Positions 1 through 55,047 of a stretch of DNA of 55,047 nt are shown one piece after another. The first letter of the stretch is position 1, and each line of letters starts with the position of its first letter. The stretch is taken from assembly GCA_030427295.1 (NCBI GenBank), contig JAUHWS010000003.1, positions 1 to 55,047 on the forward strand. The letters run 5' to 3'. The notes under the pieces were generated by a model. The model did not search any database. It saw nothing but the letters and a program-made list of their open reading frames with translations, and was not told the origin of the DNA. The DNA is from a bacterium. Its GTDB lineage: Bacteria > Patescibacteriota > Gracilibacteria > UM-FILTER-43-11. Made by a program: the position numbers and the translations under genes.

Positions 1-332
1 ATCAAAAGCAGTCTAAGCACAGGGATTTTATCGAAGGCTGAGGGGGAAGTCAAGAAAAAAGTCTACTTTTTATTCATTTACCGGTTTTCGTTTTAAGATA
101 GCCATGAAAAACAAGGTGATTGATGGTCATCTTGTCTAAGTTTGGATTTATTTTAGACAAATATTTTTTGATTTTTTAAGGATTCATTTTGGCTATTTTC
201 AAGCTCTTAGTAGACGCTTCGCTAAATGATTTATTTTATTAATTTTTTCTTAATTTGTAAATAAGCATTTGACAATTTTAAAATTATTTAATTAATCTGA
301 GGGCCAGTTTAATTTCTAACTCATAATATTTT

Positions 333-593
333 ATGAAAGTTGCTAAAAAAGGACTTAATGGAGTCCGTTTTGCTCTCGCTGCATTATTAGTAGTGCTTAG
401 CTTTGGCTACGGTGAAGCTGAAGTTCTCGCAGGAAATGATGGTTCAGGTGTGAGTTGTGAGTGGTACGATACAGATGCTGATGCCGATGGAAACTACCAA
501 AGCTACTATACCTGTTGTGATGAGGATGGCTGCACGCTGGTGCAATGGTACGAGTGTGACATTTGCGGTTCTTGCAAACCTCAGATGGACTAA
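333..593 (+). CDS. Small secreted Cys/Asp-rich protein
   Basis: Basic N-terminus plus hydrophobic stretch (signal-peptide-like), mature part with 7 Cys; AT-rich upstream with TTGACA near 269; hairpin follows the stop. Confidence 0.65.
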   Translation: MKVAKKGLNGVRFALAALLVVLSFGYGEAEVLAGNDGSGVSCEWYDTDADADGNYQSYYTCCDEDGCTLVQWYECDICGSCKPQMD

Positions 594-606
594 TCCCTAT
601 GGAGCT

Positions 607-634
607 GAGGCGAGCGCATTGGTGCCTCGCCTCC
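607..634 (+). terminator. GC-rich hairpin after the small secreted gene
   Basis: GAGGCGAG...CTCGCCTC inverted repeat just after the stop; no clear T tail. Confidence 0.35.
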
Positions 635-721
635 TTCATCATGCCTCTCAATACTAGTGACTCAAAATGAATTGGATACTCACTCAACCATCGCTATAAT
701 GGAATAAATTAAAAAACAAAA

Positions 722-931
722 ATGAAACACAATCCCTTAAAAGAACTTTTCACGGGGCGTCGCAATATTTTTACCGTGACTTTAACTTTGATTGGCGGTT
801 ATTTTATCGCCTATCCCCTGGTGAACATCGTGCTGAAGGAGGCGGGTTACGGTGGAACTATTTTGATTGGCTTTGCCTTGTTGATTTTGGGGGATTACTT
901 GATGGATGCCTTTCATCAAAAAAGTGAATAA
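722..931 (+). CDS. Small membrane protein, 2 TM helices
   Basis: Two hydrophobic segments; TATAAT and A-rich leader upstream. Confidence 0.65.
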   Translation: MKHNPLKELFTGRRNIFTVTLTLIGGYFIAYPLVNIVLKEAGYGGTILIGFALLILGDYLMDAFHQKSE

Positions 932-939
932 GAGACCTT

Positions 940-980
940 AAAAAAACCAGCCCACTTCTACATGAAGCAAGCTGGCTTTT
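940..980. terminator. Bidirectional intrinsic terminator
   Basis: A-run-CCAGC...GCTGGC-T-run between convergent genes. Confidence 0.6.
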
Positions 981-996
981 AGGTTCGAGATAGTGA

Positions 997-1662
997 TTAC
1001 TTGAATTCGAATGAAGTCATGATAGTTTCAGTGGCCTCCATGGGGGTGGTTACATTGAAGAAAATGACATTGTAGGTTTGATCTTGAGCTTCGTTGTAAT
1101 AGCCGTAAGAGACAAAAGGATCCCCGCAGCCTGGACCATCACAGTAACCCGTTTCGTTAGCACCGGTTACCCAAGGACCTTCTCCATCGATATCGTACTC
1201 ATCGGCTAAAGGGGCAGCATCCAAGAAGCCAACACGATTGCCTTGCATTACGCGCACTTCCATGATGGCTTCATCGAGAGCCGTTTTGAAGGTAACAACA
1301 TCATTGTGATCATCAAAAACTTCTGTAAAGTCTAGCCCGTAAGGGTGACCGATTGAGTATTTGCTGTGTTGATACACTTCGAGAGGTTCTCCCATGGCCA
1401 CGCGTTCTAGCCCTTGTGGAACGCCACCCATGCCGTCTACTTCCTCATTATTTTCAGTCTCATCTGAAGCATTGTCTTCAGGAGTAGATGTGTCAATCTC
1501 GTCACTGACGACCTCTGATTCACCTGCTTCATCAATGAGAGCGGTTTCATTGGTATCTGCAATCGTATCATTTGAAACATCTTCCGTCTCGACATTTTGA
1601 TTGTCGCAACCAGCAACGACTAAGGCGCCGAACAAGGCGATGATTAGAAAGGTTTTTTTCAT
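997..1662 (-). CDS. Lipoprotein with acidic linker
   Basis: Lipobox LVVAG-C, D/E/T-rich linker, globular C-terminal domain. Confidence 0.8.
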   Translation of the reverse strand: MKKTFLIIALFGALVVAGCDNQNVETEDVSNDTIADTNETALIDEAGESEVVSDEIDTSTPEDNASDETENNEEVDGMGGVPQGLERVAMGEPLEVYQHSKYSIGHPYGLDFTEVFDDHNDVVTFKTALDEAIMEVRVMQGNRVGFLDAAPLADEYDIDGEGPWVTGANETGYCDGPGCGDPFVSYGYYNEAQDQTYNVIFFNVTTPMEATETIMTSFEFK

Positions 1663-1729
1663 GATTTTTTAGGTTAATCATTAATTTTTTTTAAAATATC
1701 ATTTTCCCTCTTGCTGAGCAAGTGCCCTT

Positions 1730-1881
1730 TATTTAGCTGGTAGCTTGTAGCTGTTAGCTTATAGACTGATCAGTATTTGAATAACTCAAATGATCTCTTA
1801 ATTTAAGATGAAAAGGGAGTCATACCAACTGAATTTAACTCCCAGCAACCAGCTTCGAGCACCCAGCTCTTTGTGGAGGGT
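1730..1881 (+). repeat. Orphan type-A core of the GTATATAC element
   Basis: Colinear with cores at 32444-32595 and (reverse) 14585-14740: AGCTNNN heptamers, ...AACTGAATTTAACT..., CCCAGCT. Confidence 0.75.
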
Positions 1882-2150
1882 GGGTATATACTTGAGGGCG
1901 AGGTGGGTATATACTTTTTTCTCAATGACCAATTTCCAATGTCGCAATATCCAAATAAAGCTGAATTCCGAATGTCTAATTTTTAAACATTATTTGGAAT
2001 AAAATAGCTTAAATAAAACAAATTCTAACTCATTTGAACATTAGAAATTCAAGTTTAAGATTTATTTGGAAAGTATTGATAAGTATTGGAGTGAATTGAG
2101 GTGAATTAAGACATAGGTATATAGATGGGGAGAAGGTGGGTATATACTTC
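1882..2150 (+). repeat. GTATATAC four-box element, copy 1 (type-B core)
   Basis: Boxes at 1884, 1907, 2117 (GTATATAG) and 2140. Confidence 0.9.
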
Positions 2151-2154
2151 ATTC

Positions 2155-2263
2155 CGGATCGTGGGCCGAGTCGTGAACCGAATAGTTACTTAAACTGAAT
2201 ATCAACCACCATGCGGCCAACAATACGGTCCACCATACGCTCCACGATTCGAAAACCATTCGC
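2155..2263. repeat. Degenerate 11-12 bp tandem repeats in inverted arrangement
   Basis: Units such as CTCCACGATTCG and GTCCACCATACG; same family reversed at 34941-34983. Confidence 0.55.
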
Positions 2264-2290
2264 TTCAGTAGTCCAAACCACTGACAGGAC

Positions 2291-2319
2291 TTGAAAAGAA
2301 GTCTATTTTTTGTTATAAT
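2291..2319 (+). promoter_or_regulatory. Sigma70-type promoter
   Basis: TTGAAA-17 bp-TATAAT with TG extension. Confidence 0.6.
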
Positions 2320-2339
2320 AAACTATTAATAAAACCATC

Positions 2340-3386
2340 ATGATCAATTTTAAAAATACATCCATTGTTGTCGGCGCTCTATTTCTGGGGTTAAGTAGCT
2401 ACTTGGCTTGGGATCAATATTTCCAGGATGCTCAAATTAGCTCAACAGATCCATCAGTGATCGAGGTCGATGAGGATCGTTTGAATCCTTCTGCACCAGT
2501 AGAAGAGGAGTTAGAGATGGCCTTTAGTCGAACAGGCCTGCGAACAAATACAGCCATTTCAAGCATCCCCCTTGCTGAAGTTTTATCGGGTGGACTTCCT
2601 AAAGATGGAATTCCAGCCATTTTAGAGCCCACATTTGTGACGGTTGAAGAGGCGTCGGAATGGCTGGATGATGAAGGGTTGGGCATTATTTACTCGAAAG
2701 GAGACACGACTCGATTTTATCCTTATGCGATTTTGTACTGGCACGAAATCACCAATGACACGGTGGAGGGGCGCAACATTGCGGTGACGTTTTGCCCGCT
2801 TTGTGGTTCGGCCTTGATCTTTGATCGCGGTGAGGATGTGTTTGGTGTGAGTGGAAAACTATGGGAATCGAATTTACTGATGTATGACCATGAAACCGAA
2901 ACCTTGTGGTCTCAGATTTTGGGGGAGGCCATGGTGGGTGATCGCACGGGGGAGACCTTGGAGATCTTGGATGCAAATGTGATTCGCTTTGCAGATTTAA
3001 AATCGACCTACCCGCAAGCTGACGTTCAATCGAAGGATACTGGGTATTCAAGACGTTATGGAGACAGTCCTTATGGGAATTATGAAACGAATAATGAGTT
3101 GTACTTTCCTATTTCCGAGGAGGATGATGCTTTTCAAAAAAAGGAACTCTTTCACATTGTGTATGTGGATGACCTTTCGGTTGGATTTTTACGATCAGAT
3201 CTGGCTGAAGTTGGAGCAGCTGAAGTCGAAGTGAATGGTCGGATGATCCGCGCTGAGATGTCTGAGGAGGGTCAAATCACGGTGACGGACATGGGCTCAG
3301 GCGAGCAACTGCCGGGCTTTGTCACCATGTGGTTCAGCTGGGTGACGCATATTGAGGGAGAACGGCTGGTGTGGGTCAAATCTTAA
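2340..3386 (+). CDS. DUF3179 domain membrane-anchored protein
   Basis: Motifs KDGIPAI, WHEITND, VTFCPLCGS, FGVSGKL..SNLLMYD..TETLWSQ; N-terminal TM. Confidence 0.85.
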   Translation: MINFKNTSIVVGALFLGLSSYLAWDQYFQDAQISSTDPSVIEVDEDRLNPSAPVEEELEMAFSRTGLRTNTAISSIPLAEVLSGGLPKDGIPAILEPTFVTVEEASEWLDDEGLGIIYSKGDTTRFYPYAILYWHEITNDTVEGRNIAVTFCPLCGSALIFDRGEDVFGVSGKLWESNLLMYDHETETLWSQILGEAMVGDRTGETLEILDANVIRFADLKSTYPQADVQSKDTGYSRRYGDSPYGNYETNNELYFPISEEDDAFQKKELFHIVYVDDLSVGFLRSDLAEVGAAEVEVNGRMIRAEMSEEGQITVTDMGSGEQLPGFVTMWFSWVTHIEGERLVWVKS

Positions 3387-3441
3387 AGCTTTTCATAAGT
3401 AGATAAAAATGGTATAATTATTTCTCTAATAATCTCTATTT

Positions 3442-4368
3442 ATGGAAAACCCATCTGATCTACTTCCTATCATTGTAGTGCCCAATGGCGAAGATGGAGA
3501 ACTTATGCATATTACGGAATCTAATGTTTATACGGTTCAGGGCGATGAAATAGTTGAGATGGGATCTGATTTTAGGAAAGCTCTAAAAAAATTGTCTGCT
3601 GCCCATGGGGCAATGGTACTTGATATGGCCTATAAACAGGATTCAGGAGCAAGAAATCGTGAAGCTGTCAAAAAACTCGTTGACCAAGCGACAGCGGAGA
3701 TTTTATTGGGTGGTCGAGTCAGGCTCACCTATTTGCTTAATAGCGATGGTGGCAAATACGTAAACCTGCTTGCGCACAGAAATTTGATGCAATTTATAGG
3801 AAAAAATGGCCAAGCGCAAGCCATTGGAGGTCGTATCATTTCAAGTGCTGCAGCTCAACTCTTTTTATCGGCAGATAGGGACAGACGTTATATTTTAGAT
3901 GAGACAACCATGATGCTTCATTTGGGAGTGTCGAAAAAAGAAGAGGTGCACGCCCCAAAGGATCAAATCGGAAGGGATGTTGTCGAATTGAGCAGGGTTA
4001 TTTCCAAAAGACTCTTTAAAGAAGTATTACTTGTAGGGGATTACGAAAAAAAGAGTGAAGTGGAGGCTTGGATCGATGCCATTCCTGATCAGCCTCCCAA
4101 GCCAGGAGATGCTGTGAAATCCGATCATGCTAGATACTTTTCTGCCCAGGAAATTGTGGCCGCCAAATGGGCCAAACGATTGGAGATAGAAAATGAAGAG
4201 GAATTTTTTATGGAGATTGAGAGGGTGCTCCATTCGCGTCCGATCACTGATATGCCCCAAAGACTCATGGACCAAATTGAATCTCTTGATGAAACTCCGG
4301 GTACTAAAAGTACGAGGAGTAAGTTTGACGAAATGTTCGCTAGGCACAAGCCAAGGAAACAATCTTAG
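3442..4368 (+). CDS. Divergent ClpP/crotonase-fold protease-like protein
   Basis: YLLNSDGG (cf. YINSPGG), IISSAA (nucleophile Ser position), RRYILDETTMMLH (cf. KR..LPNSRIMIH), YFSAQE (cf. FLSAEE). Confidence 0.65.
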   Translation: MENPSDLLPIIVVPNGEDGELMHITESNVYTVQGDEIVEMGSDFRKALKKLSAAHGAMVLDMAYKQDSGARNREAVKKLVDQATAEILLGGRVRLTYLLNSDGGKYVNLLAHRNLMQFIGKNGQAQAIGGRIISSAAAQLFLSADRDRRYILDETTMMLHLGVSKKEEVHAPKDQIGRDVVELSRVISKRLFKEVLLVGDYEKKSEVEAWIDAIPDQPPKPGDAVKSDHARYFSAQEIVAAKWAKRLEIENEEEFFMEIERVLHSRPITDMPQRLMDQIESLDETPGTKSTRSKFDEMFARHKPRKQS

Positions 4369-4396
4369 GGTGTTGTAGGGCTATGGTAGCTTGCCC

Positions 4397-5395
4397 TCAC
4401 TCATCGTCTTCAGGTCGATCCATGATCGTAACAGCATGTTCACTTTTTATGCGACGTGCTGCTTTTATGGCTTTTCGTGGCTTTCGTTCGGGTGGCACAT
4501 AACCTCTCTTTAGTAAAATTCCTGCAACCCACCAGCGTAATCTTTTTCCCAGCCATTTGCCCACCTTACTACCTTTAAGGGCTCCCACTATTCTTCGCCT
4601 CTTAAACTCCTCGTGGCCCATAGCATTTTTAGAATCCCGATATCCAAATGCGACAACTGCCATTTTGACCACCTTGCCGTTGTCATCCCTGATAATATTG
4701 AGAATGTTGAAGGCGCCCTCTTGATTAATTGCGTAAACAACTTCGTCAAATATAGGGTCATCAGTAAAAGTTGTCCTTAAATCATCTAAATTGGTTGCAT
4801 GGATTATATGATCAAATTCTCTCCAATCACTTAAATCGACTCTCACCGGCTGTGCGCTAAAAAGATCTTGGTTGCCAACCTTAAATCGAGCCCTGCCTGC
4901 TTCGTTTTTAAAGCGATTATGATCGCTCAACTGAGCCTTAACACGCTCTTCCCAAAAGTCCCCCAACTTATCGTCTTTAACAGCAGTGCGTAAGCGATAT
5001 GCCCTTTCTTCTAGGAGATAAATATCCTTTAAGGTGCTTTTTATTTCTTCAACACTTTGAGTAACTCGTTCCAAGCCTTCTAGTTCTAGTGATTCTAAAT
5101 TGAAAGATGGGAACTCCTTTATTCTCTTATGAGCTTTGATGGCATCAGATGGTTCATCTTCAGCGATTACGAGAGCATTGCAGACACTGTAAATCACGTC
5201 AATTTGAGTGAGTAACTCAGCAATCCTCTCTCTGTAGCGCTGGGTGATACTCTCTTCATATTGATCCATCCCTCCATATCTGAGCTCTTTTGCCCTTCTT
5301 GATAAAGATTCAAATTGAGTTTTTAAAGCCAGCCTCATTGTTGCAACCTTCACCTCCTCGGATTCTAATAAATCCTCTCTTGACTCAGTAGCCAT
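4397..5395 (-). CDS. Hypothetical protein (helical N-terminal half, basic C-terminus)
   Basis: 332-aa ORF; no motif recognised. Confidence 0.75.
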   Translation of the reverse strand: MATESREDLLESEEVKVATMRLALKTQFESLSRRAKELRYGGMDQYEESITQRYRERIAELLTQIDVIYSVCNALVIAEDEPSDAIKAHKRIKEFPSFNLESLELEGLERVTQSVEEIKSTLKDIYLLEERAYRLRTAVKDDKLGDFWEERVKAQLSDHNRFKNEAGRARFKVGNQDLFSAQPVRVDLSDWREFDHIIHATNLDDLRTTFTDDPIFDEVVYAINQEGAFNILNIIRDDNGKVVKMAVVAFGYRDSKNAMGHEEFKRRRIVGALKGSKVGKWLGKRLRWWVAGILLKRGYVPPERKPRKAIKAARRIKSEHAVTIMDRPEDDE

Positions 5396-5421
5396 GCCGT
5401 TCTACTTAATTTAAATAAACT

Positions 5422-6582
5422 CTATTTTTTGTTTTGATTTTTATCCACCACCTCCTCAAGCCCTTCAAACGGTCGATGAATGAGGGGCTTTGAGCTCCCC
5501 TGAATGAGCATTCGACTTACTTTCAAAGTCGGCTTTTTTTGTCCACTATTGAGGGTCAACTCTCCCAAGTGGAGAGCGATCACTTCATTTTTATAGGCCA
5601 GTTTGAAGAAGATGACTTGATCATAATGAGCGGTTCCAAGTTCAGGATTTGGGAGGTTGTTTGAAAGCCCATATCTGAGGATTCGATCTAGATCATCTTT
5701 AGCTTCTACTTGATTCACAAAACAATTGTTCAATTCTTCTTGAGTGACTGATTTGATTGATCCATCTTCGCTTCGATGAGAAAATTTTGATAGAGGTTCA
5801 GCTCCTTCGTAATCACCTTCAAAATCATCATCTCTGCCTACCAGTGCATCGCTGGTGTCGATGGCATCAGCAATGACTGAGAAAAGCTCGTCTAAATCAA
5901 CGCCATCACCATCGACGTATTTACCCTTGGTTAAAGGTACTTTTGAGCTTTCTAGATTGCTTTTTTGGGGATGCATTTCAGCCAAGACTCGGATTTTTTT
6001 CAAAAACAAACGAGGATAGGGGGTTTGATTTTGAACGTCGTGAGCCTCTCCGATGTGTAGAGCGAGCAGCTCACCAGGTTGCAGAACTCCATGAGCTTTA
6101 TCTCGTAATAAAATTACGTTTTGATAATGGAAATCACCTTCTTCTTTCGCACTCGGAATGACCGCCATTAGACTGGCCAACAATTCTGGGTCAGCAGCGG
6201 TGACGTCAATAGCGTCCAATTCTGAACGTGTGATGGTGTTCAATGTGCCTTGCTGAGTGTGGTTAAAGGCATTTAAATTGTAAGAGGGATGCCCCTCCTC
6301 TAAAAATTCTGAGACGGTCATACAAACTTCTGAGGCTGTTATGGACGCCTCTGAAACTTTAATTTCTGATTTTTCTTGTTCTGCCATGCCGTTTAAACCG
6401 TGGCCAAAAAGTGAAATGACTCTATTTTTTCCAATTGGCTTTGCAGGGTCATGTCGATGCAAACCAAGTGCTTTAACGGCGGCGCGTCTTTGATCAAAAA
6501 GGGCCTGGGCCTCAATAAGGTTGGATTGAGACGTCGCCTCATCGACAGTGGATTCGACTGTTTCATGGTCAGGGACATCCAT
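5422..6582 (-). CDS. Hypothetical protein with an internally duplicated domain
   Basis: HYQNVI...ELLALHIGE repeated as HYDQVI...EVIALHLGE. Confidence 0.75.
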   Translation of the reverse strand: MDVPDHETVESTVDEATSQSNLIEAQALFDQRRAAVKALGLHRHDPAKPIGKNRVISLFGHGLNGMAEQEKSEIKVSEASITASEVCMTVSEFLEEGHPSYNLNAFNHTQQGTLNTITRSELDAIDVTAADPELLASLMAVIPSAKEEGDFHYQNVILLRDKAHGVLQPGELLALHIGEAHDVQNQTPYPRLFLKKIRVLAEMHPQKSNLESSKVPLTKGKYVDGDGVDLDELFSVIADAIDTSDALVGRDDDFEGDYEGAEPLSKFSHRSEDGSIKSVTQEELNNCFVNQVEAKDDLDRILRYGLSNNLPNPELGTAHYDQVIFFKLAYKNEVIALHLGELTLNSGQKKPTLKVSRMLIQGSSKPLIHRPFEGLEEVVDKNQNKK

Positions 6583-6608
6583 AAATATGAACGTTATGTG
6601 ATGATAAA

Positions 6609-6702
6609 ATTATAATAAAAATTTTCAATTTGTCAAATATAGTGTGTTTTTTAGAAAAATTTAATCTAATAAATTTGACAAAAATAAATTAAGTTCTAAA
6701 AT
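6609..6702. promoter_or_regulatory. Divergent pair of sigma70 promoters
   Basis: Minus strand TTGACA(6636-6631)-16-TATAAT(6614-6609); plus strand TTGACA(6675)-16-TAAAAT(6697). Confidence 0.65.
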
Positions 6703-6728
6703 TATTCCTGCACTTAACTTGAATTCAT

Positions 6729-7679
6729 ATGCCTCCACGAAATGCCAAGGAAACTAAAGCCAACCCTCCGCTTACCCCTTTAGTCATCAGCCCAGTAGGG
6801 CGAGGGGAACACTTTGGGGATATCAGGGGTGCTGACACTTATTACAGCAGGAAGGGTGCCATGATACGGGCGTGCAATTCTTCCAGGAAGGCTCTAAGGA
6901 GACGGGTTCGATTTGACTATTTAGCCAATGTGCTTAATGCACCAAGCGCTGTTACTGCTAGCGTAAGAGAAGGTATCGAGGAAGCTCTAGCTGAAGTTGA
7001 TCCTAGTCTTAAAGGTATGCTTGAGGAATTACTATCATCAGGTCGTTTTGATTTAAGCCTCATTTTGAGTTCTGGAAAGTCTTTCGCCACCACAGATACT
7101 GAGGTTGAATATGCAAAGTTAGCTACTTATGTGCAAAGAAATGGTGCCGTACCCCGTGCTATTTTTGGGCAAGAGGTCATAGGTTCAGGGGCAGTGGTGG
7201 GCATGATGATGCCAAGAAGAATTGTTTTACCCGATACCACAATCACTCTAGCCCTTCCCTTTGATATATGTGACCCTGAGGATATGTATAATGATATTCT
7301 TGGTGATGAAAGCCATGAAAGTCTTTCGGAGCTGGCTCAAGAAAGCCGGGATGACCACTTACGTTGGCTTAGGTCTAAACTACTTCCAAACCTACCCAAA
7401 GGGCTTGGTATTCGGGCCAAGGCTGAGGCATGGCTCGAAGGCATACCTGCCGAAATTCCAGCAGATCCCAGCGAAAAAGTAAATCTTCATCCCCACATCA
7501 TCACAGGGCAGGAGTTGGTAAACGCCGGTGCAGCTGAAATGGTTGAAGCGATTGATCGCAGGGCTTTCATGGAACTTTTGGGATTAAAGGGTGATCCTTA
7601 CCGTGTCATTCCAAATCGGCTAGCGAGTCACTTAAGCAATCTCGCTCCTCAAAGAGCTATTTCAGGAGAGTTGTTGTAG
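6729..7679 (+). CDS. ClpP-like paralog of 3442-4368, probably catalytically inactive
   Basis: Colinear with the 3442 protein (N-terminal LxP...RKAL, EAW..xIP, P.RL); Ser/His positions read VIGSG and TITLAL. Confidence 0.55.
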   Translation: MPPRNAKETKANPPLTPLVISPVGRGEHFGDIRGADTYYSRKGAMIRACNSSRKALRRRVRFDYLANVLNAPSAVTASVREGIEEALAEVDPSLKGMLEELLSSGRFDLSLILSSGKSFATTDTEVEYAKLATYVQRNGAVPRAIFGQEVIGSGAVVGMMMPRRIVLPDTTITLALPFDICDPEDMYNDILGDESHESLSELAQESRDDHLRWLRSKLLPNLPKGLGIRAKAEAWLEGIPAEIPADPSEKVNLHPHIITGQELVNAGAAEMVEAIDRRAFMELLGLKGDPYRVIPNRLASHLSNLAPQRAISGELL

Positions 7680-7768
7680 AAAAGTTTTAAGAACACAAAT
7701 AATCATATTATAGTTGAAGTTAACGTTAATTAATTAATTTTTTGTTAGCATTTAATCCTTGAATTAAG

Positions 7769-8014
7769 TTGAGTGAATTAATAGACACTGGAGGGGATCG
7801 TGAATTTTCTCTTGAGAACCCGGATATCATCCTTGTTTCAGATTATGACATACGTCAGCTGTTTGAGAATAACCCCCATGTGCGTCAGGCAGATATTCTT
7901 ACTGTTGTCATGCGGATGGCAACTGAACAAGTGGGGAGAGCGACTGAAATTACACTTAAAGATCTACAAGCTGGCTTAGATCAGGCTATTCAAGACGGTT
8001 CTATCCAAACATAA
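7769..8014 (+). CDS. Small hypothetical protein
   Basis: 81-aa ORF with TTG start after an AT-rich leader. Confidence 0.5.
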   Translation: MSELIDTGGDREFSLENPDIILVSDYDIRQLFENNPHVRQADILTVVMRMATEQVGRATEITLKDLQAGLDQAIQDGSIQT

Positions 8015-8103
8015 AAACACCTGTCGCCAAAACCACAAGTCTTTTGAGATTTTTTTTGCTATCCTTTAAAATGAAAATAGTTATCAAGCATAATCCTTAA
8101 ATC

Positions 8104-9024
8104 ATGTCTAAAATTTACGACGTCATTGTCATTGGAGCGGGCCCGGCTGGATACACCGCCTGTTTGTACGCCAGTCGGGCGAATTTATCCGTCCTGTGTT
8201 TTGAAGGATGGCAACCTGGCGGTCAACTGACCACCACGACCGTGATTGAGAATTATCCAGGCTTTGAAAATGGCATCGATGGCAAGGAGCTCATGCAAGA
8301 AATGCGCAAACAAGCCGCTGTTTTTGGAACGGAGTACATCACCAAAGATGTGACTGCTATCGACTTTGCCGCCCCAACCAAAAAAGTACAGGCGGGTGAA
8401 GAATCATATGAAGCGCGGGTCATCATCATTGCCACCGGAGCCAAGCCACGGAAATTGGGAATAGAATCTGAAGAAAAATTGTGGGCCAAGGGGGTGTCAA
8501 GCTGCGCGACCTGTGATGGCTTTTTCTTTCGAGAAAAAAAAGTCGCCGTGATTGGTGGAGGGGATAGTGCCATGGAAGAAGCCAACTTTTTGACCAAGTT
8601 TGCTGACAAAGTCTATTTGATTCACCGTCGGGAGGAATTCCGCGCCTCAAAGATCATGCTCGACCGAGTCAAAGCCAATGAGAAAATTGAAATCCTCACC
8701 AACAAAACTGTGGAAGAAGTGTTGGGAGAACAAAAGGTGACGGGATTAAGATTGAAAGACACCCAATCCAATGAAACGTCTGAACTGGAATTGGATGGGA
8801 TGTTCCTAGCCATTGGTCACATTCCCGTGACTCAATTGTTTGAGGGGCTTGAAAAAGATGATCAGGGTTATCTGTTGCATAAAGAAAACACCATGACCAA
8901 TATGAGTGGTGTGTTTGCGGCCGGAGACTGTGTGGACCATCGTTATCGTCAAGCCGTCACCGCCGCCGCCATGGGCTGCCAAGCCGCCATTGATGCCGAG
9001 CGATGGCTGGAAGGACAAGAGTAG
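8104..9024 (+). CDS. trxB: Thioredoxin reductase
   Basis: GAGPAG, GGQLTTT, CATCDG, GGGDSAMEEA, FAAGD motifs. Confidence 0.97.
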   Translation: MSKIYDVIVIGAGPAGYTACLYASRANLSVLCFEGWQPGGQLTTTTVIENYPGFENGIDGKELMQEMRKQAAVFGTEYITKDVTAIDFAAPTKKVQAGEESYEARVIIIATGAKPRKLGIESEEKLWAKGVSSCATCDGFFFREKKVAVIGGGDSAMEEANFLTKFADKVYLIHRREEFRASKIMLDRVKANEKIEILTNKTVEEVLGEQKVTGLRLKDTQSNETSELELDGMFLAIGHIPVTQLFEGLEKDDQGYLLHKENTMTNMSGVFAAGDCVDHRYRQAVTAAAMGCQAAIDAERWLEGQE

Positions 9025-9068
9025 TGGCGCAATATCTTGCGCCGATGCTATTGGAATTCTGAATTTTG

Positions 9069-9336
9069 GAAGTATATACTTACCTTCTGCCCAACTATAT
9101 ACCTAAGTCTTAAATTTCCAATTCACCCCAATACTCACCAATTCATTCCAAACAAATCCTAAACTTGAATTTCTAATGTCTAAATGATTTAGAATTTAAT
9201 TTATTTAAGCTGTTTATAATCAGAATAAGGTTTAAAAATAGAAGTCTTAGGCCTTGCGATTTAATTCGTAATTCGTAACTTGTAATTCGTAATTGAGACG
9301 AAAGTATATACCCACCTTCACTCGAAGTATATACCT
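9069..9336 (-). repeat. GTATATAC four-box element, copy 2 (type-B core)
   Basis: Boxes at 9072, 9095 (CTATATAC), 9304 and 9327. Confidence 0.9.
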
Positions 9337-9507
9337 AAGTCACCTATCATGAACACCCCTGCCCCCCTGCCTACCGGCCACAAAGTGGGGCCCTTGGTCC
9401 AGGCAGGACTCTTAGAGAGAGGGAATTGATTGTGAGACTAACTTACAATCAATTCTCCTTCTTCGAAGGGGTGCCCGGAGGGCGGGATAGTTTTTCCCAC
9501 CCCTCAA

Positions 9508-9537
9508 TGAAGGTGACATTAGCCAATGTCGCCTTCA
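9508..9537. repeat. 30-bp TGAAGG-type palindrome
   Basis: TGAAGGTGACATTAGCCAATGTCGCCTTCA. Confidence 0.8.
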
Positions 9538-9581
9538 GGTTAACTAGCGGTTTGGGACCAGTATATACCTAAGTGTACCAT

Positions 9582-9666
9582 TGTCATTCCATGGCTTGAC
9601 CGTGGAATCGTCTGAATTCAGTCCTTCTAAATTTAGACGACTCTTGGATCAAGTCCAAGAGTGACA
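9582..9666. repeat. REP-like bipartite hairpin element
   Basis: TGTCATTCC..GGAATCGTC...GACGACTC..GAGTGACA; copies at 14798 and 23009. Confidence 0.8.
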
Positions 9667-9686
9667 AACGGTTGTTTATTTTTCAA

Positions 9687-9716
9687 TGAAGGTGACATTG
9701 GCCAATGTCACCTTCA
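9687..9716. repeat. Perfect 30-bp palindrome
   Basis: TGAAGGTGACATTGG|CCAATGTCACCTTCA. Confidence 0.85.
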
Positions 9717-9744
9717 GGTTAACCTTCGTGCTAAAATGTTCACC

Positions 9745-10422
9745 ATGAATAGCACCTCTCTTCTTAAATACATCGAGCAAAGTATTAAAACGATTCAGGA
9801 ACGGACTCAAAGCCCCGTCCGAGTGGCGATCAATGGCATTGAAGGAGCCGGCAAGACGACCCTCAGCAAAAAACTGGTGGAATTTTTGAAGGCAGCCAAT
9901 CATGAGGCGCACCATGTAGGAATCGATGGCTTTCATAATCCCAAGACAATTCGCTACCAGCAGGGCCGTGATTCAGCCGATGGCTATTATGAAGATGCTT
10001 ACAACGAAGCTGCTTTTGTGGAGCAGGTGCTGAAAGCCTCCCGAAAAGAAAAACCCTACATACTGCCTTTTATTCACGATTTAGAAACGGATGAAGCCAC
10101 TGAACCTGACCCTATTTTTCTGGGTCCTCGGTCAATTATAATCACGGATGGGGCCTATTTGTTCAAACCTATTTATAGGCCTCATTGGGATTTAAAAATT
10201 TATTTGAAAGTCGACTTTGAAACCGCCATGGAGCGTGGCATTCAGAGGGATGCTAAAAATTTGGGCGGAGTTAAAATGGCAAAACAAAAATTCCTGGATC
10301 GCTATCATGCGGCCTCCAGACGATATCAAAAGGAGGTGAATCCTGAATCTTTAGCCGACCTGGTGATCGACATGAGCTCGTTTGGAGCATTGAAAATTTT
10401 GAAGAACCGGAACGAATCTTGA
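9745..10422 (+). CDS. Uridine kinase-like P-loop kinase
   Basis: VAINGIEGAGKT, IDGFH, IITDGAYL; start moved to ATG 9745 because the upstream frame lies in repeats. Confidence 0.85.
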   Translation: MNSTSLLKYIEQSIKTIQERTQSPVRVAINGIEGAGKTTLSKKLVEFLKAANHEAHHVGIDGFHNPKTIRYQQGRDSADGYYEDAYNEAAFVEQVLKASRKEKPYILPFIHDLETDEATEPDPIFLGPRSIIITDGAYLFKPIYRPHWDLKIYLKVDFETAMERGIQRDAKNLGGVKMAKQKFLDRYHAASRRYQKEVNPESLADLVIDMSSFGALKILKNRNES

Positions 10423-10449
10423 AGGCGATAAAACGTTTTCTCGCCTTCA
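10420..10449. repeat. 30-bp TGAAGG-type palindrome between convergent genes
   Basis: TGAAGGCGATAAAAC|GTTTTCTCGCCTTCA; supplies the TGA stop of the kinase. Confidence 0.8.
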
Positions 10450-10478
10450 AGATTGAATGAGGCATTCAACTCCCCCTT

Positions 10479-13271
10479 TTATTTCAAACGATACCGAAGC
10501 TGCTTTTCTCCTTCATGTAAAATCAAGAACCAGAGGGCGCCGACAATTGGATAAACAAGATAGGAAAGATGAAGGGCTTCGAACCCAAACCACACGGCAA
10601 TGGAAGGCACGTAGATGAGGAGGGCAATGGCGGCCAGGGAAATGAGGAAGGAGCCCCACAGCTGCTTGTTGGCAAATAGATAGGGAGTGAAAATCGTGCG
10701 TTCGGTGCGCCGAGAAAGAATGTTCATGAACTGGCAGAAAATGATGGCCGTGTAGGCGGCGGCCCGCCCGGCTTCAAGACTCGCCCCCGAAATATGGTGA
10801 ACCATGACAAACGAAAAGAAACCAGCGGCCCCCATCCAAAACCCATAAAAAATCAAATTGAGGTAGCTGCTGGAATTCAGGATATGATCTTTGAGGTCTC
10901 GGGGTGGCTTTTTCATCAAGGTCTTTTCGGCAGGATCGAAGGTGATAGCCGTGAGCGGGAGCATTTCTCCTACGAGATCGACGGCTAGGATTTGCACCGC
11001 GGTGATGGGAATTTCAAGCCCAAAGGCCACGCCAACAAATCCAAGCAACACGCAAGCCAACTCCCCATTGTTGGAGGTGATGGAGGAGAGAATGGTTTTT
11101 TTGAGATTGGCAAAAATCGTCCTTCCTTCTCCAATGGCCGTCGTGAGCGTGCGGAAGTTGTCGTCGAGGAGGACGATTTCGGAGGCTTCTTTGGCCACTT
11201 CGGATCCCATCTTCCCCATCGATACCCCAATATCAGCTCGCTTGAGACTAAGGGTGTCATTCACTCCATCTCCCGTCACCGAGACCACTTCCCCCATTTT
11301 TTTGAGGAGGGAGACGATGCGAAATTTGTCTTCGGGGGACACGCGGGAGAAAATGACGGATTGTTGTCGGAGGATTTTTCGAAGTTTGGCGTCTTTCATG
11401 CGTTTGATTTGATCACCGGTGTAAGCCTCGAGCTCGCCTCTTTCATTTTTCATGCCAATCCGCTGGGCGATGGCTGTAGCCGTCACGGCGTTGTCGCCCG
11501 TGATCATCATGACCCGAATGCCCGCCTCGTAGCTGGCTGTCACGGCTTTGGACACGCCGATGCGTGGCGGATCGATCATGCACACAAATCCAGCAAAGAT
11601 GAATTGCTTTTCGGATTTTGAGATCGAAAAGGATGTGGTGGTTTTGGGAAAATCCCTGTACGCCAAAGCAATGACTCGGAGGGCCTGTTGACTGAATTCC
11701 TCCCCTTTCTGGAGGATCTCCTTTTTCATTTGGGGAGTCAGGCGTTTGATCTCATTTCCCACTTTGGTTTTAGAGCAGGCGTCCAGAATACTTTCGAGGG
11801 CTCCCTTCATGTAGCCAATGTGTTTGCCTTTGTGCTTGCGGATAATGGTCATCCGTTTTCGCTTGGAATCAAAGGGGAGCTCTTCGAGTGATGGGAAAAG
11901 TTTGTCGAGTTGGCGGGGTTTGAGTCCCACTTTCATGACTAGGGGGGTGAAGGCGACCTCGGTAGGATCCCCGACAGGATACCAACTGCGATGGGTTTTA
12001 TCGGGAGGCAGCGCCCGTCCGTTGCTGGCTAGAAAGCCATCCTGAAAAAATTGTTGCAGCGCCGAGAAAGTTTTTTTGTCGATCTTTTTTTTGCCCTCGA
12101 GGACTGAGCCTTTGGGATTGTAGCCCTCTCCGGTCACGTTGAAAACTCGGGCTTCACAGGTTTTTCCAGTGAGCTCATCCAAAGTCACACAATGCGTGAT
12201 GGTCATCTCATTTTTGGTGAGCGTGCCGGTTTTATCACTGCAAATGACGGTGGTGGATCCCAACGTTTCGACGGAGGAGAGCTTCTTGACAATGGCTTTC
12301 TTTTTGGCCAGTCGACCGACCCCCAAACTGAGGGCAACGGAGATTTGAGCGGGAAGTCCTTGAGGCACTGAAGCGGCGGCCACTGAAATGGCGAAGAGGA
12401 TACTGAGTTGAACGGCGGTGCCAATCCCCTCACCTCCTTTGGTGGTGAGCACTAGGTTGATGATGAACAAAATCAAAGCGATCGCTCCCGCAATTTTGGT
12501 GAGCGATTTGGCCAGGATGTTGATTTCTTTTTGAAGCGGTGAGAGGTCGTGTTCGATGCTTTGTGTGGCCGTGGCAATACGCCCAATGGCCGTGTCCATT
12601 CCTGTGCCATAAACCAGGCCGTAAGCATTCCCCTTGGCAACCGTCAACCCCATGAAGACCAGATTGTCTTGGTTGGTGGTGCTGGTGACACCATCGATGA
12701 CCAAGTCGGCAAATTTTTCTTGAGGGACAGATTCTCCGGTCAGCACGAAATCGTTGGTACTGAAGTGGGTGACTCGAGTGAGGCGAATGTCGGCGGGGAT
12801 GGAACTGCCTTCTTCCAAATAAACCAAATCCCCGGGGACGAGTTGAGATTGAGGAATTTCAGCCTCTTTGCCGTCTCGAATCACCACGGCCTTGTCTTGG
12901 ATGATGGCCTTGAGGGAGTCAAGAATTTTTTCAGCTTTGAATTCTTGATAGAAACCAATCACCGCATTGACGAGCACAATGACGAGCAAGATGGTTCCCC
13001 CTCGAAAATCACCGAGGTAGTAGGCCAGAAAGGCGGCCAAGATGAGCACGAGGATGAGCAGGTCTTTGAATTGATCTAAAAATCGCAAGACCATGGGTCG
13101 GCGTTTGCCTTCGCGGAGTTCGTTGGGTCCGTGCTCGAGTGATCTTTTTTCAGCCTCTTTTTGAGTGAGACCTTTTTCGAGATCGGTGTTTAGCAAAGCC
13201 GCTGATTCTTCAATCGAACGCTGATAAAAAAACTGTTTTTTGGCATGTTTCGTGCCTGCTTTTTTGGGCAT
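10479..13271 (-). CDS. Cation-transporting P-type ATPase (P2A-like)
   Basis: TGES, DKTGTLT, MITGDN, TGDGVND motifs; about 10 TM; start likely MPKK at 13271. Confidence 0.95.
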   Translation of the reverse strand: MPKKAGTKHAKKQFFYQRSIEESAALLNTDLEKGLTQKEAEKRSLEHGPNELREGKRRPMVLRFLDQFKDLLILVLILAAFLAYYLGDFRGGTILLVIVLVNAVIGFYQEFKAEKILDSLKAIIQDKAVVIRDGKEAEIPQSQLVPGDLVYLEEGSSIPADIRLTRVTHFSTNDFVLTGESVPQEKFADLVIDGVTSTTNQDNLVFMGLTVAKGNAYGLVYGTGMDTAIGRIATATQSIEHDLSPLQKEINILAKSLTKIAGAIALILFIINLVLTTKGGEGIGTAVQLSILFAISVAAASVPQGLPAQISVALSLGVGRLAKKKAIVKKLSSVETLGSTTVICSDKTGTLTKNEMTITHCVTLDELTGKTCEARVFNVTGEGYNPKGSVLEGKKKIDKKTFSALQQFFQDGFLASNGRALPPDKTHRSWYPVGDPTEVAFTPLVMKVGLKPRQLDKLFPSLEELPFDSKRKRMTIIRKHKGKHIGYMKGALESILDACSKTKVGNEIKRLTPQMKKEILQKGEEFSQQALRVIALAYRDFPKTTTSFSISKSEKQFIFAGFVCMIDPPRIGVSKAVTASYEAGIRVMMITGDNAVTATAIAQRIGMKNERGELEAYTGDQIKRMKDAKLRKILRQQSVIFSRVSPEDKFRIVSLLKKMGEVVSVTGDGVNDTLSLKRADIGVSMGKMGSEVAKEASEIVLLDDNFRTLTTAIGEGRTIFANLKKTILSSITSNNGELACVLLGFVGVAFGLEIPITAVQILAVDLVGEMLPLTAITFDPAEKTLMKKPPRDLKDHILNSSSYLNLIFYGFWMGAAGFFSFVMVHHISGASLEAGRAAAYTAIIFCQFMNILSRRTERTIFTPYLFANKQLWGSFLISLAAIALLIYVPSIAVWFGFEALHLSYLVYPIVGALWFLILHEGEKQLRYRLK

Positions 13272-13367
13272 GTTTGATTTTTGTTTTTGGCTTTTTATAT
13301 TGTAGCACAAATCTGATCAAACTGAATTTGAAGTTTTGCCAATTGCGTTTTTTTAGAGGCATATCTC

Positions 13368-14390
13368 TCACGCTGCCACATGACGATGTTGTTGAATCCA
13401 CTGATCCGCTTGGCCCGGGGTGTAACGTCGAATATCAGGCGCTTTTTCCTGGGTTTTTTCTCGAGCCAACAGGAGGGCTTTTATGAGGACATTTCCATAA
13501 AAGCTGAGTTTGGCGGGGTCGGCTTCGAGGCAGGCTAGGTCAAATTGGCCAAACGGTCCTAAGTTGGAGAGTTCGGTTTTAACCATTTCAATGGCGGCGC
13601 CTTTTTCATAGTCATTGTGACTGACGGATCCCAGGACCGCATTGTTGAAATAGTAGATATCATCGCTCAGAGGAATGCCCAGCGTATTGAAAATTTCTTT
13701 GAGGGATTCTAAGAGAATGGGGTCAATGTATAAATGTCCCTCCTGATCTGGATGCTCTTTAAAGGTTGAGATCACCGCATGAGTTCTGGTCTGGCGAACA
13801 TGAGGTCCTGCCAAACGGTCAATCCGGTGCCTGAGCCGTTCAACATAATCCACCCCATCGGGGATGGCTTGTCCATCTAGGTCTGTGCTGAATGGCCTCA
13901 TGCTGTGCAAATCCAACCATTTTCCATCTGCAGTTAATTTATTGATGAGACGACGCCGTTCATCGACCACTTGCAGATAATAGAGATTGAAGAGGTGATT
14001 GAGAAATCGCACCTGTCCATTATTCACTTCGCCATTATTATAGGTAGGACGCACAGAATGACCCTGGACCCGATTGGCATCAATGATCTCTCGAGGTAAA
14101 AAGACGTTTAAAACGGCTACTCGATAGCCCTGAGCGGCTAATTTCTGAGCCATGTTGTGGGCTAGCTCGGGTGTGAAGACGTCGGCTTCAAGATGACAAA
14201 TTTGAGTGAGTTGTTCGCGAGTGAGTCGGGCTTGCTTGAGATAATCTGGATGCTGAGCCAAAAAAGCCTCTGGTTTGGCGCCATGAGGCACATAGAAAAA
14301 GAAGTCGATTTCATCCGTTTCAGGCGCGTTTCCCCCTAGATGCTTCGAATTGTAAAACCGTGTTTCAGACGGTCGAAAGAGGGCGCTCAT
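13368..14390 (-). CDS. N-formylglutamate amidohydrolase-like protein (divergent)
   Basis: VPHG, R..IDANR, LDLHSM, IE motifs in family order. Confidence 0.55.
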   Translation of the reverse strand: MSALFRPSETRFYNSKHLGGNAPETDEIDFFFYVPHGAKPEAFLAQHPDYLKQARLTREQLTQICHLEADVFTPELAHNMAQKLAAQGYRVAVLNVFLPREIIDANRVQGHSVRPTYNNGEVNNGQVRFLNHLFNLYYLQVVDERRRLINKLTADGKWLDLHSMRPFSTDLDGQAIPDGVDYVERLRHRIDRLAGPHVRQTRTHAVISTFKEHPDQEGHLYIDPILLESLKEIFNTLGIPLSDDIYYFNNAVLGSVSHNDYEKGAAIEMVKTELSNLGPFGQFDLACLEADPAKLSFYGNVLIKALLLAREKTQEKAPDIRRYTPGQADQWIQQHRHVAA

Positions 14391-14550
14391 GGGCAGGTAT
14401 CAATCTAAGTCAGGCGTCTTTTATAACAGTTATGTGGAGAATTGTCTAGGGGTTTGAATGACTTACGGATTATGAATGACGTAGTACGCATTATGCGTTG
14501 ACCGATCTTTTTTTCTTCGCACCTCGCACTTTGTACTTAGCACTTGAGAT

Positions 14551-14774
14551 GAAGTATATACTCACCCTCTCTTTAACTATATACCTACCCTCTTCAAAAA
14601 GCTGGGAGCTCGGAGCTGGTAGCTGATAGTTAAATTCAGTGAAGATACCTCTCTATTTGTCTTAAATAAGTGATAATTTAAGTTTTTCTAAATACCAACT
14701 AGTCTACCAGCTAAAGGCTAATAGCTACCAGCTCGAATAAAGTATATACCCACCCTCACATGAAGTATATACCT
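14551..14774 (-). repeat. GTATATAC four-box element, copy 3 (type-A core)
   Basis: Boxes at 14554, 14577, 14742 and 14765. Confidence 0.9.
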
Positions 14775-14797
14775 AAGTGTACAGTTTAAAGTACAGT

Positions 14798-14884
14798 TGT
14801 CATTCCATGACTTGATCATGGAATCGTCCGAATTCAGAACATCCAAATATAGACGACTCTAGGGTCTGACGCCCATGAGTGACA
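14798..14884. repeat. REP-like bipartite hairpin element
   Basis: TGTCATTCCATGA-TCATGGAATCGTC...GACGACTC...GAGTGACA. Confidence 0.8.
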
Positions 14885-14904
14885 CCTATTTCCTTGCTTC
14901 TTAA

Positions 14905-14934
14905 TGAAGGCGAGGATATATATCCTCGCCTTCA
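14905..14934. repeat. Perfect 30-bp palindrome
   Basis: TGAAGGCGAGGATAT|ATATCCTCGCCTTCA. Confidence 0.85.
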
Positions 14935-14991
14935 GGAGTTGATTAAATACTTCACTCAGAACCACCCCCTCACCATCAAATCACATTCAAG

Positions 14992-15033
14992 CCCCTCCCC
15001 CTCCTCATATGAGGAGGGGGACACAGGGGGAGG
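14992..15033. repeat. C-rich/G-rich palindromic module
   Basis: CCCCCTCCTCAT|ATGAGGAGGGGG followed by GGGGGAGGT; relatives near 9356-9490, 21790-21818 and 23111-23212. Confidence 0.65.
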
Positions 15034-15283
15034 TCCAGATCAAATGAATGGAATCATTCCGAACTTCAACATCCAAAACCATTCGTAAACCATTCCCCAA
15101 AGGGGCCCCGCTGGGGCGAACACTATACGCAGTCAATTCGCAACCCATCCGTCATCAAAGCATTGAAAAAAACTGAATTTTCAGGCAAAATGGTTTCTGT
15201 GCTGGGTCTATTGAGGATCTATTGTGGATCTTTAGATGCCTCAAAATCGACCGTCAGCTTACAAAGACCTTCTAAAGACATTC

Positions 15284-17098
15284 ATGAAAAACATTCGGAA
15301 CTTCTGCATCATCGCCCACATCGATCACGGCAAGTCGACTTTGGCGGATCGGTTTTTGGAAATCACTCACACCCTGTCCAAGCGCGACATGAAACATGGA
15401 CAGATGTTGGACACTATGGAGTTGGAACAAGAACGTGGGATCACCATCAAGTTACAACCGGTTCGCATGGATTATAAAGGGTATACTTTGAACTTGATCG
15501 ATACGCCCGGGCACGTGGACTTTACTTACGAAGTGAGTCGGAGTTTGGCGGCCTGTGAAGGAGCGATTTTGGTGGTGGATGCCACTCAAGGGATTGAAGC
15601 CCAAACTTTGGCCAATCTGTACATGGCCATGGATCACGATTTGACCATCATCCCTGTGATCAACAAGATCGACATGCCGGCGGCCGATCCGGAGCGGATC
15701 ATGACGGAGATTGAGAATACCTTGGCCATTCCGCGTGATGAAGTGCTTAAAGTTTCGGCGAAAACGGGCGAGAATGTGGAGGAGGTGCTCGATGCCATCA
15801 TCGAACGGATCCCAGATCCGACAGAGGGAGGGCTTCGAAAACAACTTGATTTGACCGATGATACAGAGGCTAAGGCGTTGATTTTTGATTCGATTTACGA
15901 CACCTATCGTGGCGTGGTGACCTACATTCGCATGGTGACCGGGACCTTTAAAAAGGGTCAGAAACTGCGCTTTTTGAACACTAAAGCAGATATCGAGCCA
16001 ACGGAGGTGGGCTATTTGCGCCCGGCTTATGAACCGGTGGGGAAATTAGAACCGGGTGAGGTGGGTTATTTGGTGACGGGTTTGAAATCCGTGGGTGAAG
16101 CGCGTGTGGGGGACACCATTTGGTCGGGCCATAAGGATCAATTGGATTCCGCCGAGCCACTTCCGGGTTACAGTCGTGTGACGCCGATGCTTTATGCAGG
16201 AATTTACTGTGTGGATGGAGATGACTATCACTTGCTTCGAGATTCATTGGAGAAACTGACCTTGAATGATGCGGCTCTGGTCTATGAACCTGATCAGTCC
16301 CCTGCTTTGGGTTCTGGGTTTCGTTGTGGATTTTTGGGACTCCTTCATATGGAAATTGTGCAGGAGCGCTTGGAGCGCGAGTATGATTTGGATTTGATCA
16401 CTACCGCGCCATCGGTGTCTTACAAGGTGAACATGAAGTCGGGTGAAAAGCTGACGATTTCCACCCCAGCCATGCTGCCAGATCCTTCGATTTTTGATTC
16501 GATTGAGGAACCCTGGGTCAAAGTTGAGATTGTGTGCCCCAAAGACAAGGTAGGGTCGGTGATGAAGTTGGTACAACAACGACGTGGGGTTCAAAAAAAT
16601 ATCAGTTACATCGATGAGGAGCGAGTGCTTTTGCTTTTTGAGATGCCGCTAGCCACGGTGATTTTGGACTTTCATGACTCGCTGAAGAATGTGAGCTCGG
16701 GCTACGCTTCGATGAACTACGAATTTTTGGACTATCGGATTGAAAATTTGTGTCGGCTGGACATCATGGTGGCCGGTGATAAGGTGGATAGTTTGGCGGT
16801 GATGTGCCATCGAACGGAGGCAGAAGGGTTGGGACGAAGGTTGGCCAAGAAACTGAAGGAGCTCATTCCGCGGGCTCAGTTTGCGATTCCGATTCAAGCC
16901 GCGATTGGGGGGAAAATTGTGGCCCGAGAAACGATTTCGGCCTTCCGTAAAGATGTGACGGCTGGTTTGTATGGGGGAGATGTGTCACGGAAAAACAAGC
17001 AACTTCAAAAGCAGAAAAAAGGGAAAAAACGCATGAAGCAAATGGGTTCTGTGGCCTTGCCTCAGGAGGCGTTTCATGCGATTCTTAAAAAGGACTAA
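15284..17098 (+). CDS. lepA: Elongation factor 4
   Basis: MKNIRNFCIIAHIDHGKSTLADR, DTPGHVDF, GFRCGFLGLLH, KQKKGKKRMK. Confidence 0.98.
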   Translation: MKNIRNFCIIAHIDHGKSTLADRFLEITHTLSKRDMKHGQMLDTMELEQERGITIKLQPVRMDYKGYTLNLIDTPGHVDFTYEVSRSLAACEGAILVVDATQGIEAQTLANLYMAMDHDLTIIPVINKIDMPAADPERIMTEIENTLAIPRDEVLKVSAKTGENVEEVLDAIIERIPDPTEGGLRKQLDLTDDTEAKALIFDSIYDTYRGVVTYIRMVTGTFKKGQKLRFLNTKADIEPTEVGYLRPAYEPVGKLEPGEVGYLVTGLKSVGEARVGDTIWSGHKDQLDSAEPLPGYSRVTPMLYAGIYCVDGDDYHLLRDSLEKLTLNDAALVYEPDQSPALGSGFRCGFLGLLHMEIVQERLEREYDLDLITTAPSVSYKVNMKSGEKLTISTPAMLPDPSIFDSIEEPWVKVEIVCPKDKVGSVMKLVQQRRGVQKNISYIDEERVLLLFEMPLATVILDFHDSLKNVSSGYASMNYEFLDYRIENLCRLDIMVAGDKVDSLAVMCHRTEAEGLGRRLAKKLKELIPRAQFAIPIQAAIGGKIVARETISAFRKDVTAGLYGGDVSRKNKQLQKQKKGKKRMKQMGSVALPQEAFHAILKKD

Positions 17099-17107
17099 CT
17101 TTGCCAT

Positions 17108-17905
17108 ATGGCTTCAAAAACATTGGATATCATTGGGTATCACTTGGGAACGCGAGTGGATATTCAGACGCTCAAGAGTCAGTTGAAGCTGACCTTGGTT
17201 TATCATGACCTGACGGAGCTGGTTTACGAGTTGGGCAAAAACAGTTATTTGCTGATTCATGATTATGGTAGCCTTGTTTTTTTGGGAGCAACGAAGAAAA
17301 AACAGGAGGCGTGGCTGAAAAAAGTGCGGAGCGCGTCGGGGGTGGGAGCCTCTGATTTGGATCCTGAATATTATTTGGTGGAACTGAATGCAAGGGCGAA
17401 ATATCAGGTGCTTTTTGATAAAATCGTGCTCAAGAAAATGAACCATGAGATTGCACGCGTTTTGATGTTGAGCATTGCCCAGTCGATTGCTCTGGATCAC
17501 TACACGGCTCAGTCGGAGCAGTTGTTGAAGGAAATTTCCATCCACACCACGGAGCTGGAAAAGAGGGGGGCGTTTTCAATTCGAGGAAGAAATTTGGCTA
17601 AGTATATGGGGAGAACGATGAACTTGAAAAATAAAATTGTGGGGAATTTGTATGTTTTTGACACTCCGACAGAAATTTGGAATGACGAACTTTTGGATCG
17701 CATCCACACCGATTTGCACCGGGAGTTGGACATTGATCAGCGGTATCGCAGTTTGAAGGATAATCTGGAAACGATTAAAGAGAGCTTGGATTTTTTCAAT
17801 GAATTCAATCAGCACACGCACAGCTCCCGCTTGGAGTGGATCATTATTCTGTTGATTTTATTCGAGATCGTGAAACCATTTTTTGACCAGTGGATGGCGG
17901 GGTGA
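17108..17905 (+). CDS. RMD1/DUF155 family protein
   Basis: DYGSLVF, AQSIALD, ELDI..R, SSRLEWIIILLI. Confidence 0.85.
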   Translation: MASKTLDIIGYHLGTRVDIQTLKSQLKLTLVYHDLTELVYELGKNSYLLIHDYGSLVFLGATKKKQEAWLKKVRSASGVGASDLDPEYYLVELNARAKYQVLFDKIVLKKMNHEIARVLMLSIAQSIALDHYTAQSEQLLKEISIHTTELEKRGAFSIRGRNLAKYMGRTMNLKNKIVGNLYVFDTPTEIWNDELLDRIHTDLHRELDIDQRYRSLKDNLETIKESLDFFNEFNQHTHSSRLEWIIILLILFEIVKPFFDQWMAG

Positions 17906-17984
17906 TTTGCAAAATGATGGATCAGAGTTTTTTGTATGCGTTTTTTCGATGCGCGATTTTGAAGTGTTCCAATCATGACAAAGT

Positions 17985-18013
17985 TTGACAATCTTTGCTA
18001 TTTTTGATATAAT
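17985..18013 (+). promoter_or_regulatory. Consensus sigma70 promoter of the TA pair
   Basis: TTGACA-17 bp-TATAAT. Confidence 0.75.
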
Positions 18014-18041
18014 GGTTGTGTCTTTGATAAATTCAAACCCT

Positions 18042-18290
18042 ATGGTGACTTACAACATTTCTTTAAATGAGGAATTGGACGAATTGGTAAGGGCCAGCCT
18101 TAAGTCTGGTTGTTATGCCAATCGCAGTGAGTTTTTTAGAGATTTGTTGAGGCACCATTATAAGAGACAAGGCATTATTGTGGAGCAATTATCCGCAGAT
18201 GACCCTGATTATAAAATGGTTCAAAAAATGAAAAAAAGAAAGAAACCGGGTTTTTTGTCTTTTGATGAGGTCATGAATGAACCCACCTAA
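18042..18290 (+). CDS. Ribbon-helix-helix antitoxin (ParD/CopG-like)
   Basis: NISL...YANRSEFFRDLLR; overlaps the toxin start. Confidence 0.8.
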   Translation: MVTYNISLNEELDELVRASLKSGCYANRSEFFRDLLRHHYKRQGIIVEQLSADDPDYKMVQKMKKRKKPGFLSFDEVMNEPT

Positions 18291-18549
18291 ATATACGATT
18301 GAAATTAGTAAGGAGGCTTTAAAGAATTTCAAGAGGCTCTCCTTACCCCTCAGAGAAAAGATTTGGTTAAAGGCTAAATCGGTTTTAGAGAACAATCCTT
18401 TTCCTCAAGGAAATAATCCTAAGAAGCTCAAAAACACGGATGTTTTTCGATTGAGAATTGGAAATTATCGACTGGTTTATTCGATTGAAAACAAGGTGGT
18501 GCGAATTTTTATTTTTAAGCATCGAAAAGATGTTTATAAGAATTTTTAG
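18277..18549 (+). CDS. relE: RelE/ParE family toxin
   Basis: KKLK...FRLRIGNYRLVYSI...HRKDVYK. Confidence 0.9.
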   Translation: MNPPKYTIEISKEALKNFKRLSLPLREKIWLKAKSVLENNPFPQGNNPKKLKNTDVFRLRIGNYRLVYSIENKVVRIFIFKHRKDVYKNF

Positions 18550-18552
18550 AGT

Positions 18553-18813
18553 TTAGAGTTTTTTGTATACGTTTTTTCGATGAGCGATTTTGATGATGGT
18601 CACGATTTCAATTTTTTTTTGAACCCGATAAACCACGCGGTACATTCCTATCCTGAGGCGGTAGTGACCTGAATAACCTCTGATTTTTTTAGCTTGTTTT
18701 GGAATCGGATCTTTGGCGAGCTGACTAATGGCTGTTTCAATTTTTGTCAAAAATACATCTGGAATTTTTCGTATGTCTTTGAGCACAGAGGCTTTTAATT
18801 CTATTTTGTACAT
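18553..18813 (-). CDS. relE: RelE/ParE family toxin
   Basis: YRLRIGMYRVVY...HRKNVYK. Confidence 0.9.
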   Translation of the reverse strand: MYKIELKASVLKDIRKIPDVFLTKIETAISQLAKDPIPKQAKKIRGYSGHYRLRIGMYRVVYRVQKKIEIVTIIKIAHRKNVYKKL

Positions 18814-18815
18814 GT

Positions 18816-19046
18816 TTATAGGAGATTTTTAAGAGATCCTTTGAAAGGAATGGTTTTTTCGCCTTTTCTGGATTCGATGGCTTTGATGTCTTCCAGTTCT
18901 TCCAAGGCTTCCATCAGCATGTTGTAGACTTCAATGGGCACGATGGCAGATTTCACTTTTGAATTGACGATGAGGTAAAGGATATCCGAATCGGATAGGG
19001 CTTTTGAACCTTTCTTTTTGATGTCTTGTAGGGTGACGGTATTCAT
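18816..19046 (-). CDS. Phd/YefM-like antitoxin
   Basis: Directly upstream of the toxin; AIVPIEVY..LMEALEELEDI pattern. Confidence 0.75.
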   Translation of the reverse strand: MNTVTLQDIKKKGSKALSDSDILYLIVNSKVKSAIVPIEVYNMLMEALEELEDIKAIESRKGEKTIPFKGSLKNLL

Positions 19047-19082
19047 TATATTTAATTTAGTATTTTATTCACTCTTTATTAT

Positions 19083-19098
19083 ATACTAAATTTAGTAT
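19083..19098. promoter_or_regulatory. Putative TA operator
   Basis: Perfect palindrome ATACTAAA|TTTAGTAT upstream of the antitoxin; a second perfect 22-bp palindrome lies at 19151-19172. Confidence 0.5.
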
Positions 19099-19211
19099 TA
19101 AATAAAGTACTAAAAAAGTACCTATTATATTTTACCTGAGTCGTCGAGGAAAATTAATTACGTAATTAATTTCAAATCATCCTCTAAAATAAGCTATTCT
19201 AAAAAATAATA

Positions 19212-19355
19212 TTGAAAAAATAAATCGATGTGCTAGGATTTGTTTGTGAATCCAACGACTTCTAAATCATCTCAAAAAACCAAAACCGCGTAGCGGTGGT
19301 CTTTTGTGATTAATGATTTGACTCAGCAGACCACCTCAAAAGTGGTTTTTTGTTT
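19212..19355 (+). promoter_or_regulatory. Promoter, leader uORF and attenuator
   Basis: TTGAAA..TGCTAGGAT; uORF 19246-19293; GTGGTC (19296) can compete with terminator AGACCAC-CTCAAAA-GTGGTTTTTT. Confidence 0.55.
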
Positions 19356-19414
19356 GTCATATCACGTCATTTTTATTAGAATAGTCAACCCATTGCCTCT
19401 TAACCCCATATCGT

Positions 19415-20410
19415 ATGCCACTCTCACCAACTCCAACTCAATCCAATGATCGACCAATGCGCTTAGCTTACATGACCTCAATTTCTGAAATTGCCAGCCC
19501 GAAAGGCGGTGAGCATGTGGGCCAAGATGTCACTTGTCCGGAAACAGGCGATCAACTTGGTTATCGAGAGGGCCATTTGGAAGCTTTAGCTAAAGCAATT
19601 GAGCAAAACAGAGATGGCGTTGGTGACTTGGTTGAAATTGCTGCTGTAATTTATCATGATTCAAATAGACGCATGAAAAGAATGGGGTTCGATGGAAAGC
19701 AAGCAACAGGTGATATTCGCTGGCCATGGCCAGAAAATCTGCCGGCTGCTGACGGTAAGACCTTGGGTGATGTGACTCATCAGGTGGTGATGTATACACC
19801 TGAATGGAGAGAGGCAAGAAAGGCAAGAAACTTGGAATTGGCTCGAGGAATCAGAGCTGAAAGAGAGCGCTATTTGGAAACGCTTCTAAGAGAAAACGGG
19901 GTGGATGTTTTATTGAATGATAGTGGCACCTACATTTTTCAACCCAATATGGCCATTCTTCAAAGCAAAGGGGGTCGCATTATCAATATTCATCCTGCGG
20001 TCACCAATCCAATTCATCCTGACTACAAACTAGCATCTGATCAAGAAATTGACCCACGATATGCTATCCCTGGATTATACCCTACAGAAAGTGCATTAAT
20101 GAGATACAATCAAGGGAAAATATTAGGTGTCGGCAGAGAAGTGATTGATGTACCTGAATTACAAGGCTATCGAGGACATGGGGCTACATTACATGAAATC
20201 ATTGCTGAAATTGACGCAGGGCGTGTGATTCATGCTAGAGAGAATAGGGACATGATTGAACCTGGAATGTCTCGCCAACAATTGAGACATCGAGCGTTTG
20301 AATTGAGCAGAGAGGTTCTTGTGAAAGGTGTGATAAAATATGCTCAGGCTAGACGAGAAGAAATGCAAAGTGCATTAGCTGATCAGCCTACTTTAGCTGC
20401 AGCCATGTAA
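19415..20410 (+). CDS. Divergent formyltransferase (PurN/Fmt fold)
   Basis: RIINIHP and GATLHEI..EIDAG catalytic motifs, with insertions. Confidence 0.75.
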   Translation: MPLSPTPTQSNDRPMRLAYMTSISEIASPKGGEHVGQDVTCPETGDQLGYREGHLEALAKAIEQNRDGVGDLVEIAAVIYHDSNRRMKRMGFDGKQATGDIRWPWPENLPAADGKTLGDVTHQVVMYTPEWREARKARNLELARGIRAERERYLETLLRENGVDVLLNDSGTYIFQPNMAILQSKGGRIINIHPAVTNPIHPDYKLASDQEIDPRYAIPGLYPTESALMRYNQGKILGVGREVIDVPELQGYRGHGATLHEIIAEIDAGRVIHARENRDMIEPGMSRQQLRHRAFELSREVLVKGVIKYAQARREEMQSALADQPTLAAAM

Positions 20411-20424
20411 TCAAAATTAATATA

Positions 20425-21141
20425 ATGTCTCGATTACTCACTCCACAACTTGCTGACCGATCCTTTCGATTGGATCACTTGCTTCGCAACACATCATTTC
20501 ATCCTATTTTTGATGAAGCAGTGATGAAAACCCCTCCAGCTATTTTTGATTTTACGCGTCACAATGAATCCGTGACGGGGTTAGTGAAAGCTGGTGGCGA
20601 GCATTTTCAGGAAGTGATTGATCAAATAATGAAAGAGCAAGGGGCTACGTGGGGCATTGGACAATATTTGGAACGGCGTGACGGAGTGCTTTCGGGCACT
20701 TATATCGATCAAGCCAAACGCTACTATCATTTGGGTGTGGACATTGCTTTTCCAAAAAATACTCCTTTATATGCCCCTTTGGATGGAGAAATCTATAAAA
20801 CTGGTTATGCAGAAGAATGGGGGGATTACGGTAATTATCTGTCCACCAAACACGAACTGGATGGTATTGAGTTTTATCTTTTTTACGGACATTTAAAAGC
20901 TGAGAGTTTTAAAGCAGGGGGTTTGATAAAGAAGGGTGAAAAATTGGCTGAAATAGGCGATTTTGAAGAAAATGGACAATGGTTTCACCACACTCACTTA
21001 CAAGTTTGTTTATTGCCTTGGGAATCTGGCACACCAGATGGTTACTGCTCGGAAGAAAATTTAGACCAGTATCGTTTACTCAACCCCAATCCTCTTTTGA
21101 TCATTCGAGATTATTTGCCATCTACTTTGCCTGCCAATTAA
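20425..21141 (+). CDS. M23 family peptidase
   Basis: HLGVD, YAPLDG, YGH, HTHLQ motifs. Confidence 0.85.
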   Translation: MSRLLTPQLADRSFRLDHLLRNTSFHPIFDEAVMKTPPAIFDFTRHNESVTGLVKAGGEHFQEVIDQIMKEQGATWGIGQYLERRDGVLSGTYIDQAKRYYHLGVDIAFPKNTPLYAPLDGEIYKTGYAEEWGDYGNYLSTKHELDGIEFYLFYGHLKAESFKAGGLIKKGEKLAEIGDFEENGQWFHHTHLQVCLLPWESGTPDGYCSEENLDQYRLLNPNPLLIIRDYLPSTLPAN

Positions 21142-21143
21142 TC

Positions 21144-21740
21144 ATGTTCACCGGCATCATCGAAAGCACCGGGCAGGTTCAGGCCAAGACCAGCAATACG
21201 CTGACCATCAAAATGAGTCAGGTGATGGAGGATTTGAAGATGGGGAGTAGCATTGCCGTGGATGGCGCCTGCTTGACCGTGACGAAACTGGGAAAGAAGC
21301 AGTTTACGGCCGATGTGATGCCCATCACTTTTGAGCGGACTGTGTTGGGAGAACGGAAGGTGGGTGACGAAGTGAATTTGGAGCGGGCCATGGAATACGG
21401 CAAACGTTTTGAAGGACACATGGTCAGCGGTCATGTGGAAGGTCGAGGCATCCTCAAAAAAATGCAACTGAAAGACAACGCCTATCATTTGGAATTTGAG
21501 GTGGATGAAACCTTGCAACCCTACATTGTTCGGACCGGCTCCATCACCGTCAATGGCATCAGCTTGACCGTGATTCAAGACACTGAAACCGGCTTTGAAG
21601 TCGGCATCATCCCCCACACCTGGGACCACACGAATTTGAAGCACCTACAAGTCGGTGATCAGGTGAATGTGGAGACAGACTTACTCGCAAAATATGCTCG
21701 TAAACTTTATTCTGTTGATCTAGCCGTTCAACAGGACTAA
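21144..21740 (+). CDS. ribE: Riboflavin synthase (alpha chain)
   Basis: MFTGIIE start, SIAVDGACLTV, VNLERA, GH.VSGHV, IIPHT. Confidence 0.95.
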   Translation: MFTGIIESTGQVQAKTSNTLTIKMSQVMEDLKMGSSIAVDGACLTVTKLGKKQFTADVMPITFERTVLGERKVGDEVNLERAMEYGKRFEGHMVSGHVEGRGILKKMQLKDNAYHLEFEVDETLQPYIVRTGSITVNGISLTVIQDTETGFEVGIIPHTWDHTNLKHLQVGDQVNVETDLLAKYARKLYSVDLAVQQD

Positions 21741-21896
21741 GGAGTATGGACTAAGGACTAAGTGAAAAACTATTCGTAATGAGATGATGCCCCCAGCCCC
21801 CTTTAGCAAGGGGGAGCCAAATACAGAATAAAACTATTCGTAAACTATTCGCAGCTATTCGTAACCCATCCGTAAACGATCCGTAACCCATCCGTA
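21735..21896 (+). repeat. GGACTAA heptamers, G/C hairpin and 11-bp tandem array
   Basis: GGACTAA-like x4, then AAACTATTCGT/AACCCATCCGT units abutting the ribH ATG. Confidence 0.75.
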
Positions 21897-22376
21897 ATGA
21901 GCTTAATAAAAGACAATCTCTCGCAAGAAAATTTAACCCTCGATCAACCGGTGAAAATCGGGATCGTTCAAAGCGAGTATAATTCGGAAATCACGGATGC
22001 TTTGGCCGGCAGTTGTCTGGAAACTTTGGAGCGCGCCGGCGTGAGGATGTCAGACATCCTCCATCAAAAGGTCCCCGGGGCTTGGGAGTTGGCCATTGCC
22101 GCTCAGCGTATGGCTAAGGAGAATGAGCTCGATGCCATCATCACCTTGGGTTTGATTCTGCGAGGAGAGACCCCCCACTTTGATTTTATTGCAGCCGGGT
22201 GTGCAAACGGTATAATGCAAGTGAGCTTGAATGCCAATATCCCGGTTATCTTTGGTGTACTGACCACGGATTCACTCCAGCAAGCTCAAGACCGCATCAA
22301 AGGCGGGCGGCGTGGAGATAAGGGGGTGGAGGCGGCTCAAGCAGCGATCAAAATGATTCAACTGAACTCAAAATAA
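21897..22376 (+). CDS. ribH: 6,7-dimethyl-8-ribityllumazine synthase
   Basis: VPGAWEL, RGETPHFDFI, PVIFGVLT, KGVEAA. Confidence 0.96.
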   Translation: MSLIKDNLSQENLTLDQPVKIGIVQSEYNSEITDALAGSCLETLERAGVRMSDILHQKVPGAWELAIAAQRMAKENELDAIITLGLILRGETPHFDFIAAGCANGIMQVSLNANIPVIFGVLTTDSLQQAQDRIKGGRRGDKGVEAAQAAIKMIQLNSK

Positions 22377-22377
22377 A

Positions 22378-22743
22378 ATGCAAAAACTCAACATAACGAT
22401 CACAGATTTTCCCAATCTTGAAAAAGCTCAACTCGTTCGCTTTGAGGGCGATTTTGATGGGGTGGCGAAAGAAAACTTAGCGGACATTGAAGTAGCTGTC
22501 GAGAATTGCCCGGAGGACTGCCTCATGATCTTTGATTTTTCTCAACTGGACTACCTCAACAGCTTTGCCTTAGGCCAACTGGTCACCTGGCACAACATCA
22601 TTGAGGCTAAAAAAGGCAAAGTGGTGATTGTGGGCACCAATGATCACGTGAAAGATATCTTCACAGTTTTAGGCGTGGACAATATCTTCAAAACCTACTC
22701 CACCTTAGAGGAGGCCAACATGGATTTGCATCAGCATGTTTAG
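22378..22743 (+). CDS. STAS domain anti-sigma-factor antagonist
   Basis: FDFSQLDYLNSFALGQLV, VKDIF.VLG. Confidence 0.85.
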   Translation: MQKLNITITDFPNLEKAQLVRFEGDFDGVAKENLADIEVAVENCPEDCLMIFDFSQLDYLNSFALGQLVTWHNIIEAKKGKVVIVGTNDHVKDIFTVLGVDNIFKTYSTLEEANMDLHQHV

Positions 22744-22745
22744 AG

Positions 22746-22992
22746 GAAGTATATACTCGTCCTCTCCTCAACTATATACTCATCCCCGCCAAAATGCTGC
22801 GTGTCATCTCAGCACCCTTTTCAGTAAGCGATTAGCGAATAGCGAGTAGCGATTAGCTAGAATACAGCTTAAAATAGGACTCATCACTCACTACTAGCCA
22901 CTCACCACTATAAATAGGACTTAATCGTTACTCGCTATTCGTTAGTCCTTGAGAAGAAAGTATATACCCACCTCAACCCAAAGTATATACCT
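22746..22992 (-). repeat. GTATATAC four-box element, copy 4 (type-C core)
   Basis: Boxes at 22749, 22772, 22960 and 22983. Confidence 0.9.
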
Positions 22993-23008
22993 AAGTGTAC
23001 AGTACAGT

Positions 23009-23331
23009 TGTCATTCCATGACTTGATCATGGAATCGCCTGCATTCAGTCACTCCAAATTTGGACGACTCTAGGGTCAAGCCCTAGAGTGACAAATGGTT
23101 ATTTACCATTCAGGACCTGCCCCCTAAAAGCTATTCATCCATCAATCCCTTTCCCCCTCCCTGTGGAGGGGGACAATAAGATGGGTTTGATGGAGTAAAG
23201 GGGGAGGTCCTGATGGAATGAATAGAGTGATTCCGAGCTTCAAAATACAGACAACTCTAGGATCTGACGCCTTTGAGTGACATCTATTTCCTTGTTTCTC
23301 AATGAAGGGGAAGATATATTCTTCGCCTTCA
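23009..23331. repeat. Composite repeat block: REP-like element, G/C module, half REP, TGAAGG palindrome
   Basis: 23009-23093, 23111-23212, 23250-23282 and 23303-23331 match modules at 9582-9716 and 14798-15060. Confidence 0.75.
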
Positions 23332-23356
23332 GGTCATTTTTGGACGAGCATTCCCC

Positions 23357-24037
23357 CTACCCAATTCGCTTCTGACCCACCACTAACTCTTCCAGGTCGG
23401 TGATCATTTTTAGGTAAGCCGATTGCATGAAGTCGTGTAGAATCTCGTAATCGACTTGGGTGCTCTGCATGGCGAGGTAGTTTCGCAGAATGAAGGCGGA
23501 GAGCTGAACAAAAGGAGCAGAAAGCTCTTTGACCATTTCGTTGCGGTCATTTACTTTTTTGCGAAGCACAGATTCGAGGGTGCGGTGCGGTTTGTTGGCC
23601 GCAGCAACGGTGATGTCACCCAACCATTTTTCGATGGCTTGCATTTGCCCCTCACTCAAACTATGGATGGCTTGTTGCTTGGGCACGGTGAGGGCATTTT
23701 TGTTTTGAGCCGCAGCGACAATCTGATCGATTTCCATCGAAGCAGTGCGATCGATGAGCGAAAGCACGGCAATGAGAAGTTCAGAGGGAATATCTTGCGC
23801 CACACAACGGGAAATGAGCAAGAAGAGGTCTGTGTTGCTGGCTTGAGAGAGAAATTGAACGATGATGTTGGCTAATTTATTGTCATTGCCTCGGGCTTTC
23901 CCCTCCTCTTTTTTGAGTTGTTGTTGGGCGGCTTGAGCCCGTCGCATCTCTTCGTTAAATTGCTCTTGGGCTTGTTCACTGGATTCATTGCCTGCTGGGG
24001 CGCCTGCAAAGGATTCAAAATTTCCGACTTCTGACAT
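23357..24037 (-). CDS. Hypothetical helical protein
   Basis: 226-aa ORF; no motif recognised. Confidence 0.8.
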   Translation of the reverse strand: MSEVGNFESFAGAPAGNESSEQAQEQFNEEMRRAQAAQQQLKKEEGKARGNDNKLANIIVQFLSQASNTDLFLLISRCVAQDIPSELLIAVLSLIDRTASMEIDQIVAAAQNKNALTVPKQQAIHSLSEGQMQAIEKWLGDITVAAANKPHRTLESVLRKKVNDRNEMVKELSAPFVQLSAFILRNYLAMQSTQVDYEILHDFMQSAYLKMITDLEELVVGQKRIG

Positions 24038-24071
24038 AGGGGGGAATTAGTGTTTATGGGTTGATTCTATC

Positions 24072-24103
24072 AAAAAAACCGCATGGAAGGCCACACGGTT
24101 TTC
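24072..24103 (-). terminator. Intrinsic terminator after rpmA
   Basis: AAAACCG...CGGTTTT stem with a T-run on the minus strand. Confidence 0.55.
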
Positions 24104-24119
24104 TGGAATGGTTTTTGCA

Positions 24120-24437
24120 TTAAGCTTTGGCCACCTTCTTGGTCGCTTTCACTTTTTTAGGCGCGGGGACGATGTTGACGAACTTGTTGCGGTATACGCG
24201 TCCATCGTATTTCTTCTGACGTTTTTCTGAGAAAGAAACCACGCCATTTTTGAGGGCAAACAAGGTGAAGTCTTTTCCAGTCCCTACCCCATTTCCTGCG
24301 AAGAACTTGTTTCCTTTTTGGCGCACAAGAATGTTTCCTGCTTTCACAGCTTGGCCAGCATAAAGCTTTACCCCAAGGCGTTTTGAATTTGAATCTCGTC
24401 CGTTTTTGGTGGAACCACCTGCTTTCTTATGTGACAT
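24120..24437 (-). CDS. rpmA: 50S ribosomal protein L27
   Basis: [24 protein letters not shown]. Confidence 0.98.
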
Positions 24438-24565
24438 AGTGTTTGAGTTGAATGAATCCTGAATACAAGTTTCTAAAACAATAAAGTATCCAGTGCGGAG
24501 GTATTTTATCGATCTTTTTGACGTTTGGCAAGGGATTTTCTAGGATTTAACAATGCTTAACATTT

Positions 24566-25072
24566 TTAAGCCACTTGCTCATAATCCCCCTGTTCACTTG
24601 AATCTGTCTCGGGGCTTTCTTCAGCTAGCATTTTTTTTGCTTCTTCTCGAAGTAGGTCTGCCAACCTAAAGAATTCACCTCTTTCTTCTGAACCTGATTC
24701 TAAACCTGTTTTTGATTTGGCCACGGTCATGATTTTATCATGAAGTTCATCATTCACATCCCACTGAAAAAGATCATCTCCCAGTCCTGTTTTTACTCTT
24801 TTTCTCATTCTTATTTTTGCCACACTTTTTTGAACTTGTTTTCTGACAAATAGTGACCATTCAATTAGAACCGCCAATTGTTCTGGGTTTAACTTACTGA
24901 AATCTGCACCATTTTCAGATAGGCTTTGTACTATTGCTTCTAGGTCTCTATCCCCAACAAAGGATTGTACTTGAACAAATTCACCCTTGCTATCCTCATG
25001 TCTTATGGAGAGTTGAACTAAACCTGTGGCTTTTTCAAGGATGTCTCCCTTTTTTTCTAAATTGGTGGGCAT
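24566..25072 (-). CDS. Hypothetical protein
   Basis: 168-aa AT-rich ORF; no motif recognised. Confidence 0.7.
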   Translation of the reverse strand: MPTNLEKKGDILEKATGLVQLSIRHEDSKGEFVQVQSFVGDRDLEAIVQSLSENGADFSKLNPEQLAVLIEWSLFVRKQVQKSVAKIRMRKRVKTGLGDDLFQWDVNDELHDKIMTVAKSKTGLESGSEERGEFFRLADLLREEAKKMLAEESPETDSSEQGDYEQVA

Positions 25073-25151
25073 ATTTAAAGAAATTTAATGTTAAGATCTA
25101 ATTTTTCCATACCCTGTTCCAATCGGCAAGTTTTTTTGCTTTAATGGGGAT

Positions 25152-25889
25152 ATGAAAATCCTGTTCTACAACATTGCTTACGCGACGGGGCTCAATGGCT
25201 CGTGGCGACAATACGTGAATAAGATGTGGCGGCTAGTGACCACGTCACCTACGGCGTTCAAGCGAATCAGTCAGACCATCAAGCAAGCGGGAGCCGATGT
25301 GGTGTGTCTGGCAGAAATGGACAATGGTTCGTTTCGGAATCGGTTTCAGTGTCAAACCAAGGCTCTGGCGGATCATCTGCAAGCGGTCTTTTTTGCGACG
25401 GAGAGTAAGTACGAACCTTGGTCGATTTGGCGCTTCATGACCTTGATCCGCAAGCAGCATGATGCGGTGATCTCGCATCGGAATGGAGAATTTAAAGCCC
25501 ATTACCTAAAAACGGGTTTGCAACGACTGGTGTCGGAATTTGTGGTGGATGGGATCAGTATTTTTTTAGTTCATTTGGCCGTACTCAGACGAAAGGTGCG
25601 TGCCAGGCAGCTGCGGGAATTGGCGGAAATCGTGAATCGGTGTGACCGCCCCTATTTGATTTGTGGGGACTTTAACTTGCACGATGGTCTGGATGAGTTA
25701 GATGAATTCAAATCCTTGACCAAGACTCAACTGGTCGAAACTCCAATGACATTCCCAAGTTTTAAACCCAATCGAACGATCGATCTTTTTTTGGTCAGTC
25801 CTGAATTAGAGGTGGCCGAAGCGGGTGTGATGGAAGTTCATGATTCGGATCACTTGCCCGTGTGGGTGAAGTTGAAAGGTGCGGCGTAA
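25152..25889 (+). CDS. Endonuclease/exonuclease/phosphatase family protein
   Basis: YNI, DVVCLAE, CGDFN, IDLF, SDHLPV. Confidence 0.9.
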   Translation: MKILFYNIAYATGLNGSWRQYVNKMWRLVTTSPTAFKRISQTIKQAGADVVCLAEMDNGSFRNRFQCQTKALADHLQAVFFATESKYEPWSIWRFMTLIRKQHDAVISHRNGEFKAHYLKTGLQRLVSEFVVDGISIFLVHLAVLRRKVRARQLRELAEIVNRCDRPYLICGDFNLHDGLDELDEFKSLTKTQLVETPMTFPSFKPNRTIDLFLVSPELEVAEAGVMEVHDSDHLPVWVKLKGAA

Positions 25890-25924
25890 CGGGCGGGATG
25901 TACGATGTGATATGATGGAATAAA

Positions 25925-26791
25925 ATGAAAACAAACAAAATTCAAAGCATCGGCGTGGATGTGGGAGGCACTAAAATCTTGCTTCAAGCTTTTGATAAAT
26001 CCATGAATGTGGTGGTACAGGAGCAAGTGGCAACGGAAACCAAGAAGGGGCAGAAAGGATTTGTGGATCAGCTGATGGATTTGATTGACGGCCATTTTGA
26101 TAAGGGGGTGAAATCGATGGGGGTGGCCGTGCCCGGGATTGTGGATCATGCAAAGGGAGTTTTGGTGAAAGCCCCTCATTTGCCCGTCAAAAATCTAAAA
26201 TTCAAGGCCTTGTTGGAGAAGCGATTCAAGTGCCCAGTGACCATCGACAATGACGCCAATGCCTTTTTGTATGCTCAGTATCAGCGGCCGCGACTTCAAA
26301 AATATCAGCATGTGATCGCTGTGATGCCGGGCACCGGTTTGGGAGGATCGAGCCTGGTGGAGGGGAAGATTGTATACGGCAAAAAAGGCTTTGCGGGGGA
26401 ATTGGGGCACATGGTGATTCGGGCCGATAGCCCACTGAACACCTTTGAAAAAAATACGAGTGGCTCAGCAGTGCCTAAAATTGCTAGATCGCTAGGCATT
26501 GAGCGTAAATTCACCTCGTTCGAGTTGGATGAGAAAACGCCCGAGGCCAAGCAGGTGAAGCGTCACCTGGTGCAACATTTGGGCCTTGGCTTGGCGAATT
26601 TGAATCTAATTTTCAATCCTGATGCCTTTGTTTTGGGTGGTTCGGTCTACTTGTATCATTTGAAGGATTCAACGCAAGAACTTCAAAAAATCATTGCCCA
26701 GCATGCCCTGGACCAGAGCTCGCCGGTGATCATTGACGCGGATCAAAAGCACACGGTGGCCATGGGGGCAGCGTTGATGAGCCAAGTTTAA
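25925..26791 (+). CDS. ROK family sugar kinase
   Basis: GVDVGGTK, DNDANA, GTGLGG, AGELGH. Confidence 0.92.
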   Translation: MKTNKIQSIGVDVGGTKILLQAFDKSMNVVVQEQVATETKKGQKGFVDQLMDLIDGHFDKGVKSMGVAVPGIVDHAKGVLVKAPHLPVKNLKFKALLEKRFKCPVTIDNDANAFLYAQYQRPRLQKYQHVIAVMPGTGLGGSSLVEGKIVYGKKGFAGELGHMVIRADSPLNTFEKNTSGSAVPKIARSLGIERKFTSFELDEKTPEAKQVKRHLVQHLGLGLANLNLIFNPDAFVLGGSVYLYHLKDSTQELQKIIAQHALDQSSPVIIDADQKHTVAMGAALMSQV

Positions 26792-27447
26792 ATGAGCTGA
26801 TTCAAATAGTTATCAAACGGCTGCAAGGCCTTACACATTTGGGTGAGGTTTTTGAGGAAACTGGGGGCGAGGACTTCCTTGTCGGAAAGACGGTGCATGG
26901 CCATGAAACTTTTGTGACGGAGGAGCTCGATTTCGGGATGGTCTTTGGGGAAATCACGGGGGGCGGTTTTGAGCTTGTCGCCTTCGAGAGTAAAGGTTTT
27001 TTTGAAGGACGAAGAATTGAGGATTGCTTTGAACGGCTTAGCATCCTCCGCAATGGCCTGGCGGATGTTTTGGAGCCAGGCTGAAGGTGGTAGGTAGCAC
27101 CCTCCGGCCAAGAAACAATTGTTGGGTTCGACGTTGAGGTAGTAGCCAGCTCGCTCGTGCATTTTTGGCCGACCCCCTTTGACGACGAGAATCCCAAGAC
27201 CTGTTTTGTAGGGAGCGCCTTTGGCAAAACGAGCGTCTCGGTAAATGCGAAACACATAACCTTTTTCATCGGGAGAGCGGAGGGTGTCGTCGAAGGCAGC
27301 GATTTCGTGATGCCAGGCGGCGGCAAATTCCTCCAGTTCTTTTTTGAGGTTGAGGTAGCGGTCTTTGTTTTTTAAAAACCACTCCCGATTGTTGTTTTTT
27401 TGGATGTCTTTGAAGAATTGGAGGGTGATCGAGGTGATTTGGGTCAT
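26788..27447 (-). CDS. DUF2461 family protein
   Basis: NNNREWF, FRIYRD.RF, PYK, LKTAPR..PKDHP.IELLRHK. Confidence 0.88.
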   Translation of the reverse strand: MTQITSITLQFFKDIQKNNNREWFLKNKDRYLNLKKELEEFAAAWHHEIAAFDDTLRSPDEKGYVFRIYRDARFAKGAPYKTGLGILVVKGGRPKMHERAGYYLNVEPNNCFLAGGCYLPPSAWLQNIRQAIAEDAKPFKAILNSSSFKKTFTLEGDKLKTAPRDFPKDHPEIELLRHKSFMAMHRLSDKEVLAPSFLKNLTQMCKALQPFDNYLNQLI

Positions 27448-27463
27448 GTTTGGATGCGGTGAA

Positions 27464-27505
27464 TAAAATTGAAGGCGACGTGCCGGCACGTCGCCTTCAA
27501 TTTTA
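27464..27505. repeat. Perfect palindrome containing the 30-bp TGAAGG core
   Basis: TAAAATTGAAGGCGACGTGCC|GGCACGTCGCCTTCAATTTTA. Confidence 0.85.
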
Positions 27506-27644
27506 CGGGAGATGGCTCATTTCATCCACAAATATTTTTTTAAAATTACTTAACAAAAAAAACACCCCTTATTATTCTGTTTTAGCCTCCAAATGGACCA
27601 GGAGCTTGAATTGAGTTCCAGCATCTCAAAAATGGCTCATACCC

Positions 27645-27673
27645 TTGAAAAAGTGGCTTATTTTTGCTATAAT
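27645..27673 (+). promoter_or_regulatory. Sigma70 promoter of the glucan cluster
   Basis: TTGAAA-17-TATAAT with TG extension. Confidence 0.6.
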
Positions 27674-27728
27674 GTAAGGATTCATTAAATAAAGAATGAA
27701 ACATAGATAATAAATAATAAAAAGTGCC

Positions 27729-28958
27729 GTGAACGTGTTGATGTACGGGTGGGAATTTCCCCCCATTCAAAGTGGAGGATTAGGCGTCGCCTGCCAAGGG
27801 ATTGTAGAAGGGCTACTTGGGCATCAACATGAGGTTTTTTTGGTGCTTCCCAAAACGAACCCGGCCATGCAACTGCATGATCCGGAGAGATTTAGAATCC
27901 TTGCTGCTAGCGAATCAGGGGGCACGATTGAAGTGGAGGCCATCCCCACCAGTTTGTACAACCCTTACGTTACGTCAGAGTTTAGCTATCAACAATCCAT
28001 CAAAAAGACACTCAAGACCGATGAACCTGAGACAATTTATGGACTAAACATGATGGAAGAAGTCCATCGTTATGCGTCGCAAGCGGCTGTCCATGCTAAA
28101 AAGGTTCCCCACGATGTGATCCACGCTCACGATTGGCTGACGGCCGAAGCAGGCGTTCAGGCCAAGCAGATTTCTGGGAAGCCCTTGGTGATGCAAATCC
28201 ACGCCACCGAATTTGATCGGAGTGGGGAGAATCCCAATCAGGCCGTTTATGATTTAGAGCGACGGGGCATGGAACATGCCGATCGCGTGATTGCCGTGAG
28301 TGAATACACCAAAAAGATGCTCATGAAGCATTATGGTGTGGCGGATTGGAAGATTGACGTGGTGCACAATGCGGTGAGATCAAACTTTGACCCATATCAC
28401 AAAACTCATCACCTGAACAAAAGAGACAAAATTGTACTGTTCTTGGGGAGGATGACCATGCAAAAAGGCCCTGACTATTTTCTGAAGATGGCTAAAAAAG
28501 TGCTCGATCATATGAAAGATGTCAAATTCATCATGGCAGGCGACGGCGATATGATGGAGCAAGTGATCAAGTTAGCTATTGACCTGGGAATTGAACGGCA
28601 TGTGCTTTTTTCTGGATTCTTGAAGGGGGGTGAAATCGCGCGGGCTTACGCCGAAGCGGATTTGTATGTGATGCCATCTATCTCTGAGCCCTTTGGAATC
28701 ACGCCTTTGGAAGCCATCAAGCAGGGCACCCCTGTGCTGATTTCAAAACAATCTGGTGTGAGTGAAGCCATCAAAAGCGCACTGAAAGTGGACTTTTGGG
28801 ATGTGGATGAAATGGCCGAAAAAGTCATTGGTGCCCTCAAATACCCTGCTTTGAACCAAGTGCTTCGCGAGCATAGCCATCGGGAGCTGGTCAAACTCAA
28901 TTGGCATCAGCAGGCCGGGGAAATTGTTAAAAGTTATGCTCGAGCGATTAGCGTTTAG
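27729..28958 (+). CDS. GT4 glycosyltransferase (glycogen/alpha-glucan synthase-like)
   Basis: GWEFPP..SGGLG, HAHDW, HATE, QKG, EPFGITPLEA. Confidence 0.92.
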   Translation: MNVLMYGWEFPPIQSGGLGVACQGIVEGLLGHQHEVFLVLPKTNPAMQLHDPERFRILAASESGGTIEVEAIPTSLYNPYVTSEFSYQQSIKKTLKTDEPETIYGLNMMEEVHRYASQAAVHAKKVPHDVIHAHDWLTAEAGVQAKQISGKPLVMQIHATEFDRSGENPNQAVYDLERRGMEHADRVIAVSEYTKKMLMKHYGVADWKIDVVHNAVRSNFDPYHKTHHLNKRDKIVLFLGRMTMQKGPDYFLKMAKKVLDHMKDVKFIMAGDGDMMEQVIKLAIDLGIERHVLFSGFLKGGEIARAYAEADLYVMPSISEPFGITPLEAIKQGTPVLISKQSGVSEAIKSALKVDFWDVDEMAEKVIGALKYPALNQVLREHSHRELVKLNWHQQAGEIVKSYARAISV

Positions 28959-29016
28959 CGTTTAGCGCTGAGCTTCTAAATTTTTGCTACCCGCTAGTCG
29001 CTTGTCGCTTACCGCT
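28943..29016. repeat. Inverted pair of AGCGNTT heptamer arrays
   Basis: AGCGATT-AGCGTTT-AGCGTTT followed by reverse-type CGCTAGT-CGCTTGT-CGCT. Confidence 0.6.
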
Positions 29017-29045
29017 TAGAAAAAGTATCAATAATTCAAAAAAAT

Positions 29046-30377
29046 ATGAAAAAGGGAAAGAATGATTACAATAAATCCATTTGTTTCTACTTCCAAGTCC
29101 ATCAGCCATATCGACTGAGCAAGTGCAGTGCGTTTGAAATGGGTCAGAAGGACGAGTACTTCGATGGGCCGGAGGCCTATCGGAATAAGGCAATTTTTGA
29201 AAAAGTGGCCCAGAAGTGCTATTTGCCGACCAATCGATTGATGTTGGAGCTTTTGAAAAATCATCCTGAATTTAAAATCAGCTATTCGTTTTCGGGCGTC
29301 TTTTTGGAACAGTGCTTGGAATATGGGGAAATTGGAAAGGAGGTTCTCGACTCGTTCAAAGCTTTGGTCAAAACTGGGCAAGTGGAAGTGTTGAGTGAAA
29401 CGTACTATCATTCGCTCTCGTGGCTCTTTTCGAAGAAGGAGTTTGCTGAGCAAATCCTCAAGCATCAAAAACTGGTTCAAAAGATCTTTAAGAAGACGCC
29501 GACCGTGTTTCGGAATACGGAGCTCATCTACAGCAGTGAAATTGCAGAGTTCATTCGGGAAATGGGCTTCAAAGGCATTCTGGCCGAAGGCTGGGATTAT
29601 TATTTGGACTGGAAGAGTCCCAATTTTTTGTATCATCCGGAAAGAGTGACCTTGCATCCTGAAGATCAGAAGATTGCTAAGCAATATGGAATTCGCAAGC
29701 ATCCGTTCAAAAATATCAAGCTTTTGCTGAAGAATTATAAGCTCTCGGATGACATCGCGTTTCGATTTAGCAACAAAGGGTGGACCGAGTGGCCGCTGAC
29801 CACCGACAAGTATGCGGCCTGGGTGGATGCAGCCGAAGGCGACACCCTCAATTTGTTCATGGATTATGAAACCTTTGGAGAACATCAGTGGGAAGACACG
29901 GGGATTTTTGAGTTCATGCGACATCTACCTGAAGCCCTTTTGAAGCGAAATATTGGATTCAAAACCCCGTCAGAAACCATCCAATCGTATGAGGCGGTGG
30001 GAGAGATACACGTTCCCCATTTGATGAGTTGGGCGGACATGGAACGGGATTTATCGGCCTGGTGCAGCAATCAAATGCAGGAATCAGCTTTGCAACGCGT
30101 GTTTGAACTCGAACAAGAGGTGGAACAACTCCTCCCTCAAATGCACACAAAAGAGAGTGAGCGGTTGCAGCACGATTGGCGCAAATTACAGACCTCGGAT
30201 CATTTTTATTACATGTGCACCAAATATTGGAGTGATGGAGATGTGCATGCCTACTTTTCGTGCTATGAATCGCCGTATGAAGCCTACATCACTTACATGA
30301 ACACCCTGACGGATTTTGAAATGAAATTACAGCGATTAGCGACTAGCGAAGAGCGGCTAACAAAACAGTTGATCTAA
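29046..30377 (+). CDS. GH57 glycoside hydrolase (alpha-amylase-like)
   Basis: FQVHQP, ETYYHSL, FRNTEL, SDDIAFRF, MDYETFGEHQ. Confidence 0.93.
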   Translation: MKKGKNDYNKSICFYFQVHQPYRLSKCSAFEMGQKDEYFDGPEAYRNKAIFEKVAQKCYLPTNRLMLELLKNHPEFKISYSFSGVFLEQCLEYGEIGKEVLDSFKALVKTGQVEVLSETYYHSLSWLFSKKEFAEQILKHQKLVQKIFKKTPTVFRNTELIYSSEIAEFIREMGFKGILAEGWDYYLDWKSPNFLYHPERVTLHPEDQKIAKQYGIRKHPFKNIKLLLKNYKLSDDIAFRFSNKGWTEWPLTTDKYAAWVDAAEGDTLNLFMDYETFGEHQWEDTGIFEFMRHLPEALLKRNIGFKTPSETIQSYEAVGEIHVPHLMSWADMERDLSAWCSNQMQESALQRVFELEQEVEQLLPQMHTKESERLQHDWRKLQTSDHFYYMCTKYWSDGDVHAYFSCYESPYEAYITYMNTLTDFEMKLQRLATSEERLTKQLI

Positions 30378-30420
30378 ATTGTAAAGACCCAAGATTTTGC
30401 GTCTCTAACCCCAATTCTAT

Positions 30421-32394
30421 ATGCCCAGAGCCATTGTGACCGGAAACGGAAATCTCCTCGCTTGTATCAATCAACACAATTTGATTGAGGATTTTTACTT
30501 CCCGTATGTGGGGATGGAAAATCAGATTGCCTTTGAACACTGGCATCGCTTGGGGGTGCATGTGGACCATCGCTTTTCGTGGTTGAGCGAGCCCAGCTGG
30601 ACCCATGAGATCGATTATTTGCATGAAACCTTGGTGACCGACAGTGTGGCTAAAAATGAGGAGCTACTTTTGACCATCAAATTCAATGATTTTGTTTATC
30701 CGAGTGAGGACTTTTTGATTCGAAAACTCTCCATCAAAAATAATGCTGATTATGATCGAGAATTGAAGGTTTATTTCAATCAAGACTTTCACTTATACGG
30801 CGATAAAATGCAGGATACGGCCTTTTATGAACCCGAACACCGCGCCATGGTTCACTATCGAAAGCGCCGATACTTTTGGATCAGTGGCATGCAAGGGTCT
30901 ATTAGCGGAGTGGATTCGTTCACGACGGGAAAAAGTGAGTACAATCATCTAGAGGGGACCTGGAAGGATGCTGAAGATGGTCATTTGCAAGAGCATCCCA
31001 TTGAACAAGGGTCGGTGGATTCGACGGTGGAGTTTCGGATGAATCTGAAGGCCAATCAAGAAAAACAATTGTATGTGTGGATTTGTGCGGGTAAAAACTT
31101 GTCGGAGGTGAAGCATTTGCATGACTACATTTTGAGTGAAAAGCCGGAAAAGTTGATGAACAATACCATTAATTATTGGATCAGTTGGGTGAATAAAGAA
31201 GCTCAACGGGAATTCTTGGTAGAACCCGAGCTCATGAAGCATTACAAACAAAGCCTTTTGATCATCCGGACTCAGATTGACAATCGAGGCGCCATCATCG
31301 CGGCAAATGACTCGGATATTATGAAATTTAATAAGGACACCTACTCGTACATGTGGCCTCGTGATGGGGCCTGGGTGAGCTTGGCCTTGGACCGAGCGGG
31401 TTACGGTGAAATCACCAAGCGTTTTTTTGCCTTCTGCGCCGATAGCATGACCGAGGATGGTTATCTCCTCCACAAATACAATCCGGATGAGTCGGTGGGT
31501 TCCTCATGGCATTCGTGGTATAAGGATGGTGAAATGCAACTGCCAATTCAGGAAGATGAAACCGCCATTGTGACTTACGCCTTGTGGAATCACTGGCTGT
31601 ATTATAAGGATATTGAGTTCATTCAAGACATGTATGAACCACTCATTCGAGCGGCTGGGAATTTTATGATGCATTTTATCGATGAGGAAACGGGCCTTCC
31701 CTTACCCACGTATGATTTGTGGGAACAGGAGCGTGGGGTTTTTACTTACACCACCGCTTGCGTGTACGCCGGCTTGGAAGCGGCTTATCGGCTTTCGGCA
31801 ATACTGGGCCACTTCAATCATTCGCATCGGTACAAGGAAGCGGCAGAGCGCATCAAGCAAGCCATGCTCACGCATCTTTATGATGCGGAGGAAGATCGTT
31901 TTTTGAAACGTATCGAAATCGACCCACACACCCGCGCGGTGACCAAGGATTATGGGCTGGATGCCAGTATGCATGCCGTGTGGATGATGGGCGTGTTGCC
32001 TGCGGAGGATGACATGGTGGTCAAAACAAATCGCGCCTTATTTGAGAAATTAAGTGTGAAGGAAGGGCCGATTGGAGGTTTGACTCGGAATGAACATGAT
32101 CATTATCAGCGCGTCCATGGGCACTATGGGGATGTTCAAGGAAACCCTTGGATCATCACGACCTTGTGGCACGCACAGTGGCTGATGGCCATTGCTAAAA
32201 ATAGAGAGGACTTGAAGGAGGCAGAAAAATACTTACATTGGGCGATTGAACGAGCCAACTCGGCCGGTATCATGCCTGAACAGGTGAATCCGTTTAACGG
32301 CGATCCCCTTTCGGTAGCCCCGCTGACTTGGAGTCACGCGACCTTTGTGGATTCGGTGTTGAAGTATGATGAGAGGATGAAGGAATTGTCTTAA
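30421..32394 (+). CDS. GH15 glucoamylase-like hydrolase
   Basis: YMWPRDG, QEDET, DLWEQ, MPEQV, PLTWSHA. Confidence 0.92.
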   Translation: MPRAIVTGNGNLLACINQHNLIEDFYFPYVGMENQIAFEHWHRLGVHVDHRFSWLSEPSWTHEIDYLHETLVTDSVAKNEELLLTIKFNDFVYPSEDFLIRKLSIKNNADYDRELKVYFNQDFHLYGDKMQDTAFYEPEHRAMVHYRKRRYFWISGMQGSISGVDSFTTGKSEYNHLEGTWKDAEDGHLQEHPIEQGSVDSTVEFRMNLKANQEKQLYVWICAGKNLSEVKHLHDYILSEKPEKLMNNTINYWISWVNKEAQREFLVEPELMKHYKQSLLIIRTQIDNRGAIIAANDSDIMKFNKDTYSYMWPRDGAWVSLALDRAGYGEITKRFFAFCADSMTEDGYLLHKYNPDESVGSSWHSWYKDGEMQLPIQEDETAIVTYALWNHWLYYKDIEFIQDMYEPLIRAAGNFMMHFIDEETGLPLPTYDLWEQERGVFTYTTACVYAGLEAAYRLSAILGHFNHSHRYKEAAERIKQAMLTHLYDAEEDRFLKRIEIDPHTRAVTKDYGLDASMHAVWMMGVLPAEDDMVVKTNRALFEKLSVKEGPIGGLTRNEHDHYQRVHGHYGDVQGNPWIITTLWHAQWLMAIAKNREDLKEAEKYLHWAIERANSAGIMPEQVNPFNGDPLSVAPLTWSHATFVDSVLKYDERMKELS

Positions 32395-32405
32395 TTTTTT
32401 AGGAT

Positions 32406-32629
32406 GGGTATATACTTGAGCGTGAGGTGGGTATATACTTTTTGGGAGCTGTTAGCTATTAGCTTTTAGCTGGTAGACTAGTCGGTATTTAGGATAACCC
32501 AAATTACCTCTTATTTAAGATAAGTAGAGAGTTATCTTAACTGAATTTAACTATCAGCTACCAGCTCTGAGCTCCCAGCTTTTTTCAGAGGATAGGTATA
32601 TAGTTGGGAAGAAGGTAAGTATATACTTC
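32406..32629 (+). repeat. GTATATAC four-box element, copy 5 (type-A core)
   Basis: Boxes at 32408, 32431, 32596 and 32619. Confidence 0.9.
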
Positions 32630-32651
32630 TAAAATCTGCTACAATGTTCTC

Positions 32652-33362
32652 ATGCACCCAAAAAATGCTCACGACATTGTTGGCCAAGTGAAAGCGTCTT
32701 ACAAAGCGATTGCAGGTGAATTTGATCAGACGCGACAGCGGCCCTGGACGGAGTTTGAGGGGTTTTTGGGATATATAAAAAAAGGAGCTAGAGTGCTCGA
32801 TTTGGGCTGTGGTAATGGGAGGTTGTGTGGTTTTTTAGAACAAAAAGAAGTGGAGTATGTGGGAGTCGATCACAATGAAGCCCTGCTGAAGAAAGCTCAA
32901 GAAAACCACCCAAATGCCATATTTGAGCACGCGGATATGGTGAATTTAGAATTGGATGATGAGAGGTTTGACAACGTGTTCTGCATTGCGGCCTTTCACC
33001 ATATTCCCAGCAAGCCATTGAGGAAGAAGGCGCTTAAGGACATTCATCGTTCCCTTAAAAAAGATGGGGTGTTGATTTTGACCACCTGGAACCTGTTTCA
33101 GTGGAAGTATGTGCGGGAGTGGCTCAAAGGTATCGGCCGGAGCATCCTGACTTTGGGGCGAAAAGGGACTTGGAATGACCTGTGGATCAAGTGGGGGAAA
33201 TATCCTCTCAAGCGCTATTATCACAGTTTTTTACCGGGGGAACTGAGACGATTATTTAAAAGTGATGAGTGGACCGTGGAAGCGTTTTACTTTACAAAAA
33301 AAGGGAAAATGGTAAAATTTCTTAGTGCTTATAATATTATTGTGATCGCTCGAAAAAAATAA
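32652..33362 (+). CDS. Class I SAM-dependent methyltransferase (Trm9/ALKBH8-like)
   Basis: Y..IA.EF..TR..PW, VLDLGCGNGR, IAAFHH, RYYH. Confidence 0.88.
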   Translation: MHPKNAHDIVGQVKASYKAIAGEFDQTRQRPWTEFEGFLGYIKKGARVLDLGCGNGRLCGFLEQKEVEYVGVDHNEALLKKAQENHPNAIFEHADMVNLELDDERFDNVFCIAAFHHIPSKPLRKKALKDIHRSLKKDGVLILTTWNLFQWKYVREWLKGIGRSILTLGRKGTWNDLWIKWGKYPLKRYYHSFLPGELRRLFKSDEWTVEAFYFTKKGKMVKFLSAYNIIVIARKK

Positions 33363-33370
33363 CCTTAAAC

Positions 33371-34225
33371 ATGAGTCAAAAAGTAGACATTGCTGGCGTA
33401 AAATTTGATGCCGTCCGCTACGACGATGTGATCACGGCGGTGGAAGTGTTTGTGAGCCAAACCCACCAAAAACACATGATCGCCACGCCGAACCCCGAGA
33501 TGGTGGTGGATGCCAGTCAGCGCAACAGTTTTAAGAATTTGTTGAATTCAACCGCCATGCTCGTGCCCGATGGCATTGGAATTTTGTGGGCCTCATATTA
33601 TCTATCCCTTCCATATAAAAAAAATCGAGTGACGGAGTGGGTTCAACGTTGGAGCAGTTTACTAAAAGTTTTCTTCAAGCACTCGGATATTTACAGCATT
33701 TTGCCACAGCGGGTGACAGGTTCGGATTTGCTCTTTAAAATTGTGGACGCGTCTCAGCGCAATCATTGGCAAATCTATTTGTTGGGAGCGGCGCCAGGCA
33801 TTGCTTCGATTGCCATTGATCGATTGCTCCAGAAATATCCCGACGCGATTTTTGCAGGCAGTTTTGCGGGCACTCCTGCCGAAACCCACGAAGATGAGCT
33901 CTGTGAACGAATCAATCAAGCCCAGCCAGACATTTTGTTTGTCGCCTATGGCAGTCCGGCCCAGGAGGAGTGGATCCATCGGAACTTGGACAAGTTAGAC
34001 ACCGTGAAAGTGGCGATTGGTGTGGGGGGGGCCATCGATTTTGCTGCCGGAAAAGCAAAGCGGGCTCCGAATTGGATGCAGAAAATGGGTTTGGAATGGT
34101 TATGGCGATTGATCCGGCAACCCCGTCGTTACAAACGGATTTGGAATGCCACCTTTCGGTTCATCAAACTGATTCGGAAATACAAAAAAGTGTGTCATCA
34201 AGTAGAAAAGAAGGCCAAAGCCTAA
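33371..34225 (+). CDS. WecB/TagA/CpsF glycosyltransferase
   Basis: TPNPE, PDGIG, RVTGSDL, GSPAQE, GVGG..DF, GLEWLWRL. Confidence 0.93.
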   Translation: MSQKVDIAGVKFDAVRYDDVITAVEVFVSQTHQKHMIATPNPEMVVDASQRNSFKNLLNSTAMLVPDGIGILWASYYLSLPYKKNRVTEWVQRWSSLLKVFFKHSDIYSILPQRVTGSDLLFKIVDASQRNHWQIYLLGAAPGIASIAIDRLLQKYPDAIFAGSFAGTPAETHEDELCERINQAQPDILFVAYGSPAQEEWIHRNLDKLDTVKVAIGVGGAIDFAAGKAKRAPNWMQKMGLEWLWRLIRQPRRYKRIWNATFRFIKLIRKYKKVCHQVEKKAKA

Positions 34226-34298
34226 CTCGAGTTTCTGGCTTTTTTGATCATTTTTTGTTACAAATGGACTAATGAGCATTCTCTTAAAACCGTGATCC

Positions 34299-34895
34299 AT
34301 GCTGCAAGACTTTCCGGGCCGAAAGCCCGATGAACATGTCATCATGATCATTCGCAAACACCCAATTGTGTTCATCAGTCGTGTGTTGGTTTTTTTATTG
34401 ATATCCATTTTACCCCTGGCCATCTTTCTTTATTTTTGGTCGCGCAGTTATCCTATCGCATCCGGCACGTTGATAGGGGTGACAGGTTATTTGATCGCCT
34501 TGATGTATTTTTTGGGTACCCTGATGGCCCTTCTGATTTCGTGGCTCAACGAGGAATTCGATTTGTTTATTTTAACGGATCACCGCCTAATCGACATTAC
34601 CCAGATCAACTTTTTGAAGCGTGAAGTGGCTGCCACTCCCCTGTCTCAAATTCAGGATAGTACGGGCGATATTCAAGGTTTTTTTGGGACCCTATTGAAT
34701 TATGGAGAAATTAAAATTCGAACGGCGGCTGGCCGAGGTAGCAGCTTCATTATTGATCGCGTGCCTGACCCGGATATTTTGGCGAGAAAAATTTTGAATT
34801 ATGCTCACGAGAGCAAAGAGATGCATGGTGTGATTGAACATGAAGAAGCTGCTCCAGACAATGTGACAGCAGAAGAAGGACTTCAAAATATTTAA
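34299..34895 (+). CDS. Membrane protein with bacterial PH-like domain
   Basis: E.VI.IIRKHP, two TM helices, LTD.R.IDI, L..IQD, NYG...I.TA. Confidence 0.75.
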   Translation: MLQDFPGRKPDEHVIMIIRKHPIVFISRVLVFLLISILPLAIFLYFWSRSYPIASGTLIGVTGYLIALMYFLGTLMALLISWLNEEFDLFILTDHRLIDITQINFLKREVAATPLSQIQDSTGDIQGFFGTLLNYGEIKIRTAAGRGSSFIIDRVPDPDILARKILNYAHESKEMHGVIEHEEAAPDNVTAEEGLQNI

Positions 34896-34940
34896 AGGAT
34901 GGTCTTTCTGATTGAGAAATGGTATTTTGGCTTCCCTATT

Positions 34941-35052
34941 GTGGAGCGAACCGTGGAGCGAATGGTGGGCCGAATTGTTGGTTTTTAAACTGTGCTTCTT
35001 CCACCATTCACATCCAATTCGTAATTTGTAATTAGTAACTCGTAATTTGTAA
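34941..35052. repeat. 12-bp array plus TCGTAAT heptamer array
   Basis: GTGGAGCGAACC-like units, then TCGTAAT/TTGTAAT x5 ending just before the next ATG. Confidence 0.65.
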
Positions 35053-35058
35053 TCAGGT

Positions 35059-37029
35059 ATGGCCGAAGCAGCCCGAAAAATCGAAGGGATTGATGCGGAC
35101 GATGAAAATCCAGAGAAAATTCGGGAGCGCGAAGAGATGGATGACATTCGGGATCAGATCAGTGACGTGGCGGATCAATCGCTGCAAGAAGGAGTGATCG
35201 ATTTGGAAGCCCATCGTTTTTACAAACAGCTTTCTCGAGGCCAGGCGGTGAGTAAGGAATTGGAGAAAAAAGACAAGCTGAAAGGCATGCTGGATTTTGC
35301 CAAGGAATATGCCATCAAGTCGATCAAGATTCAACAAAAACTCGAAAAAGAAGTGCCGGCCAATGATGGAAAGTATTTGATGGAAAAGTTGGTGACAGAC
35401 AACATCGATTTTATGAAACAAGCCGATGCGGTGGATCGTTTGATTAACGAAAAAATTGACCGCATCAAACAAGATATTAAATTATTTGGTGAGTTGAGTG
35501 ATCATCCCTATACGAAGGAGTTAAGCATAACCGTCTCGGATAAAATCAAATTGGGGGATGAGAAGAGTTTTTTGGAAGCCAAGACTCCTGATCGTCGGGC
35601 TTTTTTGAAAGCAGTTCAAGAGCTTTTTTGGAAGAAGGAAGTGGAGGAGGCCATGGATGAAAAAAATGCCGAAAAACTCACGCGGATTTATGAAGCGAAA
35701 CTACGACGACGATTGTGTAATTCTCAAGGAAAAAATGGTTCGATGGGTCAGAAGACCTTTAATGCCTTTCTGGAGGGTTTCAAGCAAATGGCGGAAGAGA
35801 AGAATTTTGTGGGGATGGAATACTGGCACAAGGATTTTGAGAACCAGATGAAAGATCGGGATGCATTTTTTGATGAAATGCGCCACACCGTCAGAGAAGA
35901 TGGCTTGCGCGAGTTGGAAGGGAGCGTTCATTTTATTGGCTTTACGGAGTTAAAAGAGCGCTACAAAGCCATGCTCAAGCCTGACTCAAAAGAATCCAAG
36001 CGGCTGGAGAATCAGTATGGGGGAAAATTGGAAGAATACCGCAACGTCTGCGCTAGTGACCACAGTATCAAAGCCTTTAAGGAATGGTTCGCCGCCTTGC
36101 CGCTGAAAGGCAGATACACCGCTCGAGATCGGATTGATACTTATGAAGGCATGGGAAGGCTCATGGAACAGTGGGAGCGGATCAAAAAACTACCACCCGA
36201 ACAGCAGTTGTTTATGGAGCAGAAGCGAGATGATCCCAATGCGAATTGGGGCTACACTGAATTCCAAAAACAACTGGAGGAATTTGAAAGGCAGGGGGTG
36301 GGGGTGAATCTTGAGTCAGCGGAAGCCGAGGAAGCCCTGGCTGGCTTGAATGATTCGGAAAAACGGGCCGTTTTGAGTGCTCGAAAAGTGTTGATGAAAC
36401 TGGGCCAAACCAATGTAGATCAGATGGCACAGGTGATTCACTTTATGACCGATGGTTTATCTCAAGCTCAAATCGACCAGATGGATCATGATCAAGAGGT
36501 GGCGGCCGAAATTGAACGGCTTGAAGCCGAGCAGGAGTCTCTGATTGAGCCATCGGCCAATCAAGCAGATTATCGGCTGCGAGAGGTGCCCACTCCGGTT
36601 CAAAATGAGTTAGAGGAGATGGCTCAAGAGGAAGATGCGGAGGTTGATCCAGCCCTTGAAATTGATGAAAGGACGGATAACAACCATCCTGAAGCGGAGC
36701 AGGAAAAACTGAAGCGACTGGAACGGTCAGAAGAATTGAAGGTGAGCAAAGTGAGCGCCTTTAAGAAGGTTCAAAACCGACAAGGCGAACGGAACATGGA
36801 AGTGATGGTGAATGATATGGAGAGCGCCCGCAGTTTTGCTATGGAGGATAATCGCAAGGCGGTCCGCTCAGAAGCGCGAGGGGGGAAAGATAAGGTGTCG
36901 TTTACCTTTGACATGGGGAGCGGCAAACGCAAGTTCAATGCCAAAAGTTTGAATGCCTTAGAGAAACTCCTACGGGCCAAACGCTCCGCGAATGATTCGA
37001 ATTATGGAAATGTGGACAAGGCGTCTTAG
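35059..37029 (+). CDS. Hypothetical charged helical protein
   Basis: 656-aa E/K-rich ORF; no motif recognised. Confidence 0.8.
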   Translation: MAEAARKIEGIDADDENPEKIREREEMDDIRDQISDVADQSLQEGVIDLEAHRFYKQLSRGQAVSKELEKKDKLKGMLDFAKEYAIKSIKIQQKLEKEVPANDGKYLMEKLVTDNIDFMKQADAVDRLINEKIDRIKQDIKLFGELSDHPYTKELSITVSDKIKLGDEKSFLEAKTPDRRAFLKAVQELFWKKEVEEAMDEKNAEKLTRIYEAKLRRRLCNSQGKNGSMGQKTFNAFLEGFKQMAEEKNFVGMEYWHKDFENQMKDRDAFFDEMRHTVREDGLRELEGSVHFIGFTELKERYKAMLKPDSKESKRLENQYGGKLEEYRNVCASDHSIKAFKEWFAALPLKGRYTARDRIDTYEGMGRLMEQWERIKKLPPEQQLFMEQKRDDPNANWGYTEFQKQLEEFERQGVGVNLESAEAEEALAGLNDSEKRAVLSARKVLMKLGQTNVDQMAQVIHFMTDGLSQAQIDQMDHDQEVAAEIERLEAEQESLIEPSANQADYRLREVPTPVQNELEEMAQEEDAEVDPALEIDERTDNNHPEAEQEKLKRLERSEELKVSKVSAFKKVQNRQGERNMEVMVNDMESARSFAMEDNRKAVRSEARGGKDKVSFTFDMGSGKRKFNAKSLNALEKLLRAKRSANDSNYGNVDKAS

Positions 37030-37033
37030 GGTG

Positions 37034-37280
37034 GAGGTATATACTCACCCTCTGCCCAACTATATACCTATCCTCTTCAGAATGCTGGGGTTCATCTCAG
37101 TACCTTTTTCAACAAGCGATTAGCGAATAGCGAGTAGCGATTAGCTGAAATAGATCTTAGAATAGAGCTAGACGCTATACACTGATCGCTACACGCTCAA
37201 AAAATCAACTCGTAATTAGTCACTCGTAATTCGTAATTAAGAATAAAGTATATACCCACCTCAACCCAAAGTATATACAC
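37034..37280 (-). repeat. GTATATAC four-box element, copy 6 (type-C core)
   Basis: Boxes at 37037, 37060, 37248 and 37271; fills the gap between convergent genes. Confidence 0.9.
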
Positions 37281-37302
37281 AAGTATGCAGCGGAAGTGAG
37301 AA

Positions 37303-38544
37303 CTACCCCACCGTCGACCCAATATAAAAGAAAGGCAGCATCACGGCCATCAAAATGGAGCCGACGAGGGCGGCGACGATGAAAATCATGATGGGTTCGA
37401 TGAGGGTGGAGATGTTGCGGAGGGAGTAGTCGATGCTCTTGCGATAATTAGCTTTGATCTTTTCGAACATCTGAGGAATTTTCCCGGTGGTCTCGCCAAT
37501 GTGCATCAGTTGAGCCACTTGCAGTGGGAAGAGCTTGTGTTTTTTGAATTTTTGTTCTCGGATGTCGATGAGCCCCATCAACTGACTGACTTCTTGCCCC
37601 ATCACGACGCCTTTTCTTAGGTCTTCAATCGCATGTTGGTAGTGTAGGTTACTCAAGGTTCGTTTGGTGATGGCAAAGGCCTCGGTAATGAGCACCCCAC
37701 TGCGCATGAGCATGGCCATGTTGGAAGCAATCATCATGAGGTTTTTTTCGCGGTTGATCCGGCCAATGATGGGGAGTGCCCCCACCATGGATTCTCCGAT
37801 CCAGCGACCGGGTTTGAATTCGGCGAAGAAGAGGTAGAGTAAAATACATCCTCCCACAATACTCAAAATGAGGATGGGCCATTTTGCCACGATGAAATCA
37901 CTAATGTTGATGACTCCCTGTGTTAAAGCTGGCAAACTGACTTGGGCTTGGTCGTACATCTCGGCAATCTTGGGGATGACAAAAATCATCATCCCGGCGA
38001 CGAGGCCGATCGCCAAGACAATCAGGATGATGGGGTAGACCATCGCCCCGGTGATCTTGCGATGAAAATCCTGACTCGCTTCCATTTCTTCTACGAGATC
38101 CGAAAGGACCTCTTTTAAATTCCCACTGGCTTCGGCGGCTTCGACCAAGGCGGATTGCATGGTGGGAAAAACATGGGGGAAGAATTCCATTGCTTCGGCC
38201 AAACTCAGCCCTGCATTGATGTCATGAATCATGTGGGCGTAGAGTTTTTTGACCGTCTTATTTCGCTCTTGGGCTTGAATAAGCGAAAGGGAGTCGATGA
38301 GCGGCACGCCCGACCCCACCAAAGTGGCGAGCTGGTCATAAAAACTGAGTCGTTGCTTGTGACTGAAGTGTAAGTGCCGGAGAGAAAACGGTAATTTGGC
38401 GTTCTTAATTCGCTCTCTTTTTTCAATTTTTTTCCGCGTTTGTTCATCGAGCATGTCGACCCCAGCCAAGGGTTTGCTGGCGGGATCCTGAGTGACAGGA
38501 GGGACGGGATTTTCCGGTGCTGTTTTTTTGGAAAATAAGTTCAT
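37303..38544 (-). CDS. pilC: Type IV pilus platform protein (T2SS F family)
   Basis: QLATLVGSGVP, E.SGNL, AMVYP, GE.TG, LIEPI. Confidence 0.93.
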   Translation of the reverse strand: MNLFSKKTAPENPVPPVTQDPASKPLAGVDMLDEQTRKKIEKRERIKNAKLPFSLRHLHFSHKQRLSFYDQLATLVGSGVPLIDSLSLIQAQERNKTVKKLYAHMIHDINAGLSLAEAMEFFPHVFPTMQSALVEAAEASGNLKEVLSDLVEEMEASQDFHRKITGAMVYPIILIVLAIGLVAGMMIFVIPKIAEMYDQAQVSLPALTQGVINISDFIVAKWPILILSIVGGCILLYLFFAEFKPGRWIGESMVGALPIIGRINREKNLMMIASNMAMLMRSGVLITEAFAITKRTLSNLHYQHAIEDLRKGVVMGQEVSQLMGLIDIREQKFKKHKLFPLQVAQLMHIGETTGKIPQMFEKIKANYRKSIDYSLRNISTLIEPIMIFIVAALVGSILMAVMLPFFYIGSTVG

Positions 38545-38547
38545 GGC

Positions 38548-39252
38548 TTAAGGATTCAATTCAACGACTTCTTCGATACCGGCAGGGTGAGTGAGGGTGA
38601 GAGAAGCGTCCCCTTGATAAATTTCACCGAGCTTGTAAAATGTTTTTTTGCCGTAAGGCGCTTCGATTTTGAGCTGTAGGTCTGTTCCCGAGCTGATCTG
38701 AACGGGAGCATGGCTTCCATCCCGATCAAGATTGAAATGGAGGAAGCGAATGCGGTTTGAGAACGCGCCATTGGATTGAAGTTGATATTGCCAACTGAGA
38801 GATTGGTCATCCATCATTGGCGCGCAGTAGGTCGTGTCAGTTTTGAAGGGGAGGAGCTCTAGATTCTGTCCTTTTTGATCTTGGAGGATCAAATTCACTT
38901 GTTGGTCCGTTTCAAAGCTGAGCGTCGTTTCATTTTCTTCGCAGCCTTCCAGGCCAAAGCCGAGATAACTCAGGGTGAGTGAATTGCTTGAAGGCCGGCT
39001 ATCGACGACGAGTAATTCGGGTTGAAAGTGAATCAGGTGGGATTCATATTCGCCGTTGATGGCTTCGAGTTCGAGTTGTTTTAGACGGTCTTGAATCACT
39101 TTGGCGGTTTCTTCGATTTGGATGCTTTCTTTGGCCCCTCCGAACCCCACCACCGCGGCGGTGGAAAGTAGGGCCAGAATGACCACCACAACCATGATTT
39201 CAACCAAGGTGAAACCTTTTTGGGACTGAGATTTAAAAGAATTGCATTTCAT
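38548..39252 (-). CDS. Prepilin-type minor pilin
   Basis: KG|FTLVEIMVV class III signal. Confidence 0.85.
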   Translation of the reverse strand: MKCNSFKSQSQKGFTLVEIMVVVVILALLSTAAVVGFGGAKESIQIEETAKVIQDRLKQLELEAINGEYESHLIHFQPELLVVDSRPSSNSLTLSYLGFGLEGCEENETTLSFETDQQVNLILQDQKGQNLELLPFKTDTTYCAPMMDDQSLSWQYQLQSNGAFSNRIRFLHFNLDRDGSHAPVQISSGTDLQLKIEAPYGKKTFYKLGEIYQGDASLTLTHPAGIEEVVELNP

Positions 39253-39264
39253 CGATAAAACAAA

Positions 39265-40557
39265 TTAGGCCATGGCACGGATTGCCTCTTCAATCGTGAT
39301 ATCTCCGGTGGCTGCTTTGTAGAGGGCGTCTTTGCGCAGCAGGATCATCCCCTCTTTGACAGCCTGGTCTTCAATGTCGGAATGTGAGGCGCCACTGATG
39401 ATCAACTCTTCGATGGCGGGTGACATTTCAAGGACTTCAAAGAGTCCAATTCGACCTTTGTAACCGGTATTTTTACAGACCTCACAACCCGTGGCTTTAT
39501 ACAAAAAAGCTTCCTTGGGATCCAAGGTCGACTCCTTCAAAAACAAATCATGATATTTTTGAGGAACGGGGTAGGCTTCTCGACAATTGTTGCAGATTTT
39601 GCGGACGAGCCTTTGAGAGATGATGAGTTTGACGGCGGCGGTGATCAAAAAGCGATCGATTTCCATATTGAGGAGACGCTGAATGGTACCGACAGCGGTG
39701 TTGGTGTGAAGGGTGGAGAAAACTAGGTGACCGGTTAGTGCAGACTCGATCGCGAGTGAGGCGGTTTTTTGGTCGCGAATCTCCCCCACCATGATGATGT
39801 CGGGATCTTGACGGACCAAGGTACGTAAGCCATCGGAGAAGTCGAAGTCGATCTCGGTATTGATTTGAGTTTGGGTGACGTGAGGAATTTTGTATTCGAT
39901 AGGGTCTTCGAGGGTTGAGATGTTGTAAGCTTGAGCGTCGAAGGTTGAAATCATGGAAAAAAGCGAGGTGGATTTCCCTGACCCTGTCGGACCCACAGCC
40001 AACACCATGCCATAGGTTGCAGTCAGATGCCGTTCAACCTTCATGAGGATGTTGGGCAACATTCCCAGGTCGCGCAATTCGACCATTTGAGGGTTCTTTT
40101 CCAACAAACGGATCACTACTTTTTCTCCAAATTGAGTGGGAAGCACGGAGACGCGCAGATCTACTTGTTTGCCATCGGTGGATTCAAAACTGGTTTTCCC
40201 GTCTTGTGGCAATCGGTGTTCATCAATCCGGAGTCCGGAAAGAATCTTGATGCGGGCGATGAGCGGGTTGTGGTAGTCTGCTTGGAGCGTTTGGTGTTCC
40301 ATCATGGCCCCATCGATGCGAAAAAAGATTTTGAACTGGTTTTCGCTGGGTTTGAAGTGGATGTCACTGGCCCGATGATTGATGGCGGCAGCAAAGACGT
40401 CATTGAGCATCGTTGGGATGCTTTCTTCGTCGAATTGGACGGGTTCAATGGGTGCTTGCGTCGCTTGCCCCCCTTTTTCAAGGATGGCGGTGCTGACACC
40501 TTTTTCGTCGTCTTGCCGTTGATTTTTTTCGTTTTTTAGAACGTCGAGTAGCGACAT
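39265..40557 (-). CDS. pilB: Type IV pilus assembly ATPase (PilB/GspE), lacking the long N-terminal domain
   Basis: ASDIH, RLPQDG, GPTGSGKS, EDPIEY, RQDPD, TGHLV, CxxC...CxxC. Confidence 0.93.
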   Translation of the reverse strand: MSLLDVLKNEKNQRQDDEKGVSTAILEKGGQATQAPIEPVQFDEESIPTMLNDVFAAAINHRASDIHFKPSENQFKIFFRIDGAMMEHQTLQADYHNPLIARIKILSGLRIDEHRLPQDGKTSFESTDGKQVDLRVSVLPTQFGEKVVIRLLEKNPQMVELRDLGMLPNILMKVERHLTATYGMVLAVGPTGSGKSTSLFSMISTFDAQAYNISTLEDPIEYKIPHVTQTQINTEIDFDFSDGLRTLVRQDPDIIMVGEIRDQKTASLAIESALTGHLVFSTLHTNTAVGTIQRLLNMEIDRFLITAAVKLIISQRLVRKICNNCREAYPVPQKYHDLFLKESTLDPKEAFLYKATGCEVCKNTGYKGRIGLFEVLEMSPAIEELIISGASHSDIEDQAVKEGMILLRKDALYKAATGDITIEEAIRAMA

Positions 40558-40661
40558 GAATTTTTGTTTTTGAGGCACATGAATATGATCTATTTATTTT
40601 AGCACAAATGGACTTTAAAATCAAGGCTTTATGGCTTATTTTTAAGGAGAATGAACAAAAT

Positions 40662-40689
40662 TTGACAAAATTAAAATTTTTGCTAAATT
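40662..40689 (+). promoter_or_regulatory. Sigma70-type promoter
   Basis: TTGACA-16-TAAATT with TG extension. Confidence 0.5.
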
Positions 40690-40713
40690 TATTATTACCC
40701 CAACTCTCCAAAG

Positions 40714-41289
40714 ATGACTGCAGAAAACCCTTGCCAGCGAAGTGGGTTAGAATCGCTCTGTGATACATTTGAGGCTGCTTTAATGGCTCATGGCTTTAGA
40801 GAAAGCTTGCAACCACTAATCGGAGGTACGGACAGAGTGTTACGGCGCGGTGGTGTAGAAATAGTTTGCCTGACATTCGATTTGGATGAGCCTCGAGTGG
40901 GCGTTTTAGACGACATTGGCCCATTTGATGATGAATGCCAAAGTGCCCCAATTGAAAGAGACCTACGCTTAGGCAATCGACTTGAAATAGGAGTATATGT
41001 TCCCATTGTTAGGCTCTTAAGACCTTTGCTGTCTAGGCAATTTGGTCCCTACTTTGCCAAATGTCGTTCTGAAAGGATAAAATATTTGCGACAAAAGGAG
41101 GATATTCTTATTTGGACTCGGCTAGATCTGAAAAGTGCTATTGATCGTGTGCTTTTTTTGGCGGAAAAGGGTCAAGCTATTTGGGAAAAAAGCCCGGTAA
41201 GCTTACGCTCAAAACCAAAGACTAAAAAACAATCTAAAAAAAATAGATTGATCAAGCCTAGAGTCAAAAAAATCAAACTAGCTAGCTAA
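40714..41289 (+). CDS. Hypothetical protein with a basic tail
   Basis: 191-aa ORF with its own promoter. Confidence 0.65.
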   Translation: MTAENPCQRSGLESLCDTFEAALMAHGFRESLQPLIGGTDRVLRRGGVEIVCLTFDLDEPRVGVLDDIGPFDDECQSAPIERDLRLGNRLEIGVYVPIVRLLRPLLSRQFGPYFAKCRSERIKYLRQKEDILIWTRLDLKSAIDRVLFLAEKGQAIWEKSPVSLRSKPKTKKQSKKNRLIKPRVKKIKLAS

Positions 41290-41433
41290 AAAACACTTTC
41301 CTTTCTCTTAATTACTAATTCATTTGGCGAATGGGAGTTCCAAATGCTGTTGCTTTCTGCGGCATTTAATTCAAGCAGTCCGGATTGCCTAAATGCTCGT
41401 TTTGGAGTAATTTAAGGCTGTGGAAAACTCCTC

Positions 41434-41859
41434 ATGAAAACAAAAATAAATAACATCGCTGGTTTTTCGTTGATTGAACTGCTCTTCGCCATTGTTTTTT
41501 TGTCCGTGGTGATTGTAGGTATCATGAAATTACAGACCAGCAATGTGATTTTAGGAAACACCCAGCAGAATCAATTGAAAGCTCACTTTTATGCCATTCA
41601 AGCCCTTGAAATAGTTGAGAGTCTGCCTTTTTCAGCCATCGACAACTGCGGTGACGTTTGTTATTTGACCGAAAATGGAGGAGGTTATGACCTGGGAAAT
41701 GCGGTCGAGCCCCTGGATGAAGGACTTTTTGAACGGCGTCTGGTCAAAAATCAAGAGGGATTGATGAGTAAATCGGCTTACGTGGTGACCGCCGAAGTGG
41801 CCTGGACGGACAGCAGTGGACCTCACGTGGTTTCAGCCAAGCGAGTGGTTTTTGACTAA
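41434..41859 (+). CDS. PilV-like minor pilin
   Basis: AG|FSLIELL; C-terminal V...V.W. Confidence 0.85.
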   Translation: MKTKINNIAGFSLIELLFAIVFLSVVIVGIMKLQTSNVILGNTQQNQLKAHFYAIQALEIVESLPFSAIDNCGDVCYLTENGGGYDLGNAVEPLDEGLFERRLVKNQEGLMSKSAYVVTAEVAWTDSSGPHVVSAKRVVFD

Positions 41860-41871
41860 CTGTTTTTTGTA

Positions 41872-42057
41872 AGGACTAAGGACTATGGACTAAGAACTAA
41901 GCGTTAAACTATTTGTGAGACAATTCGCAACCCATTCGTAAACTATTCGTAAACCATTCGTAAACTATTCGTAAACCATCCGTAAACTATTCGTAAACCA
42001 TCCGTAAACTATTCGTAAACCATCCGTAAAACAACTCGTCATTAGTAACTCGTCATT
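41872..42057 (+). repeat. GGACTAA heptamers plus about 11 units of an 11-bp tandem repeat
   Basis: Alternating AAACTATTCGT / AAACCATYCGT at 41906-42027. Confidence 0.9.
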
Positions 42058-42076
42058 AAAAATAGCTATCCGAAAC

Positions 42077-43828
42077 GTGCTCAAATCTAAAACAGAAAAA
42101 TCAAAGGGCTTCACCCTGGTTGAACTGATCGTTTCAGTGGCCATCACGGCTATTTTGATGGTGGGAATAAGCGTTTTTTTCTCAAGCAGCTTTCAAAATC
42201 TCCTGGCGGCCCAGCAAAAATTGGATAGGGCTCAGGGGGAGTTGGTGCTGTCGAGCATCCTGACCAAAAAATTCAACCGGGCGGATCAGCTTTTAGAAAT
42301 GGGAGATGATTTTGCGGTACTAAGAACAGACGCTTCCAAAGAAAATAAACCCTTTATGTATGTGGGCAAAAAAGAGGATCAGCTGGTTTTGAAGGATTTT
42401 CTTATTTTCAATGGCCGGGAGAGTGATGTTTCAACCTTTTCGGATGTGAACAACGTCGATCAACCCAGTGGAATCACGAAAATGGATGGACAGTATTTTG
42501 TGATCGCTCCGCTTGAAAATGTGATTTATCGTTGCAGCAGTCTGCCGGGAGACTGTGAATCTAAATTAGACACCACAACCTTGGATTTGCCAGTGGACAT
42601 CGCTACAGATGGCACCCGTTTGTACGTGACAGACGCTGGGAGTGGGCGGGTTCTATCTATCAACCCCGATCAACCCAATGAGGTGGATGAGGTGCTGAGT
42701 GGATTGAATTATCCCACTGGGATTGAATATTATGAAGCTGGCGAAAACGCATATTTATTTGTGTCCGAGAGTCGGAACCATCAGGTCAAACGCATCGATT
42801 TAAACACCAGTGAGGTCGAGGTGGTTGTGGGAGCCGGAAGTCAGGCAGCCTGCAATCACAGCGCCCTGCTTTGCCAACTCAATTTTCCGATGGGGTTGGC
42901 TGTGGGAGATGATGGAAATGGTGAGGGACTTTTTATTGCGGACACGGGAGGTGGTCGGGTACTCAAGATGTCAGACCCTATTTTTGAACCGAGTCAGCAA
43001 GACATTGGTTTCACCTTAAATGGAGCCACTCCAATTTCTCGGATTGACTTCATTTTTCCTCCGGAGGTGATGGTTGATACGGTGACTGAATCCCAGGGCA
43101 ACACCCTTCATAAAGGCAAATATGCGGAGAATGAATCGGTGTTGAGCTTTCTGCTCAAAAGCCAAGCTAAGAGCACGCACTTGAAGGAGGAGTGTGATGA
43201 AGAAGACAACTGCACCAGCTTCTTTGCAGGCTTTCATGTGGATGCCGAGCAGCACATTTTTGAAGTGGGAGATGACATTTTATTTGATGGCAAGGCCTTT
43301 AAAGTCAGCAATGTGAGCCTTCAGGCCGAGGGATGGCGCATTGAAGTGTTGCCGGACAATTTACAGTTTGAGCCTGATTTGGAAGAGCCCATCTCCATCA
43401 CAAATGCTTTCTCGGGAAATCACACCTTTTCATTTGATCTTTCTGGAATTGAGTGGCCTCCTGGTTATCATTCGATTTCGGCCAAGGTGTATGACGATGA
43501 AAATCAAATCGTCAATGATCCTCTGTTGGAAAAATATATTTTGCATGTGGGGAATGGTGAACTTGGGGGTTCAGAGGATTTGATTGAGGTGATTTCACAG
43601 GAACTTCCTTACCCGACAGACTTGAGTTTTTCGGGAAATAATTTGGAAATTTCGGACGCAGCGGAGTACACCACTGATTTTGCTGAGCCGGATTACCGGA
43701 GTGATTTTGAAGTGACAACCCTTGATTTCTCCACAAAGAATGAGGGACAACTGCTTGAAATGCGCCTGGTGAAAAATGAAGAAGGCGAATTGAAGGAATC
43801 TATTTTTAATGCCGCTTTAACTGACTAA
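42077..43828 (+). CDS. Prepilin-type protein with NHL-like beta-propeller repeats
   Basis: KG|FTLVELIV; repeats P.DIATDG..LYVTDAG..RV, PTGI, PMGLAV..LFIADTG..RV. Confidence 0.85.
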   Translation: MLKSKTEKSKGFTLVELIVSVAITAILMVGISVFFSSSFQNLLAAQQKLDRAQGELVLSSILTKKFNRADQLLEMGDDFAVLRTDASKENKPFMYVGKKEDQLVLKDFLIFNGRESDVSTFSDVNNVDQPSGITKMDGQYFVIAPLENVIYRCSSLPGDCESKLDTTTLDLPVDIATDGTRLYVTDAGSGRVLSINPDQPNEVDEVLSGLNYPTGIEYYEAGENAYLFVSESRNHQVKRIDLNTSEVEVVVGAGSQAACNHSALLCQLNFPMGLAVGDDGNGEGLFIADTGGGRVLKMSDPIFEPSQQDIGFTLNGATPISRIDFIFPPEVMVDTVTESQGNTLHKGKYAENESVLSFLLKSQAKSTHLKEECDEEDNCTSFFAGFHVDAEQHIFEVGDDILFDGKAFKVSNVSLQAEGWRIEVLPDNLQFEPDLEEPISITNAFSGNHTFSFDLSGIEWPPGYHSISAKVYDDENQIVNDPLLEKYILHVGNGELGGSEDLIEVISQELPYPTDLSFSGNNLEISDAAEYTTDFAEPDYRSDFEVTTLDFSTKNEGQLLEMRLVKNEEGELKESIFNAALTD

Positions 43829-44440
43829 ATGAGCCACAATCAATCAAAACCACGGGGGTCAATCTTGATTTGGACAGTGTTCATGAGTTTGCTGCTGGCG
43901 ACGGTTTTCTTTTTCGTGGCTCAGCGATTGAATTTGAATGCGGCCCTTCAGCGCAAAACCATTGAGCGTCAAAATGCCGAGCTGTTTTTGGAGAGCTATG
44001 CCGATCACATCACCTCGCTGAGTGCAGATGAGCTGACTGAAACCATCATCGATTTTGAGGGAATCACAGGGGCTTTGACCCATCAAGTGAATGAGATCAA
44101 GGGAGGCTTGGATGTGGGAGAAACCGTCGAATACAAGGTGAAGGATGGGGACGCTAAAGTTCTGTGGGGCCGTTGTGAGGCGGGGGAAATTGGCTATCTA
44201 TTTGAGGTGAATCCCAGTGAAACGCCCTCAAGTGGCAATTGTGGGATTTATGATGGGGTGGTGATCAGCAGTGGCCCCGTGATCAGCCTCACTTCGCCAG
44301 AAGTGCCTTTGCATTATAAAATCACCCCGCAAAATGCGGCTATACTTTATGATCGAGCCTGGCACTTGTCTTTAGAATATCCCATGAATGGACAACAAAC
44401 TTTGAAACTGGAGCGAGATTTCATTCCAGAAGGGGTGTAG
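43829..44440 (+). CDS. PilX-like minor pilin
   Basis: RG|SILIW hydrophobic N-terminus lacking Glu5. Confidence 0.7.
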   Translation: MSHNQSKPRGSILIWTVFMSLLLATVFFFVAQRLNLNAALQRKTIERQNAELFLESYADHITSLSADELTETIIDFEGITGALTHQVNEIKGGLDVGETVEYKVKDGDAKVLWGRCEAGEIGYLFEVNPSETPSSGNCGIYDGVVISSGPVISLTSPEVPLHYKITPQNAAILYDRAWHLSLEYPMNGQQTLKLERDFIPEGV

Positions 44441-44513
44441 TGGGAGGATTTTATTTCCGTTTGAAAAAGGATCAGGAAGTACGCTACAATGAGGGCGAAA
44501 ACTTAAAAAAAAG

Positions 44514-45014
44514 ATGATGAAAACCTTAAAAAATAAAATCAATTCTAAAAAAGGGTTCACCTTGGTCGAGCTGTTGGTGGTGATTGCCATCATTGCTATT
44601 TTGTCAGTCACGGCTTATGTGGCCTTGAGTGGGCAGACCGGGAAAGCAAGAGATTCTAGGCGGCAACAAGACCTATCTTCCATTCAAACGGCCGTGGAAC
44701 TTTATTTTGTGAACAATAACAGTGAGTATCCTAAAACCTTGGATGACTTGAAAGAAAATGAAATGAGAGAGATTCCAACCGATCCGTCGACGGGAGAGGT
44801 TTATATCTATGCGACTGAGGCGCCTTACAAAACCTATCAGCTGGGAGCCACGTTGGAGGGGGAAGAGGGTGATTACGAGGCGTATGTGATCGGAAACAGT
44901 GATACAAACTTGATCGAGGGAGTGGACACCTTGGTGGGGCAGTGTGGCGACGATCTTGACCCTGTGGAAGATGGCAGCAAGAATTGTGTGCCCATGAAAG
45001 TTTGGAACGATTAA
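44514..45014 (+). CDS. Type IV pilin (major pilin/GspG-like)
   Basis: KG|FTLVELLVVIAII, KARDSRR..DL, YP, PTDP. Confidence 0.92.
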   Translation: MMKTLKNKINSKKGFTLVELLVVIAIIAILSVTAYVALSGQTGKARDSRRQQDLSSIQTAVELYFVNNNSEYPKTLDDLKENEMREIPTDPSTGEVYIYATEAPYKTYQLGATLEGEEGDYEAYVIGNSDTNLIEGVDTLVGQCGDDLDPVEDGSKNCVPMKVWND

Positions 45015-45038
45015 TTTTAAAAAATAATTAAAAAAGGT

Positions 45039-45764
45039 ATGAAAAAATTTAGCTCTACTTTATTCTTGTCTTTGATTTTATTCCTCTCGGGCTGTGCTGG
45101 AGACAATGCAAATGAGGAACGAAATGACGGTGCCACCAATGATTCTGGACTTGAAATTCAAACAGAAACCAATCTGGATGATCCTTCTACTTCTAACGAC
45201 AACGTAACTATGACTGACTTTGATCAAACCGCTTTGCCTGAAAAAGGCGAAGACATTGTGGTGATGGAAACCAATAAGGGGACCATTAAGATTCGACTTT
45301 TCCCAGAGCAAGCGCCTAAAACCGTGGAGAATTTTGTGGGCTTAGCTGAAAAAGGTTATTACGATGGCCTCACATTTCACCGCGTGATTCCCAACTTCAT
45401 GATTCAAGGGGGTGACCCCGCCGGAAATGGAACCGGGGGTGAGAGCTTGTGGGGAGGAACCTTTGAGGATGAAATTTCGATGGATCTTAGCAATCTGCCT
45501 GGAGCCTTGGCCATGGCGAATTCTGGTAAAGACACCAATGGCTCACAATTTTTCATCAACCAAGTGGACAACAGTTATTTGAACGGTTATGAAAATGGTC
45601 AGCTGAAAGACTGCAGCTCTCGCATGGTTTCTTGTCATGCTGTTTTTGGGCAAGTGTTTGAGGGGATGGATGTGGTCGAAGCCATCACCGAAGCAGAAAC
45701 CGGTGCGAATGACAAACCCGTAGAGGATGTGGTGATGGAAACTGTGACTGTGGAAGCATATTGA
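45039..45764 (+). CDS. Cyclophilin-type peptidyl-prolyl isomerase, lipoprotein
   Basis: Lipobox LSGC; APKTVENF, FHRVIPNFMIQGGDP, NGSQFFI. Confidence 0.95.
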   Translation: MKKFSSTLFLSLILFLSGCAGDNANEERNDGATNDSGLEIQTETNLDDPSTSNDNVTMTDFDQTALPEKGEDIVVMETNKGTIKIRLFPEQAPKTVENFVGLAEKGYYDGLTFHRVIPNFMIQGGDPAGNGTGGESLWGGTFEDEISMDLSNLPGALAMANSGKDTNGSQFFINQVDNSYLNGYENGQLKDCSSRMVSCHAVFGQVFEGMDVVEAITEAETGANDKPVEDVVMETVTVEAY

Positions 45765-45793
45765 TCTCATTGATTTTCAAAAAACTTCATTTA

Positions 45794-45820
45794 AGACCGG
45801 AGCTTCTTCCGGTCTTTTTT
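45794..45820 (+). terminator. Intrinsic terminator
   Basis: AAGACCGGA-loop-TCCGGTCTT then T-run. Confidence 0.8.
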
Positions 45821-45899
45821 GTAGGTGAGCATGAATCCCTCCAAATTATTGAAAAGATTGTGTAGAATGGTGAAGTATGATGTAACCCTATCCATTGCT

Positions 45900-47369
45900 A
45901 TGAAAAAGATCCGCGTTCGTATTGCCCCCTCTCCGACGGGACTGCTGCATATTGGAACTGTCAGAGTGGCGCTTTATAATTACCTTTTTGCCAAACAGAA
46001 TGACGGGGATTTTGTGCTGCGGATTGAAGATACGGACAAAGTTCGAAGTACGAAAGAATATGAAGAGGACATCATCAGTGGCTTACAAAATTTAGGCATT
46101 GGAGGCAATGAAGGACCGCATGTGGGAGGTGATTATGGACCGTATCGTCAATCGGAACGGACGGAGATTTATGTGAAATATCTCAAGCAATTGCTGGAGG
46201 AGGATAAAGCCTACTTTTGTGCCTGTAGTAAGGAGCGCTTGGAGGAAATGCGAGAGGTTCAACGGGCGGCCAAAAAACCAACCCGTTATGATGGAAAATG
46301 CCGAGGGGCTGGGGAGAGCTCTGGCGTGGTTCGTTTAAAAATCCCAGAGGATCGGGGTGACATCACGTGGGAAGATCTGATTCGAGGAAAAACCACGATT
46401 CATGCCAAAGAATTGGATGATTTTGTCATCGCTCGTTCTGCGGAGGATCCTTTGTTTCATTTTACCGTCGCAACGGATGATCATGAAATGCAGATCAGTC
46501 ATGTGATTCGGGGAGAAGACCATGTGAGTAACACCCCGAAGCATATTTTGATTTTTGAGGCATTTGGATGGGAGCTGCCAAAATTTGGTCACTTGCCCCT
46601 CATTTTGAATGAAGACAAGACTAAAATGAGCAAACGCAAGAACAAGGTATCGGTGGATGACTATTTGGCGGAGGGATATTTGCCTGCAGCCATCCTGAAC
46701 TTTTTGGCGTTGTTGGGATGGAACACGGGAGATGAACAGGAAATTTTTAGCTTGGAGGAGCTGGTCGAGAAGTTTAGCTTGGAGCGGGTGCACAAATCTG
46801 GAGCCGTGTTTGATTTGAAAAAATTGGATTGGATCAATGGGGAGTACATCAAAAAAAATATTGCCCAGGACATCGACGGGTTTTATGAAATGGTGAAACT
46901 CTTCATCAAAGGGTCAGAGTTCGACACGCAAAGTGCGGAGGGTGAAGCCTTGATCAAAAAAATCCTGCAGGATCCTGATTTTGAAGGACGCTTTAAAAAG
47001 CTATCGGAGTTGGAAGAGGGATTGTCACCTCTTTTTGCTGAACTGCCGGATTACCCGTATGAATTGATCGCTCGGGAGAAGTTTAAAATCACCGCCGAGA
47101 TACTGAAAGAGGTACTTGAAAAAGCCATTGAAAAGGTGGAAGCGCTGGAGTGGGACAAGGGAGACGGCACCAAAAATCAAGATATTTCGGAGGCCTTTGT
47201 GAGTATTGTTGGAGAACTCAGCCTTAAAAATGGCCAAGTCCTCTGGCCCATTCGGGTCGCGCTGTCTGGATTAGAACGTTCGCCTAATTTTGCTACCCTG
47301 GCGGTGTATTTGGGGAAGGAGGAGGTATTGAAGCGTTTAGAGGTGGCTTTGGGAAAGATTGAAGGGTGA
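45900..47369 (+). CDS. gltX: Glutamate--tRNA ligase
   Basis: RIAPSPTG.LHIG, LRIEDTD, IRGEDH, KMSKR. Confidence 0.97.
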   Translation: MKKIRVRIAPSPTGLLHIGTVRVALYNYLFAKQNDGDFVLRIEDTDKVRSTKEYEEDIISGLQNLGIGGNEGPHVGGDYGPYRQSERTEIYVKYLKQLLEEDKAYFCACSKERLEEMREVQRAAKKPTRYDGKCRGAGESSGVVRLKIPEDRGDITWEDLIRGKTTIHAKELDDFVIARSAEDPLFHFTVATDDHEMQISHVIRGEDHVSNTPKHILIFEAFGWELPKFGHLPLILNEDKTKMSKRKNKVSVDDYLAEGYLPAAILNFLALLGWNTGDEQEIFSLEELVEKFSLERVHKSGAVFDLKKLDWINGEYIKKNIAQDIDGFYEMVKLFIKGSEFDTQSAEGEALIKKILQDPDFEGRFKKLSELEEGLSPLFAELPDYPYELIAREKFKITAEILKEVLEKAIEKVEALEWDKGDGTKNQDISEAFVSIVGELSLKNGQVLWPIRVALSGLERSPNFATLAVYLGKEEVLKRLEVALGKIEG

Positions 47370-47384
47370 TCATTTAATTTCTTA

Positions 47385-47446
47385 TGTCATCTTCGGACTT
47401 TTTCCGGAGAACTAGTTTAGACTCCTGGGACAAGTCCGAGAGTGAC
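47385..47446. repeat. Degenerate REP-like element
   Basis: TGTCAT...GACTC..CAAGTCC.AGAGTGACA. Confidence 0.6.
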
Positions 47447-47449
47447 ATT

Positions 47450-47682
47450 GGGGTGTGGGGTGGGTATATACTTTCCTCTCAATTACGAATTACGAGTTAC
47501 GAATTACGAATTAAATCGCAAGGCCTAAGACTTCTATTTTTAAACCTTATTCAGATTCTAAATAGCTTAAATAAAACAAATTTTAACTCATTGAGTACCT
47601 GCCTGCCGGCAGGCAGGTTGGAATGAATTGGGGTGAATTAAGACATGAGTATATAGATGGAGAGAGGGTGAGTATATACTTC
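47450..47682 (+). repeat. GTATATAC element, copy 7 (three boxes, type-B core)
   Basis: Boxes at 47464, 47649 and 47672; position of the first box occupied by the REP end. Confidence 0.85.
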
Positions 47683-47840
47683 ATGTCTGATGTCTAATGG
47701 GCTAATGTCTGATTTAGATCATGCGTACTACGTAATCCTTAAACAAAAAACCATTCGTTAACTATTCGCAGCTATCCGCAACCTATTCGTATTCGTAAAC
47801 CATTCATGAGACAATTCGTAAAGCTATTCGTTACACGATC
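47683..47840 (+). repeat. ATGTCTR heptamers plus 11-bp-family array
   Basis: ATGTCTG/ATGTCTA x4, then AACCATTCGT/AACTATTCGC units. Confidence 0.7.
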
Positions 47841-47911
47841 CGGACAAAAACCTTGTGGTTTGGTTAACAAAGTGTTAAATTCTTGGCGGAAAAAAATATA
47901 AAAATAAAACA

Positions 47912-48970
47912 ATGAAAACGAAACTATTCCAGATTGGATTCACGCTTTTTACGGGTCTTACGTTGAGCCTGGGTTCTTTTTTGGGAGCGAATCCTCAAGT
48001 CCTTGCTCAGGATACCTCGACGACTGCATCAGGCATTCAAAATGTTCAAGAGGGCTTTTTAGATTTGGATCGGACCCATCCCTATTATGTGCCTATCCGC
48101 TACATGCAAAAAATCGGAGTGATCAATGGTTATGACGATGGCACGGTTAAGGCTGATAACCCTATTAACAAGGCTGAAGTGACCAAGGTTCTGATTGAGA
48201 CCGTGGGGGCTGATTTAGATGTGGGTTACACTCCCCAATTCCCAGATGTTTTTGAAAAAGACTGGTATAGCCTCTATGCCCTCAAAGGTTATCAAATGGG
48301 CTTTATTAATGGGAATGATGGAACGGGGACCTTTATGGGTGAAAAGCAGATCAATTTAGCGGAATTCTTAAAGATGATGTTCATTACGTACCAAGTGGAC
48401 ACGTCTAAGATTACCGAAGACGAGAAGCTTCCAAACATGCGAAATGGCGAATGGTATGAGCCTTACATCAATTATGCCAACAAGCTTGGTATCATCCAGG
48501 TGAATGTGGATGGTACTGTCAATCCAGGCAAAGTCTTGGACCGGGGTGAAGTCTTGAATATTTTATACTTGTTCAACTTACTTCTAAAAGGAGATGATAT
48601 CCCCTTCCTCCTGGAGCAAGCTGAAGCCCATTTGGCTCAGATTGAATTTTATACGGTCGCCAATCAAGCTGGTTTGGCCAAAAATTCAAGTGAATTGGGA
48701 GTCCAATTGACTCAACAAGCTTATCAATTGAAGCCGACAGATCCTGTTGTTTTGAGTGCCGCCAAAATTGCTAGAGCCTATGATTGGCTGGTAGATGCCT
48801 ATATTTTGGGTATGAAAGGCGAAAATGAAGCGGCGGCTCAAAAAGCTAATGAGGTGATTGATAAAGCCACTGAAGCCTGGGAAGTGAACAATGATGTACA
48901 AGCCATTGCCGCCCATGTGAAGGAGTTGGCACGTCGTGTTTTGGAACAGGTGGGTGGTACAGAAAACTAG
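47912..48970 (+). CDS. S-layer homology (SLH) domain protein
   Basis: Signal peptide; three SLH-like repeats (GVINGYDDGT...INKAE; FPDV..DWY...INLAE; W...LDRGE). Confidence 0.88.
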   Translation: MKTKLFQIGFTLFTGLTLSLGSFLGANPQVLAQDTSTTASGIQNVQEGFLDLDRTHPYYVPIRYMQKIGVINGYDDGTVKADNPINKAEVTKVLIETVGADLDVGYTPQFPDVFEKDWYSLYALKGYQMGFINGNDGTGTFMGEKQINLAEFLKMMFITYQVDTSKITEDEKLPNMRNGEWYEPYINYANKLGIIQVNVDGTVNPGKVLDRGEVLNILYLFNLLLKGDDIPFLLEQAEAHLAQIEFYTVANQAGLAKNSSELGVQLTQQAYQLKPTDPVVLSAAKIARAYDWLVDAYILGMKGENEAAAQKANEVIDKATEAWEVNNDVQAIAAHVKELARRVLEQVGGTEN

Positions 48971-50025
48971 ATTCCGACCACAAAGACAGTGAAGTCTGTT
49001 CCTGCTTCCTCGTCTTCCAGGCCTTGGCCACCCAAAACCACCGTATTGCTTTCGAGGAATTTGATGGTAAGGGCTCCGGTGGCAGCGCTGTACTCATAGC
49101 CGTACATGGCGGGGGCTGCACCCAATGATTCAATTTGTTTTGCCGCTGCTGTCACGTGATACACCTCTGTAAAAAGCTTGTTTCCTAAATTAGTTCCGTC
49201 GTCCGTTAAATAAATTACTGTATCTTCTCCGGTTGTAGAGACATCGGTACGTGTGGCGGTGACCACATTATTGATCTCGGCCCCATTATGATAGTGAGTT
49301 GTACTAACGGTTTGATTGTTGATGATTTGGTAGTTGGTTCCATCACAGACATAAGAATTGTCGTCTGAGGTATTGTGATAAAGACGGCCTGCCAAACCCG
49401 CGTTACAAGTTGGCTCGGCGCCTAAGTTCTCTATCCTGAAATTGAGGGCTTGATTTGAGCCTAAATCAATATTTCCACCCATTTCTAAATCACCATTGAT
49501 GCGCAAGCTTTCAGATAAGTCAAAACGCAGCGCTCCTGCATTCCAAAGGAGAGAACGGTCAGCTCCATCGTCAAAGGTGATGCTGGAATTCGTGGCCGTT
49601 CCATCGCCAATTTGAATCACATCTCCGGTTGCTTCAATGTCAAGAGGAACGTTGGGCGCCCCATTTTGGATGCCCACATTTCCGTCTTGATCGATCAAAA
49701 ATGGGCTGGTGTCATTGGTTTCGTCGTTGACCCGAAAACTCTGCCCCAGATCGTTGTGTTCGACAATGGTTGAACCAAATATAGTCATGCCATCACTCAC
49801 CTCAAACCAATCGTTGGCAATGTCAAAGTGAATGGTTTCAGCAAGCGTATTCCCAAATTGAAGAGAGACGTCTCCTGACACATCATCCCGGGAATCGAGA
49901 ATGAAGGCATTGGCTTTGTCAGACTCAATCAAATATTCGTTTTGAAATACCAGCTTTGCCTGAACCTGAGGTGAATCGATGGAGAGACACAAAAGGAGCA
50001 ATCCAAACCAAACGGATTTTTTCAT
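48967..50025 (-). CDS. Secreted beta-rich fibre-like protein
   Basis: Signal peptide; GNVGI...P...LDI and LYHNT.D...Y.C modules; start uncertain (50025 or 50058). Confidence 0.75.
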   Translation of the reverse strand: MKKSVWFGLLLLCLSIDSPQVQAKLVFQNEYLIESDKANAFILDSRDDVSGDVSLQFGNTLAETIHFDIANDWFEVSDGMTIFGSTIVEHNDLGQSFRVNDETNDTSPFLIDQDGNVGIQNGAPNVPLDIEATGDVIQIGDGTATNSSITFDDGADRSLLWNAGALRFDLSESLRINGDLEMGGNIDLGSNQALNFRIENLGAEPTCNAGLAGRLYHNTSDDNSYVCDGTNYQIINNQTVSTTHYHNGAEINNVVTATRTDVSTTGEDTVIYLTDDGTNLGNKLFTEVYHVTAAAKQIESLGAAPAMYGYEYSAATGALTIKFLESNTVVLGGQGLEDEEAGTDFTVFVVGI

Positions 50026-50086
50026 GACTCTCTTATTTTTTTTGAATGAACGTTTCATGGTCGCGATAAATTGAATCAAAAAATTA

Positions 50087-51946
50087 TTATTTGCTGTAAT
50101 TCCAGTGCACCCGACCGACATTGGCATAATCCAGTGCTCCGGAATTGTCTAGCAATTTGATTTGCACTTCAACCACATCCCCTGAATCCAAGGCAGTACC
50201 TCCGGTACATCCTGTATTAATACTGGCAGCATTGATGGTGCCAGTCGCCCACAGGGCAGCGGATACATTGGTTAAATCATTGGCACATTCTGCACCATCC
50301 GTTAAATTGTAGAGTCGAACTTCAACGTCGTTGTCGGCCTCAATAATGGTTCCGGTTCGATAACGGTAGGTGAAATCATCGGTGGCATTAAAATCGGCTG
50401 GAAGAGGAAAAGTAAAACGCAGATCAATGTCTTGGGTGGTCACGTTAGCTGAGGTCCAATCGTAATAACCGGTTTCTTCTGTAGAATCATAGAGGCTTTC
50501 CAGGGTTCCGCTGTTATTTGACCCATCGGGATAAACAGTGGTGTTTGGATATTCGGGGTAAAAGAGTAGGGTCTCGGTATTGGCTCCAGCGCTGGAGGCT
50601 AGTTCAGCCAGGGCTCCTTCGACATCGGTTGAAACAAAATTTGCTCCTGCATCTTCAATTCCGACCAGCGAAGCTCCTTCGCCGTTAGCGGTGGTGGCCA
50701 AATCTCCCCATTTGAGATCAAGCTTATTGAGTGCAGTGTAAACTGGGTCGTTATCAGCCAGTAGATTGCCTTCGGTGAAGTTGAAAGTACTGGAAGTGGC
50801 GGAACCTAATAAGGCTTCGAGTTCATTTAAGGCTGCTTCAATTTCAGCCCCGGTGAACCAGTTACTGCTATCTTCAAGTCCGACGTTACTGGCCCCTTCC
50901 CCATTGGCGGTGGAGGTGAAGGAATTGATATTATCGACAATTCCATCCCCTGCCAGCGTGGCATCCCAATCGGTGTCTGAGTCACTGAGTTGGACGGTGC
51001 CTGTCAATTGAGCATCGTCTAGAATGATATCGTCCGCAGATGTGATCGTGATATCAGAAAGGGTGTCTGAAGTGATGTCTACACCAGCCCCACCGATGGT
51101 CACTCCCAAGTCAGAATCGATGCCAATGGCTCCCACTGCATCAATGGCAAAACCAACTAGAGCAGTCAAAACATTGTCTGCATCGGCGGCATAAACCGCT
51201 TCAAAATCTTGATTTCCCGAGGCTTGGGAAGTCCAGGTGTCGGCGGCTGTACAGATATAAAGGAGGTTGTCTACGGTGTTGTAAAACATTTGACCTTCCA
51301 AACAGTTGAGTGGGTTCACAATCCCCTGAAACATGTTGAAAGAGGTGGCCCCTGAAAAATCTGCATCCCCGTTCACATCTAGGATGGTTCCCAGGTTAAA
51401 GGTGAGAGTGCCATTGGTGTACTGATCGGAGGTGTCACTTCGTAAAAATTGGGTGGAGTCGAGGGTGTCTAGGGTGTCCGCATCCCCACCTGAAGCAACT
51501 GTTGTCCAGGCTCCTGGATTCCCTACCCCAGTACAAATATAAATGGCATTTTCGTTGGTATCGACCACCAATTCATCGAGAGTGGTACATTGTGCGGCGG
51601 CTTCATCGGCCACTTCTCGAATGTGGAATTCGGTAGCACTTTGAAACAAGAGCGCTCCTGTGGTTGTCAAATTTTCATCGGAGAAAGAGATGTCACCCCC
51701 CGGCGTTGAAACCGTGATGTCTTGGGTGGTGGGATCGTATTGCAGATTGGCATCGGATCCATCATTCCCCAATTGTAGGTTGATGGGAGTGGTGCCAGCA
51801 TTGTTATTGGCATCCAAAATCAACCCCTCGGAGTTGATGTTGTGATAAAGATCGTCCTCAAACAGAAGCCCTGCAGAAACAGAGGGAATGCCTGAAAAGG
51901 TGAGGAAGAGCACCAAGCCAAGATGGGTTGCTTTTTTACGGTTCAT
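50087..51946 (-). CDS. Secreted fibre-like surface protein
   Basis: Signal peptide; DADTLDTLDSTQFLRSD; repeated ANGEGAS.VG.ED...EAAL.EL. Confidence 0.8.
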   Translation of the reverse strand: MNRKKATHLGLVLFLTFSGIPSVSAGLLFEDDLYHNINSEGLILDANNNAGTTPINLQLGNDGSDANLQYDPTTQDITVSTPGGDISFSDENLTTTGALLFQSATEFHIREVADEAAAQCTTLDELVVDTNENAIYICTGVGNPGAWTTVASGGDADTLDTLDSTQFLRSDTSDQYTNGTLTFNLGTILDVNGDADFSGATSFNMFQGIVNPLNCLEGQMFYNTVDNLLYICTAADTWTSQASGNQDFEAVYAADADNVLTALVGFAIDAVGAIGIDSDLGVTIGGAGVDITSDTLSDITITSADDIILDDAQLTGTVQLSDSDTDWDATLAGDGIVDNINSFTSTANGEGASNVGLEDSSNWFTGAEIEAALNELEALLGSATSSTFNFTEGNLLADNDPVYTALNKLDLKWGDLATTANGEGASLVGIEDAGANFVSTDVEGALAELASSAGANTETLLFYPEYPNTTVYPDGSNNSGTLESLYDSTEETGYYDWTSANVTTQDIDLRFTFPLPADFNATDDFTYRYRTGTIIEADNDVEVRLYNLTDGAECANDLTNVSAALWATGTINAASINTGCTGGTALDSGDVVEVQIKLLDNSGALDYANVGRVHWNYSK

Positions 51947-51948
51947 TT

Positions 51949-53322
51949 TTATAAAGTGTTATAGTTAAAAATAATGTCTGCCACGCGGGCAAAATGTGTA
52001 TTGATTGTTGATAAAGTCAATTTTAAAGTGATGTTTTCGCCAGCATTGAAAACTGGAGCACCGCCAAAGGTGATATTTTCGGTGGTCCAACTGGCATTCG
52101 CCAAGTCGGTTCCACCCACCAGGGTCACCGCATCTCCATTGCTGTCATAGAGGGTGACATCGATTTGATTATTGGCGGCCACACCATCATTGCTTCGATA
52201 CAAGAGACTGAGGGGGGCCACGGTGAAGCCGTCAAAATTATCAGGGAGTTTGAAGGACACATAAATGTCGACATCTTGCAAGGTGCCTTCGGTTGTGTTC
52301 CATTCGTAGTAGTTGTATTTGTCCGGACCTCCTTCATCGACAAAATGTGACGTGAGGGTTCCTTTGTTGTTCGATCCATCGATATCGACGACGGCATCTT
52401 CGTATTCGGCATTAAAAACAGCCATGCCAGTTCCTGCCCCACCGTTATCAGTGATGTCTTCCCACACGGCGCCATTCCAAATGTAGGTATTCCCATCGGT
52501 CGTGTTGTGGTAGATTTGACCATCCACGGGTGCTCCAGGAGCGGCAGCTCGATTGTCGATGGCAACATCTTTGAGTTCGTTCTGATTCAAGCTCAGATCG
52601 TTGTTGAATTCAAACCAGTCGTTGGTGACATCAAAACTGAGAATTTGAGACAGGAGGTCTCCAAATTGCAACTCGATATGGCCTCCAGGTCCGACAGTGT
52701 TGTCGTGATCGAGCACAAAGTTATCTGCGTTGGTTCCTCCAGGAATGAAGCTGATGTCCCATACATCCCCAAAACTCAAGGTGGCTAAATCACCGGCACT
52801 GGTGCCAATTTCGGCGTTGTCTAAATAATCGGCATTGTTAGTAAAAGGGGTGCTCCCCATGGTTTGACGGTCATCAGTGTCGGCTCCATCATCACCTGTA
52901 GGATCCATGAGCTCAAAACTAGTGTCTGGATCGAGTTCGGCTTTGATTTCGACCATCAAATATTTGTGCTGAGAGGCATTCATTTCAGCTAGAGGCGTGT
53001 TCTCACCCAACTCCACAAAAAATGTCCCATCGGTGTTGGGCGTCACAACATGCTCTTCTTGCCAACCACTGTAGTTGGGAGCACCCACATTGATGGCTCC
53101 TAGTCCATCAACATCTCCCACTTGAAAGTCATCGGAGGACCAGAGCGAAAAGCGAAAGGTGTGACTCGTGATGATGGGATTATTGGCCGCATCCAATAGC
53201 TTACCTTCATAAACAAATACAGGAGGGGTACTATCCACGGCCTGAACTGTAGAAAAACTACTGATTAAACTGATTAGTAAGAGAATAATGAGTCGATGGA
53301 TGGAATGTCTATTTTTTTTCAT
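51949..53322 (-). CDS. Secreted fibre-like surface protein
   Basis: Signal peptide; YEGKLLD...FRFSLW...GTFFVELG N-terminal module; shares modules with both downstream genes. Confidence 0.8.
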   Translation of the reverse strand: MKKNRHSIHRLIILLLISLISSFSTVQAVDSTPPVFVYEGKLLDAANNPIITSHTFRFSLWSSDDFQVGDVDGLGAINVGAPNYSGWQEEHVVTPNTDGTFFVELGENTPLAEMNASQHKYLMVEIKAELDPDTSFELMDPTGDDGADTDDRQTMGSTPFTNNADYLDNAEIGTSAGDLATLSFGDVWDISFIPGGTNADNFVLDHDNTVGPGGHIELQFGDLLSQILSFDVTNDWFEFNNDLSLNQNELKDVAIDNRAAAPGAPVDGQIYHNTTDGNTYIWNGAVWEDITDNGGAGTGMAVFNAEYEDAVVDIDGSNNKGTLTSHFVDEGGPDKYNYYEWNTTEGTLQDVDIYVSFKLPDNFDGFTVAPLSLLYRSNDGVAANNQIDVTLYDSNGDAVTLVGGTDLANASWTTENITFGGAPVFNAGENITLKLTLSTINTHFARVADIIFNYNTL

Positions 53323-54835
53323 AAAAATAAGAAAAGAGAGCCGTTAAAAGAACTATTGAGATGAGGCCTATTAAAATCCAAATGGGGTTTGAGGGAGTGC
53401 TAAATTCATAGCGTAGATTGCGTGAAATTTTTCCATCTTTGTACACTTGAACCACATTCATTTGATAATGGCCCGACTTTAATTCATCTGGCAGCGTAAA
53501 ATTGAAATCGCCGTTTTTTATTGCATTCGTTTTTAGATAGATCACCTCTTCGGGATGACCATGGTTTGATTCTTGTTGAATGAAGATGTGATATTGACTA
53601 TTGAGTTTTCCCTTTCCCGACAAACGCGCGTTTTTTTCTAGATCGCCCAAATCGATGATCTCGCGATGGACCACTTGATTTAAATCGTAGCTTTCATGGA
53701 TTCGATACTCGTGATCTTCCAAGCGGATGGCCCACTGTTTGAGTACATTTTTTTCAGGATCCTGCAACTGCAAAACATAGTCACCATATTCGAGCACCGT
53801 GAAGGATTCGGTGATTAAAAACCCATTCCGGTCGGTTGTGACTGGCTGCTCTACCCGAATGGTGCCGTCTAAATCTTGAATCATGAGTTGATAGTGTTTT
53901 TGAGGCTCCAACTGAGCGGTGACAAAAAGGGTCTCATCCAAGATGACGATGGGGCTTTGGTGTTGTGAAATTTCTGTTTCAGAAATGGTGTGATCAGTGT
54001 CTGACTGACCATCTTCTATGGGCTGATTTTTGCCTTCCTCATCTTTTATGTTGAGCTGCTGCTCATCGGTGATGTTTCCTTTTTTCAAGATGGGCTTTGC
54101 CTCAACTTTTGCTTGGAAAGGGAATTCTGAAGCTGGGTCGTAATTGGGATTGATTTCAGGTTTATCCAGTTCGAAAAAATCTCCCGAGATGCTCAATTGA
54201 TCCTTTGTTTCAATTTCATCGGGAATTGACTCAACATTTTCCTCTGATTCATCTTCGGGAATTTCTTCCTCCTCTGGCTCTGGTAAAGGTTCGGGCTCAA
54301 CTTCGAGGTCGCAGAATTGATCACAGGAATCACCATTCACCTGATTTCCATCATCGCAAGCTTCCCCCGCTTCTTTGATCCCATTGCCACAAACAGGAGG
54401 CTGAATGTTGCCTCCATTCCCTCCCCCATTGTCGTCATTATTGAAACACGCATCGGTGACGATGGAACAGCCTACACATTGAAGACCCCCTGAATCGAAG
54501 CCATAATCCCCACAAGTCAGCCCGCCGTAGTCTGGGTCATCACAATCTTCACCCACTTCAATCACTCCATTGCCGCAGACGGGCAATACCACGGTGGCTT
54601 CAGCGTAGACATTGTGCATGATGAACGTATCTGATTCGCCCTCAACAGAAATATCAGAAACCGCGTCTTCCATTTGAAAGGAATTTGAACTGGATTGATC
54701 AGCATCATTGGTCAGGCGTCCGTAATCCATACGGAAGCTGGTAGATTCACTGCTTTCGGCCATTACTGCATTGGTGAATAAAAGGATTCCCACCATCAGC
54801 ATAGCCCCATGTTTTTTGTTTGTTTTGATTTTCAC
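53309..54835 (-). CDS. Surface protein with myxococcal Cys-rich (DUF4215-like) repeats and a C-terminal TM anchor
   Basis: CGNGVIEVGEDCD and CGNGIKEAGEACDDGN...DSC...C; acidic linker; C-terminal TM. Confidence 0.85.
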   Translation of the reverse strand: MKIKTNKKHGAMLMVGILLFTNAVMAESSESTSFRMDYGRLTNDADQSSSNSFQMEDAVSDISVEGESDTFIMHNVYAEATVVLPVCGNGVIEVGEDCDDPDYGGLTCGDYGFDSGGLQCVGCSIVTDACFNNDDNGGGNGGNIQPPVCGNGIKEAGEACDDGNQVNGDSCDQFCDLEVEPEPLPEPEEEEIPEDESEENVESIPDEIETKDQLSISGDFFELDKPEINPNYDPASEFPFQAKVEAKPILKKGNITDEQQLNIKDEEGKNQPIEDGQSDTDHTISETEISQHQSPIVILDETLFVTAQLEPQKHYQLMIQDLDGTIRVEQPVTTDRNGFLITESFTVLEYGDYVLQLQDPEKNVLKQWAIRLEDHEYRIHESYDLNQVVHREIIDLGDLEKNARLSGKGKLNSQYHIFIQQESNHGHPEEVIYLKTNAIKNGDFNFTLPDELKSGHYQMNVVQVYKDGKISRNLRYEFSTPSNPIWILIGLISIVLLTALFSYFYEKK

Positions 54836-55047
54836 GTGTTATTTAAAAAATCTTATTATTTTACTCTATTTTTAGGCTTTTAGCCATCAAGCTGAGTTGT
54901 TTAGTTTTAAAAAAGGTGGTTTACATGGTTAAATTTATTTAAAAAATTATATTATTGAGTGTTTAGTGTGTGGCGCTTAGCGTTTAGCTGTTAGCTGTTA
55001 GACAAGCGGCATTTTGAGTGCACCATTTATTCCGTCAGGATCCCCCC

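Follow-up and report, generated by a model that had tools for sequence, protein, structure and literature searches.

Bacterial interspersed mosaic elements and REP/REPIN sequences are high-copy, modular, hairpin-forming intergenic repeats located at the 3' ends of genes, and some of them are bound by host proteins. Pneumococcal BOX elements have the architecture boxA-boxB(n)-boxC, in which the conserved end modules can pair around a variable middle, and occur in about 100 copies in a small genome; we know of no transposase associated with them. The palindrome-associated elements derived from IS200/IS605 transposons leave no target-site duplication, possess direct ends capable of forming hairpins and display strand asymmetry, while the attC sites of integrons contain four boxes, of which the outer and inner pairs come together in the folded strand, leaving unpaired spacers and a variable hairpin top. 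Regulators are few in small uncultured bacteria whose genomes are reduced, and little work has been done on the non-coding DNA of these organisms.

A precedent of another kind is MraZ, a single-chain SpoVT/AbrB-like protein whose subunits bind cooperatively, one per box, to the four repeated boxes that precede its own operon (PMC12957436).

The DNA analyzed here (the window) is a stretch of 55,047 nucleotides from a gracilibacterial contig, in which an earlier note had described seven intergenic copies of a four-box element. A scan of the window with the pair motif GTATATA[CG]-N15-GTATATAC recovered all seven at the places given, with matches at 1884, 2117, 9072, 9304, 14554, 14742, 22749, 22960, 32408, 32596, 37037, 37248 and 47649, and the motif occurred in none of 100 shuffled versions of the window. 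The octamer GTATATAC itself is present 21 times, versus 0.12 expected; the seven elements contain 20 of these, and the remaining one stands by itself as a solo box. Together with GTATATAG, which constitutes the third box of all seven elements, the 20 account for the 27 boxes previously counted. The copy strands (+, -, -, -, +, -, +), the box-pair spacing of 23 bp, the TTT and TTC tails and the divergence of the N15 spacers among the copies were likewise described correctly. The cores do differ, as had been claimed, but instead of simply diverging they belong to discrete families: copies 1, 2 and 7 belong to family B, copies 3 and 5 to family C, and copies 4 and 6 to family A.

Copy 1 (1884..2147, + strand, 264 bp, family B) has its left unit at 1884-1914 and its right unit at 2117-2147; a family-C core lacking units (~1727-1881) lies directly upstream, resulting in a tandem core-unit-core-unit array. 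In copy 2 (9072..9334, - strand, 263 bp, family B) the right and left units occupy 9072-9102 and 9304-9334, respectively. The solo GTATATAC box (9561..9568, - strand) immediately follows a copy of the upstream repeat module ending in ...CACTTAG and has no attached element. Several of the copies are enclosed by larger mosaics of other repeats. Copy 3 (14554..14772, - strand, 219 bp, family C) is part of a 610-bp mosaic (14463-15072), and copy 4 (22749..22990, - strand, 242 bp, family A) of a 595-bp mosaic (22739-23333), whose upstream modules (22991..23333, - strand) comprise a GAAGGCGA-type hairpin, a GTCACTC...GAGTCGTC hairpin and a GATTCC-hairpin-GGAATGACAAC...CACTTAG module. Copy 5 (32408..32626, + strand, 219 bp, family C) stands alone, with repeated DNA confined to 32395-32638, and its box 1 begins 13 nt past the stop of the ORF at 30421-32394. 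Copy 6 (37037..37278, - strand, 242 bp, family A; repeated DNA 37028-37290) also stands alone, with its right end 7 nt away from the stop of the ORF at 35059-37029. Finally, in copy 7 (47464..47679, + strand, right unit 47649-47679), which has a family-B-like core, the end of an upstream repeat module replaces box 1 and its spacer, leaving a single left box at 47464.

Extending the scan to the genome assembly (1.48 Mb in 98 contigs, 92% complete and fragmented at repeats) revealed 111 left and 100 right double-box units. Paired up, they make 85 complete elements, which measure 212-287 bp and are without exception intergenic, with 0/85 overlapping rough gene calls, in addition to 23 left and 14 right orphan units, many of which are at contig ends. 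In each element two 31-bp double-box units in direct orientation flank one core of 150-200 bp, the left unit being GTATATAC-N15-GTATATAC and the right unit GTATATAG-N15-GTATATAC; this spacing is seen in 322 strand-counted matches genome-wide, versus 12 for N14 and one for N16. The hairpin-prone cores belong to four families unrelated to one another (34 copies of A, 23 of B, 15 of C and 12 of D, plus one singleton), and all four carry the same end units. Some units and cores are joined in tandem unit-core-unit-core arrays, some ends have one box only, some boxes stand solo, and the upstream modules seen at copy 4 precede 42 of the 85 elements. The elements are enriched in convergent gaps (22 versus 12.1 expected; chi-square p = 0.006), and in 25 of 46 cases the right end is <=17 nt from the stop of the convergent gene.

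The family as a whole comprises roughly 110-125 copies of non-coding mosaic repeats restricted to one species, and fills about 1.4% of the genome in this species-level lineage. None of the 40 relatives scanned, of which two belong to the same genus, contained the pair motif, and a stricter version yielded only single chance-like matches across 185,579 species genomes. In a metagenome scan the strict motif was present on 32 contigs, several of which contain 23-bp tandem arrays, and none of the 32 carried the four-box element. The earlier impression that the element is undescribed is supported by the lack of a match in Rfam (at gathering score, for either strand of the 55-kb window) and in plasmid and phage records, and by literature searches, which, at the level of search results, produced no description of such repeats in this group and only primers or unrelated text for the octamer.

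In their modular, high-copy intergenic hairpins the elements are akin to the mosaic elements and the REP-REPIN-RAYT systems, and the genome does contain RAYT-like genes. However, REPINs are inverted REP doublets, whereas the elements described here have direct end units and invariant octamers. With the BOX elements they share pairable conserved ends, a variable middle and a count of about 100 copies in a small genome, but the sequences are unrelated, and here four unrelated cores are mounted on one pair of end units that probably contain an operator.

The feature that sets the boxes apart is their conservation. In a box-blind scan, for which units were located by a spacer weight matrix only, with a score threshold, both boxes were perfect in 193 of 211 units, 16 units had one mismatch and two had two or three, although the matrix was trained on exact-box units and the seed elements were chosen by exact boxes. 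This amounts to 21 mismatches in 3376 sites, or 0.6%, against a difference of ~17% from consensus in the spacers (identity 0.815) and cores (0.838), at whose rates an 8-mer would remain intact with a chance of 0.19-0.24. A recent burst cannot explain the intact boxes, because the median identity of a core to its nearest relative is only 0.85-0.89. Since the boxes are far better kept than the spacers and cores, and no recent burst is indicated, they appear to be under selection. Hence, the genome-wide comparison lends support at the sequence level to the earlier proposal that they are selected protein-binding sites. Strong selection at every one of about 440 sites is not what a decoy or sponge role would lead one to expect, a point that weighs against the binding-site reading.

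A candidate for the binding protein emerged from boxes outside the dispersed elements. New here are five promoter-like loci with triple boxes at 11-bp spacing (C3:9870, C3:14891, C9:7952, C45:25657 and C90:6229), one of which precedes the gene for a 110-aa protein (G000:C9:8002-8334, outside the window). The boxes of this locus end 20 nt before the start codon and overlap a promoter-like TTGACT-17-TATATA site, so that repeated boxes lie directly upstream of the putative regulator's own gene at C9:8002. The protein matches Pfam PF04014 in two stretches (E = 4.3e-13) and, weakly, CDC48_N; none of the four other small neighbors of triple boxes that were scanned had a Pfam match. Comparison of its predicted model (pLDDT 83.4) with a second structural aligner placed MraZ chains on top (Z 11.9-12.5, rmsd 2.1-2.4 A over 94-95 of 110 residues), the next match having a Z of 6.7, while Foldseek gave none at E <= 0.001 and the sequences of solved structures none at E <= 0.1. 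The protein is thus predicted to combine two SpoVT/AbrB domains in one chain with an MraZ-like fold.

The likeness to MraZ (PMC12957436) would extend from the two SpoVT/AbrB-like halves in one chain to the arrangement of short boxes, which are spaced by about one helical turn and immediately precede the gene of the protein itself. It differs in the box, which is GTG(G/T) in MraZ as described there and an 8-bp palindrome here, accompanied by ~400 further boxes in dispersed repeats. The present protein also differs in having 110 aa and no Pfam MraZ match, and in the location of its gene, which is next to a glyoxalase-like gene and away from the cell-division cluster.

In a protein atlas the 110-aa protein retrieved single-domain SpoVT-AbrB clusters only (scores 0.83-0.84), which serve as leads only. 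Among 18 loci of single-domain relatives, one of which is a paralogue in the same genome, about 11 were seen by eye to have palindromes repeated in tandem, two or three times, immediately ahead of the start codon, such as AATTACGTAATT twice, ATACGTAT three times or TGAACGTTCA twice. Full-length matches to the tandem protein were found in 0/40 relatives and 0/400 genomes of the class; the boxes are absent from the same 40 relatives, a co-occurrence that concerns a single lineage and is not statistical. This tandem SpoVT/AbrB protein, with three boxes in its own promoter, is a concrete candidate for the DNA-binding gene that the earlier note suggested looking for. From the position of the gene and the analogy with MraZ we infer that GTATATAC may be the operator of the 110-aa protein, though the triple boxes could in principle be element remnants instead.

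On balance, we consider it probable, by a modest degree, that the elements are species-restricted mosaic repeats which spread non-autonomously, and whose boxes are the operator of the 110-aa protein and are kept by selection for binding. Each dispersed element would offer the protein two pairs of sites, the members of a pair being 23 bp, or about two helical turns, apart. Drift would alter the spacers and cores, whereas the boxes would be held perfect by selection for binding. The elements would be non-autonomous DNA that entered short intergenic gaps next to the 3' ends of genes without target-site duplication, and the dispersed copies might later act as substrates for rearrangement. If the binding is real, bacteria would provide here a clear example of a regulator's sites being distributed to about 100 gene ends by an amplified repeat, with each site selected, and the 110-aa protein and its 8-bp site form a pair that is directly testable in E. 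coli. Many contigs of the assembly end at these elements, and at least one inversion is marked by them, which matters for reconstruction of genomes from metagenomes.

A simpler account would be that the elements are plain non-autonomous transposons of the MITE or PATE type, with the boxes serving only as recognition sites of a transposase, for example a Y1 enzyme of the HUH class acting on folded single strands, and with the promoter triple boxes being unrelated or remnants of elements. The ~100 amplified modular copies in four core families that share their ends do imply duplicative spread, and the earlier statement that these are selected sites rather than MITEs goes too far in this respect. 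Its observation that there is no target-site duplication holds: with k = 2-8 and 16 x 16 boundary offsets for 85 elements, the best excess was ~5/85 at k = 2. Nor are there terminal inverted repeats, as only the 8-bp palindromic box reads as inverted, and the flanking bases and 15-nt spacers at the two ends are in direct orientation. In these respects, and in a strand asymmetry for which composition may account, the elements are comparable to the IS200/IS605 derivatives. Furthermore, in the minimum-energy folds of 69 of the 85 elements box 1 is paired with box 4, as a would-be stem with a 15-nt loop; in 79 of 84 elements the forward strand gives the more stable fold; and the solo-box sites resemble products of excision or deletion. 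The genome also encodes Y1 proteins, namely one IS200-type TnpA, a second Y1-like pair and four RAYT-like proteins, with the C-terminal part of a fifth encoded at the end of a contig.

However, none of these appears to be cognate to the elements. The only IS200 copy in the assembly (C40:400-915) has unrelated CCCCG...CGGGG hairpins at both ends. The immediate flanks of the four RAYT-like genes and of the second Y1-like pair lack GTATATAC boxes; the latter has no repeats in its flanks at all, while a different, GAAGGCGAGG-type hairpin is found upstream of two of the four RAYT-like genes (partly degraded) and inside RAYT-like genes, and on both sides of such a gene in a same-genus relative. A search with the pattern GAAGGCGAGG-N6-CCTCGCCTTC matched nothing, even in this genome, and is uninformative, N6 being the wrong loop length. 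RAYT-like genes are present in 24 of the 40 relatives, all of which are without boxes. As had been noted for the window, no cognate transposase was seen genome-wide among the seven families searched; rve, DDE_Tnp_1, TnpB and reverse transcriptase were not found in the assembly, and a degraded IS1595-like gene on C9 has ends without boxes. No copy in the assembly was found to enclose an ORF, transposase-like or other. A parent element or transposase could be missing, because the assembly is 92% complete and broken at repeats; contigs from four sequencing runs stop at the elements, and there is not one that spans an empty site. With core identities of 0.85-0.89 to the nearest relative, the boxes are kept far beyond neutral decay, and we regard transposition alone as an unlikely explanation.

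A bolder extension of the operator reading, which we hold to be quite doubtful, is that the 110-aa MraZ-fold protein and its ~440 dispersed boxes make up a new protein-DNA system, in either of two versions. In the first, oligomers of the protein would hold together the two double-box units from which each hairpin-prone core rises, resulting in structured, silenced or insulated gaps at gene ends throughout the genome, with the host dependent on every site. In the second, the protein would be the DNA-recognition subunit of an undescribed form of DNA mobilization without target-site duplication. As the box is palindromic, a folded single strand in which box 1 pairs with box 4 contains the identical duplex box again, so that one protein could recognize the duplex form as well as the hairpin form.

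The greater stability of the forward strand points to action at the single-strand or RNA level and is superfluous to a model of duplex binding. In the RNA version, transcription of the G+T-rich strand would make the elements into structured RNAs or terminator cassettes, with the boxes as basal stems (1 with 4, and 2 with 3). The 11-14 G-U pairs of the forward strand, versus 3-7 on the reverse, the location of elements tight against stops, their enrichment in convergent gaps, and the T-runs that follow the left unit and the family-C hairpin would suit such a role. However, the composition of the strand alone favors the forward fold, tandem-gene gaps show no orientation bias (25 elements co-oriented versus 17; p = 0.28), within-family covariation exceeds that of shuffles in family A only, and Rfam is silent on the window. 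A promoter and terminator scan of 32300-37400 gave counts at shuffle level. A stem would need no invariant sequence, and the lack of compensatory variants among ~400 boxes favors sequence readout over stem pairing, making an RNA function very unlikely.

Copies 5 (+) and 6 (-) bound a block of four genes (32627..37036; genes 32652-37029) whose orientation is the reverse of that seen in the gene order of three relatives. The two copies differ in core, so any crossover would have fallen in the shared units. An apparent un-inverted form, suggested by an 'opposite strands' joint at 32447/37240, was rejected, one side being only 39 nt long and equal to the shared left unit; we read this joint as cross-mapping of another copy. 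That a dedicated recombinase performs inversion or cassette exchange at the boxes is highly improbable: the exact bounding of the inversion by two inverted copies, the tandem arrays, one-box ends and solo boxes, and the resemblance of the direct end repeats to attL and attR would fit, but any dispersed repeat can mediate inversions through homologous recombination, so that the inversion is no proof of a dedicated enzyme, the two Xer-like proteins, the phage-type integrase with its fragments and the large serine recombinase of this genome are not linked to the elements, two 8-bp palindromes 15 bp apart fit no core-site type known to us, and ~100 pre-existing target sites would be needed. The elements do resemble attC in their four pairable boxes, unpaired spacers and variable hairpin top, but they occur singly on many contigs between housekeeping genes and have 15-nt spacers; neither an intI context nor a cassette array was seen, the tyrosine recombinases found being Xer-like or phage-type.

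The role in chromosome organization akin to matS/parS that had been suggested in the earlier note is not supported by conservation across relatives, given the distributions of the motif (0/40) and of the full-length tandem protein (0/400). Within the window, the strands of the seven copies are mixed although the GC skew is positive in all but one 2-kb bin. A KOPS-like polarity is rejected on the same mixture of strands, a CRISPR-like array by 'spacers' that are 150-200 bp long and repeated, and a Shine-Dalgarno role for the purine-rich spacers by the presence of copies in every orientation to genes. Used as a DNA query against 25 relatives, copy 4 with its modules gave short matches only, to heptamer repeats, and in a same-genus genome the boxes are absent and the heptamer-repeat hairpin is present. 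The one metagenome array that was inspected (L034) is a eukaryote-like satellite beside mariner-like fragments.

The four-box feature is real and strongly non-random. Each element is an intergenic repeat in which a left and a right unit, in direct orientation, flank a hairpin-prone core, a unit being two 8-bp boxes (boxes 1-4 from left to right) around a 15-nt spacer. The pair motif GTATATA[CG]-N15-GTATATAC is present in the window at all seven places where the earlier note had put a copy, and had 0 matches in 100/100 shuffles of the window; GTATATAC itself occurs 21 times against 0.12 expected. Twenty of these 21 lie inside elements and, with seven GTATATAG third boxes, account for the 27 boxes previously counted; copy 7 is without its first box. 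Alignment of the seven copies revealed conserved ends and cores of three kinds. Repeated DNA spans ~400-660 bp around four of the seven copies and 406 bp around copy 7, and copies 5 and 6 stand alone.

The host assembly (1.48 Mb, 98 contigs, 43% G+C, 92% completeness; relatives range over 0.7-1.9 Mb) contains 111 left-type and 100 right-type units, forming 88 left-right pairs. The window is contig C65 of this assembly, and the host is probably one of the candidate-phyla bacteria with reduced genomes. Eighty-five of the pairs measure 212-287 bp, their lengths peaking near 219, 242 and 264 bp, and host genes or a tandem array lie within the remaining three; 23 left and 14 right units have no partner, many of them at contig ends. 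A 15-nt spacer dominates, with 322 strand-counted matches as opposed to 12 for N14 and one for N16. Clustering divides the cores into families A (n=34), B (n=23), C (n=15) and D (n=12) plus a singleton, with consensus end units common to all families; variants include unit-core-unit-core-unit tandem arrays, one-box ends and solo boxes.

To avoid circularity in gauging box conservation, units were located by a weight matrix built only on the spacer, after which the flanking 8-mers were read. In this box-blind scan 193 of 211 units showed two perfect boxes, 16 departed from the box sequence at one position and two at two or three positions, so that mismatches affect 21/3376 sites (0.6%). Identity to consensus was 0.815 in spacers and 0.838 in cores, rates at which an intact 8-mer would be expected only 19-24% of the time; some spacer positions are nevertheless kept at >=95%, others toggling between G and A. 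The outcome that the earlier note had named as refuting, boxes kept no better than spacers, was not obtained, and the boxes are under selection. Cores have a median identity of 0.85-0.89 to their nearest relative (maximum 0.90-0.95 in families A-C, with one near-identical pair in D), and the copies are therefore not young.

A candidate for the protein that reads the boxes came from those standing outside units. Of 373 genomic GTATATAC copies, 37 are without a partner box 23 bp away, and 15 of these make up five triple boxes with 11-bp spacing, all in promoter-like gaps (contig positions C3:9870, C3:14891, C9:7952, C45:25657 and C90:6229). The C9 triple box, which overlaps TTGACT-17-TATATA, stops 20 nt short of the start codon for a 110-aa protein (C9:8002-8334, outside the window) composed of two SpoVT/AbrB repeats, with Pfam PF04014 matching in two stretches (E = 4.3e-13). 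Its predicted model (pLDDT 83.4) aligned best to MraZ chains (Z 11.9-12.5, rmsd 2.1-2.4 Å, 94-95 residues), among them MraZ bound to a four-box promoter, the next structural match being at Z 6.7; Foldseek returned no match for the model at E <= 0.001. No full-length homologue was found in 40 relatives or 400 class genomes. The account in PMC12957436 describes MraZ as a single-chain SpoVT/AbrB-like fold that binds cooperatively to four copies of a box upstream of the operon to which its gene belongs, each box taking up one subunit. By analogy, MraZ would be a mechanistic precedent for the tandem protein, in both its SpoVT/AbrB-like fold and the repeated boxes before its own gene. Element boxes and triple boxes agree in their neighbouring bases, with T-R-G ahead of the box and TT behind it, and GTATATAC is probably the operator of this lineage-specific MraZ-fold protein.

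Single-domain relatives of ~55-60 aa occur in 19/400 class genomes. Among 18 loci examined, including a paralogue in the host genome, two or three tandem palindromes were seen by eye just before the start codon in ~11, for example AATTACGTAATT twice, TTTACGTAAA and ATACGTAT three times each, and TGAACGTTCA twice. It therefore holds as a rule across the class that a small AbrB-type gene is preceded by its own tandem palindromes, of which GTATATAC would be the tandem protein's version. The earlier idea of a protein-binding site gains support, and a candidate protein is available for testing it. At C3:14891-16098 another of the triple boxes precedes a 64-aa ORF and then aspartate carbamoyltransferase-like and dihydroorotase-like genes, names read from their N-termini, which hints that pyrimidine synthesis belongs to the protein's predicted regulon.

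Each dispersed element would offer the tandem protein two pairs of its boxes 23 bp apart, and our best guess is that the protein clamps or silences these T/A-rich, hairpin-prone inserts where genes end. By rough gene calls, no element overlaps a gene (0/85), the right end lies <=17 nt from the stop of a convergent gene in 25/46 cases, and the left end <=25 nt from that of a co-oriented gene in 18/48. Convergent gaps are enriched (22 observed, 12.1 expected), divergent gaps hold 8 against 12.3 (chi-square p = 0.006), and tandem gaps show no orientation bias (25 versus 17). Across the 85 elements, conserved bases immediately flanking the boxes contain stop codons: box 1 is preceded by TAG on the element strand, and box 4 is followed by TTCA or TTA, read from the opposite strand as TGA or TAA. 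Many neighbouring genes terminate exactly at these codons. Folding favoured the forward strand in 79/84 elements and covariation is weak, in family A only, which leaves room for action at the single-strand or RNA level.

Among bacterial interspersed mosaic repeats, a known class, four-box elements form a new family, which differs from the others in having invariant palindromic octamers that match the probable operator of the lineage-specific protein with the MraZ fold. As far as sequence comparison indicates, the family is restricted to the host lineage. The pair motif was found in 0/40 relatives, two same-genus genomes among them; a stricter pattern gave six single matches in unrelated taxa among 185,579 species (one genome each) and matched 32 metagenome contigs, none with the four-box element; and blastn of plasmid and phage records gave no element match. 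Five metagenome loci (L032, L034, L038, L021, L030) carry tandem arrays of a 23-bp unit with GTATATAC; one inspected array is a satellite in eukaryote-like DNA adjoining mariner-like fragments and appears unrelated to the element.

Roles in chromosome organisation and recombination are speculative. Three relatives have the 413-aa gene (window 37303-38544) and after it, in the same orientation, the 236-aa gene (32652-33362) with its neighbours; relative to these, window block 32652-37029 is inverted, and its ends are copy 5 (+) and copy 6 (-). The recombinases found in the genome comprise Xer-like proteins, a single phage-type integrase and a single large serine recombinase.

As for transposition, the reported lack of target-site duplications and of a transposase was upheld, with no duplication at the elements and no copy enclosing a transposase-like ORF. 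The assembly yielded no rve, DDE_Tnp_1, TnpB or reverse transcriptase, and the ends of its one IS200-type TnpA are CCCCG hairpins unrelated to the element ends. Four RAYT-like Y1 genes (C41:2926-3504, C4:4661-5212, C45:8703-9398, C73:49659-50132) are present, as is the C-terminal part of a fifth, located at a contig end; each of the four has a perfect hairpin repeat, TGAAGGCGAGG...CCTCGCCTTCA, inserted in frame. The RAYT-associated hairpin (GAAGGCGAGG...) differs from the element boxes, lies upstream of 2/4 genes, flanks the RAYT-like gene of a same-genus genome (locus L064) on both sides, and heads many repeat mosaics adjoining four-box elements; together, genes and hairpin look like a REP-RAYT pair. 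RAYT-like genes occur in 24/40 relatives, all without boxes, and the flanks of a second Y1-like pair contain no repeats. A degraded gene (C9:6084-6714, minus strand), which from its motifs we take to be an IS1595-like transposase, lies about 1.3 kb upstream of the gene for the tandem AbrB-type protein; it retains the zinc-ribbon N-terminus and, in a different frame, part of the C-terminus, the catalytic core being missing.

Three recurrent hairpin-built modules lie upstream of 42/85 elements, and downstream flanks are often heptamer-repeat modules. Since a same-genus genome carries a core-A-like heptamer-repeat hairpin without boxes, the cores may be older than the units. Upstream modules in the window (22991-23333, 14773-15072, 9335-9720) hold a hairpin, GTCACTC-stem-GAGTCGTC, without an Rfam match; its stems vary between copies yet pair (CTAGGG/CCCTAG, CTTGGA/TCCAAG, CCAAGG/CCTTGG), which points to an independent structured element. 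Boxless tandem arrays of a CGTAAAC[CT]AT[TC]-type heptamer or 14-mer (41869-42063, 21733-21900) have many genomic copies elsewhere (up to 158 blast hits). At C76 ~6659 (GTATATGC) and at window 9561, the one GTATATAC there outside an element, an upstream module is followed by one box and this directly by the downstream module; such solo-box sites may have arisen by deletion between direct boxes or may be unoccupied.

The single-domain AbrB-type paralogue (C88:771-944) is preceded by AATTACGTCATT/AATTACGTAATT. Its 12-mer palindrome recurs as doublets at about a dozen genomic loci, resembling an ordinary small regulon, and on sequence the two look like a second candidate regulator-operator pair. 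The window holds one single copy of this palindrome (19157-19166), and its half-site is similar to the AATTACG heptamers of cores A and B.
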